This document shows, piece by piece, positions 1-64,000 of a stretch of 64,000 nt of DNA. The notes under the pieces are model-generated. The model saw nothing but the letters and a program-made list of their open reading frames with translations. It was not told the origin of the DNA and did not search any database. Made by a program: the position numbers and the translations under genes. Within the stretch, counting starts at the first letter, position 1, and each line of letters opens with the position of its first letter. Source of the stretch: Pseudovirgaria hyperparasitica (taxonomy: Eukaryota); assembly GCA_010093815.1 (NCBI GenBank), contig ML996576.1. One strand, written 5' to 3'.

Positions 1-1422
1 TTAACTCGAAGCTTTCAACTCTATGCTATCAAGATTCAAAGGTCTCGCTTCACTTATGGCAAGTCCTGAGTTGCTAACTTTCCTTCTATAATTCAAGTAA
101 GCTTTATTCACTATGGTTTTGGTCGAGAGGTCTTCGGCGTTGTGGTATGAACACCTTCGAAATTTGACGTAGCAAGATTATGACAAGTCGTTTCAGCAGC
201 AGCCAGATACAGGCTCTTATTGCTTCATCCTATAATCGATGACCACATGCAAAAGGTAATAAAGCAGATGCTACATTTTGCTATGCAAATCTACTCGCAC
301 AAAGTGCACTTGATAAGTGCATAAATTTTTTCGATCAAGTTGACGTCAAGCAGTGTCTCTTCCCTGACGATATATCAGAATCGCCTAGACCATCGAGGAA
401 TCCTCGCAGGAGATTGAACCCTGCAACAGTGTGCATGAAGGTACCAGCAGAGAAGCTAATCGATCTGAATGCGACAAGTGATATCGAGTTATATGCCGAA
501 GTTGGAAGGATGCAAGGTATGCTCAGAACCAGAATTCTTGCACATGGATGTACCAACTCTAAAATTTGTAAGTACAATAGCAGAGGTAGAGTTCTTGAAG
601 AATTATTGTAGAACGAAAAGCTTCGGATAACCTATCTAAGCAGAAGCACAAAGCAGCGCTGCTAGAGCTTCTAGAGAGGCCACGTACTGCCTATTCCTTT
701 CAGTAACTCTGAAGATTGTCTGAATGTGTTGAAATAAAGTATGGGACAGTACAGTAGCTTGTTCGGAAGCACGACAGCATCTTGGTACTTGATCACTTAG
801 ACGTTTCTATGTGAGCCGGCATTCGCTCTGGAGGCTTGACCTTAAAAAGGTTCGTGGGTAGAGCGTTCCGACCTCTGGGTCTCACAACTGTTGCATTTAT
901 ATGGGCGAGCAGTCCCCGTCGAGCTTCATTTCGTTCTGTAAAGTGACACAATCGAACAGGTACGCACCAACAATCCCGCAAAGGTACTGACCGAAAACTC
1001 CGATCTTTGGATCATTCATTTGATATGAAAAGTGTAAGTTGGTGTGCACATCACTTGTTCCGATCATAATACTATGCTTTCCGACATCGCTTCGGCACCC
1101 TGATAAGGCTTTATTCATCCAGCTGATCATGTGGACACATCTGATTACAGAACTCTATAGCTGAGAGTCAGTCGCCCGACATTGGTTAGATCTTCATCTT
1201 GTTGGTGAGACCGATCGAATCCATCGTGCCACGGACAAAGAACAGAATCCTGATATATACTCGTCGTGAAACCCTTAGAGATAGCACCACGAATTCAGAA
1301 TGAGCTCGCAGCTCAGGAGTATAGAAATGGTACTTGCAAAATGGTGCATACGAAACAACGCGATTTGAGGAATTCTTTGGCATTTGCTTTGATCAGGTCT
1401 CGCCCTCTAAGCCATACTTAGT

Positions 1423-2124
1423 TCAAGTATCCTTGACAACAGTAATGAGCATCCCATCATAGCTTTTCTCGCCAACCGTCTGAAGTGCGACAGCATCAAC
1501 TCTAGGATCCCTCCCAACTTTCTCAATCACCTCACGCGATCCTGCAACACTGGGATCCTCAAAGGCTTCCGGATTTGCTAACCTTCCTCCTCGTATCACA
1601 TTGTCGACAATGATCTGCGCTCGCGGTCTGCACATCTTTACTGCCGTGTCGAAGTAGAACCAATTGTTCGGCTTGTCCGCGTCAATGAAGACGAAGTCGA
1701 ACTTTTCACGCTTTCCAGCGTTGACATTAGCGAGCAGTTCTGGCAAGACGTCTCTACCAGCGCCGACAATCACCTCCACACGATCTGCATAGCCGGCAGC
1801 TGCAATGTTCTCTCTCGCAACGGCGGCGTGGTGCTCATTGACCTCGACCGTGACCACTCGGATTTCTGGGCTTGTGGCTGCAAGGAAAATTGAGCTGTAG
1901 CCGCCCAGTGTTCCAACCTCGAGAACGTTTCTTGCACCAATGAGCTTACACTGGAGCTGGAGGAACTTGCCCTGCGCAGCGGAGACGGCGATATCAGGGA
2001 GCCGTTGTGCTCGAGTACGCTTAAGCGCTTCCTCGAGTGCGCCGTTGAGTTTCGCGTCGGCCAGGAGGTTGGCATTGACATATTCGTCGACTGCCGTCCA
2101 GCGTGGATCTTTTTCGTGAGCCAT
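1423..2124 (-). CDS. SAM-dependent O-methyltransferase (caffeoyl-CoA/COMT-like, Methyltransf_3 family)
   Basis: Motifs VLEVGTLGGYS, FDFVFIDADK and IIVDNV; start placed at MAHEKDPRW (ATG 2124); no introns. Confidence 0.9.
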   Translation of the reverse strand: MAHEKDPRWTAVDEYVNANLLADAKLNGALEEALKRTRAQRLPDIAVSAAQGKFLQLQCKLIGARNVLEVGTLGGYSSIFLAATSPEIRVVTVEVNEHHAAVARENIAAAGYADRVEVIVGAGRDVLPELLANVNAGKREKFDFVFIDADKPNNWFYFDTAVKMCRPRAQIIVDNVIRGGRLANPEAFEDPSVAGSREVIEKVGRDPRVDAVALQTVGEKSYDGMLITVVKDT

Positions 2125-3331
2125 TCTGATGATGCTGCAGGAGATTGGGAGGTTACAAGATGGGTTGTAGTGACGGTGAAGTGCGGTGACAAGACGGAAG
2201 CTTCGTTGACTAAACCGTCGAAAGCAGCTTCGCATTGGGGCCTTGGTCCAAATCCGCGACTTCAATGTCGTATTTATAATGGACACAGATAGTACTCCTC
2301 CTTGGCGGGAACAGGGTTCGGCAGATATGCTTGCGCGTAACTCGAAAACCAACCGTAAAAGGGTAATCTACAACATCATAGTCTGCCCCGGACTTCGGGG
2401 TTACAGTAATGCCATTTAATTTGAACGTTGTTGTGTTAAATGTGGAGAATCCTGCATATTTGAAGGTGAAGGCGCCGTCGTCCTTCTCGGTAATCTCTGT
2501 ACGAGTGAACTGACTTGATTTCTTGCAAACAATATGGAGATCAATGAGCCTCGGACTTGTGTCGATTCTCCGATGCTCGGGCCGCACTTAAGCCCATACA
2601 TAGTAGCTTATTTGGGTTAGCTTTGCACCTTTTCAAGCATTTAATCACCCAACAGTTCTAACTTTCTCGGACTGCTGACTACGTTTGCATGGAACACAGG
2701 AAATCGGCGTCTCGGGCATACCTTGTATGGCGCGTCTGATCTATACCCGGCGGTTGATCGCCAGAGTGCAGCAGAAGTCTCCTTCGCCAAAAAGGACGAT
2801 ATCAGGTAGTCTATGTGTGCGGAGTGCTGCTACCCTTGATATTCCTGTTGAGGCAGCGTATTCCATGGTAAACCTAGACTGTAAAGCTAAAATTCGAGGA
2901 TTAGACATTCTGCCTAGACTTAAGAAGCGTTAGTGAGCTGCATTCATCATTCTGGTCACTGAATGCAAGCAATGTGCTGCGCCACATATATGCGGCTGTG
3001 TATGTGGCTGATACAGATGACTGCTCCCTCGAGTCCACCCACGTCTATTTCCCAACCACAATCCCAGCCATCGTCCATTCATGCGCGCGCAACTCTATGA
3101 AGACCGTCGAGCATGGACACTTACGGTCCAGTTCAAGGTACAAGCCCGCATTTTGCCACAGAAAAGGCGCTTGCTTGTCACTGCAAACGATAAAGAGTAG
3201 ACGCTCATACTGTGAATGCAAACAGTTTGTGCTCGCCCATCACCGGAGCACTGTATGCTGGCACACTGCTGTAACTGCTGAAGCCTCGATTTATGCTAGC
3301 CTTATTTACCTTCATTATCTAGGTCACCGCT

Positions 3332-4918
3332 ATGCCGGTTATACATCATACCCCCGAAGCTCTACTGCCTCGTTCTGATTCGAAGAACCCTTCGACAACG
3401 TGTAAGGGCATAACCTCGAGCGGAAGACCATGTAGACGAGCATTAGCCGTGAAAACTAAGCGACCATCAGGTGTTCTCGCAGTAGTCTCCGTCGGTAATG
3501 ACCGAGATGCCGCAGCATTCTTTTGCTGGCAACATCAAGACCAAGCCGACCTGCTTACGGTACGGAACAACGATCTCGACATAGTTGAAGAAGAAACAAC
3601 AATAATACCTTTAAGAGAGCGGAGTAGTATAGATACATTGGTACAGAGACTTGGTGTGCTGGAATTCGAGAACAATGTGCCAGAGAAAGAAGCTCGAAGT
3701 ATACAGAAGCGTACACGGCAAGATCATTCAGAGCGATATAATGCGCCAACACAAGGCATTGCTCGGCCAAGGACATGGGAGAACGTTTCTGGACCCGTCA
3801 TGATCGCACGGCGGAGTGACTCGCGCTTTCAGAAACCACCGTACATGTCTAAGCCTGCCGCGAAGCCCAGGAAGATAGGGTTTTGGCAGTTCCTCTGCTG
3901 CGGCTCGACTGATACCGATCACGACGGGCTGAAACAAGTCAGGCGAAGAGAGGCAAAACAAAGGCAGCAAGAGTCCACTACCATTCGCCCATCATATCAA
4001 AAACCAATGGAAGCGTCAAGACCGCACAGCACAGAAATTGCTCCGAACCATCAAAGCGCTACTGTCAACCCAACTATCTCACGCATACCAGCACGAAAGA
4101 CCGTCAGCGATAGCTCGGTCAGCCCAGCAAATTCACTTGGTCAGCAAACCAATCCCATGAGATCACCCAAACAAAATATGAAATCTCCGATTCCTACGTC
4201 CCTTCCACCCGCGATCAGCATGTCTCTCCTACGATATCTCTCATCGCCACCCTCGTTGCATGACGAGCCGGGATACATCTATATGTTCTGGTTGACTCCC
4301 TCCACCACCTCACCACCACCACAACGCACCTCGTCCACACTCTTATCCGCCCGACCAGACATCCCACGCGGCCGTCGCGCAAGTGACGTGCTCTCAGAAT
4401 ACTCCAGCGCCCGTTCCAACAGTTTGGGGAAGATGTCCACAAAGCTTACAAAGCCAGCTACCATCTTGTTGAAGATAGGGCGGACGGACAACGTCTGGCG
4501 GCGCATGCGCGAGTGGGGGCAACAGTGCGGCACCGTACCGAATCTGCTCAGATACTATCCGTATGTTGCGAGTTCTCCCGCTGTGTCCCCGTCAGGATCA
4601 TCAGCAACGTCACCGGCAGCATCCCCTGGAGCACATCCCCGCCGTGCTTCTCTCCAGCCGACTCATCAACAGCGACCTGACCATAGACGCGCGCGCAGTT
4701 CTGGTAACGGCGTTCGCCACGTTCCACACGCAACGCGCGTCGAGCGGCTGATCCATCTCGAACTTGCCGACCAGCAAGTCGATATCGAGTGTGCGTGCGG
4801 CACGACGCATCGCGAATGGTTTGAGGTCGAAGCCACTCTGGAGGGTGTCAGGAGAGTAGATGAGGTTTGTAGGAGGTGGGTGGAATGGGACGAAAGTGGA
4901 AGAAATCTGGGTAGATGA
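3332..4918 (+). CDS. MUG113/T5orf172 (GIY-YIG-like) domain protein
   Basis: 528-aa ORF with N-terminal TCKGITSSGRPCRR...FCWQH and C-terminal GYIYMF, LLKIGRTDNVWRRMREW, RVERLIHLEL and CACGTTHREWFEV. Confidence 0.8.
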   Translation: MPVIHHTPEALLPRSDSKNPSTTCKGITSSGRPCRRALAVKTKRPSGVLAVVSVGNDRDAAAFFCWQHQDQADLLTVRNNDLDIVEEETTIIPLRERSSIDTLVQRLGVLEFENNVPEKEARSIQKRTRQDHSERYNAPTQGIARPRTWENVSGPVMIARRSDSRFQKPPYMSKPAAKPRKIGFWQFLCCGSTDTDHDGLKQVRRREAKQRQQESTTIRPSYQKPMEASRPHSTEIAPNHQSATVNPTISRIPARKTVSDSSVSPANSLGQQTNPMRSPKQNMKSPIPTSLPPAISMSLLRYLSSPPSLHDEPGYIYMFWLTPSTTSPPPQRTSSTLLSARPDIPRGRRASDVLSEYSSARSNSLGKMSTKLTKPATILLKIGRTDNVWRRMREWGQQCGTVPNLLRYYPYVASSPAVSPSGSSATSPAASPGAHPRRASLQPTHQQRPDHRRARSSGNGVRHVPHATRVERLIHLELADQQVDIECACGTTHREWFEVEATLEGVRRVDEVCRRWVEWDESGRNLGR

Positions 4919-5501
4919 TAGTAGCGATGATATGATGACAGAAGTATTCTACTTGGACAAACCGATGCGCGGCATTTCCGCACTCTTGTGTCCTGCATCC
5001 TTCAGCCCCCTTCTCGTCGCCATACAGAACTGCCATTACTCGCTCGCAAGGTTTTCAATGGACTGTCTTGGCATGGCCGGAAGTTTTGGGTCTGTTGGAT
5101 CGAACTCATGATACCTGTCCTCAGAATGGGATATCGCCGAGCCAGTGGACTGGAAATCCAAGAGCTGGGTAGACGAGTACCGGTATGTATTAGTCTTCTC
5201 GGCGATTTCTGACCCAACACGTGAAGTGCTGCTAGGCCGCAGGATATGAGCAGGAGCTGCCAGAACGCTCGTCCACCACTTTGTAAAGGCACAGTCGCAC
5301 CATCACCATGTCCTCACAGACTCATCTTAACTAGGCCACAGCTCCATCTTTGTGTGAAATCGTTAGGCAGCTCCGCTCTAGCACACGGCTTCATTGAGCA
5401 ACGCATATGTCACTCCAGCCATCGCGCGATCTCTTCCTTCATCATCATCATTATCATCCTCCTCCATCCGCACATGCCAGACCAGCCCTCGATCCCACAA
5501 A

Positions 5502-6017
5502 CTACGCACACCCAGTACACCCTCTCGCCCAAAACACATTCGCACCTTGCGGATCTTGATCCACAAGTATATTTCTGCACATCATCTCGTCAGCTCGACC
5601 GTCCCCAATGCAGTCCCATTCCTAACCCCTCTCAAACACTCCTCATCTCGCCCTGACTTCTCCCCGACAGTAACTAAACCCCCTCTCCCCCCCAAAATGC
5701 AGACAAGGACAAACTTACATATTCCGGTCAAAAAGGCTACATCCACCCGCACCAATCGCAAACGTCGCGCAGTTGGTATCCCTCGTACACTGCACCGCAC
5801 ATACCGCCGGATCACTGCTGCTGCTGCTACTGCTGTGCGTCGAGCTAGAACTCGTCCAGTATGGTTTTGTCAATGGGCGGAGAGTGCCGCGGACGGCGCA
5901 GATGGCGGATGGACAGGATGAGGGCGATGACGGTGATGGTAGTGCTGCGACGGTGGAGACGAGGGAGAGTGCGAGGAGGAGGAAGAGCGGTAGTATGGCG
6001 GAGACGTGGATCTGCAT
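5502..6017 (-). CDS. Small secreted Cys-rich protein (123 aa, 8 Cys; PAN/apple-like Cys spacing)
   Basis: Signal-peptide-like MQIHVSAILPLFLLLALSLVSTVAA; CAVQCTRDTNCATF...CSLF; intron 5575-5718 (GTAAGT...GCTGAC...CAG) joins exon 2 ending VFWARGCTGCA*. Confidence 0.65.
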
Positions 6018-6968
6018 CGCAAGTGTGGTGGTGGTGAGTGAGTGTAGAAGCGATATTACTGGGAGGTAATCAGGAGGAGGTGGCGAAATAGGTAGGATAG
6101 CGACGAAAGTGTCAGAAAGAACGTCAAGTAGAGCTATCATGCAGAAGAACACAAGTCTACAGACAGACCATAGATTGCGAAGAGGGAGACAGGTATTAAC
6201 CCGAGGGAACAAAGGGGGTAATATCAAAGACTCCCCGAGCATCTCCGTAATGGAAAGGGGTGAAAAAGGTTCTTGACACGAACCGGAGTCACACGAAGCA
6301 TGGGTATATATGTATCCCATCCATGGATATTCAAATTCATTATTACCCCAGAACACGCTGTTCGCAACCCCATGTGAATACCCACCCCACTACGTTACCT
6401 AGGGCGCGTCATTCCGTAAAAAGACAAGCCACAGGCCCAACGCATAATTACAGTCCGAACCTCACTGACTGCTCACAAAGTTTCACTTTGGAATGTGGCG
6501 CTAGGCTGGATAAGGTAGCTCGGTAGGGACATACGAAACGCGGTACGATCCGCTAGCGTTCGCTAGGCAAGCAATCGGACGCGACGCGGCCGAGATCCGG
6601 GGGGGGGTGTGGAGATATAGATAGATTGCATAGACGAGTTTGGGGGGCTACTCCGAAGCCTCATGACATGCATTAGGAGAGCTCGGAGTTTGGGGCAGGC
6701 GGACACACACATGTCATGGTAGTATCGGGCTCTGGGCATGCATCTTATCCATGGATTAACCTTGTCCGTTCAGACTCATGTAGGAACCAACAACAGCAGT
6801 GGAAATTTACAATATTTAGATTGTCAGCCTTGTGTAGAGCGCGCATCTGGTGAAGCTCGGGTCTAAATGGAGTCTCACTCAGCCTCGGATTGAATATAAG
6901 CATGAATCTTGCAGAAGTATGGACCCTCTCGATCGAATAAAGTTCCTCCATCCTACTCACAGCCTGCC

Positions 6969-9131
6969 CTAACACCCACACCCTTTCTTCGGATTCGCCG
7001 CCTTGCTTTCACCCACCCCCGCCATAGCCCCCGGAAACCTCTGCTTCTTCCCACTTGGCACACTGCAATAACTCGGCGGAACATCCAGAGCTGGATTCTT
7101 TGTGAAGAAGTTCCGTGGTCGCAATAACAACGTCATCGGCTCAGCAGGCATGACGGGGAAGTCCTCCGGTGAGGGGAAATGCGTGATGCCGAAGGTGTGC
7201 CAGAGCACAATGTCCTTGTTGGCGATAGGCGCAGACGGATTGGCAGAGATCCACGCCGGGATGCCTTGCGAAGGTTCGCCGCTGGTCTGTGGGACGTGAC
7301 GGCCGGCAGGGTGGATTTGGCTATCGTCGTCTGTGTCTGTCAGTACTGTTAGGTATAGGAGCAGGAGGAACATACATGGTGTGACATGGACAGCGTGGCG
7401 AGCGAAGCCGGCTCGCTTCCACACCAGGCCGCCCTCTTTCGGTAAGAGCTTTGGCACTTCTCTACTGACGAGTTTGTAGCTGACGGGCTTGTGACTGTAT
7501 GGATTGATCTTGTTCTCGTTGCACATCTCCCATGTACGGCTAGAATCGCCGTCGTAGTCGCTCTGACTCTGCTCTGCAGTCTCGAACTTTGTCTTTTTTG
7601 CGTAGAAGGCGTTACCGTATTTGTTCCCTGTTGAGCCTACTTCGCCTGCACCCTGAGCTGCGTCGACTTGGAAGACAGTATTGTTTGGACCGTCAATGTT
7701 GGGGTCTACACGGAGACAGAACAAGTGCTGATGGTTATGTGCGTTGACACCTGGATACACCTCTGTGCCCCAGCCGTTGGTGTCCTCACCAGGATTCATG
7801 GCATATGTATTCAAGATACCCGTGAGTTTGATCTCGAGCTGCACAGTTCCGTCCTGGTGGAAGATCCAATACACGCAATATTCATAGTTAGCTGCCGTGA
7901 AAATATGGCTGATGACTAGCTTGCGAGCCCGAGTTACTGTGACCGTATCATCGCGAAAATCAGTGTGCTTGAACAAGATTCCGGCGTCTTCCTCATGTAT
8001 GCAGATTGCGTTCTTGATAGTTGTCGGGGCTCCAGCGCGATTCACAAAAGCTGCATCCATGTAGTGAATTGCGCCCTTACAATCGCAGCCTAGCGAAAGA
8101 CTATTGGTCATGTAACCACCGCCGTACTCGCCTAAATCGAAAGCATGCTTGCGCTGATGAGGATGCTCGGGATTACCATATGGCACAACCATCTCAGCCA
8201 AGGAAAGTCGCCAGAAGATGGGTCGAACGTTGCCTTTGTCGTTGAAAGTGATGTTGTTCAACACGATGCCTTCCCTGTAGTTGAAGCCAATGTGAAGTGA
8301 CCAGTTCTGCCAGTTGACTATGCAACCATCCATGGTAAACGATACACCTTCTGGCTGAGTGATATGGATAGGCTTGATATCTGTGCGGTATCCACCATCT
8401 CTCTCAATTGCCTCGGCGTGGTAATTGTTTGGAGGGGCCTTGTTGATCGGCCTACGGACAGGGGGTACATCAATGTGAATAATCTCATGCGTGTCAGCAT
8501 TGAAAATGGGACAGAAATCGAGCGGAAAGCTGTATTGACTGTCGTCAATATCAGGGCGGTAGTACATAAGAGCTTGCTGCAGCCGGACTTCATTGCCAAA
8601 GCGCTCATCAAATCCGATTGTCCATGCTATATATCACAAATTAGCCATAATCACTCTTTAAAACACACGTGACTCACGATCACAGTACACCTTGTGCATT
8701 TCTTCCGGTCCAATGCCAATGAGTCCGCACTGCTCAATAACCTTCGGGTCTTTCCTCACGATGCTCTCGACAATCTGCAAATCCTCCATCGTGATTAATG
8801 GCTGCACACCCGGTGTGTACTGCCATGAGACGATCTTGCCCTCGTCTAGACTCACAAGACCATCGTAGACCTTGCTCCCCTTACCAATGGCTACCACCTC
8901 GGCGACTCTGTGCGGCCGCGTAGTATGCGCTGGGTCGGCAACCCAGGCTAGCATCTCAGCCTTACGCGGCTCCCACAGCGTGATAGCATTGAAAGCAACA
9001 TTGGAGTGCTCCCTTCGGACAATAGCTACGGCAGTTTCGATCTCGGATTCTGAGAGCGGATCGGAGGGATGCGGAAGCGGTGTGTTGCCGGTGACATGAG
9101 ATGCGACTTGCTTGAGGCGCTCGAGAACCAT
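6969..9131 (-). CDS. Copper amine oxidase (TPQ-dependent primary amine oxidase)
   Basis: TPQ consensus ANYEY, Cu ligands HNHQH and HFPSPEDFPVMP; introns 8627-8677 and 7331-7375; start MVLERLKQ. Confidence 0.95.
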
Positions 9132-9897
9132 TGTGCGTGTCTGAAGAGCGGTTGGAGGCTCGATAGAAAGTAAGCTACAAGTGGGGTATAGCAGAGTGCG
9201 AAGCTTCAATGTGATGAGTAGAAGCCATCTGGGCGCTGGTGAGGTTATATGATGGGTAAAAGAGGCATCGATAGCATGGGATGTCCACGTCCGATTGGAG
9301 ACAAAGAGTGCGGAGTCCTCGCAGAATCAATGCGATGTGTTTGCCTCTATTTTATGACAAAGGCGATATTGTCAGCCATTTCGGACGGGTTCTGTGTTTT
9401 GGTAGAACGCGGGGTGATATCATATGGATACGGCTGCCCCAGGTGGAGACCGGGTGTCATTTCCTAATCGGGTTGTCCTGAGCATGAGCATGACTAACCC
9501 TCGACCTCCTTCAAGTTCCATTATCACCAAATGAGATAGGTAAAAAGGCATGTTGATGAACAGATGCAATAACAAAAATCCCTTGAACAAACCCTAGACG
9601 TAATCAACAGGAGAGATGGGCGTGTCTCCATCTTCATGCTTGGAACGAGACTCATATCGGTTCATATCACCAAAGACATTTCCACCATGGGACGCCAATG
9701 AATGATTTCAATTGCATTGCAAATGAGGAATATCATTATTTTCCTAATAAGAGCGCCTTGACCCGTCCGATAGTAAGCCCATCACCTGGGTTTAGTAGAC
9801 TCGAGCGCCTGGTCTAATTCAAACCGTCCCTTTATCGCTGCGGTACCGTAGAAAGAGCAGCGATGCTAATATATTACAATACAAGAGTACCACAATT

Positions 9898-11454
9898 CTA
9901 TCCTTTGTACGAGAAATTACCGAACACGCCGGAGCCTCCGCCTGGTGTCATGCTTCCGAGGCCGTGCCCATGACCGGGACCTGGGGTTCCCGAGGCAAGA
10001 CCAGCGGCATTGGTCGTCGGGGTGCTCGGGGCACCATCTCTCTGCGTATTCGAAGAATTCGTGTGATACCCCATCTGGAAAGCATTAGCAAGAGCTGGAT
10101 TCCCGTTCGCTGAGTGGCCTTGTGCTGCCATCGCTGCCGCTTGCGCGGCTGCTGATGCAGGTGCTCCCACACCTGTCAAGCCCCACATCTGCCCGTTCAT
10201 CTCATGGGGTATCTGGCCGTCGAAGATCTTGTTCTTCATCTGGAAGAAGACCGTCCCCGTAAGCCATGCATCTGATCCGGCTGAGTGTTGTGTGCCGACC
10301 CGTTGGCATCCAAGTTCATCTGCAAGATCTTGAAGTCCTGATTTGGTGCCAAGATTGCTGAGTATCGTGACTGCGGAGGAGGATAACTGATTCCGGGCCA
10401 GAAGGTTACGAGCGTGGCGCCAGAGAAACTTGACATCAAGTATGCTTGGAAAGTATTTAGCCACTAGTTCACGGTAGTCCTCTTCGTCGGCAGGTAGTTG
10501 TTGAGACCACATGATCTTGACCAGGTACGCAAAGTCATATCCTGAGTGGAATGAGAGCCAATGTACATCCTCGTTGAGCACCAAGCCAGATGATATGAGC
10601 AGAGAACCAAATGCGAGAGGATCAATTCCTTGCTGCGAGTGCTTATCGAAGTCTGCACCTGACTTCTTCAGCATTGAGATCGATTCCTCATTGTACATGT
10701 CGTCCTCGAGGTTGAAGGAAAAGTTAAAAGACCAAGTGGTAGGGCACATGATCAAATTGTTGCCATAGCCCGGTCGACCAATAGTTCCCGCTTCCAATTG
10801 CACGGGTGGCACCTCTCCCTCGATGTTGAACAACGTCACACCTAGCTGTATTATCTTCAAAAGATCGACGTTGCATCTAACGGTCTGGTAATGATAGCTG
10901 GCCTTTGTCGGAAATTCTCCCATCGGTCTCGCGACAACACCAGGAAACTCCGTATCCTGGCCGAATTAGCAAATCTGTGGCTCCGTAAGACATATTAAAC
11001 TTGCCATGCTAATGTATGGGTACTTCTCGATCAAGTTTCTTAGCATCTCCATCTCTTGCGCAAGATTTGTCTTCCACACCTCTCGTATCCTAGTGCTAAG
11101 GGCCTTAGTACCTAGACCACCCATACCCGCTGCCTCATGAGCTTGTTGTTGCTGCAACGCAGCGCCGTGCGCAAATCCCGCTCTTGCCGTCTGGCTGTCC
11201 AGACCTGTACCCCCGCCACTACCACGAAAGCCCGCACTACTGCCAAATCCACCTCCTAAACCAAGATCATTGCTAGACGTGAAAGCATTCAGATTAGGGT
11301 TCGCGCCGCCGAAGCCTGGGTGGCCACCGAGGTTTTGTGACGGTATGTTCTGACCCGGGTGCGGGAGATGTGACGATTGGAGAGCATTTTGATTGAAATT
11401 GTTGTAAGGATTCGACATGTTCTGAGGCGCAAAGCGCCCCCCGGGGCGCGCCAT
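9898..11454 (-). CDS. POP2: CCR4-NOT deadenylase subunit Pop2/Caf1 (CNOT7/8)
   Basis: IREVWKTNL...YPYISM|DTEFPGVVARP, YQTVRCNVDLLKIIQLG, SFHSGYDF and HSAGSDA; one GC-AG intron 10957-11004. Confidence 0.95.
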
Positions 11455-11890
11455 AACGCCCGACTTATGAATAGTGAAGGAGTGTTGACGTCCGCCGTGT
11501 GCTTGAGTAGTTCATTCGCAGTAGCGAGAGGCTTGAGTATATGTAGGAGACGCGTCGCTGGGTAACGTTAAACCTGGCGTTTAGATCTGTGACTTCACTT
11601 AACACACTGAGGGCGGCGTGGAGTGATTGGACGGTGGAATTTGAGTATTGTTGTGTGTCGTTGAATGTATTGCGAATCTCAATGACAGGTAGCTACGAAG
11701 ATCCGGAGCAAGAGAGCACGCACGGGCCATCCACGAAATCGACCTCACCCCAGACCAACGATAACCTCATGCCCTCACAGCAACCTCTGTCCGGCTCGCA
11801 GAACGTTCAACACATCACAAACCTCTATTTGTACGACTATCACCTCGCAACATTACCAATTGCTGACCGGAGTAGCTCTGATCGCGCAGA

Positions 11891-12205
11891 ATGGCTCCTA
11901 AACCCAACCTCACGGGCTTCGACCCGCAAAAGCTCGCCGCATCATCCGGCATGCCAGCCAACGACCCATGGAAGCGATAGTTCGTCGACCCCTCAGTATA
12001 CCCTCCGTCGCACCCATACAACGTTCTGACAACTCGCAGTGAAGCGTGGAGATACACAGGACCCTTCAGCACACGCAATCGCTTCCGGCGCGCCTTCCCT
12101 GGTCTCGGCATAGCCACCGTTGCATTTGCCGGCTACCTTGTCTTCGAAGCCGTGTTTCTGAAGGAGGAGCACCACGGACATGACAAGAAGGATGATCACC
12201 ACTAG
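11891..12205 (+). CDS. NDUFB3: NADH:ubiquinone oxidoreductase B12 subunit (NDUFB3 family), 84 aa
   Basis: Spliced by hand (intron 11980-12039): MAPKPNLTGFDPQK...DPWKRYEAWRYTGPFSTRNRFRRAFPGLGIATVAFAGYLVFE...HH*; absent from the ORF track. Confidence 0.9.
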
Positions 12206-13210
12206 AATGTGCATTGTAACGTGGTCAGAACGGGGAATCTTTTGTTCAAGGCGTTTGGGAAGCCTGCGGTGTCCAACGCTGCGTGTGGTTGAACTGTACA
12301 TATATACCATGGCGGAGACATACAGCTACAAGGAAAAGCCTATGGGCAGGCGGTGACATGTTCGGGAGTGCGGGAATTGTACTCAACATCATCCTAGCTT
12401 ACCGTATCAAGAAAGTCGACCAACGAAGTGTCCTTTCGTAAAGCCTGCCCCTAGATCAGTTACCGCAGCTGATGAAACAGGAAGTGCACAAAGGTCTATA
12501 TTCCAGTCAACCTTTATTGATCTTAACGAAGTGAAAGAACGAAATATAGTCCTTCCCACCGGCTCAGATTCTATACAGACGTAATGTTATAAGTAAACAA
12601 TCCGTCCGACGACTTATCGGAGTCTGGCAATGGGAGTCGATAGGTGCAATAAAGTCTAGTCTTCAAGCGTTCGATCACTTCACCTTCTTTAGCTAGTCAC
12701 TCACACAAACAACTAGCATCAGCAACTGATACATGGACTATTTCCAGCCCATACAAAAGCATGAAGCGCTCATTTTCGCTCTATTAAGTACGCTTAGTCC
12801 TAAGATTCTAGTAATACGGACGTAACACACATCTCAAACGCCCGGTATCAAATTCCAAGAAACGCTTGCTTGCTTCAGTGCACGCCAGTCAACGCTGGTA
12901 ATTGTCCCGTCTCCTGCTTCCACACGTGTGGTACCTGCGTACCCTCATCAACCCCTTCATCTAGTGACATCAATGTAGCGCATATTTTCTTATCACAGAC
13001 ACATCATTCAGTACAGTTCAAGTTTCATATCTCTGATCATAACCATTGTCATTCAAATCGTCGCCCTTGTCGTCAAATCGCGGATCCTAGGGCAGCGCAA
13101 CATGCAGTAAAAATTTCAAATCCGCCATCCTCGTAAAGTGGTATCGTGTCGATGTGCTCGTGACGCAGAAAATATCAAATCCAGGAAGCAACTCATGGCG
13201 CAGCGCCACT

Positions 13211-16055
13211 CTAGTGGCTACCGGTCTTGCGGAAAGCTAGTAACTGGGCAAGGCTGTTCAGACTGCACCCAACCTTCATGAAGTCTTGAGTCATGAGCTC
13301 GCTGGCACTGGCCCGACTCTTCACATCGACGCATAAACAGACAGCCAAGAAGGCCTTGAGTTCCTTTGAGAGCTTCTCTGGCTTCTTCAGACGCGGGGTG
13401 CCGTTGGTGGCAATGAGATAGAGCGCCTTCAAAGGCTCCTCATTGAGGTACGGCGGCTCAGATTCAATCATTTCGATGGCCATGATGCCCAGGGACCAGA
13501 TGTCGACCTTGTTACCGTACTCTTTCTGCTTGACGACTTCCGGTGCCATCCAGTATGGCGTTCCCACCATGGTGGCTCTTTTACTTCGTTGCTCCGTGAG
13601 CTTGGCACAGAAACCGAAATCGGCTTCAGAAAGTCAGTCTCTACTTCTCGCATTACGCGGGTTTGGTCCACTTACTAATCTTAACGTTTCCTCTGGCATC
13701 CAGGAGGACATTGTCGCTCTTGATATCACGATGTATAATGTTCTGGTTGTGAAGATGCTCAAGACCTTTGCATGTCTAAATAGAATGTTAGCCATCACGT
13801 CGTTTCGCTGGAGGCTATTCCTTACCTCCAGACATATGGTCGCAATCTGATCTTCACTGATCGATGGATTGTTATCAATAACGTCTGTCAATGCTCCACC
13901 CTCCATGAACTCCATAACTACCCAGAGTTCTGATTGCTCTTCTTGCAGAAAAGCATCTAGGAAATTGACAATGTTCGGATGCTTGCTGTCCTTCATGACG
14001 ATGATCTCGTTGACAATCAGTTCCTTACGAGGCTGATTCCTGAGATCCATTTGCTTGATAGCGACTTGCGATCTAGGTCCGTTTTGTCTAAGAATGTCAC
14101 GAGCGGTGGGCGAAGTTGCACCCTCGCGAATTCGTGCGACATACACCGAACCAGATGCACCTTGGCCAATCTTCTTCTGCTTGTTGTAAGAATCGAGCGG
14201 CTTCTCTTTGGACACCACTTCTCGCAATTTCGCCATGACTTCGGCTTCTGACATGCTCGACATGCGGACATCTTTGCGGCTCGATGGCGGCGGCTGCTGC
14301 GGCTGCGAGTGCGACGAAAGTTGAGGTATATCCTCTTTCTTTGTGAGTGCTGCCTCAGCAGCTTTGACGGCCTGACTTTGATTGATATTTTGCGCTGTCT
14401 TCGGGGGCACGTTTAATGGCTTTGGTGCTTGCGCAGCGGGGATGCGACTCTGTCCATTTCCTTGAGTAGCACCATTCCCTGGTCTTTGCGGCGACGACTG
14501 CTGTTGCGGCGCGTATCGTGGTCCAGACGCCTGCTGCCGCGCTGCTTGTGCAGACGGAGCTGGCTTGGTTTGACCGGGCTTAGGAAAGGCATTTGCTCCA
14601 TTCTGTGTCGACGGAGCTGACGGGGCCGGTCGTTGTGCTGTCATTGGTTGTCGTAGCGATCCAGGGGACTGCTGCTGCTGTCGGGCGGCTGTCGGGGTCT
14701 GAGGAGCTGGTCGCGAAGGATTGTAACGGTCAGGGTTGCTAGCAGGGGTGTCTCCGTAACCTCCAATTTCCTGCTTTGCAAGAGGAACTTTGGTCTTCGG
14801 GAGAGAGGCGTTGTATTCGGCCAACTCTTCGCGTTCTCGTCGTTCAATTTCTTGGCGTTCGCGCTCGCGTCGCATGCGGTCTTCCTCCTCACGTCTTCTA
14901 CGACGATCTTCTTCTTGTCGAGTTGCCTCGTTCTGCTGCTGGTATGCATCCGAAGCTGCTTTCTCGTTTTGAGATGCGTATTGATTAGGTGGCGTCCGAG
15001 CATCTCCCCTGCCCGAACTATAGCTGTCTTTGCCATAGTAGCTGTCTGGTGGTGCTGGTCGTGGTGGGGCAATGCCGTTTCCGCCACTATATCCAAGCTG
15101 CTTATTAGATTCAATGGAGGAAGTTGGCGTCGAGCTAGGGTCATTGTTAGGCTTGACAAGCTTTTCGGTGTAAAATTCAAGAGCCTCCAGCACAGCTTTC
15201 GGATTCTTTGCATAGTCGTCCTTGGTAATGGCAGATGCGCTAAGTAGCCTCTCCCATTCCTGTGGCAAGCCAACAAACGCACCGCTTGTAGGGTCGAAGC
15301 CGACGTGAATTCGGTGTGTGAAGTTTGTGGGATTGCTGACTCCACCCATGCTGGGACACCGGTTATAAATCGCGTCAATCCAGCCATATACACTGTCATC
15401 ATCATCTACTTTGCAGATTAGAGACTTCGTTGGACCATCGCGAGGAGGAGACGCTCCGCTGGAAGATGGATTCGCATGACGAATGATCTCGAAGGCGAAA
15501 GGATGATCTTCGGACCGGGCAACGTTTGTAACATCGCGCAGCTGGATCGAAAATGAAACTTTGGTCGACTGGTGGCTCTTCAGAAAGTCGAGTTGGAAGT
15601 CACGAAGGACAAGCCATTTCTCTGACCAGAAGACGCTCTTCAGAATACCTTCTTCTTTGATCTTAGCGTAGCCTTGTCTAGCACCGCCATCCCCAGCACT
15701 GGAACTGCGCTCAGTCTGTGTCTTATGCAGCGAGGACGTTGAGCTGGCAGCTGAAGGTGACTGTAGGCTTAGTCCAGTCATATTTCCTGGTAAGTTGGTA
15801 ACAGAAGGCGTCAAATTGAGGCGGGGGCGATCGGTCGGAGGGCGTGGGGCAGGGCCCGGGTTCATGAATTGTTCACGAGAGTAGAGTCTGGAACGTGTAA
15901 GCAGGTTGATTGCCGCAGTCATATCTGGCACGCATAACTCCCTTTCCAGGCTGGACTTTGAAAGCTCTATAGGTAGCTTGCTTAGGCCTGTTGGGAGTTG
16001 CGAGATAGAAGTCATGAAAGAGAGGGGCGACATACGGGTTGTTCGAGTGAGACAT
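13211..16055 (-). CDS. CLA4: Cla4-type PAK Ser/Thr kinase (PH + CRIB + kinase)
   Basis: PH domain (WSEKWLVLR), CRIB ([16 protein letters not shown]), kinase motifs [24 protein letters not shown] and GTPYWMAPE; introns at 15888-16035 and two near 13.6-13.8 kb. Confidence 0.95.
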
Positions 16056-16640
16056 GATGATATGCGGTCGAAGTGTATTTATGAGTTGAATTGGTCCCGT
16101 CGCTAGGATATCTCAAGGGTGCAGCCGTTGCTGGAGCTGAACAGGGGGTCAGGTAAGAGCGCAAGCAGTGGAGTTGTTGCAATCTCAACAAGCCAAACAC
16201 GAGCTTGCACTAATAATATTTCGATAGCGGTAGAGGGAGATGGACTCTCATGTACGCTCGAACAGTGAGGGGGTAGCGTGGAGTGGTGTCTCCGTAGAGT
16301 GATTGTGTCGTAACAAAGGTTGTGAATGGTCCAGCCAGCGCTCGCTCTTCAGTTGTCCGATCAAAAGCGTCGTGGGACGCGAGTAGGCGACTTAACAAAG
16401 CTGGCGGCGAGATTAAGATGCGTAGAGCACCCAAGCATGGAGAAGGACGAGGTCGGGGGCGGCGGTGGAAGATGAGGTGGGAGAATGTTGCCTGTGAGAG
16501 AGTGTTTGGAGGGAGAAATGAATGGAGGGCAGGTTTAGCCAAGACCGGCCGTCTCATAGCGCGGGTCGCCCACATTCACCTGTGCCTAAGGTTGGGCGCG
16601 CGCTGCACAAGGTTTGTCGCTATATTAATTCTCACTATTA

Positions 16641-16690
16641 TCTGCCTTCTGCCTTCTGCCTTCTGCCTATTGCCTATTACTGCCTCTTCT
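16641..16690. repeat. Short tandem heptamer repeat (TCTGCCT)n, degenerate at the 3' end
   Basis: tctgccttctgccttctgccttctgcctattgcctattactgcct. Confidence 0.7.
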
Positions 16691-17504
16691 CCTGGTCAAA
16701 TAATACACAGCTACTGAACTCGCCAAACCACTCATTCCTGTACCTTGTAATTACCTGGCCCTAGCTCTGGCTGTTTCATTAGCAAACGTAGATTTCAGCA
16801 TTATACTTGCAGCAATGTGATGGATCCATGCCCCGCCAACACCCCTCACCGGCCGCCCGAACTATCGTCTGCCTCCGCGGCAGTAAAAATACACACTTGA
16901 GCCATCCATCATCGCAAGTCTGTTTGTATTGCAGTCGGCACGATGATCTCTTGAAAAGCCTGCAGATAGCTCATCGGCACTGCAATACTCATTGCGGAAG
17001 ATCCCACCCCACCATGCGCCCAGGAGAAGATAACGACCGGCGCACTGCGGCGCGGGACCAGTCAGGACCAGCAGAGTCACCAATTTGTTTCAAGTGTGCC
17101 CACCTCACACAGACCCCCTGAAACGCTCCCTGCCCGTGTATCAAACCAATACGTAGTATGTAGGGGCACTTGGCGTCTAGCTATGCTAAAAAAGTGCACT
17201 GTGGGATTTCCCAGACCATGTGGCATCCGGACATAGGAGACACTGTGATACTCCATCTGTAACAACGAGAGGTAGTATGTAATCCTCACTGCATGCTTGA
17301 TGGAACCTCTATTGGCACAGGCCCGTGGCCTATATCAATACTACTACTACTACCTAACTCCTCGTACCTATCCGCGCCTAAAAAGGTCCACAATACCCAA
17401 CCAGAGGGACCTTCTCATGCAATAATCGCTGATCTAATTAAATGAATAAAGCTCGACCTCTCGTAAAGACCGGACTGTACGACATAAATTCCCCTACACC
17501 TGTC

Positions 17505-19626
17505 CTAGAGGCCGTTTGCATGTCCATTCGCCGCAGGCTTGCCCATAAATTTGTCCATGTATGTAATGTAGTCATATTTGGGAAGGTCGCGGTCTTCTTG
17601 CAAATCCGGCCCCTTGTGCTCCGGCATGCTCTTCACAAGATCATCGATAATTTCTTCCGGCACAAGGGAGTGTCGCAGATCAAGTTCAGTGACGTACGGC
17701 TACATAGATTTAGTGTTTGCGGAGTCCGAGTCAAAGAGCATGCAATGACGTACCTTGCCATCAGCCACTTCCTTGAAACTTTCAAAGACCTGCTCGGCTG
17801 TGTTTTGATCCTCTGTCTCGTCGACCATGAAGCGGATGAACTGTTCAAAGGTTACGTAGTCTCGTCCGCCACTCGTCTCGAGGAACTTGTCGTGCATCTC
17901 GCCTTCGTCATACACGAGTCCAAGACTGGCCAGTGCAGCGGAGAATTCGATTTCCTGGAGTGAGTTGCTCATGTCTCGATCGAAATGCCTGAATACCGAT
18001 TCGAATTCTTCCAACTGGATCGGGGTAAGATTCGTCATATTGCGTGCCACTAATTGGTTCTCGAGGAAAACAAGCTTCTTATTGACGCTAGACTTGACCA
18101 AATTCAGTTCGTACTCTAATTCTTCGTATGTGAAGGTAGTGAAGTCGTTTTCTTCAATATTGGCTTCCTCGCACTGCTCGTCTAGGTCTGCTATCAGATC
18201 CAGATACTTGTCTAGAGGATCCAGGCTTTCTGCAAGCTTATGAGTATGGCGTGACTGATCTTCGACATCTCCTTCGAGACCGGAGATTGACGTTGACAGT
18301 GTGTTCAGAGCCAGGGCGAAGTCATTAGCCTTGTCCGCAAATGTTCTACGTAGCTTGTTCTTGATATCTCTGATCGTTTCGTTGATGGCTTGACTTCGAT
18401 GTTTTTCTGCTTTCATCAGCCCGCTCCACGCCTGTTCGAGCGCATCTATGCTCAATTCCGGTGGTGGCTCATAAGGTTTTAGCCTGTATGTGTTCAGCTT
18501 CGTCTTGATGTTGCCCAGTAGACCCGTGACGTCCTGTTTCTCTGCCACCCACGCGCGTTTCTCCTTCTTCTTGTAGCTGGACAGTGCCTGGGCCTGTTGT
18601 TTAGCGTCGAGATATGTGCCGTCGAACTTCGCTTCTTGCCAGATCTGATTTTGTTGAGCGATCTGCCTGAGCAGTTCTTTCATGCGTTTCTCGAAAGAGT
18701 TCTGCATTTCCCATGCTCCTTGCATGCTTTGTACGAATTTCTCAACCCTTCTTCCGGCATTTTCCACCTTTTCCATGTGCGAGAAGGCGTGAAACCAGTA
18801 AGCAATATACGTCATGAGCGACCGCTCGTCTGGCTTAGGGACGTCGCATACATCTTCCACGTCCAACAAATCTGGAATGCCAATCTCTTTAGCTGCAATG
18901 TCGAACGCAAGCTGCATGTTCCCCTTATGGTCGTTCTTGTCTAGGCTGTCATAGTCGATCAGGTCGGGTCTGTGTATATCCAGGAGGGCACAGAATGCCA
19001 GTCCATCATTCCAACTTGTTGAGAAGTCTCGGACGTCCACATCATCATAGCAGGCAGTCTTGCGCTGACACCACAATAGTAAACCTTCTTTCGCACTCAA
19101 GCCTTCTGAGTTAATGTCGCTAATGGTGAAGCGTAAAATTAATGTCCATATGAGGCCGAGTATGATCTTTCTGTTTCCATCTACAACATCCTCCGCACCA
19201 ATGTTGGTCATCTGTATTCCTCTTGCCCTGATAAAATCCAGGCATTTGTTGACATTCTCGAATTGCTGTACTCGAAGCTTCGGACGGGAGGCATAACGAC
19301 CGAGGGATTCATTTCCAAGTATCTCCAGAAGGTGAATGAGTATAACCTATAACGGGGGATGAGTCGCGGATCATAACGTCTGAGCAAGACGATCTGGTAT
19401 CTGTGAGACTCACCCCATCTGACAAATCTTTAACAAGGTCTTTAATGAAGACCTCTCGAGCAGTCAATTTGCTATTCAGCCTGTGGCATGGTTAGAATTA
19501 GTCTCATGTGCGTGGTCCCGCGAAGTCGTGGCGGCGTCTCCTCTTTGACCCCCGCCCGCAAGGTACCTACCATTTGGTGAACGTCTTCTGCTGCACCGTA
19601 ATCCACTGCTCTCCTTTTAGAGCCAT
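17505..19626 (-). CDS. ain1: Alpha-actinin-like actin cross-linker (2 CH domains, spectrin repeats, EF-hands)
   Basis: WITVQQKTFTKW, NIGAEDVVDGNRKIILGLIWTLILRF, WNDGLAFCAL and PDERSLMTY; EF-hand C-terminus; three introns. Confidence 0.95.
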
Positions 19627-20164
19627 TTCAATCGCTCCGGGCGAATTCTTGACTGAGGAAGAGGATCATGCAACGCCGTATGTTCGGGTAGATCCGCGAG
19701 GTAGGAAGTGGTTGCGATGCAGTTGTTTTGTTGCTTGACCGAAGACCTAAACAAATGGTACGAACGGACAACAGTGGTGCTGGTGGGTGCGGCGGTGCGG
19801 TGCTACCACTGATCCCAAGGCGGCCGGGATCGTGCCCGTAGTTTAGGGGCCTTAGCGGGTCCTTCTGCCACGGACCAAGGGGGGTGGCGATCAACAAATG
19901 GTTAATTAATCAAGTGTGAGGATAATGTGGAGGTAGAACTGTGCGTATGATGATTTGAGTGAACAACAGCTGGAAAGACGACAAAGATAATAGATTAGGT
20001 ACGATCCGATACTAATTCTGCCAGTATCGTTTCTGGCACTGACGACCCCTACATGCCGTCTCTTTCGAACCATAGGCAAAGAACATAAATCAGTCTACAA
20101 CTGTTATTCACTCCAACCGGATCATCTACCATATTGATACACAGTCCATACCATTTATTTATAT

Positions 20165-21988
20165 CTAAAAATCTAGCTCTACAAGTACTGATCGTGGCAT
20201 GGTACAACATGCCTTGATTCTGCTCCCTTCCTTATATCCGTCGCCTATACTACTCACTACTTGTCCTTGGAGCATTTGGATCTCACAGGCTCCGCAGGTG
20301 CCCTCCCTACATCCATAGTCCGGTTCAAGATTTTCCTTTTCCAATAGCTGGAGTAGCGATATTTTAGAGCTTCTCTTCCACGTGATTGTGCGCCTCGCGC
20401 GTTTCAGCACAATCTGAGATTGTTCTGGCAGCTCTTCCGTAGTGTCGAGCTGGGCTTTCGCTGAGGTATCTCTGGCAAATGATTCGGAATGGATAGATGA
20501 TTCATTCATTTTGCAGGCAAGCAAATGGTCGCGAGTCGCTGACGCGAAGGCATTTGAGCCACAAATATAAGCCACAGAGATACATCCTGCCAGCTCGATT
20601 GGGGTGATATTCAGAGGGTTGATCATGTACGAATTCCTCAACAAGTCTTCGTAGAAGACTCGACCAGGTCGACCACCGAAATCATAGTCGCGACCAAGAA
20701 CGTCTATCTCTGGACGAGGCCTGGTGAAAAAGCGAATGACTCGCAGGTTCGGAAACGAAGGGAGCTCACGCTGGAAAAGATGACCGTCGGTAGAGCCGTC
20801 ACGAGCAACATGGACGAACACTGCAGGCGTCCTAAGAAGCGTCTTATGGAGGGAATGCGCTTTGAGCATAGCTAGAAGAGGAGTAATTCCAATGCCATTG
20901 GATATGTACAGTTGCCGAGGAGGGAATTGGGGTTTCCAATCTAGCATGAATTTACCGCGTGGTGAAAGCGCACTGAGGATGACGCCTGGCACAGCATGCT
21001 CATGCATCCATAGAGAAGCCATGGCTTGTCGTTTGATGCTGAGTCGGTAGTGCGTCGGTGGCATGGACGGGTCAGTCCAGTCCGATAGTGACCATGACCG
21101 GATATCGCCAGTGGGTAATTTGACGGTAAGGAACTGACCCGGAAAGAAGTTTGCCAAGTCCAAGTTATCTGTGGCTTCAATGTAGAACGACTTAACATCT
21201 GACGATTCTTCAGTGACTGATGATATCCGTAAGTCTCGCCATCCCTGCCACGAGCCCTTTCCTTTCATCTCTTCGTCTTCGATCATGCTCAGTTTCCTCT
21301 CCAGGATTTGCCTATTCATGTTCTGTAGTACCGGGGCACTAAGGATGCGTTTTGCACGATGTTTCGTTGTTTGGTCCGCATTCGAGCTGAAGATCGTCTG
21401 TGCTATCATCGCAACCGGAATCAGCTGTCGCAACTGGCGCTGAGGTCGAACGATACGTCCCGAACTGCCAGGACCAATAGTCCCTCCTCGTATGACTTTC
21501 AGATAGACCCCACAGAGGCCTGACGCAGCGAGCTCTGCAAGCCACGCGCCTTTCTGTCCCAACCTCCAAGCTAAGCGGCTACATGGATTCCGCCCACCAC
21601 AAACCTCGAGCTGTACTCCTTGCCCGGCGAGCGTGTCCTCGAAGTCCCAGATGTCCCCAAGCATGACATCATGCTCGTTAACTCCAGGGGGAGCTTTTAT
21701 GGTTAAATTCTCCCCCCAATGCGCCCAATCCCACGCATCGCGAGCTATGCCGAGCCGAGATGTCCAGTAGTCGTAATGATCGGAAAATAAAGCGTATACT
21801 TGTGCATCATGAACAGCAGATCTATGACCTACAATACCATTGTTGGGCTCAAGACTCAAGGGCTCAGTGGAGGGTGAGCGAACAATTGCGGTCAAGGTCT
21901 TGTGGCCATGTATGTCATGATATGCCGGTTGCGACCGCGATACAGCCACAACTTGCAGCTGAGAAGCTTTGTGCTGGTCATTTGGCAT
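20165..21988 (-). CDS. MOSC-domain protein fused to FAD/NAD(P)-binding reductase and C-terminal 2Fe-2S ferredoxin
   Basis: MOSC motifs WGENLTI and GGRNPCSRL (conserved Cys), GVYLKVIRGG; FPGQFLTV, RSWSLS, SNGIGITP, YICGS; ferredoxin GCREGTCGAC...CC; intronless; start placed at MPNDQ. Confidence 0.85.
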   Translation of the reverse strand: MPNDQHKASQLQVVAVSRSQPAYHDIHGHKTLTAIVRSPSTEPLSLEPNNGIVGHRSAVHDAQVYALFSDHYDYWTSRLGIARDAWDWAHWGENLTIKAPPGVNEHDVMLGDIWDFEDTLAGQGVQLEVCGGRNPCSRLAWRLGQKGAWLAELAASGLCGVYLKVIRGGTIGPGSSGRIVRPQRQLRQLIPVAMIAQTIFSSNADQTTKHRAKRILSAPVLQNMNRQILERKLSMIEDEEMKGKGSWQGWRDLRISSVTEESSDVKSFYIEATDNLDLANFFPGQFLTVKLPTGDIRSWSLSDWTDPSMPPTHYRLSIKRQAMASLWMHEHAVPGVILSALSPRGKFMLDWKPQFPPRQLYISNGIGITPLLAMLKAHSLHKTLLRTPAVFVHVARDGSTDGHLFQRELPSFPNLRVIRFFTRPRPEIDVLGRDYDFGGRPGRVFYEDLLRNSYMINPLNITPIELAGCISVAYICGSNAFASATRDHLLACKMNESSIHSESFARDTSAKAQLDTTEELPEQSQIVLKRARRTITWKRSSKISLLQLLEKENLEPDYGCREGTCGACEIQMLQGQVVSSIGDGYKEGSRIKACCTMPRSVLVELDF

Positions 21989-22368
21989 TGGACAGGCTTG
22001 GAGTAGATTAAGACAAGCGGGTAAATTCACCGTGGGATCAAAGATGATGCTTGAGGATAACGAGATATTGGAAATATGCTCACTGTAATGCGTAGTCGGC
22101 GCCCTGGCATGTACAATTTGGGCGGCTGAGACGCTCAATGGAATTCACAGATTGACGAAGCTCATACTGCCCTTACTTTCGAAAGATCGGTATGAACGAC
22201 AGGACCTTGTCAAAACGCAATCGGAGTGCGATCCCTCGCCGTCGACCCACGCCGCTGCGGTCTCCATCGACTCAGTCATCGGTGGTAGCGATGCAACACA
22301 ATGCCTTATCTGACATTATCTGAAGGCTGGCATCAGCGTGGCTATGCTTTGTTCGTAACAACAGATGA

Positions 22369-22394
22369 TTATCGGCGAGGTTTATCGGCGAGGT
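22369..22394. promoter_or_regulatory. Tandem 13-bp repeat TTATCGGCGAGGT x2 in the divergent promoter; candidate Zn2Cys6 site
   Basis: Exact direct repeat; the same CGGCGAGGT core recurs at 25047, 38159 and 38225. Confidence 0.5.
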
Positions 22395-22834
22395 GAGTTA
22401 TTGATGAGGATGAAGCTGAGGTGAGGATGTTTCGCCTGACTAAACCAGAACTAGTCTAGATAGCTCGGATAAGTCATACTGCAGGTGGGTCTGTGCACTT
22501 AGTACGAGGGAATGTCCTACCCTGGACGTCTGACCTATTCTGAGAACGTTCCTAGCTTCAATACGCACGTGGATTAGACACAAACAAAAGAAACTCAGAA
22601 GCGAAAGCCATGAGCTTAACCAATAGATTGTCCTGCTCGGACCGGGCTAGGCACAGCCTTGCAAAGCTGCCGTACCGCAATGGGCCTGCTAGGGGAACGA
22701 ATTGGAATATAAAATAGTAAAGAAAAGTGACTTATAAGTCACGGTGTCTCTCACTTCACCGATTTTCTGTTACAGTTGTACAGCATCTCGTCAGGCAATC
22801 ATTCAAGGTTGACCCAATTCCCATCTTTTCGAAT

Positions 22835-24494
22835 ATGCGATTCAATCACTTCGTCATCGCCGTTGCATTGGCATCGGCCCGTTGCGTGCAAGGCCGTCCG
22901 AGTTCGCCGTCGGATTCTGTGTTACAGATCCTCTACTCTATACCTCAAGGCAACAACACTGAACTCAAGGGCCTTGTGCAGGAAGCACGTCCAATCATTG
23001 ATTCTATTGGCAGCCAAAAACCGCCAAACGATCAGGCACAGCGTAACGAGAATGCTTGTACAATTCTCAAAACTGTTCTGAGAGGTCACTACACCGATTC
23101 GACGAATCAAGTATCCTACGATACACTCCTTCAGAAGAACTAGTGAGTCCCACTCATATTAAGATGTGCCGTTTGCAAATACTAAGACTCATTCAAGTGC
23201 ATCCCAATGCCACCTTCCACCAGCTTGCTTTATTACACCAAACAGCAATGCTGCAGTCGCAATCACCCTCAAGATCATTGATCTTACTCAAGCGAAGTTC
23301 TCCGTCCGCTCAGGGGGACACAATGTAAATCCGGGCTGGGCAGGCGTCTCACACGGCGTGATAATCGACACGCAAGAGTTGAATACCATTCAGCTTCGTC
23401 CGGACAGATCCAGCGTACGAGTGGGCACCGGTAACCGCTTTGGTACTGTTCAGGAATACCTGGATCCATACAATGTGAGTGTGGTCTCTGGTCACACTGT
23501 CCAGCCCGGTGTGGGTGGTGTTCTTCTTGGAGGTGGGTTGCCTCTGGTGAGTACCTACACAGGGATGGGTGCCGACAACATCAAAAGCGCAGAGGTCATC
23601 ACCAGTGACAGTCGAGTTGTTATCGCCAGTGCGACAGAGAATCCTGATCTGTTCCGTGCACTCAAAGGTGGTGTCAACAACTTTGGTATAGTCACGCATT
23701 TCGAGCTTTATACTAGCAAAGTTCATGACATCTGGTTCCGCGCACTGGTATATTCATCTCTTGATCCCTTACCGGTCTTTGACGCTCTACAAAAAACCCA
23801 GGTGGCGATGGAGTCTGACGACAAAGCTGGATTGGTCTTCACGATTCTCCCTTTCGGAGGGTTCATGGTAGATTTTTTCTACGTTGAGCCTACCTATCAG
23901 CCCGAGGTATTCGCTGCGTTTGATGCTCTCACGCCAGTCTCTGCTATTCATGATGCTGTCAATGGCACTGTGTATTCAATCATGCAGAACCTGACCAACC
24001 ACCTCCCACCAGCAAATCGCTATAGCACTTCGTGCACAATCCGCGTTGATACAGATCTCTACACATCCGTGTACAACCGTTATCATGAGATGACACAGAA
24101 GTACTCAACGAATACTACGGCCTTTCAAATGGTAATGCATCCTTATGGATCGGCGACGACTCGCATCTCGAAGGAACGGGGTGGTAATGTAATGGGCGAT
24201 ATTAATGGGGCGCAAACAATTCTGACGTATGGTGCTCAATGGACTGACGACAGGGATAATGAGAAGATCTACGATATTGTAGATGAGATAACCCAAGCTA
24301 CTATCGATGAGGCGGAGCAGCGCGGGTTGGACGAAAAGTTCATCTTTGCAAATGGAGGATCGTTCACACAGAATGTCCTGGCTAGCTACGGAGAAGAGAA
24401 CCTGAAGCACATCCGCGCTGCAAGTAAGAAGTTTGACAGGAAGCAGATGTTTCAGAGCTTGCAGAATGGTGGGTTCCTGGTCAGCCGTGCATGA
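22835..24494 (+). CDS. Secreted FAD-linked oxidoreductase (BBE/VAO family)
   Basis: Signal-peptide-like MRFNHFVIAVALAS; FSVRSGGH (flavinylation His); VGGVLLGGG; LFRALKGGVNNFGIVT; intron 23143-23197. Confidence 0.9.
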
Positions 24495-25046
24495 TTGTAG
24501 TTGTACATACATAGACATCTTCCCTTATATGTTAGACCCCCTTTATTAGTCCAAATCAAACCAACTCGTCGCTCCATCTAAAAGCTTCACCAAAACATGT
24601 ACACTTGATCATCTCTAGTGCTTTCTTCGGAGTCTTCCTATTCTATCTCATTGCCAATTTTATGCTTTGTGAATTCAGCTTGTTCTATCCGGGGCTGTAG
24701 GCGTAGTCCTCATAGTTCTTCTCCTAAAGTCATGGAAGCAGCATATTCTGTACCCTGTTTTTCCACTTCCAGACGCCATGAATTCATTCAAGGTTCCTGG
24801 ACTACAGTAAGTCACGCACGGACCAATCTAGTGCCATCCATACAGAACGCCGCTGCCATGAAGCCGTAAAAGTCGTGGAACGCCTACACGAGGGCTGAGC
24901 CGTCGTGATCGTATCCCTGCATAACGCCACTGCGCCACACGTACAACATTCGGACCAATCTTTCCATTCATTGTGCGGACAGACTCGTCGGCAGGAACAT
25001 TGCATCGGCGTCTTGGCCAACCTTGAATACCCTACTGCACGTAGTC

Positions 25047-25056
25047 AACCTCGCCG
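25047..25056. promoter_or_regulatory. CGGCGAGGTT motif (reverse strand) ~105 bp upstream of the NAD(P)-binding gene
   Basis: aacctcgccg; same motif as at 22372, 22385, 38159 and 38225. Confidence 0.4.
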
Positions 25057-25160
25057 GCCTCTAAGTCTCTAGCTACACTCACATTGCTTCCTTCCAAAAC
25101 ACTTGCGCAATAGGTTTCCACCAAATCTTTCGCTGAGCTTTGCACTTCAACCCTAACAAC

Positions 25161-25984
25161 ATGGACGAAGAAACCAAGAGACCTCGTGACAGCTCAGTTC
25201 ACATCCTCCTGATTGGTGCGTCTGGCTCTGTGGGCAAGCTCGTGCTGGAACAAGCCTTAAGCAGAGGTATGTACTCCATCCCGCACCCATCTGGACTGTA
25301 CAATTCCAACAGTCCACCTGCATAGGCCACGCTGTCACAGCCCTCGTCCGGAATCCGGACTCTCTCGACTATGTTCGTGGGAAACCCGCCTCCGAGAACC
25401 TCACAGTCCTCCAAGGAACTCCGCTCAACAAAGACGACTTACAAAAGGCAATCTCGCACATCAAAACGCATCCCCGACCGGCCGTAATCGTCACACTGAA
25501 CAACACGGCCAAAAGTGCCCAGGACCCTCCTCCTCCAGGTCAATGCCCACCACATCTTCAATACGACGTCCACAAGCTTCTCCTTCCGCTCATGTCGCAG
25601 CACCAGATCAACAAATTGGTTGTGCTGCAAGCTCTGGGCGTAGGGTCTTCGTGGCCCAATCTCGCTTTGCCTATTCGCCTGGCGGTCAAGTATACGTCTG
25701 TGCACTTCAGCTGGGATGACCACGCCGACGTGGACAGGTTTGTGAAGGCCTATGGTGATGACAACGATGTGCAGGGACACATCAAGTGGGTATTGGTGCG
25801 CAGTTGCATGTTCAGCAATGGACCCGCAAAAGAGGCCCATTGCTATGGTGAGGATGGAGTAGGGTTGCCGTGGTTCCCCAGTATTTCTCGTGCAAGCGTG
25901 GCCAAGTTTCTGTTAGATTCGTGCGAGAACGATGTGTGGGACAATAAGACACCTGTGGTTGCGAACAATGCTCCAAAAAGGTAG
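25161..25984 (+). CDS. NAD(P)-binding Rossmann oxidoreductase (BVR-B/AflX-AvfA-like), 254 aa
   Basis: ILLIGASGSVGKLV...GHAVTALVRNP after intron 25267-25325; WVLVR and ISRASVAKFL. Confidence 0.8.
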
Positions 25985-26268
25985 AGATGGAGGTGGACTC
26001 CTTGGACAACTCCCATAGGTTCATATGAAGCGAAATACTGTTGACGATGTGATATGCGCATGTAATTCAAAACAGTAATATCCACTGAATATAAAAATGA
26101 CTAGCCATTCACAAACATCACGACAATAGAGCCAGGTTGCAGTTATGACATCACGAATGCGAGTGAGGGAGATGTTTGAAGTAGTGATGAAAATACTTTG
26201 AGCTGAGTCAAAACAGAGATGATAAATCTAGCAATAGTCCAACCCAACACCAGCAATGCTTACGCTTT

Positions 26269-29200
26269 TTATTTGGCCAAAGTCTGGAGCGCAGCCAAAG
26301 ACTCACCAAAAGGAATACTGACAAGGTCCGCAGTCTCACTTGCAACATGCATTGCTTCCTCCACTGCCTTTAACATCCCTCCCTGCCTCATTGCATTTAA
26401 TCCAGAACTGATCCTTCTTCCTAAGATGGCAACCTGCTCGAAAGAGAACAAATCAACGTCATACTCCAGCCGTAAAGTGAGGATTGTGTCACTGATGGCC
26501 GAGAACTCAAACATGATGCCGAACTTCGCGCCCTCGGCCCACGATAGCACTGGCTGTAGTCCATCAATCGGTAATCTGGGACTATCACGGTTGTCGTGGA
26601 ATGTAACCATGGCGTCGAAAAGTGCGTGGTTGGGGTGCTCTGAGCCCGACACTGCAGCGCGCAGCGAATCATCGGAGCTCTGGCGCAGGACCTGCAGGAG
26701 TTGGTCCCATGGCAGGGCGTGCGCGAGTGCTGCTTGCGCAGACGTGTGGACTGAACGGACAAATGAATCGACGTCTGACTCCTTGGCCGGCTTATAGACA
26801 CGAATGGGGAAAGGCTGAAGGAAAAGGCCGACTGTGTTGAGATCTTCCGCCGAGCGGCCAAGATAGGGGGCGCCGAGAACCATATCGGTGTGAGAAGACC
26901 CCTCGATCTGCAGCGCGAGATATACTAGAGACAGAGCGGTCTGATGAAAAGTGACGCCTTGTCGGGAGTGCAGATCCTGCAGGATGGACATGGATTCAAT
27001 GGGAAGCATGTATAATTTTGACGAGCCGGAGTATGATGTACGAGGCCGTGAGAGATAGGGTTTATTGTGGTGCTCGATATCAGTCAAGTATGGGGACCAG
27101 AAAGCCGCCGAGTCCGCTTCTATGGGCATCATCCACTCTGTGTCTGAGTAGAAGCGTTGAGGTCGCGGTAACGTGTCCGCACCATTATATAAAGCGGCGA
27201 CTTCTTGAAGAAGGACCTCGAGAGTCTTCAAATCGCAGATTATGTGACTGATGCAGACTAGAAGCTGTTTCTCTGCCACCAGTACGCGAATCGGATAGTC
27301 GCTTGAGAGATCGAACTCGGTGTTGATGGCTTTTCGCAAGAGGAAGGAATCTACGGCCAAAACCTGGGGCGGCTTCTCGAATAGCAAACGTTGGACAACG
27401 TTTCCTCTCTGCCTGAACATTGATCGAAGAATGTCATACCTGGATAGAACAGTATTGAAAGCCGTGATAAGGCAGTCTCGATCAAGTTTTGAATCGTCGA
27501 GGTCACAAAGGTAGGAAACATTGAATGCTGAGGATCCCAGATCAGCCTGGTACTTCATGAACCAGTCACGCTCGATGGGGGACACGCTACTTTGTCCAAG
27601 TCTCGCGGAAACTGACCCATTATGAGATTTGGACAAGCGACGTGCACCTTTACCCATAATGACCCTCGCCATATCGGATAAGACTGGGTTCTGGATGACG
27701 CTCCGGATATTGACACGTTGCCTGAGTACTGAAGACAAGCGACTGGCGAGCTGAAGCTGTAAGATGGAATGTCCACCCAGTGAAAGGAAATTGGAGTCCT
27801 TGTGTATTTGAATGTCTCGATCCATCTTGAGGACGATGCGCCATACGTCTGCGATGATCTTTTCTGTGGGTGTGAGGACAGTCGACCCTAGTGTCGTTCG
27901 CTCCTTTTGTTCCAGCAAATCAAGAGCTTTGTAGTCAAGTTTGCCAGCAGAGGTAAGAGGGAAGTTCTTGAGGCGAATAATATGTCTCGGCATGGCGTAA
28001 GGAGGCAGTTCCTTTGCGAGATTCGACTTAATCGATGCTACGGTGGCAGTGGTAGTCCGAATGGCAGCGATCAGATAATCCTTGCGTTGAAAGATAGCAA
28101 CGCCATCGCACATTGGAAGCACTCTCGCTGCTCTAACCTCGAGATCATGTAAATCAAGTCGGTAACCGCGCAGCTTGATCTGACGATCGTTGCGGCCTAA
28201 TAAATGAATCTCACCAGTCGCAGGTTCGAAATATCCCAGGTCCCCTGTTCGATACATTTTTTCATTACTCTCAGGCAAAACTGCGTCGAGGAGAAACCGA
28301 GCTGCATTTTGCTCAGGTAGACCAATATATCCCTTCGAGACCTGTACACCAGCCAAGAATACCTCGCCAACAGCACCGGGAGGTAAGACTTGCAAGTTGC
28401 GGTCCAGGATATAGAGCCGCGAAGAGGGATTGGGATGCCCTAAGTTTACGCATTGGTCTGGGAGTAGTCGTTTGATTGTTGCCCCGCATGTAGCCTCTGT
28501 GGGTCCATACATATTATACAAAGATAGCTTCTTGCCCCATGTGTTGCAGACGGATTGCGGCACTTGTTCGCCGACGAGATATACCTATGGGTAACATTTT
28601 AGTCAGGCACAACATGATCTGGACAGGTAGGCTCACATTTTGGAGACTAGGAAAGTCGTGAGGCTCCAGTACTTTTGCAATTGACGGAGTCAGGATTGTA
28701 GATTGACTTTCACGCAAGTGCCCAAATGGATCTTCGGCATTGATTGGAGCAAGTCTTAGCGTCGCACCATAGCTCAGGGCAGAGAAGATCTCGTGGATAC
28801 TTCCATCAAAGACAGGGGACATGACCTGGGCCACAGTCACCCCAGGAGCGGCGAAAAGGCGCACTTGTTCATCTTTTTGGAAGGCGACGAGGCCCTTGTG
28901 AGTGCATCGGACAGCTTTGGGCTGACCTGTGGAGCCAGAGGTGAAGCACACATAAGCGAGACGGTCTGGTTGAGGCGAGCGTCGCCTAGCGAATGGCTGT
29001 CCACTGACGACACTGCGGTTGTAGGCTTGGACATTGCATGTGTCTGTCGGTGTTACGGACGAGAGAATCTCATCAATATATAGGAGCTGAGGCGCCGGCG
29101 CGTCTTCGGGACTCGTAGGACTATTTTTAACATATTCGATGTCCCCATTGCCTCGTCCGGGTATCAAAAAGACGCGTGCACCACTGCGCTTCAGGTTCAT

Positions 29201-31233
29201 TCCTCGCAGTTCTGCTGGCGCCGAAGGATCAAGTGGCGTATAAACTCCTATGGACGGCAAGCAAGTCAGCTACAATGATAATCTTCTTCAATAGATGGAG
29301 TCATCATCTTGGACGCACCTTTCGCCTTCAGGATCCCATATATGGCAATCAGCCAGTTGATGGATCGATCTGCATACACGCAAACGCATTCCTCCGGTTC
29401 GATAAAAGCAAGCGTATGTGCCACAGCGCCTGCAGCCTGGTCAAATTCACGATACGTCAATTCTACGCGACCTCGTGCGATCGCTATGCCTTCTGGGTTG
29501 CTTTCAACTGCCTTTTCAAAGAGCGTCACCAAGTCTTCATGTTTCGAATCATCAAACGTCTCTACAGAGAAGCAATTGCTCCACTCCATTACGTTCTTGA
29601 CCGCTCTGGCAGGAAGCAGGCTGTCAAGGCAGCTCAGCAGGGGGTTACTGGTCTTGAGAAGTGCGTGCATGCTTTTCAAATAGACCTCGCCTAAGAGCTT
29701 CATGTCATTCCACTCATAGTAGCTCGAATTGAAGATGAGCCGAACTTGACCATGTCCTTCGACGATGATGGACAGAGGAATGTCCGATTCCATCTCAAAC
29801 TTCCGCGGAGCAGGACTGTCGGTGAAGTCTGATGCCTCATCATCATTGCTAAATTGCATGGCAAGGACAGATGAGAATTGACGATCGACCCCATCTTCGA
29901 TGCTGGACGACGAAAACTGATTCAGATCTTGCATCTTCTGAGAGACGTCATGTACTAATGACTGAGCATTCAAGGCCGCATCAACAGCGACAAACAATGG
30001 CAGAGTATTGATCAAAGGCCCAACCACTTCGAATATTCCGTCGACGGGCAAGTCTCGCCCTGACATAACGATGCCAAAGCAAACTTGGTTGCTGTTCGTA
30101 TACTTGCTCAAGGTCAACGCCCAAGCTGCCGAGTAATAAGCTGCAGGTGTGAAGCCATTTGCCTTGCTAATCGCTAACAGACTTTCGTCAGGAAACTGTA
30201 CTGTCAAGCTTTCCGTTCGGCCGGGCTGTGTTCCTGAAAGCCGCTGCGGTGATAGAACCAGTTGACGGGCTGCTGATGCGAACTGCTCGTGCTGTTTGTC
30301 CCAGAACTCGCGTGCTGCGTCTTTATTAGACATCTGTATATCTTTGATCTGCCTCACTATAGCGCCAAAGTGGGGGCCTGCGCGGATCTCCTCGCCTCTC
30401 AGAACGTCGCGGACTTTGTTTCGAATGAGCTGGATGGAATAGCCGTCGATGAACGCGTGGTGGACCCTCCAGACTGTGATAATCTTGTTAGGCTCTGCTC
30501 CAATCGGTCCATCGATCGTCACTATGTCGAACGATGAAATAGATCCGTCGACTTCCGGTTGTCGGCTCATCTGCTCGTCGAACGCTTCTTCGTCCGGGAC
30601 ATGCAACTCTCGCCATCGAAAAAGGGCATTTGGTGCGACAGCCATTCCCTGCAACAGTTCTGAAAATATGGGTTCAGACTGCACAACACGCTCCCACGCA
30701 AGTTTGATGGCCTCTAAGCTCTGGCCTTTGAACGCGTCCTGGATGGTAAGGACATTAAGAGAAGGGGTTCGTAAGCTTCCGCGTAATAACAAGAGTTGCA
30801 ACTCTGTTAGGCTCTCATTATGATGCCCATTTAGGATATCCTCTGCAGTGATTATGTCATGCGCAGAGCCGTCCAGGGCCTTCGCTGGCGTTATGTTCAC
30901 ATGATCTGAACCAAGCTCTGGCGAAGAGAAGTCGATCGCCGCATAGGGGTCTGGTGTAGGGGGCGCTGTTATCGGTGCTGGAGCTGCCAGTGATACCAGC
31001 TCATCGAGCCGCTTCGCACGAAGTATGGCGCCTGTGGGGAGCAAGAGTCCATTTTTGTGACAATGTGCGGCAACCTTGATGGCTGATAGGGAATCGCCCC
31101 CTAGAGCGATAAAGTTGCTGTCGTCCAATACATGCGATTCCGGTACCTCAAGGATGGTCGATATAGCCTTAGATATCAGGCTTGGCACATGTAGGCCGGC
31201 AAAAGGGACATGTAGTGAGTTCTTGATGTCCAT
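26269..31233 (-). CDS. NRPS with T-C-A-T-C architecture (AtaP/AclP-type ETP-family diketopiperazine synthetase), ~1613 aa
   Basis: T1 FIALGGDSL; C1 HHAFIDGYS; A core motifs FTSGSTGQPK, YNMYGPTE, YRTGD, GRNDRQIKLRGYR and AGKLD; T2 FLSLGGHSI; terminal C SHIICD; introns 29248-29318 and 28585-28636 restore one frame. Confidence 0.92.
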
Positions 31234-31584
31234 AGTCGAGGTTTGAGATTTGAACTAGCGAGACCCAATCTTCAGCATGCAGGTGCGTATCTATAACTTA
31301 CAAGGGAAACCCTTCTTCGCAGGAACTTCAGCGGAGCTGGATAGGTGCAGATACCATCTCCGGCTGAGTGATGCATCCGAGACTAAGGTTCGTTACGTGG
31401 GAGCCACAGACCCCGATCAGTTCCTCGGCGCCTAAAGAGAGCTCAAAATAGTAATACCATACGGAAGACCAAGAATCGACAACTCGCTCAAGGATCTAGT
31501 CCTCGTATCGGCTAATGTGTCAGAAGCTCCGTGTATCGGCCCAATATCATAGCTGACAGGCACCGATAGTACAGCCTCACCGAA

Positions 31585-31595
31585 TCGGCCACCGA
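31585..31595. promoter_or_regulatory. TCGG-N3-CCGA palindrome (GliZ-type consensus) in the NRPS/monooxygenase divergent promoter
   Basis: TCGGCCACCGA, next to a CCTCACCGA variant of the shared motif (31575-31583). Confidence 0.5.
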
Positions 31596-31726
31596 TGGAC
31601 TGTGGTGATGAGGGTCTCACAATTTCACGGTGCATTTTGGACTGACGTGAATGACTTCTATTTGGTACATGAAACCATCTAGACGCAACTTACACTCCAA
31701 ACATTTCCTCTCCATGTTAAGGCAAA

Positions 31727-33023
31727 ATGTCGAGTCCCAAAGTTGCTATTATCGGAGGTACGTATGAGGAATTTTCTATCTAATACGTATGATGCTCTAA
31801 CGCCTAATGTAGCTGGCCCTGCTGGTCTTACTCTCGCCAGTATATTGCATAAAAACTCTATAAATGTCACTTTGTATGATTTAGATGCCGATAGATATTC
31901 CAGAAACAGCGGCGGATCACTTGACATTCACCCTGACTCGGGACAACGAGCATTAAAAGAAGCCGGGCTTTTGGATGAGTTCTTGAAGTACGCACGTCCA
32001 GAGGGAGAAACGCTCCGAATCATCGCTCCAGATGGAACGACATTGATGGACGAAAGCCGAGGTGATGAAGGTCGCCCAGCAGACGAGTTCGCCAACCGTC
32101 CTGAGATTGATAGACGGCAACTACGCAGCATGTTGCTAGATTCTCTGAACGACTCAGTCATTCAATGGAAATCTAAACTGCTACGTGTTGAGGACAATCC
32201 GGGCCAAAAGCTCAAGCTACACTTCGCAGACCGCACCGAGGAGGGCTTCGACTTTGTCATCGGCGCTGATGGCGCGTGGTCAAAAGTTCGCTCTCTTCTT
32301 TCTGACGTGAAGCCCTTCTATTCCGGCGTGGGAGGTCTTGAGTGCCATATCACCGACGCAGATGCAAAGCACCCAATGTTAGCACAGCATGTTGGCAATG
32401 GCATGTGTCTCAATCTTGGCTCTGATAAGGGTATCATGTGCCAACGAAACGGTGATGGTGGCATTCAAGCATACGCATTCGCTCGCCTCCCTGAGACATG
32501 GTATCAAACTTGTGGGATCAGCTTCACGGATCAAACGGCGCGAAAGGCCGTTGCTGATGCTTTGTTCGCCGACTTCAGTGAGAATTTGCAATCTTTGATT
32601 CTGGAGAGTGACGATGACACTGTCGGCCGGCCTCTTTATCAATTACCGGTCGATTTCACCTGGTCGAATAACCCTAGAGTCACGCTTGTCGGAGATGCAG
32701 CTCATTTAATGACACCATTTGCGGGAGTAGGCGTGAATGTGGCCATGCAGGATTCTCTGGAGCTGGCCTTGGAGATCATCTCTGCAAACAAATCTGGATA
32801 CTTTGGAAGTGCACTGGAGAACTACGAGCTCAAAATGTGGAAGCGAGCACGACAGAACGCCGAGCAAACGATGATGTACTTGAACTTGTTCTTCCATCAC
32901 CGCGGCGGTATCGCTATGGTGGAGTACTTTGCAGAGAGGCAGAAAGCCATGAGGCTGAAAGAGGCGCATGGAAAGGACATGGCCAGTGTTCAGACTATTG
33001 AGCAAAAGACAATTGTGGACTAG
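31727..33023 (+). CDS. FAD-dependent monooxygenase, TetX-like group A
   Basis: MSSPKVAIIG|AGPAGL (intron 31758-31812); GGSLDIH, RPEIDR, IGADGAWSKVR and VTLVGDAAHLMTPFAGVGVN. Confidence 0.9.
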
Positions 33024-34883
33024 CTACTTGATACGAGTAGTAGGATCGCTGTTACTCAGCCTGCCGATTGATTAAAAGCCGTGCGCATATTTTAGAAAAA
33101 GCAAAGAAAGAGAACTGAACTCAGAGTCTTTGTTTGATGGAATACCTGCTTCCAGCCAAGCTTCATTAATTCTGTGAAATCTTGACTCCGGACACTGTCA
33201 AATCATGGTTAAGTCTCTGCGGGCTTCCTGGTCAGCTTTGTCTGTAGGTATCACAGCCAATGCTTGGCAAGCAATCGTGATCGGTCTTACTTCTGATGTG
33301 ACTGTCTGCTTCATGTTCCTTGAAACAAAGATCAAATCCTATCCGGATAAATACGATAATCACCCTCCTCACCGACTCGTCAGTGTCACCAGATTTGGTG
33401 AGATATGTCGCCAATATCGGACGCAGTTCCTCCGGTGACACAAAAGGCAGACTCAGAGTCGGCTTGCGTGCTGCTCCGTGTCTCCTTTCTAGACTTGGCC
33501 TGAAACGCTTCATGAAATGATAGCATAAGCGCATGAACAGCGGCCTGGGCGGAACTGTATCCTCATCGTTGTCGTTGCCCTTGACTTTTTGTCAGGTATC
33601 TCGGAAAAGGAGGAGTAGGATAGGGCCAACGTCGCTGTAGCCTGACTATGACGGAGCAGGTCCATGAAAATATTACCTAAGTAATAATGCTCCGTGTCAC
33701 CAATCTGAATCCGGCGTGGTCGTGCTTCGTACAGCGTACATGCAGGGCCTTACTAGGACACCCACAAACACGGGCCTTGGCCATGCGTTCGTTGGTCGCC
33801 TCCGTCGTGCTGGAAATATGCATCCATCAGTGCCCAATTATACTATATGCAGGCAGACTGACAACTGTTTTACGGGGTGCAGTCTAGATTCAGACACACC
33901 GCTAAACTTATAGGACGCGCTTTATGCACATGTATGCTTAGATGCCTAGCGTGCAGATCCGCGGTGAGCAGTCGAACAGTGCTGCGCACCAATGAAGTTC
34001 CAAGGTGTCATACTCAACCACGATGCAGGTGTGTCCCACACCGGATGGATAGTTTGAAATTAAATGCTATCCAAGTGTTTACATAGGTTTTGATCATTCT
34101 AGAGCATGAAGATCGCGAGTCCTTTACGGAGGCCTAGAACGCCATTGGAGAGTACGACAAACCGTTACTCAGGTTGAAATAAGCCCTCATAGCAGCGTAG
34201 CATTATAATGCTATTTCAGGAGTGTGGCTCGATCATGGCGTATTTACACGTGTTTATGCTCTGCACGCTACGAGTTTATGTAAATCAATACGTATTAAAT
34301 CAGAAATAGAATAAAGTCATTGGTTACATCTATTATGAAGAGAGAGAGGGACTCTAAAGTGGAAATAAAGGTTTTAGCTAACTAGCTGCTAGTTCTGATT
34401 AGGCGAGTACGACCCACCACGTCACCAATGACTGTTTATAATACCAACCACACTCATTACGCCCCAAACTCTGTGCTCGATTCCTTGTGGCTCTGACAGT
34501 AGGAACTTCCAAGAACCATACGATTCCTCCTCGTAACTTATGTCGTTCGACTTCTTCCGGAGGATTGCGCTTACAGTCATCAACGTACGCTGACGGGTGC
34601 GTTGCATTCCTACTCCCTCTTGGCGAGTCCAACAACTGAAATAGGACGTTGCGACATAAAGGGTCCGTCAGACATGTTGTCCCTGACAGGTTTGTGGCGT
34701 CGCTACAGTAAACGTTCGAGATTTTCGACTGGGCCATGGTGACGAACTATGCATTCAGCTGCAATAGTAACTAAGATCTGATTGAAAAAGTCGAAAGCTT
34801 TTCATCGTCACGTCTCGCAATGATTTCAAATTCTATACTGTGACCACGTCCATCAGATCCAACCTCGCGCTATCTGTGTCATT

Positions 34884-36059
34884 ATGGACCGCTCAGCGAC
34901 AGCCAACGTAACAGAACTTGGCAGGAAAAAGAGACTTGCCTGCGATAATTGCCATGGTTCAAAGGTAAGATAATAGTAACAGTCTCCATATATGCAGCTG
35001 ATCATATATAAGGTCCGTTGTACCGGGGAACAAGACGGTTGCCAAAGGTGCCGAAAGGGCGGTAAACAATGTCTCTACAGCGAATCAAATATGGGTCGCA
35101 CTATAGGGGACAAGAAAAAGAGGGTTTCCAGATCAAAGATGTCCGGAACAAGCTCTCTGGATACTTCATCTTTCAACTCAACACCGTTATATGGAAGCTT
35201 CGAGCCCGATGCTTTCATGTTCGAAGATCCCTGGAATGTTCCAGGGAGTGCCGGTATACTCGATGACTGGACGTTCTCTGATGACATTCCCAGCTTTGAT
35301 CTCAACGACAGCTTGACTTTCGATGCGAACGCACCACTGGCCTTATATGAGACCTCATCGAGCTCCAACAGCTGTGTAGGAGCAAACGGCGGAAAGACCG
35401 ATACCATGATGTCCGATATTCGCTTTACACCTATGCCGTTGACACCCCAACAAAGCTTAGCCTCTCTCTCCCCTTGTTCTCTTTCTACGCCGGCCTCTAG
35501 TAGAGTTGGAGAGGATCCATGCAGCTTTGATACTCCTACAACAACACCTGAAGTTGGCTCTTGGATTCAGAGGGTAGAGTCTCTGAGCAATAAGTCCACC
35601 ACGAAGGGTCCTCCTCTTGACGAATTACTCCGACTAAGTCAAGCGCTACTTCCAAGCATGAGCAACGTATTAAAATGTCATAATGTCTTCTCAAATCCTA
35701 TATCCACTCTACTACTCGTCATTGTTTGTCTTTCACAGACGCTGACACTCTTCGAGCGATCGTCACACGCATCCGAGCAGGATACTCAGACCAAGGAAAG
35801 GCCTAGCGTCTTACTGCATCTCGGAGGTTTCCAAGTCGACTCAGAAGCACAGAAGATGCTACAGACCCATGTTATGAATAAAGAGCTGTCGAAGATGATG
35901 GAAATTGTTGGTGAAGTGAACAAAGTGGTGCGGGACTTAGGGCTAGCGGAGGATGAAGCTTTGTCAAACACACATGAGTTGTTGCTGGATGACATCAGGG
36001 TACGGATAGAGACTTTGGTGTGTAGCCTGAAGGAAGCCGGAGGTTATTCGAATTTATGA
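34884..36059 (+). CDS. Zn(II)2Cys6 transcription factor (AflR/GliZ-like pathway regulator)
   Basis: ACDNCHGSK|VRCTGEQDGCQRCRKGGKQC across intron 34965-35012; C-terminal LHLGGFQVD. Confidence 0.9.
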
Positions 36060-36586
36060 ATACGATTGGAATCATATATATCTGCAGTACTGTGCTCTTT
36101 AACTTGATTGTAATATAGACTCTAGGATGGGACCCAACAAAAGTATTGTTTACTTCAATACGAAAGCATTGGAATGACACCTGTCCACGATGCTTGAGGC
36201 TGGGCATACACATTATATAATGTTCTATGTAAAAGTACGAGAATAGACTTATGATCAATTACGACAACACCAAAGCGTCCGTTAAAGCAATCGTTAAGCA
36301 CAGTTCAACAAAGTCTATTCTTGATTCTAGATTATGTAGTAGCATAACAAGCGAGCGTCTAATTTCGAATGATCCAATGCTATATTACCTCCAACTGTGT
36401 CGCTCACTCTACTCTTATCACCTTTCACCCTTCTATTTATAACTCTCAATTCAGCTTACAACAATGATGGACATAAAACAAAATCGCGCCAAATACACAC
36501 ACCACATAGAAAAGAATCGCTCTATCTACACCACACGTACCACCGGGTCCAAGCAAGATACGAAAATGGACCTGCAACCCGATCGC

Positions 36587-37388
36587 TTAATAACCATCAA
36601 CAATTTGTCTCTCTGTACGCACCCTCAATCGTGATCTAGCAGGCGACACGGGCTCACGGGCTGCAGTGCCATTACCCTTGTTTTGATAACAGCAATTGAC
36701 ATCTTCCCACTCAGGAGGCACGACCTTAGTAACTCTCTCGCTCGTCTTTCGCTCATCCAACTGGCGAGCTTCACTCAGGGTCTTGACCACCCCTTTTAGT
36801 GCCTCCCGTTGGAAAACACTGAAGCCAGACGGCTGATTGATGCAGCCCCAAGCGCGCCAGTCTACGGCCGTCTCGTGCTCGCTGACCTTTGTGACAGTCA
36901 TGCTGTCCCAGAACCCGTCGAAGATCATTTGGTGGTCGCTTGTATTCCAGTAGAACATTGGCCGGTCAGCTTGTTGCAAGGCGAGATTGAAGGAGCCATC
37001 AGGTTGTGTGGCCATGTTGTAGATTTGCTCGACGAATTCGACACCGTTGGCGGGCATGACGCGAACAGCGCCGGGAGTCAAATCTGTGCCGGAGACACTG
37101 ATGGGGTGCGGGACGCCGATCCAGGCTGTTTGGTGGACTGTGATGGGTTAGATATGGGTTGATACTGCTGAGTTTTAACTTACAGTTCTTCATGATTGCA
37201 CTGACATCCTCGATTTTAGCGCCTAGTGTGATTGTTGAGCGCGATCGTTGGTAGGGCATATCATGGGAACATGTGCATGCGCCTTCGATAGTCTCTTGAG
37301 AGCATGAAGGAGGAGGTGTGTAGCAGACTGGGCTGCTGGACACGAAGTGTGATAGGATGGACAAAGTGATGATGTTTATGAGCTTCAT
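36587..37388 (-). CDS. Secreted protein, possible SRPBCC/START (polyketide cyclase-like) fold, ~251 aa
   Basis: Signal-peptide-like MKLINIITLSILSHFVSS; intron 37138-37183; helix-grip-like pattern ITLGAKIEDVSAIMKNF...W...PGAVRVM...FVEQI...TAVDW. The fold call is inference. Confidence 0.6.
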
Positions 37389-38158
37389 TTTGCTAGAACT
37401 TGAAATCGACTGATACTGTACGTAAAGATACAATGAACGACCTTTCAAGGAAATTGCAAACTTGAGATTCTTTGATTTTTCACTTGCTCGAGAACCGACT
37501 CTTTGTATTTCAATGAACCAGATAACGTCGTTGCCTTCACCCCACCGGCCTGCGCCCTCTCGTGTTGTTCGATGCGCCACTTCGCATCGCCCATTGGAAG
37601 GAGTCTCAGTCATGAAACGGATAGCCTATTTCGAGACTCGTTGAGGCTATGGCTCAGCTCCTCAATGTGCTCATGAGGAGCTCATTTCGTCGAACACGGG
37701 TGATTACGTTGCTATCATGCGATCCTTCGTGTGGGATGACTAGTCTCTCGCCACGTTAAGCCTCGCGGAATGCGTAACGAGTGTGAAAAAACAAAGTTGT
37801 TTGATGGTGGTCAAGAGGTCTTAGATCTCGGTCTAGACTCTAGAGCAAGCCCAACACTGAGCTTGGTCCAGCGCCTTGTCTGTTCAATCGCGCACGGTTC
37901 TGGAGGCTCAAGCCAAAAGCATGGATTGTATAAATGGCAACCACGTGGCAAGCCACACATCCGGCTCGATGGGTCCTAGTGATAAGCCTCGCGAAAAGGA
38001 TTCTCTTTGGATGTAGACATTGTCATTCTGCATTCGATGCCCTGAGTGAGATCCCAAATCGAGAAGCCTTGTTACGAGAGCTGAGAAATCCCGAAGGAGT
38101 GCTGACAAGAGTAAATGTTCCATACTACGCGGACGGTGTGCGAAGCCATAATCTCAAG

Positions 38159-38235
38159 TCGGCGAGGTTTTCTCACAAGGATTAAAACGTGGTCAGCAGG
38201 GTTGTTTGGCGATCGGCGGTTGACAACCTCGCCGA
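38159..38235. promoter_or_regulatory. Inverted pair of TCGGCGAGGTT motifs upstream of the GliC-like P450
   Basis: tcggcgaggtt at 38159-38169 and aacctcgccga at 38225-38235. Confidence 0.5.
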
Positions 38236-38461
38236 CTGCCAAGACTCGCTAGCGGAATGTTGCATGTCTTGCCGAGAACAAAGTGTCGGAGGGTTGAGAT
38301 ACATCACCGTTCAAGGTTTTATGATTGTGTTCTTGGAAGGGCTGTTAACAAGCTTGAGATGAACGCGACCTTCTTTACTTGAGGTTCTCAGCATACTTCT
38401 CGCTACGAACTTCGAAACCCCCTTTTCTCTACCCCTTTTGTCTACCCAGTTCCATAGCACC

Positions 38462-40079
38462 ATGATCATGGCGGTCTCTAGTAATCCCGTCCTGCTTGAT
38501 AGATTCATCTTGCTTGTGTTACCACTCTTTTGTGTCTTCATTCTGGTTGAATTACGATATTCATATGCTCGCCGCTTTTTTGCTGCTCTTTTCTCTATAC
38601 TCTTCAGTGTAAGAAGATCTTATGAAATAGTGTACAATCGTTAACAAACCAAAGACATACCTACATCAAAAATACCCAATTATCCAGCACGAGACACAGC
38701 AGCCCCTTCCATCACTCCCGTTCACTTTTCCTAATGGTCAAGGCGACACAGAAAAGTTTCTCCACGGACGAACGAACAGCGCCAAATGGCAGAACCGGTA
38801 TGGATCTCTATATCGGATCTGGTCGGGTCAATCGCCGGAGGTGGTTCTTACTGAGGCTCGACATGTTGAAGCTGTCTTCAAGGACTCGCATACTCACCAA
38901 AAAGCTCACGCGAATGATAGTGGACAGCTCATGTACACGCTCCTTGGGTCCTGCCTCGGACTGATCAGCGGTCAAGGTTGGAAAGCAGTGCGCAAAGCGT
39001 CCGAGCCGGCCTTCTTGCATCGATCTACTTTGGCTTACACCGAAGACTTCACAGAATTGACGAGGTCTTGGATTGCAGGGCTTGTGGACAACCCGGAGTT
39101 TCGCGATAATGGTCGCTTACATCCCGTCGAAGACTTGAAGCTCTTGCCATTCTTGGCAGTTGCTAAAGTTTTGTTTGGCGACTTTGGTGACGATCTAAAG
39201 GCTCGGCTACTCGCAATTATTCCTGGACGAGAACAGCTTATGAAATACGTGGTCAAAGGAGGCATGCCCCGCTTCTGGATTTCCCAGTTCCTCCCGCTGC
39301 AAGCCAACCGCGAGTTGAAAGAATTCAAGTCAAAGTGGGCTTCGTGGACTGACGAAGCATACTCCCGAGCAGTCGAAAATTACTCTGGCGACTCGTTTAA
39401 GCCTTCGATCATTGACATGTACTCAGCTGTGGCTGAAGGTACAATCACGAGGGAGGAGGTCCTGCAAACACTAGATGAAATGTTGTTTGCCAATCTAGAT
39501 GTTACCATGGGAGGAATCTCATGGAACGTGGTCTTCTTGGCTGCCCATCCGAGTATACAGGAAGAATTGCGGAATGAATTTGGTGGAAGAGCTGCCGATC
39601 GAAACGCATATCTTCTGGAGACTAATAATCTTCTTAATTCCTGCATCCTGGAGTCATCTCGGCTGCGGCCGCTGGCTGCCTTCTCCGTCCCACAGTCCTG
39701 TCCTAATGTTCGCGTCCTGGACGGCTACGTTGTGCCACCAGGAACGAAATTTATAGTAGACGCATATGCTCTCAACATCCGCGATCCGTTCTGGGGTAAT
39801 GATAGGGAGCAGTATCGACCACAGAGATTTTTGGAAAGACAGAAGCTCGGCAAAGATACGCGCTATCGTTACTGGCGGTTCGGATTTGGACCGAGACAAT
39901 GTCTAGGAAAATATGTTGCCGATCTTCTGATCAAATGTTTGATCATCGAGCTGTTGGAACGCTATGACTTGAGACTGTTCGAAAGTAAGGAAGCAGAATG
40001 GCCATGGAACGATGAAACCTGGATTCATCACCCGGAGATGGTGGTGATGTGTAAACCGAGAGAGAAAGCAATATTATGA
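38462..40079 (+). CDS. Cytochrome P450, GliC/SirC-type diketopiperazine alpha-carbon hydroxylase family
   Basis: After intron 38609-38654: FPNGQGDTEKFLHG...YRIWSG.SPEVVLT; LDEMLFANLDVT; ESSRLRPLAAFSVPQS; heme motif FGFGPRQCLG. Confidence 0.85.
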
Positions 40080-42068
40080 TCATGGCTGCCCAAAGCAATA
40101 TCGCCAATTGGGTCCAGGTAGGACATACCGCAGGATCAAGTCTCGGAAAATAGATGTTCAATTTTATGACAGCGCATTTCCATAGTAAAGAAGACATGTC
40201 TCGGGTGTATCCCCACCAAAAGCCGACAGAATGATTGAATGAACGTATCCACTGCTACCGCTCTAGATGGTTGAGTGAGACTAGAAGACCAGTACGGAGA
40301 ATCATCATTGTATCGCGAACCTCGAACTGCTTTATAGCGCGTGTTTTATATCGATCATCCGGCTTGACTCCTTCGTTTGTTTTTCTTTTTATGCTACATT
40401 TGAGTAGTGCTCGCGCAGCTTTTGATCGGAAGAATTGTCATCGTCATCGTCTTAGTCGTCGTAAATCTTTGCCCCTAGAGACAAGTGAATTTAGCCTTGA
40501 ACGGATGGCCTAGGGTACCTGCCTTCTTAACGTGATCGACCAAACCCAACGCTGTAGCTCTAGGAAACCAATGAGTTATACGGTTTTCCAGACACCTAGT
40601 AGTCTGATGACCGACGCTGATCTGAATCGATTGGATGTCGATCAGATAATTATCGTATTTCTCTAGCAGTTTTTTCTATACTCCTTTCTAGTGCCGAGAG
40701 AAGCCGGAATTACCATCGTTTGGAACGCATTCTACGCTGAGATAGGTCTGCTTGGACAGATTTAAGGATCCCGAGCGAGCGAAAGTATAGACACAGCTCT
40801 TTGGAGATCATCTAAAGGCCTTGACTTGAGGAAGGAAATAAGGGACAATGAGGGCGAGTCAGGCTGTACATGAGCCTAATTCACCAAGTACGACATCTTA
40901 CCCCTCTCAGTTCATTTACTAACAGCAAACCTCCTGTTGATTGAATGGTCGAGGGCTGAGCGGTCGCGGGGATGTTGCATCTACAGTCAGCAAAAGGCTT
41001 CCAGAAGGAGACCCGACTGCGGAGATGAATACAACCGAGAGCATACTGCTCGTTCAGGAGTTGATGCCATAAAGAACAAGCTGAGAGGTTGCACCTACAG
41101 TCGCTTGTGCGTTGGCCAAGGAAACACGAAATCAAAGTCGGTAGTACGGTAGGCGTACTAGAGCTCCGGTGGACGCTTTGTCACCTTTTCTTTTCATGGG
41201 TGAAAGTTTCTAATTCATTCTCTTTCGAAGTCCCACACTTTCCTAGAACCAGACTAACATCCTCAGGTCGTCTTTATCTTTCGTCCTACGAATCCACAAT
41301 GCAGCCACCGATATCTTGTTTCTGATCATCCTCCACGACGCGCGCAGCTTTCACGACGCGCCCGTCCTTCCCACATCGATCATTACCATCTCACGCGATG
41401 CTTGACTGCATACAACGCGATAATATGTAAAAGCCGGTTGCCTTGGTCCAAACCTACTACATGCGGTACTCCATACTATTTAGTGCAGCGAAGACACCAG
41501 AGGCAAAGAAATAGCAAGATTTGATGATACTACTGTAGCCCCAGGCCAGACCTACAGAGTACAGATTACTATCCAATCTGACAGCAGAGACTTTAGGCTG
41601 CCTTGTTACAAAGTCCTATCGTAAGGAAGAACTTTTGCAAGAGCTTATCTGTCGCTGTATTATTTAACGGGCAGACTGACCTGTCTGGGAGCGTCCGAGA
41701 TTGGCTCCCACTGAAGTAGTCGTATGTGCAGCTCACAGCCATGCCCTGAATTCCCACCACTCTAAGTATACTGTCTTGGCTGCCTGATGCATTTGCTGCT
41801 AGTCGTTGTTGTTTGCAATCATTAGAGGTGTCCACCAATAGCTTCGCACATCTGAGCCGGCCGAAGGTGACTCGAAGCTACACAACCAGGCCTTCAGTGA
41901 CGCTCAAATATGCGAGGTGACGGTACAGTTGAGTTACTTACTTATGGAACGTGATCGATGAGAAGGGATCATGCTAGGATGATTGGCCGATGCTACGCAA
42001 TGATCAAACATGGGTGTAGCTAGACTCGGATCGTCAACATTGAGTTGATCCTTCAATTTTCTTCTATT

Positions 42069-43834
42069 CTATTTTCTTAACGTCACACGACATGGATATC
42101 CGTCTGCCGGATGACTTCCTCCATTCATAATTTGGTAGGCCCTTTCTCCTTCAAGTCTTTTGATTCCGTCCGATGGATTAATCTTGTCCCATTCATCATA
42201 AACTTCCTTAATGTCAAATTCCCTTACAGTGAGAGCCAGAGTCACTTTAATATCCAGCATTGCCAGTGTCTGCCCCAGACAGTTTCTAGGTCCATGTTCG
42301 AACGGTCGCCAAGCGCCTTTGACCGGGTGCAAAGGGTCGCTCGAATTGACCAACCAGCGTTCCGGCAGAAACTCGTTAGGCCTTGGCCAGTATTTGGGAT
42401 TACGTTGCAGAGCTCCGTGTACGATCCAGATGTTCATTGTATCTGTTGGGTAGAGTTGTCCGGAGTCGTTGTCTCGAAGGGATACATCAGGTCGACCTCC
42501 ACGCATGCCAGATGCAGCAGGAAACAATCGCATGGCTTCCTTTATGACAGCCTCCGTATATGGCAGCTTATTCAACAGATCTGGCTGGTCACAAAGAAGC
42601 TTGGGGGTGTCCGTCAGGTTCTCTCCAAGGACAGCGTCGTGCTCATCGCGAAGCTTTTGCATTGCGCCGGGATTATGCTGGAGAAGGTAGTAGCAATAAC
42701 AAATAGACGAAGACGTGGAGTCGTGACCGGCAAAAAGAAACAGTCGGATCTGTGTAGCGGCCCATGACTTAAAGCTATTGTCTAATCGATCGGCGGTCTC
42801 TCCTGATTTGGACGGCTTACCCTCGCGCATGTAATCGGCAATTGTCAGGTTCATGATGGATCTTGTCGAGGCAGCTTTGTCGTCGCTGGCCCATTCTTTG
42901 AAACGCTGGTCAAGCTCCTTGGAAATGTAATTGTTCATCCGATGGCCGTTGTACCATTGCATTATGGGTCTGATCGGGTTCCATCGGATGAATGGATTCA
43001 ACTCGTCATTGAGGCATTGCCACGAGATTTGACTTCTCATGGCGGTGGCAAGCTCGTTGTGTTGCGTCTGCGAGTGGAGTCTCGAGTTACTAGAAACTGT
43101 CAATACACGCTTTCTGGCCAGGAGAAGCTGAACCCACAATGTGACTGCGCCAATTATGTCCATAGTGTACCAGAGCGTAGCTTCGTCTAGAGAAAACATG
43201 TCCTGCTTGCGTGCATGCGACCTGAGGACCTCGAGATAGACCAGCGCTTCTTCAACAATGTGATGGGTCTGGTTGCGGAGGTAGCGATCGTTAAAACCTG
43301 GACTGAACAAAGCTCGCGACGATTTCCATGTGGGACCGTTCATGGTGAAAAGATTATCACCACCAGCGAGTGGCTGGAAGAACGGCTTCAGCGAGCCAGG
43401 CTTGATCAAATCATGTTCCTGACAAGCTTGAATCGCATGACTAGGCGAGGAAACGATAAGGAATGGGTCACAAAATGGCCATAAGTCCAAGTAGAAGAGC
43501 GAATCCGTCTTTCCAAATTTGCGAGACAGAATGACGAACGCATCAGTCTGCTGGGAATCCTTCGGCATTGTCTTTAGTATTTCCGGCATTACTAGAAGGT
43601 GGCCAAGGATGGGATTCCATGGTGGCATTGGCTGATCAATTGTGAGTCCAAGGTTCTGGCCACTATACATTGCAGATATAGACTTACCATGCCAGCTTCG
43701 CGAAGTCTGTAGAAAGGCATGCGAGCTTTGTAGCCTTTGTAAATGACGTACGCAGTAAAGCATAGCCATAGTGGGACAGCGTAGAACAACACCACAAGCC
43801 ATGCCGGACCATGGTCCAGAAATGAGAAGACCAT
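42069..43834 (-). CDS. Cytochrome P450 (VerA/StcS/AflN-like)
   Basis: TM anchor, PMPPWNPILGHL, FYLDLWPF, FLFAGHDSTS, EAMRLFP, PERW and heme motif FEHGPRNCLGQ; two introns. Confidence 0.88.
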
Positions 43835-44594
43835 TGCGGATTGAGTCTTGGACGGAATATGTGCTGCACTAATCAAGACGCGCGGTCCAAAGGTGCCTTT
43901 AAGGTTGTCGCGTCTGGCAGCTGAGGTCGTGCAATGTTTCAAGCTCGGTATTGATACAGGTAAGAAACAAGCAATAGACCACTTTTGTATCCACCCTGCT
44001 TACCTTGTGGACAAGCCTTGCCATCATCTGCGCCGCATATGAAAGTTCGCCCGTGCCTCAGTTTAGCCCCACGTCACTCTATCGGCCTTGGTGGAGATTG
44101 TTATTGAGGCTGCGTACCTGCGCGGTCTGCTAAACACACATCCACATCCTAGCGCTTACTCTAGTCTAAGACATTCGAACAAAGAGGGTCGCTTACATTC
44201 CTATGTTCATGACTCTTCCGCGTACAGCCAACGGCTTGTCTGGTGGCCTCTCTGGCTAACGCACACGCTTCGAACTGCTTCCGCAAAATATCGACGTGAA
44301 TGTTGTCGAGAAGGCAACCGATGAAGGTGTATCATCTCGGCTAGAGACACAAAAGAAACTATCAAGTTGCTCAATCAGCACACAATTGCATGCACGGATT
44401 CACTTTCGAGGTACGCTAGTGCCAAACAATATATCCGCTACACATTTATTTCGAACAGAAAACATGATCTATTTACCCACCCTTCCAAGACTGGAACGCT
44501 CCACATTTAATGAAATCTACGGTACATGTTGCGCATTTCCACGTTGGGCTTAAACCGAGAGCCTGTCTCTAAGCTCCGAGGGGAGAGCTCTTGT

Positions 44595-45965
44595 TTACCG
44601 TCTAAATGTATCGCGTGGCTCATATTCCTCATAAGCTGTTGATGGAGGGCTCACCTCCGATTCGTGGGTAGACTGGACTGACTTTGGTATGTTAGTGTGA
44701 TCCTCAGCTGGCGAACAATTTGTGTGACTTACAAACTGCTTTTTCACAACGATGCTCCGATTAGATTCGCTACCGCACAAGGTATCGTCCATACTGTGGA
44801 GTGCATGACTTCGATTGTAGCCCCTGATAAACGTCCCCAGCCCGGTCATGGTCGGCCGTGGAACCTGAGGCAGGTGACCTATTTCGGTGTCCTCGAAGTC
44901 GTTCTCGGACGATTTGTTCTTTCGGCCTCGGAGTAAACGTTTGTACGAATAGAGCGGTGGTGGGGCGTGCTGGCCCGACTGATTGTGTTTCACAAATGCC
45001 GTTCGGAAGGTTGTCAATGATGCCATGAAGACTGCCACAGCTGCCTCCATGAACTGCCAAAACAGCGACCACGGGACGTCGGTGCCGATATCATTCTTCA
45101 CTTTGCTCACTCGTGTTATGGCCATCGCCACCATCACGAGCGACAGGCAAAGGAAGATACCTAGGACCATTTTCTGACGGAACTTCAAATTTGATTGTCT
45201 CAGAATTATGACTGGAATGCTAACAACTACAAAGTGTTAGATATGCCTCTGACTGGTATGTAAACTCACTCATGATGTCAGTCAAGCAGTCCAGTCCTGT
45301 GATGAATCCAGTCAAAGACACATTCAACAGTGAGCGAGACGGATCCAAGCACTTCACTACTCAAAGGTCAGCGAAAATGAAGATAAAAGATGTAGGTGGC
45401 GTACATGAGTCGACGCCGGAGTAAGGGCACAGTATGAACGGCTCGGAAACCAGAAACATCCAGGTTACTATCGTAAAGACAACGACCGACCAATACCAAA
45501 TGCGAATGCCACGCACTCTATCGATGAGGTTATAGAAGAAAGCCAGGAAAGAGAACTTGACACAGAAAATTGCAGTCCATGCCAGGCAGAGAAACGTTTT
45601 CAATGGAGTTGTGCCGTTAATAACCATATCCAGTTCTTTCGGCGTGAGTCTGTACGCAAGGGTCACATCGTGTTGGATCGCATTGTCGAGGAAGTACGCC
45701 TCTGCATTCACGAAGAGCATGGCAGCCGATACACACAGACAGGCCAGAGCAAAGATGAGGAAGTAGTCATCGAGAGCCAGCCGTCTTTGTGTTGTGAGGC
45801 GTGTTGTCAGTCTCGCAAGCAAAGTCAAAACCGAAATGCCAAAGAAGATCCCGATGGTCACCTGAATGTATCAGCATGCTCAAGTTTTTAACCTTATAAG
45901 GATCCAAAGCGCACCTCATATGTCTTCCGATGGATGGAGGTGTAACTGTCCGTATCTATCTCCAT
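44595..45965 (-). CDS. PTH11-like/rhodopsin-domain integral membrane protein
   Basis: RLALDDYFLIFA, VKFSFLAFF, LDCLTDIM, EAAVAVFMASL; several TM segments and introns. Confidence 0.8.
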
Positions 45966-46702
45966 CTTTCTGCTATCGGTAGAGTCGTTCGACTCGTATC
46001 AGATGTACAAGTTACGATTGCTAAAGACGATTTGCATTCCAGAGGAAGTATGGAGAAGATTACAAGTAAGCCGAAGTCGAGGTTCACGCTGCTGAGCTGG
46101 CTATGCAGCCTTCATATGACCCCCATGCGGAGTCTTCGGTTATTGGCTGGGGCAGCAACATGGCTGAAATCTCACCCTGCAACGTGAGCGCAACCACTAC
46201 GACTATTTTTATCCAGCTGTGGATATCGATGTGTATCCTTGTAGTATTTGGGGTCTGAACTACGCAATCTTGGCGGTCTTACGTCCTGTCAGCGCTTCTG
46301 CAAAGGCGTCAACGGGTTTGACTTCCCTATAGTAGTTGTGAAGCCGAGGTATTGCAGCACGAGAAGCAATGTAGCCAGAATGAATGTCTCGGTCTTCGCT
46401 TTCATGTATTCTGGATTGGTCAACTCCCAAGGGGCTGATTGCGATGCTACATGGGGCAGGCGATAAGGGCAAAATCTACCGACCGGTCAGGTCCACAGTA
46501 ACACGACTCCACATATACTTTCTTATTTCAGTGTCAATGTGTTTCCCTTATTCAGCATACAGTCCTTTAAGTATAAAGTGGTCAGGTCTTCCCAGACTCA
46601 TATAGAATGTTACTGGATGTTACCTCCTGCTCAACATATACTCGCGTATTTCTCCTGGCCGATTTTTCAAATTATCATTTCCTCGAGATTCCTCACATAG
46701 TC

Positions 46703-48541
46703 ATGATCGACTTCATCCGAGGATGTTGGTCTGATGATGATTTTGTGCAGAAGGGAATTGCTATTGCATGTGTGGTTACTCTGCCTTTTGTTTTGAACTA
46801 TATTGTATATGATGTTCTCTTCAAAAGATTGCATGCTCGCATTCCCCATGATACAACCAAAGACCTAGAGCAGCACCCGAAGATTCCACCCACTCTACCT
46901 CATGCTGTACCGATTCTCGGCAGCGCGCTTGGTCTCTTGTTTGGGGGTGCAAAATTCATGGATAGAGCTACGTGTGTATCAATCAACTGTTCTTGTACTA
47001 TATAAGTCTTCAGACTGACATAGTTGTAGTCGATACGCGGGATATCTTGCCCCTGTACGCATATCACTTCCCGTTGATGAGATATACATGATCAGTGGGC
47101 CAACCACTCTTGCCGCCCTGTGGAGGCAGAAGTGGTTGTCAAGTCCTATTTTCGCTTATACTGTCGGCCTCAAGTACATCTTCGGTATGCGAGAGGAGTC
47201 TATCAGAACATATAAAGCGGACAACTCTGGTGTATATCAGAAACCTCATCCAGACAGTAACGTGGAACCACGTAATCGGCTTGACTACCTTACGCACAAC
47301 GGGCTTCTGAAAGGACTCGCCAAAGAAGGTCTTGGGCCTTTACTCCAGCGCTTTGAACACAACTTTCGGTCCAGACTTTCGAGTCTTGGAGTAACGGAGG
47401 AATGGGTTGAAATGCCGGATCTACTTGAGTTCTTTGAACAAAATGTCGGCAACTCCATTCTGGAGGCTCTATTTGGACCAACATTACTCACTCGGAAAAA
47501 CTTCTTACGCGACCTTTGGGACTTTGACCGTGGGATCCGATTCCTAGGGAAGAGGTTTCCGTGGTTCCTGGCACCCAAGGCTCATAGAGCTCGCGATCGC
47601 ATGCTTGCTCATTTACAGGCCTGGTATATTGAAGCGCGGAAGGGATTTACTGAGGCATCAATCTTACCCGATGGAGATGGAGATCCGTTCTGGGGATCCG
47701 AGCTTGTGAGATCAAGACAGAGGTACTTACTCGCTGCTGATGAACAAGACGATGCAGCAGTGTCATCAGTTGATCTGGGCCTTCTGTGGACGTAAGCCAT
47801 ATCCATTCGTGAGTTCGGTGCATTGTTACTGACATTAGCAGCTCTGTCACGAACATCGTACCCAATGCATTGCTCACCATTCTACATGTGTTCGAGGATC
47901 AAGAGCTTCAGAGCAAGTTACGCCAGTCTTTGGCTAATCTTACCAAAAGAAGTGATGGGGTTTCATTCAATGTTGAAGACCTACTTCAAGATCCACTGAT
48001 GAACTCTGTGTACGCAGAGACCTTACGACTTCACGTCCATGTCTTCACCACCCGCTGTTCACCACATCAAGACTTTACTGATGGCCGTTGGTTTGTCCCA
48101 AGAAACAAGGTCTTCATGGTCAACTCTTATCCTGCACATATGGACAACTCCTACTGGAATACAAAGGATGGCAAACATCCCCTGAACACCTTCTGGGCCG
48201 AAAGATTCATCCTTGACCCAAGCGACCCTCTGAGTGGCCCCCGTAAAGATGGCCTCTCCCATGACGACCTTGGTGATAAGGGGATTGAGAAGGCTGGTGA
48301 GAAATTGTTCACACTCAAAGGACTAGACGGAGCATGGATTCCATATGGAGGAGGCTATGGCGCATGCCCGGGTCGACATCTCGCTCGGAGACAGCTTCTT
48401 CTCATCATGGCCACAATGCTGTCGATGTTTGATGTCGAGTTCTTGACACCAAACATTACAATGGATACTTCGGGGTTTGGAATTGCGACGGAGAAGCCAA
48501 AGCAGAAGGTGAAGTTCCGCATGCGAAAGCGCGTCGTTTAG
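46703..48541 (+). CDS. Cytochrome P450 (CYP7/prostacyclin-synthase-like fungal group)
   Basis: PPTLPHAVPILGSA, DPFWGS, YAETLRL, FWAERF and heme motif PYGGGYGACPGRHLA; two introns. Confidence 0.88.
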
Positions 48542-50289
48542 GGTTGGAATCGTATCTAGAATGGGGACGCAACATATCAATATCCATTGGTCAAGCTGTT
48601 ATCTGAGCGAGCATCCCTAAAAAGTAATTCTTGAAGTATTGCGTCACTGGGAGTCTCTTCCCTGTTTGAAAGACTGGATACGTAATGAAATGTGGGTGGC
48701 CGCAATATGTCGCTTGGGTGTTCCCAGCTCCTGTGAAGACGCCAGTAGCGCAGGATCACACGTCAGCACAAGGGGGCATTCACGGTCCCCATAATTCGGT
48801 ATGAGGCATTCCAACCGCTTGAAAACTACCTCATACCTGGCTATGTTGAAGCTGAGAGTTAATATTATTGCTTTGCTAAGATCTAGGTCTGCAAGCATTC
48901 TCCACTCCATCTGGACCTCATCTACACGAGTCGCTGGAAGTGCACCTGAATTGATCTCTCAATCGTTTAGCGTACATATCAAACATTCTCATCAGGACAA
49001 TTTGGGTACCATATACATACACGTTTATATCGGTGTACTAATCAATCTTAGTGGGAACTGCCTGCCCCCGCGTACTAAATTCTAGTTAGCGCCGGGGTCA
49101 GAAATTCCTCCCGACTTCGATCCGTTCCCGCGCCAAACGCCTCGACTCAGCCTGCTTGTATCAATCTACACATACCAATCAGCCAGTCTTCTTACTGCCG
49201 AGAGGCTGAGAGCCTTGTACAGAGCAGGCGTTCTCGAGTGGGTCTGTCATTCACGCGATATGATCTTGCAGCCCTGATTGGATGAAAGAAACGGATCAAC
49301 CCACCATGACTGCATCAGTCCAGTTGGCTAATCAGTATGGAATTCTACTCTGTTGTCAGAGTGGATGCACTAACATGAACGAGCCTGCACCCTGCAGATA
49401 CTGAAGTTGGGCTGACGCTTCAGCTTCCAGGTCAAGGTGTAGCACCAGTAAGGCAAACGATTTTCGGAACTCGACCATTGCGGACCCTCGAAAACAAAGG
49501 CACATCGACCAGCTATGGTGTCGTAACGCCGTCTAGTGACCACATATTATAACATGGAAGGCTATGCGCGGATCTACACTGCACATCAAATTAAAAGAAG
49601 GAAGCAGGGCCGAATTTTGCAGCCCCCAAGGTCTGGGAATGGAGTCAGCAAGGCACACAATCTATGATCCATGCTCGAACAACGATCACAGTCATCAGAT
49701 GGCCTCACCCTGTACTTGCATGGATTCCAGTGCGGGATACCGTTTTCATCCGAGATCGAAGGCATTCCTCCACAACTTGCAGTGTTTTGCATCGATTGGC
49801 TTCTCACGCTCGAGGATGGATAAGCATAGCTGGTGCCCAAGCCTCCTAAACACATTATTGTCGCATGCAACAACGAACAGGGTCCAGTATGCGAGATGAT
49901 CGTGTCCGACATGCGGGCTCCCTTGGCTGTGACACATGTTCCCAAAAGTATCCCAGACAGACGATATCCGTCTGACTTAATCTTACTCTGGCATCTGAAT
50001 AGCAATTTACTAAACGTGTGTAGTCCGAATGTAACTTACATACTATGTATTAATCGGTATTGTCTCGTATCAAAAGCTGACGCATCGGCCGGCACGCGCT
50101 CCCTTGCAATCTCAACAAATGATGATTTTCCTCCACGCCGCAGAGGCATCTCACGTCGGCCAGTTCGTTCTCCAGTCTCAATCTTGATGTAAGCTGCACA
50201 TACCGCCTGAGCTCTAGGGAAGGAGTCGCGGCTGTCACAAACGGTTTGGGTGAAACTTGTAAACAGCCTTTCCTGAAATTTCCTTCGAT

Positions 50290-53200
50290 ATGTCGCCCGT
50301 AGCAGAAATGGGTCCATCGTCACTTCTTCAGGAGTCTTCTGCGCACTGGCTTCATACCATCGAATTCTCAGAGCAGAAAACACCAAGCTCACAGAAGCTT
50401 ACACCGCTCGTCTTCCGAAACTTGTCTGTTCACGGTCATGCAGTCACAGCGGATTTTCAGCATACATGCGGGAACTATCCGTCTGTGCTTCTGGGACGAG
50501 TCCAACATAGACATGCAAAAGACGTATGTATATTGAGATGCTTTGATGGTATCGTAAGAGAATCTCAGATGCACCTGATCCTTGGCAGACCTGGAAGTGG
50601 CTGCACTACACTCCTTAAAACCTTGACTGGAGAAATGGATGGCTTAATGCGGGATGCGGATAGTAAACTTGAGTACGGAGGTGATACTTGCCACCACTAT
50701 TTACAAGAGCACCAACTTACACCAACTTTAGAAATCAATTCTAATCGTCTGCGCAAGACATATCGAGATAGAGCTGTGTACCACGCCGAACAAACTGTGC
50801 ATTTTCCAGAGCTCACTGTACGTGAGACTCTGGAGTTCACTGCAGCAGCCGTCACTCCTGCGTCTCCTCAAGCGGGCGTGTCAAGGAATGATCACATACG
50901 GTCTTATGCTGATGCAACTATCAGACTATTCAGCCTCGAGAAGGTTGCTGATAGTAAGATAGGGGATGATCTTGTTCGAGGAATAAGCGGTGGTGAGCGC
51001 CAAAGGCTTAGTGTTGCAGAAGCCATGATGAAATGCTGTCAAATTCAGGCCTGGGACAATAGTACCCGTGGCCTTGATCATGCGACGGCCCTTTTCTTCG
51101 TCAAACTTCAACGTGCCATGTGTACTGTACTTCAGTCTGTGAGTATCATGTCACTTTATCAAGCATCGGAAGCAATGTACCAGGTGAGATCTGACCATCA
51201 ACCTCTCACATTCTGCTAATTATCACAGGAATTTGACTCGGTTTCCTTGCTATATGATGGATTACAGGTATACTTCGGTCCTACGAATAGGGCGAAGTCG
51301 TTCTTTGAGGACCTAGGGTTCATTTGCAAGCCCGACATGACCACACCAGATTTCTTAACATCCTTGACAAATCCCGCCGAAAGAATGATAGCGAAAGAGG
51401 CCCATAACCGTGTGCCTAGAACTGCCGCAGACTTCGAGCGGGTGTGGAAGTCGAGTAAGGAGTATGGCATGCTACTCCAGGAGATTGATGGACACTTCGT
51501 GTCCGACTCTGGAACCACCGAGTCTAAACCGTGCTCTAATCCTGTGATAAAACGGTAATGGCTAGATCCAGAGTGCCACCACGATCGCATGTTCGAAGTT
51601 AACGTTGCTTAGGTCGACATACATGATTCCCTTTGCTCGTCAGCTGGGGCTCTGTCTCATACGTGCAAGCCAAAGGCTCAAGCATAGCTATGTTGCCACC
51701 CTCTCGGGCATATCTGGGCTTGCTATTCTGGGTCTCATCATCGGGAGTGTTTTTTACGATCTCCAACCCAACACAGGGAACTTCTTTAGTCGAGGAGCCA
51801 TCATCTTCTTCGCCACTATTCTGAATGCCAACGCCAGTGCTTTTGAGGTATTTGAAATGTCTGAGTCATGCAAAGGGCGAATACTAGAGCTAACTCCAAG
51901 TCAGGTATTGACAATGTGGGCACAAAGACCAATCGTGGAGAAGCAGTCTCGCTACTCTCTCTATCATCCGTCGGCTGAGGCTCTTGCATCTATGCTAGCT
52001 GATCTACCGTCTAAGATAATCGCATCTTTGGCATTCAATTTGTCAATCTACTTACTTACCAACCTACGACGGGCGCCTGCTGCATTCTTTACCTTCTACC
52101 TGTTTGGTTTTACGTGTCATCTGACGATGTCAATGTTCTTTCGAATGGTAGGGTCGCTATCACGGACCTTTGCGCAATCAATGGTTCCAGTCTCGGTTTG
52201 GATCCTGAACCTAATCATAACCTCAGGATTTGTGCTCCCATCACAAGACATGCCGCCTTGGATCCGGTGGATCAGCTATCTGAATCCTATGGCATACGCA
52301 TTCGAGTCTGTCATGGTAAATGAAGTAGGGTCACAGTTTACCCAACCGCAGAGGAGGCAAGAGCTAATCGTTAAATCTAGTTTTCGGGTCGCTATTTTTC
52401 GTGCTCAGGGTTCATCCCTTCTGGTCAGTCCTACAACCAAGCCAATGCTCCGCAGACATGCGATTCGGTTGGCTCAGTCCCGGGCGGAACAGAAGTCAAC
52501 GGGTCTCGCTACATCGAATCCCAGTTTTCGTTCAAGATTGAGAATCTTTGGCGTAACTACGGTATTCTGGTTGCTTTCATGATATGCTTTTGCATTATTC
52601 ATCTCCTTGCTGCAGAGTTCATCTCTGCCCAACGTCCACGAGGCGACGTCTTGATTTTCCAAAAAAAGTCTAGCTCAAGACGGGGAGCTATCAGTCAGGT
52701 CGATGAAGAAATTGGCCGAATTACTGGTAGTGAGGAGAGTCCGAATGCAGGGCTAGACTCGCCAAGTACTATCGTACAGACAGAAGAAATTCCCAGTGCG
52801 TTGCATAAGGGCTCAATACTTACCTGGGATGACGTTGGGTACAGGATTGGAACCAAGTTATCGTCTAAACAGATACTATCGGGAATCGATGGATGGGTAA
52901 AGCCTGGCACGTTGACAGCGCTCATGGTATGTCTTATCTCATCATCGATATCGGTGTGTCACTAATCGCGACCATCAAGGGTGCAACAGGCGCGGGAAAG
53001 ACGACATTACTCGATGTTCTGGCAGCCAGAACGAGAGTTGGGGTGGTCACCGGGAACATCAGCGTCAACGGAAAAGTCAGGGACGCCGCCTTCCAGAGAC
53101 AGACAGGTTTTGTGCAACAAACAGACGTACATGTAGAAACATGTACGGTGCGCGAAGCATTAATGTTCAGCGCTACCTTAAGGCAGCCTAGATCTAAGAC

Positions 53201-54948
53201 AAGATTAGAGAAAGCCCAACATGTCGATTCGATTATCAACACCTTAGGTATGGATGCATATGCCGATGCCGTAGTGGGCACTCCTGGCGCAGGTAAGGTC
53301 TCACTTTTAGGACCATAAAATTCATGTGGCTGACTATACAAGGTTTGAACATCGAACAACGCAGGAAGCTGTCAATTGCAGTTGAGCTTGCAGCTGAACC
53401 AGATGTCCTTCTATTCTTGGATGAACCCACTTCGGGTCTTGATAGCCAGACAGCCTGGCTCATATGCTGTCTTCTACAAAAGCTTGCAAGAGCAGGTCAG
53501 GCGATTCTGTGTACCGTCCATCAACCATCAGCCCTCGTATTTGATGTGTTCGATCATGTTCTAATCCTTGGGCCAAGAGGACGGCAGCTTTACTTTGGCG
53601 CAACTGGACCCTCCTCTTGTCATCTGGTGGACTACTTTGAAAGCAATGGCGCACGAAAGCGAATAAAGGGAGAGAACACGGCTGAATGGCTGTTAGAAAT
53701 CTCCTGTTCTGCACCCACTTCAAGCACGCAGAAGGATTGGGCCGAGGTTTGGGAAGATTCGGAAGAGCACAGACAGATCAAAGCATCTTTGGGATATCTA
53801 ACAAGATCCAAGTCGACTCAGGAGTCCATACCCCCAACCGCTCCGACGCAAAAAGAGTATGCTACACCTTTACTTGAGCAGATCCTATGGGTCACATATC
53901 GCAACCTCCAGCAAGAATGGCGCATTCCGTCATACCTCTACCCGAAGGTCCTACTCAGTGTTGGAACAGTATGTCTAGTTCTTCATGTTTGATATCCATT
54001 GGCACGTACTCATGATATCCCATAGGCATTCTTCATCGGCGTCTCCTTCTGGAGGCCAGATTCAAGCATCCAGGGCATCCAGAACCAGATCTTCGCCATC
54101 TTCTGTCTGATGATCCTGTTTGGTAGTCTTTGCCAGCTCATTATAGACCGGTTCGCCCAACGTCGTGCGGCTTTCGAAGCTCGGGAGCATCTGTCTAAGA
54201 CATTTTCCTCTTCGGCGTTTCTCGTGGCAAGTATACTGGGCGAAATCCCGTCGCAAACTGTGATTGCCCTCTTGATATATGTCTCGTGGTATTATCCGAT
54301 AGGCTTCTACAGGCACGCAGGGGCAAGTATACACGCACGAGGTGGCCTGATATTTCTGTTCATATGGTGCTACTGCGTATTCATGTCCACGCTGTCGCTG
54401 CTAGTCATTGCCGGCATCGGAGACACTAGCGTTGCTGTCAATATCGCCCAGCTCATTTACTCACTATCGCAAGTCTTTTCCGGGTAAGTAAAAACTTCTT
54501 ATACTGCCCTGCCATACTGAGGGCTAAGAACTTCGCTGATGGTGCATCTAGAGTTCTCATAAGGCCCTCCGCATTACCGTCGTTCTGGAAATTCATGAAC
54601 CGAGTGACGCCTTTGACATACCTCATAGGGGGCATATCAACGGTGGCAATGTGGGGAGCAGATGTTCGATGCAGGCCATCCGAGCTAGTTGAAGTCCCGC
54701 TCCCCGCGAGAAACACCTGTGGGGAATACCTTCAGGCCTACATCGCTACGGCAGGCGGGTACGTTGTGGACCCTTCAGCCACTGCTTCCTGCTTCTATTG
54801 CTCGGTGGCCAGTTCGGACGCCGTACTCTATGCGCTGGGCTTTAAGTATGACGAGCGGTGGCGTAATGTGGGTTTGATGCTCGCGTATATTGTGTTCAAT
54901 GTCGCGGGCATTGCGTTTCTTTTCTGGCTCAAAGTGCGTCGTTCGTAG
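50290..54948 (+). CDS. PDR-type (ABCG) full-size ABC transporter
   Basis: NBD1 [15 protein letters not shown] and [12 protein letters not shown]2 [18 protein letters not shown] and [11 protein letters not shown]; two TMDs; about 9 introns, with frames consistent by eye. Confidence 0.92.
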
Positions 54949-55553
54949 TTACCTTTGTGGGTTATACCATTCTTGTTTCAGGGGTTCAGGGATGCTGGCC
55001 TCGCTTATGATAGGATCAAGCTGTTTGGCTGAGTTACTTATATTTCTGGTAATTAGTGTCTTTACAATCACTAATATCACTTACCTACCTGTTACAGTCA
55101 CCAATATATCACACCACTCACGTATTGTGCGTAGTCTCGCACAGTGGACGGGAATGCTGTGGTTACCGGGTTGGGTTATCATCACCCCCCGTTGTGAGCA
55201 AACAAACTGATATCGTCACTATAGACAAGTTGTCCAATTGTGGCACAGAGCACGTCGGCAGTAGCACGTGAATGTCACAGCATCGACTACGAAATCGACT
55301 ACGAGAGTCCTAGATCTGCGTGAGGCCTGCGGGCTTTGGGAATCGAAATGCGATCAAAAATTGGTTGATAAGAAGATCTTCGATCAAGAAGTCGACTCCT
55401 TAGGTAGCACTAAGTGATGAATAGCGATTGCTTGCATTTCGAGACTAGCATGGAAAGCACCTCTATGGACACCAACCGCCGCATCAGTTCACCCGCATTC
55501 CATGATGACATCTGAAACGATCAACATCATAGATTCCCCACAACGCTATTCAA

Positions 55554-57212
55554 TTAGACATTTTCAGTCACCTGCTTTGCCAGCGTCTTGAGGCGGATTA
55601 CGCATCCATTCACATTCCTCATCGTCAGCATATACTTCCCCTCATACACCGTCGCATCGCCGGCACTGATCTCATACTGCTGGAACAGCCTCACAATCAT
55701 ATACGAGGATTCCATCATGGCCTTGTGCTTTCCAAGACACGATCGCCTACCAACGCCGAATGGCACGTACTCATACGTACCGGGCATGAAACTCTTGTCT
55801 AGCCAGCGCTCGGGCTTAAATTCGTGGGCGTCCGGACCGTAGGTACGGGTTTGGCGGTGCAGGGTATAGATCGAGGTGCGGAACAGTGAGCCTGCGGGAC
55901 AGAAAATTGGGGATTTGCCATCGGAGCCGCCGCCACTGGGGAGAATGGTGTCTTTCATAGCAACACGGGCGATGTGTGGGAAGACAGGATGGAGGCGCAG
56001 GGCTAGCACTTGATCGGCATGCATTTACAGATATGGTAATTGGCATACTCACTCTCATTAAGAATGGCTTGGAGGTATCGCATGCGGCCAAGGTTTTCGA
56101 ACGAGGGATCTTTGGTACCTAGGGATATGATCTCGGTCTGAAGTTGACGCTGGATATCCTTGTGGCGTGATAGCAGGTGCACAACGTTACATATAAGGAC
56201 GCTTGTAGTGTCTTGGGATCCCATCATGGCTTGGACGATCTGGTCACGAAGCAACTTCCTGTCGCCGGTGACTTCAGCCATCTTGATCAACAGCGTGCGC
56301 GGTTTCGTCAGTGTTCCATCCCCTGGATCGGCCTCCTTCTGTTTTGCAAGGTAGCGAGCTCGATGCTCCAGTGCGCGATCCACGTAGTAGTCAGCAAATT
56401 GATGGCTCTTTTTGCATGCCTCGAACCATGATCTGTTTGGTATGAGATGTCTCAAGGGGCCGACAGCCATTCGTAGACCACAACCGGCGATTCCAGCTTG
56501 GAATGCATCGACAAACCCCTTGGCGTGTTGTGGACACTTGCCGGACAGTGCTCCAATGGGCTCGCCAAAGAGGAATGAGGTGCTCAAGTCCAGATACTTA
56601 AGAACGATTAGTTTCCATGGCGAAAGCTGTTGAACCAAAGCATACCAGATCGAATACCAAGGGCTGTAAATCGAATGCGGTGTCATCCTTTGGGAACATG
56701 CGCATCATCTGGTACAGACCAGCGTGCATCAACGACAGGTCCGAGATATTGCTTGAATGGAAGAAAGGTTTCAGCAATGAACGCTTCCATTTCGCCTCCT
56801 CCCCGTCAGTTGTCAGAAAACCTGCTCCACAGAATGGCGCCCAGGTGGGCAGTCGCATCTCCTGAACTCCCCAATCACTTCCGCCGAGGACTGAAGCGAG
56901 GTTTTTTGGTTCGATCGAATTTATGCACTGGGTTGCCCATGCAATTCCTTGGAATGTCGGTCCGTACAGATCGAATCGGGCGAAATTCTCTTCGTTGAAG
57001 CTGTTGTTCTTGATTGAGAGCCCGGTCTTCAGGATCAAATCTAGACCGAAGATCGGGTCACGATGTTTGTACATCGGCGGCGATTGCGTGCCATACTTTG
57101 AGTTGCGAGAAGCCGAGCTTATTCGTCTGTATATGTAATATACGATGATGCAAAGGAGAACAACACTGGTCAATCTAGCAGGTTTAGCTGGCACTTTGAC
57201 CGGAATGTACAT
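55554..57212 (-). CDS. Cytochrome P450 (CYP52-clan-like)
   Basis: HRDPIFGLD, SIEPKNL, GFLTTDG, FLFGE, GSQDTT, KPERW and heme motif PFGVGRRSCLG; two introns. Confidence 0.88.
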
Positions 57213-58885
57213 CGCGTCAGAACTTTGGAAGCTATTTGTGGTAGAGAAGTCAAGACCGTATCAGATTGGAAGTAATTAGTTGACCTCGCTGGTAGACAGA
57301 TCTTCGGGATAACATGGTTCAACGGGGGAAAGCGGCAAAGTATCCGTCGATGCAACTGCGCCGCATACAGTGAACGGGCGAGCGGCAGTCATATGTTCTG
57401 GCCGTGATCTACAGTCCTTCCATTCGTATTCACATTCCTTATCATTGGTCCATCATACCGTCAGTTTAGCATGGAAAGTGATCATTCGCGGACGAAAAGC
57501 GAGATCCCCTCGCCACGCAGAACACTGTACCACTAACTCAAAATCAATGACCCGCAAAACATATCGGCAACCGAGTCTATCGTGACCATGCCTTGTAAAT
57601 CTGTAGGCGACCGCACAGTATTAAACTCATGAATTCAGTAGCACTAAGTCAGCTCTCGTGAGCCATGTCACCATGTGTCCCATTGTGCCCAGTCCAGAGC
57701 CCCATCGTACGCTACATACGGCAGATCGTTCTACAAGATATCGCTCTCGATCCTGCGGCATTATAACCCGGTTATATCGGTTTTGAAATTTTACATGCCA
57801 TCGTCTGAACATTATTGGTGTTGTCCACTATTCAGCCTAAGCCGATGCTTCGGATGGCACCGTACTTGACTCGTCGGCTTGTCAAAGGCAACTGATACAC
57901 TATCAGATTGATTGAGATTGTGAGCGACAATTGCTTCTTTTGGTATTCTGGCATTTCTCTCCTACTCTCGCAGATTCGTAATAGAGTCTGGGGTAGAACT
58001 GACAGTCGTACTAGACCCACACGGGATGGAATGCGTAGCATTGCGAGCATCTGCTACTTTCAGACAAAGTCTCCCAACAGCTATGAAGATAAGCTTCCTA
58101 CTATCTAATAGCGTTTCATAGTATGCTCGTACAGGCCATCAAGAAGCTGCTAGGCTTTAGCTGTATCCTTTTAAGTTAGCCCTATTCGTGAAGTGTCAAG
58201 AGTATGAATAACAGCGTGACATTGTTTGGAATATGGTGTATTCCATGCGAAAGACCGAATTCGTTCGCTTGACTACATTAGCTTATAACGTTCAAGGAAA
58301 CTCAGCACAGTACTCCAGACTAGGTCTCAGTGGGCAGCTGGTACTTGCGGCATATATTTCCAACGGCGATCATGTTATGCAATGAATATGATCAAACCTA
58401 TGACGCCTCGTCCTGCTATTGATACAAAAAGCTAGAGAGCGTTTGCTGAGTTACAGAAATGTAGTTAATTCGATCCTATTACATCCTCCATTTCGCTGAT
58501 AAATGCATCTTTCAGGCCGTTGGGACCGAGCTTCTTCAAGTTCTTATTCTGTCGGGATGCAAAGCTGGCTAATTCGGTTCTCAGTACGCATCATATTATC
58601 TCTGTTGGCCTGTCGGACTCTACAGGAGGTTCTATACTCTCTAATTAACTCTATAGTAAGAGGGTTTAGTTTCTTAGAATGTCATTTGGAAGAGCACCGT
58701 GCCCGGGCTTGCGCGAATTACGGTCGAACAACGATCCTATGTGAGCTTCAGAGTATGTCATAGTAGTTTCACTGGGATAGACTATAAGTAACGTTATTCA
58801 GTATATATAATATCTCAACTTTCAAAAAGACATCTTTTGAAAATACAACCGCGAACGATATACCACTGAGCCATCTATACAACCA

Positions 58886-59521
58886 ATGTATCCTCTAAGC
58901 ATCCTCCTCATCATCGGTATCACCACCGATATAGTCGTCGCAGAGACCAAATGCAAGCCGCCGGGCTGGATTGAACGGATGACCCGTAATGATGGCGTGG
59001 ATTATGTCTATAAACATTTTAATGCTCATATCCATGACAACATCGGCACTCTCGAATCGGTACCTATCGAAGACTTTAAGGCTTGTTCAGGTCAGGAGGA
59101 GCCCTTTGAGCCTGGCCAGGAAGTAAAGTACATGATCCCAGATGAACTTCTAACACCCAACGCTACCAACCTGAAGGGAGGATACGTCGTATGCCGGGAA
59201 GACGGCTCTATTCTCAAGAGTGACGAAATAAGCGCCATCGAAAAGTTACAAATGGAGTCCTGCGGCACATGGCATGGAATATGGGGGAAACACGTAGGAA
59301 GCCCGCGTAAAGAATTCAGTCATGGCCACAGCGAAGCATTTCAATGTGACTATACCTCTTTGGTCCATATGTATAAGCACCAGACATGCAACCCAGAAGT
59401 CCTTGCAGTAATGTTGTTGCTTGTTAACCGATTCTGTCATAATTATCCCGGTTGGTTTTCTATGGAGTCGTGGGACGTCACATATGGTCGGCAACGTAGA
59501 GAGGATAAAAAGCCCTGCTAG
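58886..59521 (+). CDS. Secreted Cys-containing hypothetical protein (candidate effector), 211 aa
   Basis: Hydrophobic N-terminus MYPLSILLIIGITTDIVVA, 8 Cys, TATA-like tatatataa ~80 bp upstream. Confidence 0.65.
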   Translation: MYPLSILLIIGITTDIVVAETKCKPPGWIERMTRNDGVDYVYKHFNAHIHDNIGTLESVPIEDFKACSGQEEPFEPGQEVKYMIPDELLTPNATNLKGGYVVCREDGSILKSDEISAIEKLQMESCGTWHGIWGKHVGSPRKEFSHGHSEAFQCDYTSLVHMYKHQTCNPEVLAVMLLLVNRFCHNYPGWFSMESWDVTYGRQRREDKKPC

Positions 59522-59699
59522 GGGGTATCCGATCGATTCTCGCAATCAGCCGAACAGAGAAATCGGAACAGCCTCTAAAAGGCAATAGGTCGGATTAGCC
59601 TATCGACAGAAGAAAGTAGTAACCTATATGACTGGAAAGAGTTATAGCAGACGTTAAGGATGGTTAGTCTTAGAGTTGAGAACTAGTTGGTATACTTCG

Positions 59700-60444
59700 C
59701 TCTCGGCCACATTTTTTCCGGTAACATTCGTCGTTTGCCTAGAACCTGACTATCTTGGCACACCCCAACCTTCCGAATAGAGCTTTTCAACTTTTATACC
59801 TAAACCTTAGTATATAAGAGTATTAAAAATTAATAAAATAGATAATTAGATATATCTCTATCCATCTATAAGTTTACTTTATCTTATTAGAGTCTATATA
59901 AAGAGTTAGAGAGAAAGGTTAAGATTTCTTAGAAGTTCTAAGAAAAGAGCTCGTGCGAAAAACGGGTTAATTAGGTTCTAGAAAAACTACCTTCTCCCTC
60001 TTCTCTAAGTAATTAAATCCTTTTATTATAGAATGGATTAGAGAATATAGAGCTTAAAAAGTATATATTAATTAATTGCCTTGCTCCACTCTATAAGTCT
60101 ATACTAATATTCTAATTCATAGACTCTTATATAGAGGTAGAGACGTAAAATAGCCATCTAATGAGGGGTGTGTGAACACATGCGTGAAAATGAAAAATGC
60201 CAAGAGAGTCAGGTTCTAGGCAAACGACAAATAAAGAAACCACAACTAAAGCGACTCTAGCCGCAACTCGAAGCCACCACATCGATAATAATATAAAATA
60301 TTTTAAATAGAATAGATTTATGGATAAAGATCACTTCCACTGATCTTAAGGTTATTCGATATCGTTTCTCCATAATCTGATTGAGTATCGCTGATCGTTG
60401 CCACCTCCAAGTTGCTTATGTTACCGCAAAAATGTGGCCGAGAG
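59700..60444. mobile_element. Non-autonomous TIR element (MITE-like), outer element
   Basis: ~27-bp imperfect TIRs CTCTCGGCCACATTTTT..CGGTAACAT (59700-59727 / 60418-60444), flanked by the direct repeat ACTTCG (59694-59699 / 60445-60450). Confidence 0.8.
59730..60228. mobile_element. Second non-autonomous TIR element nested in the first; AT-rich, RIP-like interior
   Basis: 31-bp TIRs with 1 mismatch: GTCGTTTGCCTAGAACCTGACT(A/C)TCTTGGCA (59730-59760 / 60198-60228). Confidence 0.8.
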
Positions 60445-61058
60445 ACTTCGGTCAGCTAATCATCAGTAGAGACCGGCGACAAATCGAGCTTGTTGGCTGC
60501 ATAGACCATAAGTTATCTGATTGGTTGATGGCGGGTTTATGTAATCATTGAGGTGCATCGCGATCGAGATTGGGGTTCCTCGAACAACAAGACATGCAAC
60601 ACCCATTGTACTAGTATATACTCCGACTGCTCTAGCGTACGTCCCTGACTAATGCACTTCGTTCTCTGGTCTCTGGTACTATCCATTATCTCGCATCGAC
60701 CCGTTCCTTTAGTGCACCGATGTGGCTACACATAAATCGCTTAATTGGCTCTTGCCCCATCGACTATATCTACTGCGGATACTATGCTTTTGTGGCGGGC
60801 TGAGGCCAAGACCTATGATATCAAAAAACGCAAATCCGGACCAGAAGAGGACAGCTTATGAACTCTCCGGTTTGTCTGGAGCTTCGACTAGCTATCTCGC
60901 AGTTTGTGGAGAAGCGTGCTGCGGGTACGATTTCAACATATAAATATGCTTCTGGCGACGCCCAGAATACCTACCTCCGTTATCTCATTCTCTCCTCTGC
61001 TTAATTGAGTACTTTCACCATCATTAATCTCCAGCTCATCACCAGACCCTTCATCAAC

Positions 61059-62860
61059 ATGGCCGCTACTACTCAACACATGCCTCAGGCGCCGTCGTCA
61101 GCCCTCGACAAAAGTAACCATGTTGTCTCCCAGACCAACATTACCCTGGCTACCGAGCTTCCAGAGCTTAAGGCTCTTCTCTCTAGCGAGGCTAAAATCA
61201 TTCTACCCAGCCATGCCGAATATGAAACCCGTATCTCGAGGTTTAGTGAGTACAAGAGGCCAACCCCTGGTGCCGTTGTCTGCCCAGCCACCGAGGCCGA
61301 TTTAGCTGCGACTGTAAGATCCACCACCGTCTCGAAGAGCTTTGTATAATTGACCGTTTATCTCTATGTAGGTCAAGTGGGCCACGTCCAATGACATCAG
61401 ATTCCTTGCCCGCGCTGGTGGTCATGGCTGGTCCATGACCCTGTCCCAGGTTGGACCAGAGGGTATCTTGATCAGCCTTCGTGACATGAACAGAATCACG
61501 GTTGATCTCAAGAGTGGATGTGCGACCCTTGGCGCTGGTGCCACCACTGGAGAGCTTTTGAAGGCCGCACAAAACGCCGACGCCCACATTGGTAGGTCTT
61601 CATGGCTTCAGCTTACAGCTATTGGCTGACAGTTTCAAGTTGCAACGGCATGTGACAGTGTTGGTGCTGTCCCATCCATTATGTAGGTCACTCTGTGGGT
61701 TAAAGTACGATCCCGCTGACACCCGTTAGGGGCGGAGGCATTGGTAACCTCGTATCAAATTATGGTCTGGGATCCGACAATATAATCTCAGCCCGTCTCG
61801 TCACGGCCACCGGAAATGTTGTTACTACCTCAGCCACAGAGAACGCTGACCTCTTTTGGGCCCTCCGTGGAGCAGGTCACAACTTTGGTATTGTGAGCGA
61901 GCTCACTGTCAGAGCTTACCCCCAGATCAACAAAGGTCAGCACTAAAGCGGTATGCTCGGCTTCCCGGGAAGCGCCGATGTGGCTAAGAAGGTCATCAAC
62001 ACTATTGATCAGATGGGTGTCACCCAGGGCAAAGCTGCTGAGGGCATAAGCTGCACCATGGTCTACGGCCGCCCTCACCCAGTCTACGAGGTAGCTAGCC
62101 GCTTATTACGAACCCCCTCCCCCCTCATTGCTAACGAAGTCACAGCCGACCGTCCTTCTTAAGCTATCTCTCAATGGTTCCACGGAGGCCGCAATGGCCG
62201 CCTTTGCTCCTCTCTACGCGCTTGCCGACACGTACACACCCAACATCAACACAGGCGAACTTATGCCCGCTGACGAGATCAATGAAGCGAAAGACTCACT
62301 CTGCAGCGAGGGCGGTAATCTCCCACGTGCGTACCGCCCTGTGCACTCTGCATCTCTCGAGGCTGTAGACCCTGAGATCATGGGTGCCCTGTACGAGCGC
62401 TGGGAGAACTTCACAGCTCAGAACGAGGGAGCCAAACAAACTGTCGTGCGCGTCAACTTCTACGACTACCGGCGTGTGCGGGAAATTCCAGTTGAGGACT
62501 CCGCGTTTGCGTGGAGGAAGAATCCTATCAACGTGCTTCAGGTAAGATGCACCCTGTATCTAGACTGCCTTTGACTCACGCTGTTTGTAGTATTGGGCAT
62601 ACACCGACGAAAGCATGGAACAGGAGATTCAATCTCTCGGGCAGGAGTTTCGCAATGCTTTGAATGGAGCCCAGTCTCCCAACGTGTGGGTAACTTCATT
62701 CCATATTAAAATTGCATAGTCTAACTCCCACAGCGTTATGAGCTTCGCTACCGGCGACGAGAACCCATCGTACGTCTATGGTAAAGGCCTCGACAGGATC
62801 CGTGAGGTGAAGAACAAGTGGGACCCACAGGGCGTTTTCTCATACTACAATTCTTGCTAG
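61059..62860 (+). pseudogene. FAD-linked oxidoreductase (BBE/6-hydroxy-D-nicotine-oxidase-like) with a premature stop
   Basis: RAGGH, LFWALRGAGHNFGIV and KNKWDPQGVF; six introns splice in frame, but there is an in-frame TAA at 61944-61946 (GQH*SGML). Confidence 0.7.
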
Positions 62861-63425
62861 GCCTTTCCAGGCAGTATATATGAGATGTGCATCGAAGACA
62901 CATGACTCATGTACTTAAGCCATATGACATCGTCCAATATAGGCTCAAATAACGTAAAATATGACAACTCAACCCAGCTGTGTGCCAAATGGTGATGGAT
63001 CAATCCGTCTTGACATTGATCAAGTCGAAGTTGATCCAGTGAAGTTCACGAATAGACAGTCTTTATCCCACAGTGGTCTGGGTAGCTCGGCAAATGCAGA
63101 GGGCGTGCCCTTCGTGGTTTCAACCTAGTCCCTGTTCACTTTGCTATCTTGGCCGGTATAGCTTGGCAGTCGTTCTCATTGACGTTGTTATCGACGTTTT
63201 TATTGCTTGCGATATCATAATACTAAAGGGTTACCAGCATGTCAATCAATAAGTGTTGCTAGTAAGCCTGATCATTGATATGAGAAAACGCATAGAATGA
63301 CAATGCTCATAAATTGTGATAAGTGATGTTATTCGCGTTGCTTTGACCCTTCTCACGAAGATACTATCATCAATGACATACGTAAGGTCCATAGCATTGT
63401 CAATTTAAAGCACTCGAACCAGCCG

Positions 63426-64000
63426 TCATGTCTTTCGTTGCCGAGTACGCAATAACTGATCCCACTCCTCCACCTCCACCTCCTCAGCGTCATCCCTGTC
63501 GCCCACACGATGAACCTCATGTTGAGTCGAAACAACGTCAATCGGCACTACTGGAATCCCAGCTTCCGGACCGTCACTGATCTTTCTGGGTGGGTACACT
63601 GATATACGCATGTTCGCAAAATGTACCTCCCTTCGCCCAGCAGACCATTCGTGTGCTAGAACATCAGAACCAGACACGTTTTGAATGTTGAAGTGCTTTT
63701 GTTGTCTCACGGCCACTATTTTAGCCCAGCTGAAACCACGGAGCGTGATGTCAAGTGTATCGCCGTCCTGGTGTGATATCGTAATCTTTGTCAAGGGTTC
63801 AGTATCTTCTGAAAGCTTGCTATTCCTGCCTATAATCCGGTTCTGCTTGTTCCAATACACACCGGGGTCGACATATGTAATTGACGAGTTCGGCGGTAGC
63901 CTTCTGAAAAGTATATACTCACTTGAGCGAACCAAGAAACTGGGGCCTGAGGAGATATTGTAATGAGCCAGCGATACATGAAACTTTTGCTGGGTGTATT
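63426..64000 (-). CDS. Hypothetical protein, 5' end outside the window
   Basis: Reading frame is open from the window edge to the stop at 63426; no recognisable motif. Confidence 0.4.
   Translation of the reverse strand, partial: YTQQKFHVSLAHYNISSGPSFLVRSSEYILFRRLPPNSSITYVDPGVYWNKQNRIIGRNSKLSEDTEPLTKITISHQDGDTLDITLRGFSWAKIVAVRQQKHFNIQNVSGSDVLAHEWSAGRREVHFANMRISVYPPRKISDGPEAGIPVVPIDVVSTQHEVHRVGDRDDAEEVEVEEWDQLLRTRQRKT

What the first reader, a model, noticed from the sequence alone, without database searches (positions are those of the whole stretch)
20165..57212. Candidate new diketopiperazine cluster: ETP-type core (T-C-A-T-C NRPS + GliC-like P450 + Zn2Cys6) with a non-ETP tailoring set
Seen: an NRPS, GliC-type P450, Zn2Cys6 regulator, TetX-like FMO, BBE oxidase, NAD(P)-oxidoreductase, MOSC reductase and SRPBCC-like protein, followed by three more P450s and an ABC exporter. 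Known: T-C-A-T-C NRPSs (AtaP of acetylaranotin, AclP of aspirochlorine) together with GliC-type P450s form the core of ETP pathways. Inference: I do not recognise this gene combination from any characterised cluster, so it may make an undescribed oxidised DKP or pyrazinone.
Basis: partly seen in the sequence, partly recalled or inferred. Interest (0 to 1): 0.85.

Follow-up and report, generated by a model that had tools for sequence, protein, structure and literature searches.

The report
Sulfur-free diketopiperazine gene cluster, orphan family
This is a real, transcribed fungal gene cluster that pairs the peptide synthetase and P450 typical of gliotoxin-like toxin pathways with a different, sulfur-free set of oxidising and reducing enzymes; the same gene set recurs in many other fungi and its product is unknown.

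Summary
RNA contigs confirm nine introns and cover the eight core genes.

The conserved core spans 20165-40079:
- MOSC-FNR-2Fe2S reductase
- secreted BBE/VAO-type FAD oxidase
- NAD(P)-binding protein
- T-C-A-T-C NRPS
- TetX/AbsH3-like FMO
- Zn2Cys6 regulator
- secreted Bet v 1/SRPBCC-fold protein
- P450

Orthologues of the P450 sit beside the same kind of NRPS in loci that carry the sulfur genes of epipolythiodioxopiperazine (ETP) pathways. No such gene was found in any scanned ORF of this window.

The combination is not unique. NRPS, FMO and FAD oxidase co-occur in Kalmusia, Byssothecium, Daldinia, Annulohypoxylon and others. The MOSC and NAD(P) genes recur in two environmental fungal contigs.

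The NRPS belongs to a well-supported clade separate from the Aspergillus niger NRRL3_00036 / Botrytis BcNRPS1 clade. That clade is linked to two unidentified yellow compounds.

The likely product is an oxidised, sulfur-free cyclo(Phe-Phe) derivative; this is inferred.

Nothing tested supports or excludes the three further P450s, the ABC transporter and the membrane protein (42-57 kb) as members.

Verdict: a new variant of a known kind, of moderate interest.

The parts
20165..21988 (-). MOSC(YiiM-like)-FNR-2Fe2S fusion reductase, 607 aa, single exon
   Evidence: Pfam finds MOSC and Fer2. PDB relatives are YiiM for residues 62-285, and flavohaemoprotein, phthalate dioxygenase reductase and P450-RhF reductase for residues 289-629. 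The R-x-P-C-S-(K/R)-L-A motif aligns with YiiM. The ESM Atlas holds the 607-aa model letter for letter. An RNA contig covers 20134-22410 without a joint. Homologues lie next to the NRPS in L009 (49% id) and L016 (44% id over 607 aa).
22835..24494 (+). Secreted BBE/VAO-type FAD-linked oxidase, 534 aa; exons 22835-23142 and 23198-24494
   Evidence: Pfam finds FAD_binding_4. The model equals the deposited protein P0241. The intron is confirmed by RNA contigs. It has an N-terminal signal-like peptide and an RSGGH motif. Of its ten best homologues (44-48% id), eight lie on contigs of the same length as an NRPS or FMO homologue.
25161..25984 (+). NAD(P)-binding protein (NAD_binding_10, atypical SDR/NmrA-like), 254 aa; exons 25161-25266 and 25326-25984
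   Evidence: Pfam. The intron is confirmed by RNA and the model was built. Homologues of 36% id lie beside the NRPS in L009 and L016. There is no solved relative at E<=0.001.
26269..31233 (-). NRPS, T-C-A-T-C, 1613 aa; exons 31233-29319, 29247-28637 and 28584-26269
   Evidence: Domain order from Pfam. The spliced model gives 1613 aa. Deposited protein P0001, also 1613 aa, is 100% identical over the exon searched. Both introns are confirmed by RNA. The motifs HHxxxDG (258-264), SHIICD (1288-1293) and both carrier serines are conserved across 23 homologues.
31727..33023 (+). Class A flavin monooxygenase (TetX/AbsH3-like), 413 aa; exons 31727-31757 and 31813-33023
   Evidence: Pfam finds FAD_binding_3. 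PDB relatives are AbsH3 and Tet(X). The model equals deposited protein P0121. The intron is confirmed by RNA. Fourteen homologues of 55-64% id share a contig length with an NRPS homologue, and two have adjacent locus tags.
34884..36059 (+). Zn2Cys6 transcription factor, 375 aa; exons 34884-34964 and 35013-36059
   Evidence: The spliced product carries a complete CX2CX6CX6CX2CX6C motif. Pfam finds Zn_clus weakly on exon 2 alone. The intron is confirmed by RNA. A 28%-identical homologue sits at the edge of L016. No middle-homology domain was detected.
36590..37388 (-). Secreted Bet v 1/SRPBCC-fold protein of no named family, 250 aa; exons 37388-37184 and 37137-36590
   Evidence: The model was built and its intron is confirmed by RNA. 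Only 15 relatives were found among 1.84 billion representatives. No Pfam family. The fold model has pLDDT 73 and its top matches are all Bet v 1/PYL/CSBP/norcoclaurine synthase types. A weak homologue occurs in L016 (E 5e-9).
38459..40079 (+). GliC/AtaC-type cytochrome P450 ('P450a'), 524 aa; exons 38459-38608 and 38655-40079
   Evidence: Pfam finds p450. The model was built and its intron is confirmed by RNA. Orthologues lie beside the NRPS in L009 (50%), L007 (45%), L016 (45%) and L012 (41%); every other P450 compared is at most 33% identical.
42069..43868 (-). Cytochrome P450 'b' (ORF span; start and introns not refined); membership uncertain
   Evidence: Pfam finds p450, E 1e-52. The haem-cysteine motif FEHGPRNCLG is present. 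No counterpart above 30% id in related loci.
44595..45870 (-). Fung_rhodopsin-domain membrane protein (two ORF pieces); membership uncertain
   Evidence: Pfam finds PF20684 on both pieces. Genes of the same Pfam family lie near the NRPS in L003, L015 and L016, but no sequence match was found at E<=0.01.
46577..48541 (+). Cytochrome P450 'c' (three ORF pieces); membership uncertain
   Evidence: Pfam finds p450 on the last piece. The haem motif GGGYGACPG is present.
49540..55210 (+). Full-size PDR (ABCG) transporter, many exons (span approximate); membership uncertain
   Evidence: Pfam finds ABC_trans_N, ABC_tran x2, ABC2_membrane x2 and PDR_CDR.
55554..57212 (-). Cytochrome P450 'd' (three ORF pieces); membership uncertain
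   Evidence: Pfam finds p450 on two pieces. The haem motif FGVGRRSCLG is present. The ATG at 57212 was read from the translation.
22373..22395 (-). Candidate cis-element AACCTCGCCG (exact copy 22373-22382) with a one-mismatch tandem copy (22386-22395), in the divergent MOSC/FAD-oxidase promoter
25047..25056 (+). Candidate cis-element AACCTCGCCG, 114 nt upstream of the NAD(P)-binding gene ATG
38160..38234 (.). Two inverted exact copies of AACCTCGCCG (38160-38169 on the minus strand, 38225-38234 on the plus strand) in the divergent SRPBCC/P450a promoter

Best explanation
The window carries one member of a conserved, uncharacterised family of fungal diketopiperazine clusters. The family keeps the two-gene core of Phe-Phe ETP pathways (a single-A-domain T-C-A-T-C NRPS and a GliC/AtaC-type P450) and has a sulfur-free redox tailoring set in place of the sulfur machinery.

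Proposed mechanism:
1. The single A domain loads the same amino acid, probably L-Phe, on both carrier domains. C1 makes the dipeptidyl thioester and the terminal C domain releases cyclo(Phe-Phe). This is inferred from domain order, intact motifs and a conserved specificity code.
2. The P450 hydroxylates the diketopiperazine ring, as proposed for AtaC and GliC. This is inferred from orthology.
3. With no glutathione S-transferase present, the hydroxylated or acyl-imine/enamide intermediate is worked on by four enzymes. These are the TetX/AbsH3-like flavin monooxygenase (hydroxylation or epoxidation), the secreted FAD-linked oxidase (dehydrogenation or oxidative ring closure), the NAD(P)-binding reductase, and the self-sufficient MOSC-FNR-2Fe2S enzyme. 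For the last I propose reduction of an N-O or comparable oxidised function. The order of steps and the substrates are inferred.
4. The Bet v 1-fold protein binds or shapes a hydrophobic intermediate. This is speculative.
5. The 375-aa Zn2Cys6 factor regulates the core, possibly through AACCTCGCCG sites. This is also speculative.

Shown here: the genes, their splicing and transcription, the conservation of the core gene set, and the absence of ETP sulfur genes from the ORFs scanned.
For: Genes and domains.

Gene models and transcription: contigs of runs X3 and X4 skip nine GT..AG/CT..AC intervals that DNA run X1 does not skip. They lie over the MOSC, FAD oxidase, NAD(P), NRPS, FMO, TF, SRPBCC and P450a genes.

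Synteny:
Locus tags are adjacent in Kalmusia (N0V90_012108 and _012109) and Daldinia eschscholtzii (Daesc_005052 and _005053).
- Eight of the ten best FAD-oxidase homologues share a contig length with an NRPS or FMO homologue, among them Kalmusia N0V90_012112.
- L009 has MOSC, NAD(P), FMO, NRPS and P450 in a row. L016 has TF, MOSC, NAD(P), an SRPBCC-like gene, Fung_rhodopsin, NRPS and P450.

ETP link and contrast:
- Four of 11 distinct fungal loci with usable flanks carry ETP hallmark genes within 10 kb of the NRPS (L004, L006, L007/8, L012).
- The window has none in any ORF scanned.
- P450a orthologues of 41-45% id occur in two of those ETP-type loci, L007 and L012.

Substrate:
- The ten specificity positions read DGHIYVMCGK in the window, in 73 of 99 fungal homologues and in ETP-type loci L004, L006 and L012.
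- AtaP and AclP have one A domain for L-Phe with identical signatures (PMC10086836, passages read).
- Phe was predicted for the Monilinia homologue (PMC8988988, passages read).

Phylogeny: the window NRPS falls in a 19-row group with SH-aLRT 100 that is separate from the 12-row A. niger/Botrytis group, also SH-aLRT 100. FastTree on 111 rows agrees.
Against: - No chemistry is known for any member of this clade, so everything after DKP formation is inference from enzyme families.
- I placed the specificity positions using GrsA numbering recalled from memory, and no named AtaP, AclP or GliC sequence was compared directly.
- The whole genome is not held, so sulfur genes elsewhere cannot be excluded.
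- 'Same contig' rests on equal contig lengths, except in Kalmusia and D. eschscholtzii where locus tags are adjacent.
- FMO was not seen in L016, and the FAD oxidase was not seen in L009 or L016, within the DNA held.
- MOSC co-location is shown in only 2 of 11 loci, and L016's NRPS lies outside the window's clade.
- The tree groups were drawn after seeing the first tree.
- MOSC-FNR-Fer2 fusions are common in Ascomycota and bacteria, so the architecture alone says little about the substrate.
- RNA evidence comes from one sample of one study, and contigs cannot show co-regulation.
Confidence: 0.6

Rival explanations
1. The whole 37-kb stretch drawn by the first reader (20165-57212) is one cluster. 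On this view the three further P450s, the Fung_rhodopsin-type membrane protein and the PDR transporter tailor and export the same metabolite.
For: These genes follow P450a after a 2-kb gap, and all are classes typical of tailoring or export. All three P450s keep the haem-cysteine motif. More genes of a secondary-metabolism type follow, such as a second FAD_binding_4 oxidase at about 61.0-62.6 kb. L016 also has a second P450 and a Fung_rhodopsin gene near the NRPS. The A. niger relative's cluster includes a transporter (PMC8151901, abstract and Results read).
Against: None of these genes has a counterpart above 33% id in any related locus. The exact AACCTCGCCG element is absent from their promoters. 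They were outside the 20 kb laid with RNA contigs, so not even transcription is known. Flanks of related loci reach at most 10 kb, so this is a weak negative.
Confidence: 0.35
2. The cluster is a functional orthologue of the A. niger NRRL3_00036-00042 / Botrytis BcNRPS1 / Monilinia EETBC cluster and makes the same unidentified yellow compounds (reported masses 409.1384 and 425.1331).
For: The two share five gene families: T-C-A-T-C NRPS, FAD monooxygenase, P450, NAD(P)-binding protein and Zn2Cys6 TF, plus an uncharacterised protein (PMC8151901 abstract and Results; PMC8988988 Table 2 passage). NRPS identity is 43% and FMO identity 48% to A. niger proteins. The specificity code is the same in most homologues.
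Against: The two NRPS groups are separate, each with SH-aLRT 100. FMO identity falls into a 55-64% tier and a 46-50% tier. The published A. niger and Monilinia gene lists include no MOSC or BBE-type gene. The Monilinia TF is 757 aa with a middle-homology region, whereas this one is 375 aa. Evdokias et al. reported synteny for NRPS orthologues above 50% identity.
Confidence: 0.15
3. It is a split ETP pathway. The sulfur-handling genes (GST, gamma-glutamyl cyclotransferase, dipeptidase, C-S lyase, dithiol oxidase) lie elsewhere in the genome, and the product is a sulfur-bridged diketopiperazine.
For: The NRPS and P450 are homologous to those of ETP-type loci. Published work on the Monilinia, Botrytis and Sclerotinia relatives assumed an ETP product (PMC8988988, PMC6941272, passages read). 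Some ETP genes are known to lie outside their clusters, for example AtaS and a possibly missing AtaK (PMC10086836, passage read).
Against: ETP hallmark genes lie within 10 kb of the NRPS in the four ETP-type loci. They are absent from the ORFs scanned in this 64-kb window and from L009 and L016. A different tailoring set is conserved in their place. The genome could not be searched.
Confidence: 0.1

Closest known systems
Aspergillus niger NRRL3_00036-NRRL3_00042 cluster (Evdokias et al. 2021, PMC8151901; listed as 'unnamed yellow metabolite' in PMC12368960)
   Same: Both have a T-C-A-T-C NRPS with FAD-binding monooxygenase, P450, NAD(P)-binding protein, Zn2Cys6 TF and an uncharacterised protein. 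Neither gene list includes ETP sulfur genes. In both cases the product structure is unknown.
   Different: The NRPS is only 43% identical and lies in a separate, well-supported clade. The window adds a MOSC-FNR-2Fe2S reductase and a secreted FAD-linked oxidase that are conserved in its own clade. The A. niger cluster is experimentally tied to two compounds; this one has no chemistry.
Monilinia laxa EETBC / Botrytis cinerea Bcnrps1 / Sclerotinia sclerotiorum homologous cluster (PMC8988988, PMC6941272, PMC8467525)
   Same: The NRPS architecture is the same, with Phe predicted. The neighbours are a P450, a UbiH-type FAD oxidoreductase, a small NAD-binding protein, a Zn2Cys6 TF and an unknown protein of about 221 aa.
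   Different: These belong to the A. niger-type clade. Their authors called them ETP-type from NRPS phylogeny alone. Their gene lists have no MOSC or BBE-type gene. Their TF is twice as long. PMC8467525 was seen only as a search listing.
Acetylaranotin (ata) and aspirochlorine (acl) ETP clusters (review PMC10086836, passages read)
   Same: Both use a single-A-domain NRPS acting on L-Phe twice and a GliC/AtaC-type P450 as the first tailoring step. Orthologues of the window's P450 sit in environmental loci with AtaL, GST, GliI-like and GliT-like genes.
   Different: No GST, dipeptidase, C-S lyase, dithiol oxidase or AtaL/GliH was found in any scanned ORF of the window. The tailoring set is FMO, FAD oxidase, NAD(P) reductase and MOSC reductase instead.
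YiiM/YcbX/mARC-type MOSC reductases
   Same: The MOSC domain aligns with YiiM (PDB 5yhh), including the R-x-P-C-S-K/R-L motif. As in bacterial fusions, it is joined to its own FNR and 2Fe-2S electron chain.
   Different: The known members reduce N-hydroxylated bases and amidoximes in detoxification (recalled, not from a call). Here the gene is a conserved neighbour of a diketopiperazine NRPS. My two full-text searches found no paper describing that.

Membership tests
ETP (gli/ata/acl-type) biosynthetic cluster | Diketopiperazine-forming NRPS; for the Phe-Phe subtype, a single A domain | tested here: met
   Pfam domain order is T-C-A-T-C. Both C-domain motifs and both carrier serines are intact. 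The NRPS is homologous (35-43% id) to NRPSs of loci with ETP hallmark genes.
ETP (gli/ata/acl-type) biosynthetic cluster | GliC/AtaC-type P450 | tested here: met
   The support is indirect. P450a is 45% identical to the L007 P450, which is directly followed by a Pyr_redox_2 ORF (an AtaTC-like arrangement). It is 41% identical to the L012 P450 beside the GliI-like gene. Other P450s are at most 33% identical. No named GliC sequence was compared.
ETP (gli/ata/acl-type) biosynthetic cluster | Sulfur insertion and processing genes: GST (GliG), M19 dipeptidase (GliJ), PLP C-S lyase (GliI), dithiol oxidase (GliT), GliH/AtaL | tested here: not met
   No GST, Peptidase_M19, Aminotran_1_2, Pyr_redox_2 or AtaL hit occurred among 150 of the 254 ORFs of at least 75 aa, or among the 44 gene ORFs. 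The rest, which I did not scan, I left out as other-frame or antisense ORFs inside genes already assigned. The same scan found these families in L004, L006, L007 and L012. The rest of the genome could not be searched.
A. niger NRRL3_00036 / BcNRPS1 / EETBC-type cluster | T-C-A-T-C NRPS flanked by FAD monooxygenase, P450, NAD(P)-binding protein and Zn2Cys6 TF | tested here: met
   All five are present within 20165-40079. The published gene lists were read in PMC8151901 and PMC8988988.
A. niger NRRL3_00036 / BcNRPS1 / EETBC-type cluster | NRPS orthology (same clade; the authors saw synteny above 50% identity) | tested here: not met
   The NRPS is 43% identical to the A. niger protein over the exon searched. 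The window's group and the A. niger/Botrytis/Cucurbitaria group are each one side of a branch with SH-aLRT 100.
A. niger NRRL3_00036 / BcNRPS1 / EETBC-type cluster | NRPS-dependent yellow compounds of mass 409.1384 and 425.1331 | not testable with these tools
   This needs metabolite analysis.
Unnamed MOSC/FAD-oxidase-type clade (Kalmusia, Byssothecium, Daldinia, Annulohypoxylon, Apiospora, Periconia, L005, L009) | NRPS inside the clade | tested here: met
   The clade has 35 rows with support 100 in FastTree and 19 rows with SH-aLRT 100 in IQ-TREE. The window is an early branch within it.
Unnamed MOSC/FAD-oxidase-type clade (Kalmusia, Byssothecium, Daldinia, Annulohypoxylon, Apiospora, Periconia, L005, L009) | Co-located FMO of the 55-64% tier and FAD-linked oxidase of the 44-48% tier | tested here: met
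   The evidence is contig-length matches plus adjacent locus tags in Kalmusia and D. eschscholtzii.
Unnamed MOSC/FAD-oxidase-type clade (Kalmusia, Byssothecium, Daldinia, Annulohypoxylon, Apiospora, Periconia, L005, L009) | Co-located MOSC-FNR-2Fe2S reductase | tested here: inconclusive
   It is seen in L009, which is in the clade, and in L016, which is outside it.

The most novel reading that the evidence does not exclude
The ETP core (Phe-Phe NRPS plus GliC-type P450) has been captured by a different, sulfur-free chemistry that is conserved across at least two fungal classes. In this chemistry a self-sufficient molybdenum enzyme (MOSC-FNR-2Fe2S) acts as a dedicated biosynthetic reductase of an N-hydroxylated, N-oxide or similar diketopiperazine intermediate. 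Working with a TetX-like monooxygenase and a secreted FAD oxidase, it would yield a structurally new class of oxidised cyclo(Phe-Phe) metabolites. That would be the first MOSC enzyme assigned to a fungal natural-product pathway.
Probability: 0.3. Interest if true: 0.7.

Novelty: new variant of a known kind. Interest (0 to 1): 0.5.

Why it matters
Published work on the Botrytis, Monilinia and Sclerotinia relatives labels NRPSs of this architecture 'ETP toxin' genes. This locus and its relatives show that the same NRPS-P450 core also occurs with a conserved sulfur-free tailoring set, so that label can mislead.

The family is widespread in Pleosporales, Xylariales and allies, and environmental fungi. 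It is transcribed here in culture-derived RNA and has no known product, which makes it a concrete target for heterologous expression.

A MOSC-type molybdenum reductase as a conserved cluster member would, if functional in the pathway, add a new enzyme class to fungal natural-product chemistry.

The host is a hyperparasite of rust fungi, so a role in fungus-fungus antagonism is conceivable. It is untested.

Tried and rejected
- Earlier notes of this scan held nothing by place, sequence or words.
- No whole genome is held for the window, so sulfur genes elsewhere could not be sought.
- Accession look-up for neighbouring genes in named genomes was unavailable. Co-location therefore rests on contig lengths and two sets of locus tags.
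- The ESM Atlas gave only generic P450 clusters for P450a and did not help to type it.
- No RNA holder was listed for the stretch. Two runs of unrecorded kind then proved to be spliced when laid.
- CGG/CCG pair motifs with spacers of 0-12 are not enriched in the intergenic regions.
- The AACCTCGCCG element came from a post-hoc k-mer screen and is not found in L009 or L016. I treat it as a lead only.
- Literature searches returned nothing on a MOSC gene in a fungal cluster: 'MOSC + diketopiperazine + P450 + NRPS' and 'MOSC domain + gene cluster + secondary metabolite'.
- 'NRRL3_00036' returned only the two A. niger papers, so no later structure was found in the library searched.
- The NAD(P)-binding protein has no solved relative at E<=0.001.
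- Pfam found nothing for the ORFs at 33235-33591, 34402-34746, 58841-59521, 62095-62574 and 63426-63998.
- The pyrazinone idea has no supporting feature. The NRPS ends in a C domain and has no reductase domain.

Full report
**Source and observation.** The window comes from Pseudovirgaria hyperparasitica. The largest NRPS exon is 100% identical to a deposited 1613-aa protein of that species, and the deposited FMO and FAD-oxidase proteins map exactly onto the window. Both end coordinates of the finding are gene ends: 20165 is the stop of the MOSC gene and 57212 is the ATG of the last P450. The left flank (1-19.3 kb) holds ordinary genes: an O-methyltransferase, a T5orf172/MUG113 protein, a copper amine oxidase, a CAF1 nuclease, a PAK-type kinase and a CH-domain protein. 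The left border at about 20 kb is therefore reasonable.

**Gene models and transcription.** I spliced the NRPS by hand to 1613 aa and predicted introns for the P450 and for an unknown gene. Two public runs of unrecorded kind (X3 and X4; one sample, one study) were laid on 20100-40099 together with a DNA run (X1).
- Their contigs skip nine short intervals with GT..AG or CT..AC ends that the DNA contigs do not skip, so they derive from spliced RNA.
- The joints confirm both NRPS introns. They also confirm one intron each in the FAD oxidase, NAD(P)-binding gene, FMO, TF, unknown gene and P450a, and an extra minus-strand intron at 33217-33290.
- With these joints the models give FAD oxidase 534 aa and FMO 413 aa (both equal to the deposited proteins), NAD(P)-binding protein 254 aa, and TF 375 aa with a complete Zn2Cys6 motif.
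- The MOSC gene is a single exon of 607 aa, a sequence the ESM Atlas holds letter for letter.
- All eight core genes are thus transcribed in that one sample. Contigs cannot give expression levels or show co-regulation.

**What the proteins are.**
- NRPS: the domain order is T-C-A-T-C. HHxxxDG in C1, SHIICD in the terminal C domain and both carrier serines are conserved in 23 homologues.
- FMO: its nearest solved relatives are AbsH3 and Tet(X) enzymes.
- FAD oxidase: a secreted FAD_binding_4 protein nearest to EncM and 6-hydroxy-D-nicotine oxidase. No BBE C-terminal domain was detected.
- MOSC protein: a YiiM-like MOSC domain with the R-x-P-C-S-K/R-L motif, then an FNR module, then a 2Fe-2S domain. 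This architecture is common in Ascomycota and bacteria.
- Unknown gene at 36590-37388(-): it encodes a 250-aa protein with a signal peptide and has only 15 relatives among 1.84 billion representatives. It has no Pfam family. A model of its 74%-identical relative (pLDDT 73) matches only Bet v 1/PYL/START-type folds.

**Is the grouping real?** Three homologue searches and one metagenome scan bear on this.
- FMO: homologues fall into a 55-64% tier and a 46-50% tier. In the upper tier, 12 named genomes and 2 unnamed contigs share a contig length with an NRPS homologue. Kalmusia (N0V90_012108 and _012109) and Daldinia eschscholtzii (Daesc_005052 and _005053) have adjacent locus tags.
- FAD oxidase: there is a distinct top tier of ten homologues at 44-48%, and the next are at most 38%. 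Eight of the ten share a contig length with an NRPS or FMO homologue, among them Kalmusia N0V90_012112. Daldinia vernicosa and Lophium do not.
- Metagenome loci: among 80 loci fetched with an NRPS alignment, 18 are fungal-type. They collapse to 11 distinct loci with usable flanks: L001-3, L004, L005, L006, L007/8, L009, L012, L013, L014, L015 and L016/17.
- L009 has MOSC (49% id), NAD(P) (36%), FMO (55-58%), NRPS (42%) and P450 (50%) in a row.
- L016 has TF (28%), MOSC (44% over 607 aa), NAD(P) (36%), a weak match to the SRPBCC-like gene (E 5e-9), a Fung_rhodopsin gene, NRPS (39%) and P450 (45%).
- FMO was not seen in L016, and the FAD oxidase was not seen in either locus, within the DNA held.

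**Relation to ETP pathways.** Pfam scans of the other fungal loci found ETP hallmark genes within 10 kb of the NRPS in 4 of the 11.
- L004 and L006 have Peptidase_M19. L006 also has Pyr_redox_2.
- L007/8 has a Pyr_redox_2 ORF directly after the P450, plus Aminotran_1_2.
- L012 has Aminotran_1_2, an O-methyltransferase, GST_N_2, AtaL and a second P450.
- The window's P450a is 45% identical to the L007 P450 and 41% to the first L012 P450. All other P450s compared, including the window's other three, are at most 33% identical.
- A review (PMC10086836, passages read) states that AtaC is part of the fused AtaTC protein and is proposed to bis-hydroxylate cyclo(Phe-Phe). It also states that AtaP and AclP each have a single A domain for L-Phe with identical signatures.

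The 'GliC-type P450' reading is thus supported indirectly. In contrast, no GST, M19, Aminotran_1_2, Pyr_redox_2 or AtaL domain was found in the window. I scanned 150 of the 254 ORFs of at least 75 aa and the 44 gene ORFs. The rest, which I left out as other-frame or antisense ORFs inside genes already assigned, were not scanned.

**Substrate.** I read ten specificity positions by motif, using GrsA numbering recalled from memory. They give DGHIYVMCGK in the window, in 73 of 99 fungal homologues and in ETP-type loci L004, L006 and L012. Together with the review and the Phe prediction for the Monilinia enzyme (PMC8988988, passages read), L-Phe is the likely substrate and cyclo(Phe-Phe) the likely first product. 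This is inference.

**Phylogeny.** I built trees on the region of the largest exon. FastTree on 111 rows puts the window in a 35-row clade with support 100. That clade also holds L009, Periconia, Apiospora, Kalmusia, Byssothecium, Daldinia and Annulohypoxylon. IQ-TREE on 53 rows that I chose from those 111 gives this group (19 rows) and the A. niger/Botrytis/Monilinia/Cucurbitaria group (12 rows) SH-aLRT 100 each. The four ETP-type loci are scattered in the remainder. The groups were defined after seeing the first tree, and the root is arbitrary.

**Literature.**
- The sister group has been described. The M. laxa 'EETBC' consists of an unknown 221-aa protein, a P450, a 757-aa TF, a 221-aa NAD-binding protein, a 425-aa UbiH-type oxidoreductase and a T-C-A-T-C NRPS. 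Its product was assumed to be an ETP (PMC8988988, passages read).
- In A. niger, overexpressing TF NRRL3_00042 gives a yellow pigment with masses 409.1384 and 425.1331. These are lost on deleting NRPS NRRL3_00036, and the structures are unsolved (PMC8151901: abstract, Results, Discussion and figure legends read).
- The product was still 'unnamed yellow metabolite' in 2025 (PMC12368960, passages read).
- A search for 'NRRL3_00036' found only these two papers. None of the gene lists read includes a MOSC or BBE-type gene. Two searches for MOSC in a fungal cluster context found nothing relevant. Supplements were not consulted.

**The right-hand block (42-57 kb).** P450b, the Fung_rhodopsin-domain protein, P450c, the PDR transporter and P450d are real genes with intact motifs. 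No related locus has a counterpart above 33% id. They lack the exact AACCTCGCCG element found four times in core promoters. They were not covered by the one RNA lay. Their membership is open. Further right lie a small secreted ORF and a second FAD_binding_4 oxidase, so the right border is not defined.

**Verdict.** It is wrong in implying that the combination is unique, and it probably over-extends the cluster. I rate it a new variant of a known kind: a conserved, transcribed, orphan diketopiperazine cluster family whose distinguishing members are a MOSC-FNR-2Fe2S reductase and a secreted FAD oxidase. The mechanism beyond DKP formation and P450 hydroxylation is inferred from enzyme families only.

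Noticed in passing
window 33000-34100 (-): A spliced minus-strand RNA lies between the FMO and the TF (intron 33217-33290, CT..AC ends). The longest spliced ORF is only about 83 aa and has no Pfam family. It may be a small protein, a UTR intron or a non-coding RNA.
   Followed up: partly
window 22373-22382(-), 25047-25056(+), 38160-38169(-), 38225-38234(+); near copy 22386-22395(-): The 10-mer AACCTCGCCG occurs exactly four times in 64 kb, always in promoters of core cluster genes. Its 7-base core is the only 7-mer shared by all five core promoter regions (shuffled expectation 0.02). It is absent from the right-block promoters and from L009 and L016.
   Followed up: partly
window 61005-62574 (+): A second FAD_binding_4 oxidase gene, without a signal peptide, is 54% identical over 61 aa to the cluster's FAD oxidase.
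   Followed up: no
window 58841-59521 (+): A small ORF with a signal-like N-terminus and several cysteines has no family hit.
   Followed up: no
L007 3707-5799 (-): A GliC-like P450 is directly followed on the same strand by a Pyr_redox_2 ORF. This resembles the fused AtaTC of the acetylaranotin cluster. Aminotran_1_2, MFS and ABC genes are nearby.
   Followed up: partly
L015 791-8746 (-) and 17753-23026: A T-C-A-T-C NRPS of this family sits next to a highly reducing PKS, a BBE-domain oxidase and a Fung_rhodopsin gene. This may be a hybrid cluster variant.
   Followed up: no
window 44595-45870 (-); L003 2442-3689; L015 22023-23026; L016 8637-9529: Fung_rhodopsin-domain membrane proteins recur near NRPSs of this family, in 3 of 11 distinct loci plus the window. 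There is no detectable sequence match between them at E<=0.01.
   Followed up: partly
P0118 (Monosporascus sp. MG133): A 2013-aa gene model carries both the NRPS domains and a p450 domain. It is either a fusion or a merged model of the adjacent NRPS and P450.
   Followed up: no
window 3323-4915 (+): A 531-aa ORF with a T5orf172/MUG113 domain lies in the housekeeping left flank.
   Followed up: no

Follow-up and report, generated by a model that had tools for sequence, protein, structure and literature searches.

The aranotin (ata) and aspirochlorine (acl) clusters combine a single-A-domain NRPS for Phe-Phe and a GliC-type P450 with the genes G, J, I and T. Reduced clusters with P and C but without G, I, J and T have been known since 2007 (PMC2045112). 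Subclade IIIB of Patron 2007 (A. fumigatus #2) has ETP-clade P and C genes and none of these four, as does the locus described here. It differs from this locus in having an O-methyltransferase gene in the cluster, and no TetX-like enzyme has been reported from it. From its gene content we take A. fumigatus #2 to be the has (hexadehydroastechrome) cluster. The has product is a sulfur-free, iron-binding compound, and the has cluster encodes a two-module NRPS and a prenyltransferase, unlike the present locus. A further set, consisting of an NRPS, a P450, an FAD oxygenase, an NAD(P)-binding protein and a regulator, has been published for A. niger NRRL3_00036 (PMC8151901) and for Monilinia/Botrytis BcNRPS1 (PMC8988988). 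Sulfur genes are absent from the published lists of the NRRL3_00036 (PMC8151901) and Monilinia (PMC8988988 Table 2) clusters. The A. niger NRPS is required for yellow compounds of 409.1384 and 425.1331, the structures of which are unsolved (PMC8151901).

The window, that is the whole 64,000-nucleotide stretch of Pseudovirgaria hyperparasitica DNA analysed here, contains an intact T-C-A-T-C NRPS gene and an intact GliC-type P450 gene. In these it resembles the ata and acl clusters, whereas G, J, I and T are all missing and a TetX-like monooxygenase gene stands in their stead. The features of the locus are as follows.

20165..21988, minus strand: MOSC + FAD/NAD + 2Fe-2S protein of the YiiM type (N-hydroxyl reductase-like), candidate pathway member
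22835..24494, plus strand: FAD-linked oxidase (FAD_binding_4) with probable signal peptide, candidate pathway member
25161..25984, plus strand: NAD(P)H-binding atypical SDR (PF13460), convergent with the NRPS gene, start read by eye
26269..31233, minus strand: T-C-A-T-C NRPS of the AtaP/AclP/BcNRPS1 type, 1613 aa, single A domain, pocket DGHLYVMCGK
31585..31595, no strand: GliZ/SirZ-type site TCGG-N3-CCGA in the 493-bp NRPS/monooxygenase divergent promoter
31727..33023, plus strand: TetX/AbsH3-like class A flavin monooxygenase (P0241), 413 aa, PF01494, head-to-head with the NRPS gene
34884..36059, plus strand: short Zn2Cys6 transcription factor, about 375 aa, PF00172 at E 4.5e-4, six cysteines across an intron
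36587..37388, minus strand: small protein with an SRPBCC/Bet v 1 fold, family unnamed, divergent from the P450 gene, candidate pathway member
38468..40079, plus strand: GliC-type P450, 521 aa, two exons, heme and ExxR motifs intact

The NRPS gene is read from three exons on the minus strand (31233-29319, 29247-28637 and 28584-26269), totalling 1613 codons plus stop, the length of the deposited protein P0121. The serine of both T domains, HHxxxDG in C1 and SHxxxD in C2 are present. The T-C-A-T-C architecture and the homologues named GliP-like and BcNRPS1 place the enzyme among the DKP-forming NRPSs of the ETP clade, and it is 36% identical to the AtaP-like P0228. Its A-domain pocket recurs unchanged in the enzymes of A. 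niger and M. laxa and agrees with P0228 at 9 of 10 positions; 78 of 99 homologues carry this code, which therefore fails to distinguish ETP enzymes from others. The P450, matched by deposited P0001 ("cytochrome p450 monooxygenase GliC"), belongs to the GliC family, with 44-58% identity to the 119 relatives listed, many of them named GliC. It is 47% identical to P0105, a TrxR-P450 fusion of AtaTC architecture. The P450 tree was built without named GliC, SirC, AclC or HasH references, with AtaTC-like fusions among the relatives listed. A PDB sequence search with this P450 returned distant P450s only (best E 3e-21).

No linked G, J, I, T or K gene of an ETP cluster, nor any GliM/N-type gene, was found in the window, within which no housekeeping gene marks the right edge of the cluster. 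Pfam scans (E<=0.005) of 53 mostly long ORFs and 291 stop-to-stop ORFs did not detect GST, gamma-glutamyl cyclotransferase, dipeptidase, aminotransferase or thioredoxin-reductase families; the second set comprised four oxidase exons and, across the entire window, 287 ORFs of 45 aa or longer lying mostly in the gaps between known genes. In tblastn searches of the window, the best match to the reductase part of P0105 (for T) had E 2.8, and nothing matched the methyltransferase part of P0078 at E<=10. The only methyltransferase family match in the window, a PF01596 O-methyltransferase at 1426-2367, lies to the left of several housekeeping genes, and the ORF scans found no methyltransferase family to the right of alpha-actinin, hence no linked M gene as in has/subclade IIIB. 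These searches bear out the preliminary description, which had reported a GliC-type P450 and an ETP-type NRPS with no GliG/K/J/I/T or GliM/N gene visible between alpha-actinin and the right end of the window.

That description had omitted the most informative neighbour, the TetX-like monooxygenase. This protein matched the Tet(X) model at E 7.5e-51, yet far below the model cut-off, and AbsH3 at E 5e-69. Its homologues include one 48-member clade (SH 0.905), within which 29 of 48 members, the window's own counted, lie on a contig of the same length as that of an NRPS or P450 homologue, as against 0 of 72 outside it; when only contigs of at least 30 kb were considered, the figures were 29 of 42 and 0 of 27. 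Linkage was scored from contigs of identical size among the homologues listed, together with visible locus tags. The latter confirmed adjacency in Kalmusia (012108/012109/012114), Daldinia eschscholtzii (005052/005053), Apiospora marii (013271/013275) and Myotisia (005621/005622). The trio of NRPS, P450 and monooxygenase recurs across Dothideomycetes, Sordariomycetes, Leotiomycetes and Eurotiomycetes. None of 29 NRPSs outside both monooxygenase-linked groups, including the one on the contig of the AtaTC-like fusion, has a listed monooxygenase on its contig. Two findings count against the reading favoured below: a listed monooxygenase is equally missing from the contigs of all 10 NRPSs nested within the window's lineage (Xylaria, Cryphonectria, Coniella, B. 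calthae), and the P450s linked to the monooxygenase do not form one clade in the unrooted tree.

With its T-C-A-T-C NRPS linked to genes for an FAD monooxygenase, a P450, an NAD(P)-binding protein and a Zn2Cys6 factor, the window has the composition of the NRRL3_00036/BcNRPS1/EETBC family, and the monooxygenases of the two groups fall in one clade. The A. niger cluster has a T-C-A-T-C NRPS with the same pocket code (39.9% identity to the window's), an FAD-binding monooxygenase (47.9% identity), a P450, an NAD(P)-binding protein, a second FAD enzyme and a Zn2Cys6 factor (PMC8151901; PMC12368960). Here P0167 was equated with NRRL3_00036 by species and length (1547 aa), and P0274 has the 436 aa of NRRL3_00037. 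However, the NRPS of the window lies in a separate, fully supported clade, its regulator is short where that of A. niger has about 800 aa, and no MFS transporter was found in the window, where SRPBCC-fold and MOSC genes lie nearby. The A. niger paper described synteny at >50% NRPS identity and listed orthologues down to 40%; at 39.9% to P0167, the window lies below the synteny level. In Monilinia laxa, NRPS EYC80_001899 (match P0156, 40.0% identity to the window's) is adjacent to a UbiH-type FAD oxidoreductase, a 221-aa NAD-binding SDR, a 509-aa P450 and a regulator (PMC8988988, PMC6941272). The Monilinia/Botrytis/Sclerotinia cluster differs from the window in gene order and regulator type; it was labelled ETP-like in print, and its product has never been isolated. 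The window appears to represent a sister lineage of the NRRL3_00036/BcNRPS1 clusters, a single origin of the monooxygenase-linked NRPSs being weakly supported (SH 0.767, aLRT 61; unrooted trees). A keyword search of a Hypoxylaceae survey found no discussion of the cluster.

We favour, with moderate confidence, the reading that the locus branched off from the ETP gene-cluster superfamily, is conserved and intact, and works without sulfur; that its product is sulfur-free seems to us quite probable. The gene content, the undamaged reading frames and the joint occurrence of NRPS, P450 and TetX-like monooxygenase are observed, whereas the chemistry is inferred from them. For the route we lean towards a Phe-Phe pathway passing through C-alpha oxidation, dehydration and oxygenation. 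The single-A-domain NRPS would use Phe twice and release cyclo(L-Phe-L-Phe), like AtaP and AclP, and the P450 would hydroxylate C-alpha. With no cluster GST to act as a trap, loss of water would yield an acyl-imine that may tautomerise to a conjugated benzylidene-DKP or a hydroxypyrazinone. The flavin monooxygenase might then add more oxygen, while the NAD(P)H-dependent protein could reduce an imine or a flavin, and the Zn2Cys6 factor, probably the pathway regulator, would turn the genes on. As the NRPS is just 39.9% identical to that of A. niger, the products may differ.

Both the conservation of NRPS, P450 and flavin monooxygenase as a set and the published clusters of like composition support a sulfur-independent fate of the oxidised DKP, as proposed in the preliminary description. 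The surprise is smaller than first thought, P + C clusters having been known since 2007 (PMC2045112) and the gene set since 2021-2022 (PMC8151901, PMC8988988). The locus indicates what may become of a GliC-type P450 product without glutathione capture, a step so far seen mainly as shunt products of deletion strains, and cautions that NRPS plus GliC does not predict an ETP. One family would join a yellow orphan metabolite of A. niger with a cluster of the stone-fruit and grey-mould fungi that is induced on infection. More speculatively, these clusters may form a third, widespread branch of the superfamily, having exchanged the entire glutathione module for a TetX-type flavin monooxygenase and a small NAD(P)H reductase. 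The ETP-like clusters of Botrytis, Monilinia, Sclerotinia and Aspergillus might then make an undescribed sulfur-free Phe-Phe class, Pseudovirgaria, Daldinia, Annulohypoxylon, Byssothecium, Kalmusia and Periconia being an unreported arm, and the SRPBCC-fold protein and YiiM-type reductase of the window might bring novel reactions at the reactive imine or at an N-O bond.

A product that is sulfur-free but oxygenated at nitrogen by the P450 or the flavin monooxygenase, giving an astechrome-like hydroxamate or N-oxide pyrazinone metal chelator, is an unlikely alternative. By published classification HasH is CYP_GliC-like, and compounds of the astechrome type are hydroxamate complexes with Fe(III) (PMC11376295, PMC4208449). 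The MOSC protein, which matched 6-hydroxyaminopurine reductase (E 1.3e-8) and YiiM (E 8e-13), could serve in tailoring of, or self-protection against, N-hydroxy compounds. However, its gene is not in the A. niger or Monilinia cluster lists, Bcnrps1 deletion did not lower siderophore excretion (PMC8467525), and the P450 relatives listed included AtaTC-like fusions in a set without named HasH. The domain name suggested a role of the MOSC protein as sulfur donor, but its matches to N-hydroxyl reductases led us to reject this as the main reading.

Slightly less probable still is a split or borrowed ETP pathway, with GliG/K/J/I/T orthologues encoded past base 64000 or at another locus, or with a housekeeping GST as trap for the imine, and a product containing sulfur. 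The contig extends to 1,454,559 bp, further P450s, an ABC transporter and an oxidase occur in the right part of the window, and ETP pathways with unlinked helpers and without gliK are known (PMC10086836). On the other hand, no sulfur gene was found in the 24 kb between the P450 and the right end of the window, related clusters delimited by co-expression lack such genes (the A. niger cluster genes co-vary over 43 strains with r 0.93-0.97), and no ETP cluster was detected in Botrytis by Patron 2007. The A. niger masses fit 14 formula pairs within 5 ppm, 9 of them containing sulfur. However, in the N2 sulfur formulas the lighter compound has a single oxygen, fewer than a DKP needs, and whenever both members of a pair have N2 and two or more oxygens, the formulas are free of sulfur (C22H20N2O6/O7 as [M+H]+ or C20H22N2O6/O7 as [M+Na]+). 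The formula for the sodium adduct corresponds to cyclo(Phe-Phe) plus 2 CH2O and 2-3 O, speculatively a methanol adduct. An A. niger strain producing related compounds exists, so that the sulfur question is directly testable. In the A. niger supplement, "glutathione" and "thioredoxin" gave one row each, neither co-induced, and two of six aminotransferase rows were seen; the supplement seems limited to cluster genes, so an unlinked GST would escape it. In a 2025 RNA-seq table the A. niger NRPS was not induced in the NRRL3_00042 overexpressor (0.34), contrary to the 2021 report.

A degenerating ETP cluster that has lost its sulfur module and is heading to pseudogenisation, which the preliminary description had also considered, is very improbable despite the fairly long branches of the window proteins (0.34-0.54 substitutions per site) and the truncated related cluster reported in A. 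cristatus (PMC8151901), because the NRPS, P450 and monooxygenase, compared with deposited full-length proteins, show no stop or frameshift and keep their catalytic motifs, no sulfur-gene remnant was found in the gaps between window genes, and homologues of the trio travel together in four fungal classes.

The TCGG-N3-CCGA motif (taken from PMC10086836) occurs twice in the window against 0.83 expected, a count reached by 21 of 100 shuffles and not significant window-wide; with one mismatch, 22 sites compare with 20.8 expected. It is missing from the P450 promoter and therefore does not define a regulon. An 8-mer common to three of five core promoters was set aside as being at chance level by a rough estimate. 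The NAD(P)H-binding SDR shares its family description with the small genes for NAD(P)-binding proteins of the A. niger and Monilinia clusters, a likeness at family level; a PDB sequence search with its NAD(P)-binding exon gave no match. An Atlas search with the SRPBCC-fold exon gave no usable match. The fold of this probably secreted protein was read from the model of a 74% identical relative (pLDDT 76.5), for which Foldseek matched Bet v 1/PYL/START proteins. Because they are nameless, its relatives of 208 and 220 aa were not counted as evidence, although the A. niger and Monilinia clusters contain unknown genes of similar length (208 aa and 221 aa, respectively).

The window DNA is fungal, with a GC content of about 49%, and its P450, NRPS and monooxygenase correspond to deposited Pseudovirgaria hyperparasitica proteins, all encoded on a single 1,454,559-bp contig. 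From alpha-actinin to the right end the genes are arranged as follows.

Gene row in order (coordinates, strand, product)
about 17.5-19.5 kb, alpha-actinin, left neighbour of the row
20165-21988 (-), MOSC-FAD/NAD-2Fe2S reductase, first right of alpha-actinin, left edge of the cluster
22835-24494 (+), FAD-linked oxidase
25161-25984 (+), NAD(P)H-binding protein (PF13460)
26269-31233 (-), NRPS
31727-33023 (+), flavin monooxygenase (TetX/AbsH3-like)
34884-36059 (+), Zn2Cys6 factor
36587-37388 (-), small secreted-type protein
38468-40079 (+), GliC-type P450
within 42069-57260 (-), second P450
within 42069-57260 (-), rhodopsin-domain membrane protein
within 42069-57260 (+), third P450
within 42069-57260 (+), ABC-G transporter
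within 42069-57260 (-), fourth P450
58841-59521 (+), Cys-rich long frame without Pfam match, N-terminal hydrophobic stretch signal-peptide-like
right of that frame (+), FAD/BBE oxidase
63429-64000 (-), long frame at window edge, without Pfam match

The P450s, rhodopsin-domain protein and ABC-G transporter of 42069-57260 may represent an extension of the cluster or a separate one.

The preliminary description reported no GliG/K/J/I/T-type gene in this region and no GliM/GliN-type methyltransferase right of alpha-actinin, and both statements were borne out. Pfam scans of 53 + 291 window ORFs, very short exons apart, revealed no GST, cyclotransferase, dipeptidase, aminotransferase or thioredoxin reductase, and tblastn of the window gave no significant match to the reductase portion of one fusion protein or to the methyltransferase portion of a second. 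The sole methyltransferase found (PF01596, 1426-2367) lies beyond the housekeeping genes. Within the window no sulfur gene was seen; by gene content, the locus is not an ETP cluster. The GliC-type assignment of the P450 also stands, the protein being 44-58% identical to 119 listed relatives, many of them named GliC, and 47% identical to a TrxR-P450 fusion of AtaTC architecture.

A degenerating ETP cluster had been suggested as an alternative. No lesion was detected in the NRPS, P450 or monooxygenase gene, and the locus is probably not a relic. The A-domain pocket of the NRPS, at positions that we take to be those of the GrsA numbering, reads DGHLYVMCGK. The A. niger and M. laxa enzymes have the same pocket, and a single position separates it from that of the AtaP-like NRPS P0228; the substrate is presumably Phe. 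The NRPS has the domain order T-C-A-T-C with intact motifs, and AtaP and AclP are described with the same one-A-domain layout (PMC10086836).

The monooxygenase is the gene most telling on decay versus conserved design. Same-contig linkage was scored from equal contig sizes in the homologue tables, with the locus tags of four species as a check; the counts so obtained are too low, since every row stands for a whole 90% cluster and the tables stop at the best 120. Removal of 21 long multi-module rows, mostly bacterial, left 99 NRPSs, among which that of the window joins, with full support, a 33-row lineage (Byssothecium, Kalmusia, Apiospora, Daldinia, Annulohypoxylon, Xylaria, Cryphonectria, Periconia), 23 of whose members share their contig with a listed P450. 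The P450 tree, built from 121 rows, places the window protein inside a 51-member split (support 1.0) comprising the lineage of the window NRPS and 13 others, such as Plenodomus. All listed monooxygenase homologues sharing a contig with an NRPS or P450 belong to one clade (29/48 inside, counting the window's own, versus 0/72 outside), whose two subclades mirror two NRPS groups. A listed monooxygenase was accordingly on the contig of 15/33 and 10/37 NRPSs of these groups, versus 0/29 of the other NRPSs.

Against this tidy picture, none of the ten NRPSs of a Xylaria/Cryphonectria/Coniella/B. calthae/Aaosphaeria subgroup (P0139, P0141, P0142, P0144, P0147, P0148, P0150, P0159, P0160, P0180) has a listed monooxygenase on its contig. 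NRPS and P450 are kept together in 8/10, and the gene content of this subgroup may be different again. Support for a common origin of the two NRPS groups is weak (0.767; aLRT 61 in a 36-row tree), and the monooxygenase-linked P450s do not form one clade. In the homologue trees, B. calthae, Lachnellula subtilissima and Aaosphaeria proteins are nested among those of Xylaria/Cryphonectria, against taxonomy; transfer and patchy loss are candidate readings.

The second NRPS group includes M. laxa EYC80_001899, Botrytis and a 1547-aa A. niger enzyme. Villarino 2022 described six co-regulated genes, labelled ETP-like: a T-C-A-T-C NRPS, a UbiH-type FAD oxidoreductase, a NAD-binding SDR, a regulator, a P450 and one further, unknown gene; that text never uses the words glutathione, thioredoxin or sulfur (PMC8988988). 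The A. niger NRRL3_00036 cluster has this gene set plus a transporter, and two yellow NRPS-dependent compounds (409.1384 and 425.1331) were reported with structures unsolved (Evdokias 2021, PMC8151901); a yellow metabolite without a name is still listed in Semper 2025 (PMC12368960). CDS lengths in the latter agree with P0167 (A. niger NRPS) and P0274 (A. niger monooxygenase), and in its supplement the monooxygenase, P450, NAD(P)-binding and second FAD genes co-vary with the NRPS (r 0.93-0.97, 43 strains). In the same table, the cluster was strongly induced on overexpression of the unrelated factors NRRL3_01372, 07888, 08781 and 11765, and neither it nor its NRPS was induced with its own NRRL3_00042.

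The window cluster is a divergent arm of an already described, chemically unsolved cluster family. Astechromes are sulfur-free pyrazinones. Reduced clusters with M, P and C only were already reported by Patron 2007 (PMC2045112), and from their gene content we take them to be the has cluster, whose HasH is termed CYP_GliC-like (PMC11376295) and whose product binds iron (PMC4208449). No solved product, treatment of the window locus or grouping of these clusters as a sulfur-free family was found in the literature covered (few subscription chemistry journals, supplements in part), which includes PMC6941272, PMC8467525, PMC9030297, PMC8403587, PMC4283610 and PMC10086836; this negative result is weak evidence.

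GliC hydroxylates DKP C-alpha atoms, water loss then giving an electrophile trapped by GliG, and deletion strains in which GliG-type capture is missing give O-methylated compounds free of sulfur (PMC10086836 for both). For the window cluster we infer that the imine would most plausibly tautomerise to a conjugated benzylidene-DKP or hydroxypyrazinone, a reading that fits the yellow colour seen in A. niger, with the TetX/AbsH3-like enzyme as the putative oxygenating step and the PF13460 protein as the putative reductase of an imine or flavin. When formulas were sought for the two A. niger masses (tolerance 5 ppm, five adduct types, N1-5, S0-2, 8 or more unsaturations), 14 pairs one oxygen apart came out, nine of them with sulfur. 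Only C22H20N2O6/O7 and C20H22N2O6/O7 combine N2 with two or more oxygens. The result favours, without proving, a sulfur-free Phe-Phe product, and it concerns a relative at 40% identity.

The protein encoded at 36587-37388 gave 15 matches, two of them unrelated long proteins; the remaining 13 or so are distant relatives and form with it a small Cys-containing family of about 200-255 aa without family name or Pfam match; a 74% identical relative has a modelled SRPBCC/Bet v 1 fold. The family is probably secreted, and given its signal-peptide-like N-terminal hydrophobic stretch the window protein may equally well serve in binding or export as in catalysis. The MOSC fusion at 20165-21988 is similar to YiiM-type N-hydroxyl reductases. 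One GliZ-type site within the NRPS/monooxygenase promoter is a suggestive regulatory hint only. A second TCGG-N3-CCGA site occurs at 57564, upstream of the fourth and last P450, and a T5orf172/MUG113-domain protein is encoded at 3323-4918 (+), among the left-hand genes.

Follow-up and report, generated by a model that had tools for sequence, protein, structure and literature searches.

A conserved gene cluster with a GliC-type P450 and a GliP-group NRPS but no linked sulfur-incorporation genes in Pseudovirgaria hyperparasitica: a candidate source of N-hydroxy-2,6-pyrazinediones

The stretch of DNA analysed here (the window), 64 kb of a 1.45-Mb contig of Pseudovirgaria hyperparasitica, carries a cluster of eight genes that, based on gene models and Pfam matches, spans positions 20165-40079. 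The genes and one promoter element are as follows.

20165..21988, minus strand: MOSC (YiiM-type)-FNR-2Fe2S fusion reductase, 607 aa; Pfam MOSC and Fer2, no intron seen
22835..24494, plus strand: FAD-linked oxidase (FAD_binding_4 by Pfam, berberine-bridge-like), 534 aa, hydrophobic N-terminus; intron 23143-23197 spliced
25161..25984, plus strand: NAD(P)H-binding protein (NAD_binding_10 by Pfam, atypical SDR), 254 aa; intron spliced
26269..31233, minus strand: NRPS, T-C-A-T-C, 1613 aa; three exons, both introns spliced, core motifs intact
31585..31595, no strand: TCGG-N3-CCGA palindrome, candidate site of the SirZ/GliZ type, in the promoter between the divergent NRPS and FMO genes
31727..33023, plus strand: TetX/AbsH3-type flavin monooxygenase (FMO), 413 aa; intron spliced, model equal to P0241
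34884..36059, plus strand: Zn2Cys6 transcription factor, GliZ-like short type, 375 aa; intron spliced
36587..37388, minus strand: secreted-type protein, 251 aa, probable SRPBCC/Bet v 1 fold; intron spliced
38468..40079, plus strand: GliC-family cytochrome P450, 521 aa; two exons, intron spliced, haem and I-helix motifs intact

All eight genes have open frames, the catalytic motifs are intact in the proteins that were checked (NRPS, P450, FMO, and MOSC protein), and splicing of each of the eight predicted introns is seen in two sequencing runs (type unrecorded) of one sample from one study, at a depth unfit for ranking genes. No transporter gene lies within 20165-40079. The genes to the right, at 42069-57260, were left out of the cluster because they have no orthologue-level match in 13 related loci. 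The initial annotation of this DNA had given the span as 26269..40079; this contains the core pair of NRPS and P450 but omits the three genes at 20165-25984, which are found again in related loci. It also passed over the genes that are most telling on the chemistry, namely, the FMO as a core member, the MOSC reductase, and the FAD oxidase. One explanation offered there was a degenerating cluster. The lack of a transporter and the long terminal branches of the window P450 and NRPS (0.5 changes per site each) would suit a decaying remnant of an ETP cluster, but the intact, spliced genes and a conserved gene set that recurs across Pleosporales and Xylariales make this very unlikely. P450, NRPS, and FMO genes are also found together on 16 other contigs (co-location was read from equal recorded contig sizes and from locus tags in the match names), with adjacent locus tags for members of the trio in several genomes. 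This argues that the cluster is neither decayed nor an oddity.

The core claim of the initial annotation, a GliC-type P450 and an ETP-type NRPS with no sulfur-incorporation genes to be found in the window, was borne out. Pfam searches of 30 long frames and 244 gap frames detected no GST, gamma-glutamyl cyclotransferase, dipeptidase, aminotransferase, or thioredoxin reductase in the whole 64-kb window, and the linked GliG (GST), GliK, GliJ, GliI, and GliT that characterize an ETP cluster are not found within it. The gap scan covered stop-to-stop frames of at least 50 aa that lie less than half inside assigned genes. It picked up small exons of other genes (NDUF_B12 and FAD_binding_4) and is therefore able to see short exons. 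The sole methyltransferase detected in the window, an O-methyltransferase of the Methyltransf_3 family (frame 1426-2367), is separated from the cluster by housekeeping genes; there is none in the cluster. It could be that the ETP pathway is split, with GliG, GliK, GliJ, GliI, and GliT orthologues elsewhere or with housekeeping GSTs that trap the acyl-imine, and with a sulfur-bearing end product. Unlinked genes can contribute to fungal pathways, the window is only 64 kb of a 1.45-Mb contig, and the NRPS has the architecture and code of AtaP/AclP. However, ETP genes are generally inherited together, and here a fixed non-sulfur set (FMO, NAD-binding protein, MOSC protein, and FAD oxidase) travels with the NRPS and P450 pair. 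We consider a split pathway improbable.

The spliced NRPS model is identical to the public protein P0121. Its single A domain has the Phe-type code DGHIYVMCG (with code positions that we take to follow GrsA numbering), which is also present in the aranotin-type P0228 and in BcNRPS1-type proteins and is common to 73 of the 99 A-domain codes compared. The protein is 36% identical to P0228 and groups among the "GliP-like"/BcNRPS1 proteins, and by sequence it is a diketopiperazine-forming NRPS of the GliP/AtaP group. The P450 model is identical to P0001, named "cytochrome p450 monooxygenase GliC" at NCBI, and is 47% identical to P0105, an AtaTC-type thioredoxin-reductase/P450 fusion. Its top matches are all GliC-like, which places it in the GliC family, and a PDB sequence search gave no close relative (best E value, 3e-21). 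In a tree built from the listed matches, to which A. fumigatus GliC, SirC, and AclC do not belong, the window-type P450s form a clade of their own (support, 1.0/100).

The FMO matches AbsH3 (E value, 5e-69) and TetX (1e-54), the closest solved FMOs, both of which hydroxylate carbon. The cluster-linked FMOs, 48 of the best 120 matches, form one clade (support, 0.93) that holds the window FMO together with those of Botrytis, Sclerotinia, and A. niger, and the FMO is a core member of this cluster family. The palindrome between the NRPS and FMO genes is of the SirZ/GliZ type cited in PMC10086836 and is also present in the corresponding gap of the related locus L002. The window contains two such sites versus 0.83 expected, and at least two were seen in 21 of 100 shuffles, which is not significant alone. 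With one mismatch allowed there are 22 sites versus 20.8 expected, and CGG-N3-CCG occurs 9 times versus 9.05; as these looser counts are close to expectation, the motif is unable to define a regulon.

The MOSC fusion matches YiiM (5yhh; E value, 7e-13) and a flavohaemoprotein reductase domain, and its homologues in L001 and L002, two loci of the window's P450 clade, are 47 to 49% identical and adjoin the P450 or NRPS gene. An R-x-P-C motif is present in the MOSC proteins of the window, L001, and L002, and C-x4-C-x2-C is present in those of the window and L001. YiiM-type MOSC proteins are reported to reduce N-hydroxy compounds (PMC5818509). The window protein shares the MOSC domain and the conserved Cys motif with the YiiM and YcbX reductases described there, but it carries fused FAD/NAD(P)H and 2Fe-2S domains, and its gene sits in a biosynthetic cluster. 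It is predicted to be a self-contained N-O reductase in which both the catalytic Cys and a route of electron supply are present. The FAD oxidase has a homologue in L001 (52%) that adjoins the MOSC gene. NAD(P)H-binding protein homologues are found in L002 and in a further related locus, L008 (36%), and the gene lists of the EETBC and NRRL3_00036 clusters likewise include an SDR/NAD(P)-binding gene; the PDB sequence search with this protein gave no close relative. The Zn_clus match of the transcription factor is weak (E value, 4.5e-4, second exon alone), but a full-length homologue lies upstream of the P450 gene in L001 (30% over 370 aa). The secreted-type protein probably has an SRPBCC/Bet v 1 fold: Atlas feature matches point to polyketide cyclase/SRPBCC clusters at 0.90-0.91, and the top Foldseek matches of its model (pLDDT 70) are SRPBCC/PR-10 proteins, none at an E value of 0.001 or lower. 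Its homologue in L008 is 26% identical.

P+C clusters that lack sulfur genes have been known since 2007 (PMC2045112), and the present family, with an NRPS, a P450, an FAD enzyme, and an NAD-binding protein, has been in print since 2021-2022 (PMC8151901 and PMC8988988). The EETBC/BcNRPS1 cluster of Monilinia, Botrytis, and Sclerotinia (PMC8988988, PMC8467525, and PMC6941272) has, like the window, a T-C-A-T-C NRPS predicted for Phe, a P450, an FAD-dependent oxidoreductase, an SDR, and a Zn2Cys6 factor; no sulfur genes are listed for it, and its product is assumed to be ETP-like. All five components are linked within 25161-40079 in the window, which adds the MOSC fusion, the FAD oxidase, and the SRPBCC-like protein and whose regulator is 375 aa long versus about 800 aa in EETBC. 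The A. niger NRRL3_00036 cluster (which we matched to P0167 by species and equal length) likewise has a T-C-A-T-C NRPS, a P450, and FAD-binding and NAD(P)-binding proteins, but it has a transporter, no MOSC protein or FAD oxidase is named for it (PMC8151901 and PMC12368960), and it belongs to the EETBC clade, unlike the window. The acetylaranotin (ata) and aspirochlorine (acl) clusters share with the window a single-A-domain Phe NRPS and a GliC-type P450, but they carry a GST, a dipeptidase, a C-S lyase, and a disulfide oxidase, none of which is in the window. The window proteins are 40% (NRPS), 46% (P450), and 50% (FMO) identical to their EETBC-type counterparts. NRPS and P450 fall outside the EETBC clade, in a clade of their own with a support of 100 in both trees, and therefore the product may differ. 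A joint origin of the FMO-bearing clusters was not rejected (p-AU 0.44). Within the window's P450 clade, L001 and L002 repeat part of the set, either the MOSC and FAD oxidase genes or the FMO, NAD-binding, and MOSC genes, and no sulfur genes were seen in the examined DNA of these two loci. One branch of the window clade (Xylaria castorea, Cryphonectria, Coniella, and B. calthae contig 894) has the NRPS and P450 with no FMO among the best 120 FMO matches, which would fit a split ETP pathway. What appears to be new is a window lineage that adds a predicted MOSC N-O reductase and an FAD oxidase to the EETBC-type family; our literature search, which covered few subscription journals, found no paper that brings a MOSC protein together with an NRPS, a diketopiperazine, and a P450 in fungi.

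The homologous A. niger cluster is reported to yield two yellow, NRPS-dependent compounds (PMC8151901 and PMC12368960). Ions of coelomycin or noonazine A do not account for their masses, 409.1384 and 425.1331; the formulas that fit best, C22H20N2O6/O7 for [M+H]+ or C20H22N2O6/O7 for [M+Na]+, call for 2 to 4 additional carbons. Figure 4 of PMC8151901, in which the adducts are shown, is relevant to these formula assignments. With at least C18, N2, O2, and 9 unsaturations, only sulfur-free formulas fit 409.1384. A looser search gives sulfur-bearing pairs, for 409.1384 none with both two oxygens and the unsaturation of a Phe-Phe diketopiperazine, and this mass lies 37 mDa off the sodium ion of bis(methylthio) cyclo(Phe-Phe). 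The masses do not fit a Phe-Phe ETP, which also argues against a split pathway. The extract did not inhibit S. aureus, whereas coelomycin does. The earlier suggestion that the diketopiperazine is dehydrated or rearranged rather than sulfurised gains from these masses as well as from the conserved sulfur-free gene set and the intact, spliced genes. In our view, the window very probably encodes an intact stand-alone pathway that is free of sulfur.

We propose N-hydroxy-2,6-pyrazinediones as a candidate product class; to our knowledge, the window's clade has no known product and no genes are known for this class, and all chemical steps are proposals. Judging from its architecture and A-domain code, the NRPS would load Phe twice and release cyclo(Phe-Phe). 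The P450 would hydroxylate the alpha-carbons as its family does in ETP pathways. In place of a GST that traps the acyl-imines, the TetX-type FMO would add a further oxygen, most likely at a ring nitrogen, which is the least certain step. The carbinolamide would open to an alpha-keto amide, the acyl group would pass to the N-hydroxy-amide, and the amine set free would close on the ketone. Loss of water would then lead to an N-hydroxy-2,6-pyrazinedione, yellow and conjugated, like sclerominol, coelomycin, and flutimide. Oxidation of the benzylic carbon may fall to the FAD oxidase, the NAD(P)H-binding protein may act on an imine or provide reduced flavin, and the MOSC fusion would remove the N-hydroxyl, as self-protection or as the last step. 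The same scaffold would result from an NRPS-bound Schiff-base route of the type put forward in PMC11204830. For the window, whose proteins are only 40 to 50% identical to the EETBC-type ones, such a product made in this way has a likelihood somewhat short of even. Against it speak the A. niger masses, the failure of that extract to inhibit S. aureus, and the carbon hydroxylation by AbsH3 and TetX.

Alternatively, the pathway may be sulfur-free and stand-alone but keep the 2,5-skeleton: the P450 products would lose water, giving either a dehydro-diketopiperazine or a hydroxypyrazinone, and the FMO would make an N-oxide or cyclic hydroxamate or hydroxylate carbon. The outcome would resemble astechrome without methylation and would perhaps bind iron. 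No rearrangement is needed, and the gene set, the MOSC gene, and the sulfur-free masses also fit. There is also a precedent in cluster 2 of A. fumigatus and N. fischeri as well as A. terreus (PMC2045112), which has a GliP-family NRPS, a GliC-family P450, and an FAD enzyme without G, I, J, or T, as in the window, but differs in its two-module NRPS of subclade IIIB, its methyltransferase, its transporter, and its two regulators. The 2,5-skeleton reading is a serious one, if somewhat below an even chance. In A. fumigatus, cluster 2 is presumably the hexadehydroastechrome cluster, whose pathway involves iron binding. Such has-type clusters fall into a different subclade and include a methyltransferase, whereas the window cluster has no methyltransferase. 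Retention of the 2,5-skeleton also leaves the trio in three lineages of rare 2,6-diketopiperazine producers unexplained, as well as the A-domain code that is unique to Delitschia confertaspora.

These producers bear on the N-hydroxy-2,6-pyrazinedione proposal. D. confertaspora, the source of flutimide, carries all three trio genes (P0190/P0119/P0324) on one contig of 40,687 bases, and each of the three groups with Sclerotiniaceae/A. niger orthologues in the trees. Its A-domain code, DGLMYGQCA, occurs once among the 99 and is the only strongly altered one; compared with the common DGHIYVMCG, it fits a non-Phe product, and flutimide is derived from Leu. On the other side, D. confertaspora has a second NRPS and P450 pair, which is of the Phe-type code (P0225 and P0033). 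Sclerotinia minor is the source of sclerominol, which is drawn from Phe, and the genus Sclerotinia carries the cluster. In A. sclerotialis, which belongs to the same series as A. noonimiae, a producer of coelomycin, the trio lies on a contig of 82,882 bases. Coelomycin (C18H14N2O4) is yellow and corresponds to cyclo(Phe-Phe) that has lost 4 H and gained 2 O. The comparison covers three of the five reported sources, matched at the level of species, genus, and series, respectively, and all three lie outside the window clade; the other two sources, both of coelomycin, are Menisporopsis theobromae and a coelomycete. The Delitschia and Sclerotinia links were spotted post hoc in the match lists, and only the A-domain code and A. 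sclerotialis were checked afterwards. We found no paper linking genes to flutimide, sclerominol, or coelomycin in the literature search, which covered few subscription journals.

A broader reading, about as likely as the proposal above, is that these clusters are the missing pathway to flutimide, sclerominol, coelomycin, and the noonazines. The TetX-type FMO would reroute the first half of ETP biosynthesis into a rearrangement from 2,5- to 2,6-diketopiperazine, the clusters labelled "ETP toxin" in Botrytis, Sclerotinia, and Monilinia would be mis-assigned, and the window lineage would carry a molybdenum-dependent N-O reductase as a dedicated self-protection or finishing enzyme. In genome mining, any GliP and GliC pair gets labelled an ETP toxin cluster, and the product of this large family is probably a different one. 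Should the product class hold, genes would be named for flutimide and its relatives; flutimide has been known since 1995 as a lead for inhibiting the influenza endonuclease. A rare class of metal-binding ring compounds would gain gene clusters that are widespread, an enzymatic diketopiperazine ring rearrangement would be open to study, a MOSC enzyme would be added to fungal natural-product chemistry, and the unsolved products of A. niger and Sclerotiniaceae would be accounted for.

To the right of a housekeeping block in the window lies a cluster of eight genes, from 20165 to 40079:

20165-21988, minus strand, MOSC-FNR-2Fe2S fusion
22835-24494, plus strand, FAD oxidase
25161-25984, plus strand, NAD(P)H-binding protein
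26269-31233, minus strand, NRPS
31727-33023, plus strand, flavin monooxygenase (FMO)
34884-36059, plus strand, Zn2Cys6 factor
36587-37388, minus strand, secreted-type protein
38468-40079, plus strand, P450

The housekeeping block, which extends up to 19.7 kb, comprises an O-methyltransferase, a copper amine oxidase, CAF1, a PAK kinase, and alpha-actinin. The DNA is fungal, and the spliced products of three window genes are identical to NCBI proteins of Pseudovirgaria hyperparasitica. The P450 belongs to the GliC family, and the NRPS has the layout T-C-A-T-C with a single A domain, in common with AtaP and AclP. In function, the cluster would resemble the two opening steps of an ETP (sulfur-bridged diketopiperazine toxin) pathway of the aranotin type. 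The initial annotation described a GliC-type P450 and an ETP-type NRPS without sulfur-incorporation genes, and this stands: in the window, neither the 30 long frames nor any of the 244 gap frames (50 aa or longer) gave a match to a GST, cyclotransferase, dipeptidase, aminotransferase, or thioredoxin reductase. Judged on linked gene content, this is not an ETP cluster. The absence in itself is no surprise; the available text of PMC2045112 describes reduced clusters that have P, C, and M but lack G, I, J, and T (Gli letters). Very likely the cluster is a stand-alone sulfur-free pathway, and a split ETP pathway with its sulfur genes elsewhere in the genome is unlikely.

The suggestion of a degenerating ETP cluster was not borne out. 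All cluster frames are open, and the motifs for A, T, C, haem, FAD, and MOSC are preserved. Contigs from two public runs, both of one sample and from a single study, match the region with no differing letters listed and lack each of the eight predicted introns, with canonical ends, so a decayed ETP remnant is highly improbable. We infer that these contigs are RNA, the kind of run being absent from the record; they could come from the source's own data and give no independent support. Between the FMO and the regulator, a minus-strand spliced transcript (33024-33600; intron 33217-33290 in both runs) has a longest frame of 102 aa, a first exon without a Pfam match, and no counterpart in the metagenome loci. 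It may be a small protein or an antisense RNA.

A core in common with the window is found in the EETBC/NRRL3_00036 family, from which the window differs as a distinct lineage with a MOSC reductase and a FAD oxidase. In Monilinia, Botrytis, and Sclerotinia, that cluster holds a gene of unknown function, a P450, a regulator, an SDR, a FAD oxidoreductase, and a T-C-A-T-C NRPS; it is co-expressed and was called ETP-like, its product then unknown, and neither "glutathione" nor "sulfur" occurs in the accessible part of the account (PMC8988988). Isolation of the product of BcNRPS1, the Botrytis NRPS, did not succeed (PMC8467525), and the Sclerotinia cluster was labelled ETP (PMC6941272), according to the portions available. 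The A. niger cluster, whose NRPS architecture and length appear in the available part of PMC12368960, yields two compounds, 409.1384 and 425.1331, that are yellow and depend on the NRPS, and 58 orthologues were counted in 644 genomes (excerpts of PMC8151901).

We compared 120 P450 matches, 97 of 120 NRPS matches (leaving out 21 long multimodular ones and 2 without a contig), and 120 FMO matches. Among the matches listed, P450 and NRPS occur together on 40 other contigs and the trio with the FMO on 16, as inferred from equal recorded contig size, with closeness backed by locus tags in several cases (for example, Kalmusia N0V90_012108/012109/012114). The cluster-linked FMOs form a single clade (48 of the 120 matches listed; FastTree support, 0.93). 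In the NRPS and P450 trees, the window lies in its own clade with Xylariales, Pleosporales, and Diaporthales, and Sclerotiniaceae, A. niger, and Delitschia form a separate one; a single origin for every FMO-bearing cluster is compatible with the trees (not rejected; p-AU, 0.44). Within the window's clade, one branch lacks the FMO among the matches listed. Two of the 13 metagenome loci fall within the window's P450 clade and repeat the extra genes, namely, L001 (regulator, P450, MOSC, FAD oxidase) and L002 (P450, NRPS, FMO, NAD-binding protein, MOSC). Each contig ends inside the cluster, and the other side of L002 is 10 kb of AT-rich sequence devoid of long frames. L008 adds secreted-type and NAD-binding genes; the remaining loci are short or have other neighbours (second P450, MFS, methyltransferase). 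The AT-rich stretches bordering cluster edges (L002:1-10000 and L007:1-8000; GC, 0.21 to 0.41; no long frames) look as after repeat-induced mutation. Botryotinia calthae, a Botrytis-group species, carries on contig 894 an NRPS-P450 pair of the window's clade (P0142/P0020), nested among Xylaria and Cryphonectria and outside the BcNRPS1 orthologues, perhaps through patchy inheritance or transfer. Fused relatives are an NRPS-P450 (P0238, Monosporascus) and a methyltransferase-P450 (P0080, Lachnellula), both of which may be annotation joins, and a thioredoxin reductase-P450 (P0105, A. floccosus).

At what we take to be the GrsA-numbered positions, the A-domain code of the window is DGHIYVMCG, the code for Phe, which predicts cyclo(Phe-Phe); 73 of the 99 relatives, P0228 of the aranotin type among them, share it. 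Once a Phe-Phe core is required (limits of our choosing: C>=18, N>=2, O>=2, 9 unsaturations, 5 ppm), only sulfur-free formulas fit the A. niger 409.1384, and the bis(methylthio) sodium ion is 37 mDa away. Looser limits admit sulfur formulas for this mass, none able to hold that core. Together, code and mass fits indicate that the products of the cluster family are probably sulfur-free, oxidised, and conjugated.

Tentatively, and with less than even confidence, we propose a 2,6-pyrazinedione as the cluster product; its worth is in giving an orphan cluster family of wide occurrence a product assignment that can be tested. Five sources are reported to yield natural 2,6-diketopiperazines: flutimide from D. 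confertaspora, sclerominol from S. minor, and coelomycin and noonazines from A. noonimiae, M. theobromae, and an unnamed coelomycete. In D. confertaspora, NRPS, P450, and FMO lie on one 40,687-base contig, each grouping with Sclerotiniaceae orthologues, and the A-domain code of the NRPS, DGLMYGQCA, is unique (1 of 99); flutimide derives from Leu. Sclerotinia species have a Phe-coded version of the cluster, and the available part of PMC11204830 draws sclerominol as derived from Phe. The trio is also present in A. sclerotialis, a member of the series that includes A. noonimiae. Part of this producer link was noticed post hoc. The formula of coelomycin is that of cyclo(Phe-Phe) with 4 H fewer and 2 O more, a change that two alpha-hydroxylations with water loss, one N-oxygenation, and one benzylic oxidation would give. 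On chemical grounds, the GliC carbinolamide could open to an alpha-keto amide, and acyl transfer to the (N-hydroxy) amide followed by imine closure would form the 2,6-ring; N-oxygenation by the TetX-type enzyme is a putative step, and the YiiM-type N-O reductase of the window's lineage is in keeping with N-hydroxylation of the product. However, the A. niger masses require 2 to 4 carbons beyond coelomycin, which inhibits S. aureus, whereas the A. niger extract was inactive on it (PMC8151901, in part), and the three producer links all lie outside the window's clade, at 37 to 50% identity. Some other sulfur-free product is almost as probable. No paper linking 2,6-diketopiperazines to genes was found in the literature searched, which covers few subscription journals.

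Beyond the cluster, a block at 42069-62571 shows no core enzyme but holds three more P450s, a PDR-type ABC transporter, a PTH11-type receptor, and, at 61372-62571, a second FAD-linked oxidase. It might be an extension of the cluster, provide its export, or be part of another cluster. The second perfect TCGG-N3-CCGA site in the window (57564-57574) lies a few hundred bases upstream of a minus-strand P450 (55554-57260) and may be chance. Long frames without a Pfam match are at 58841-59521 (plus strand; hydrophobic N-terminus, several Cys), 63426-63998 (minus), and 5715-6389 (minus), and a T5orf172/MUG113-domain protein is encoded at 3323-4918 on the plus strand.
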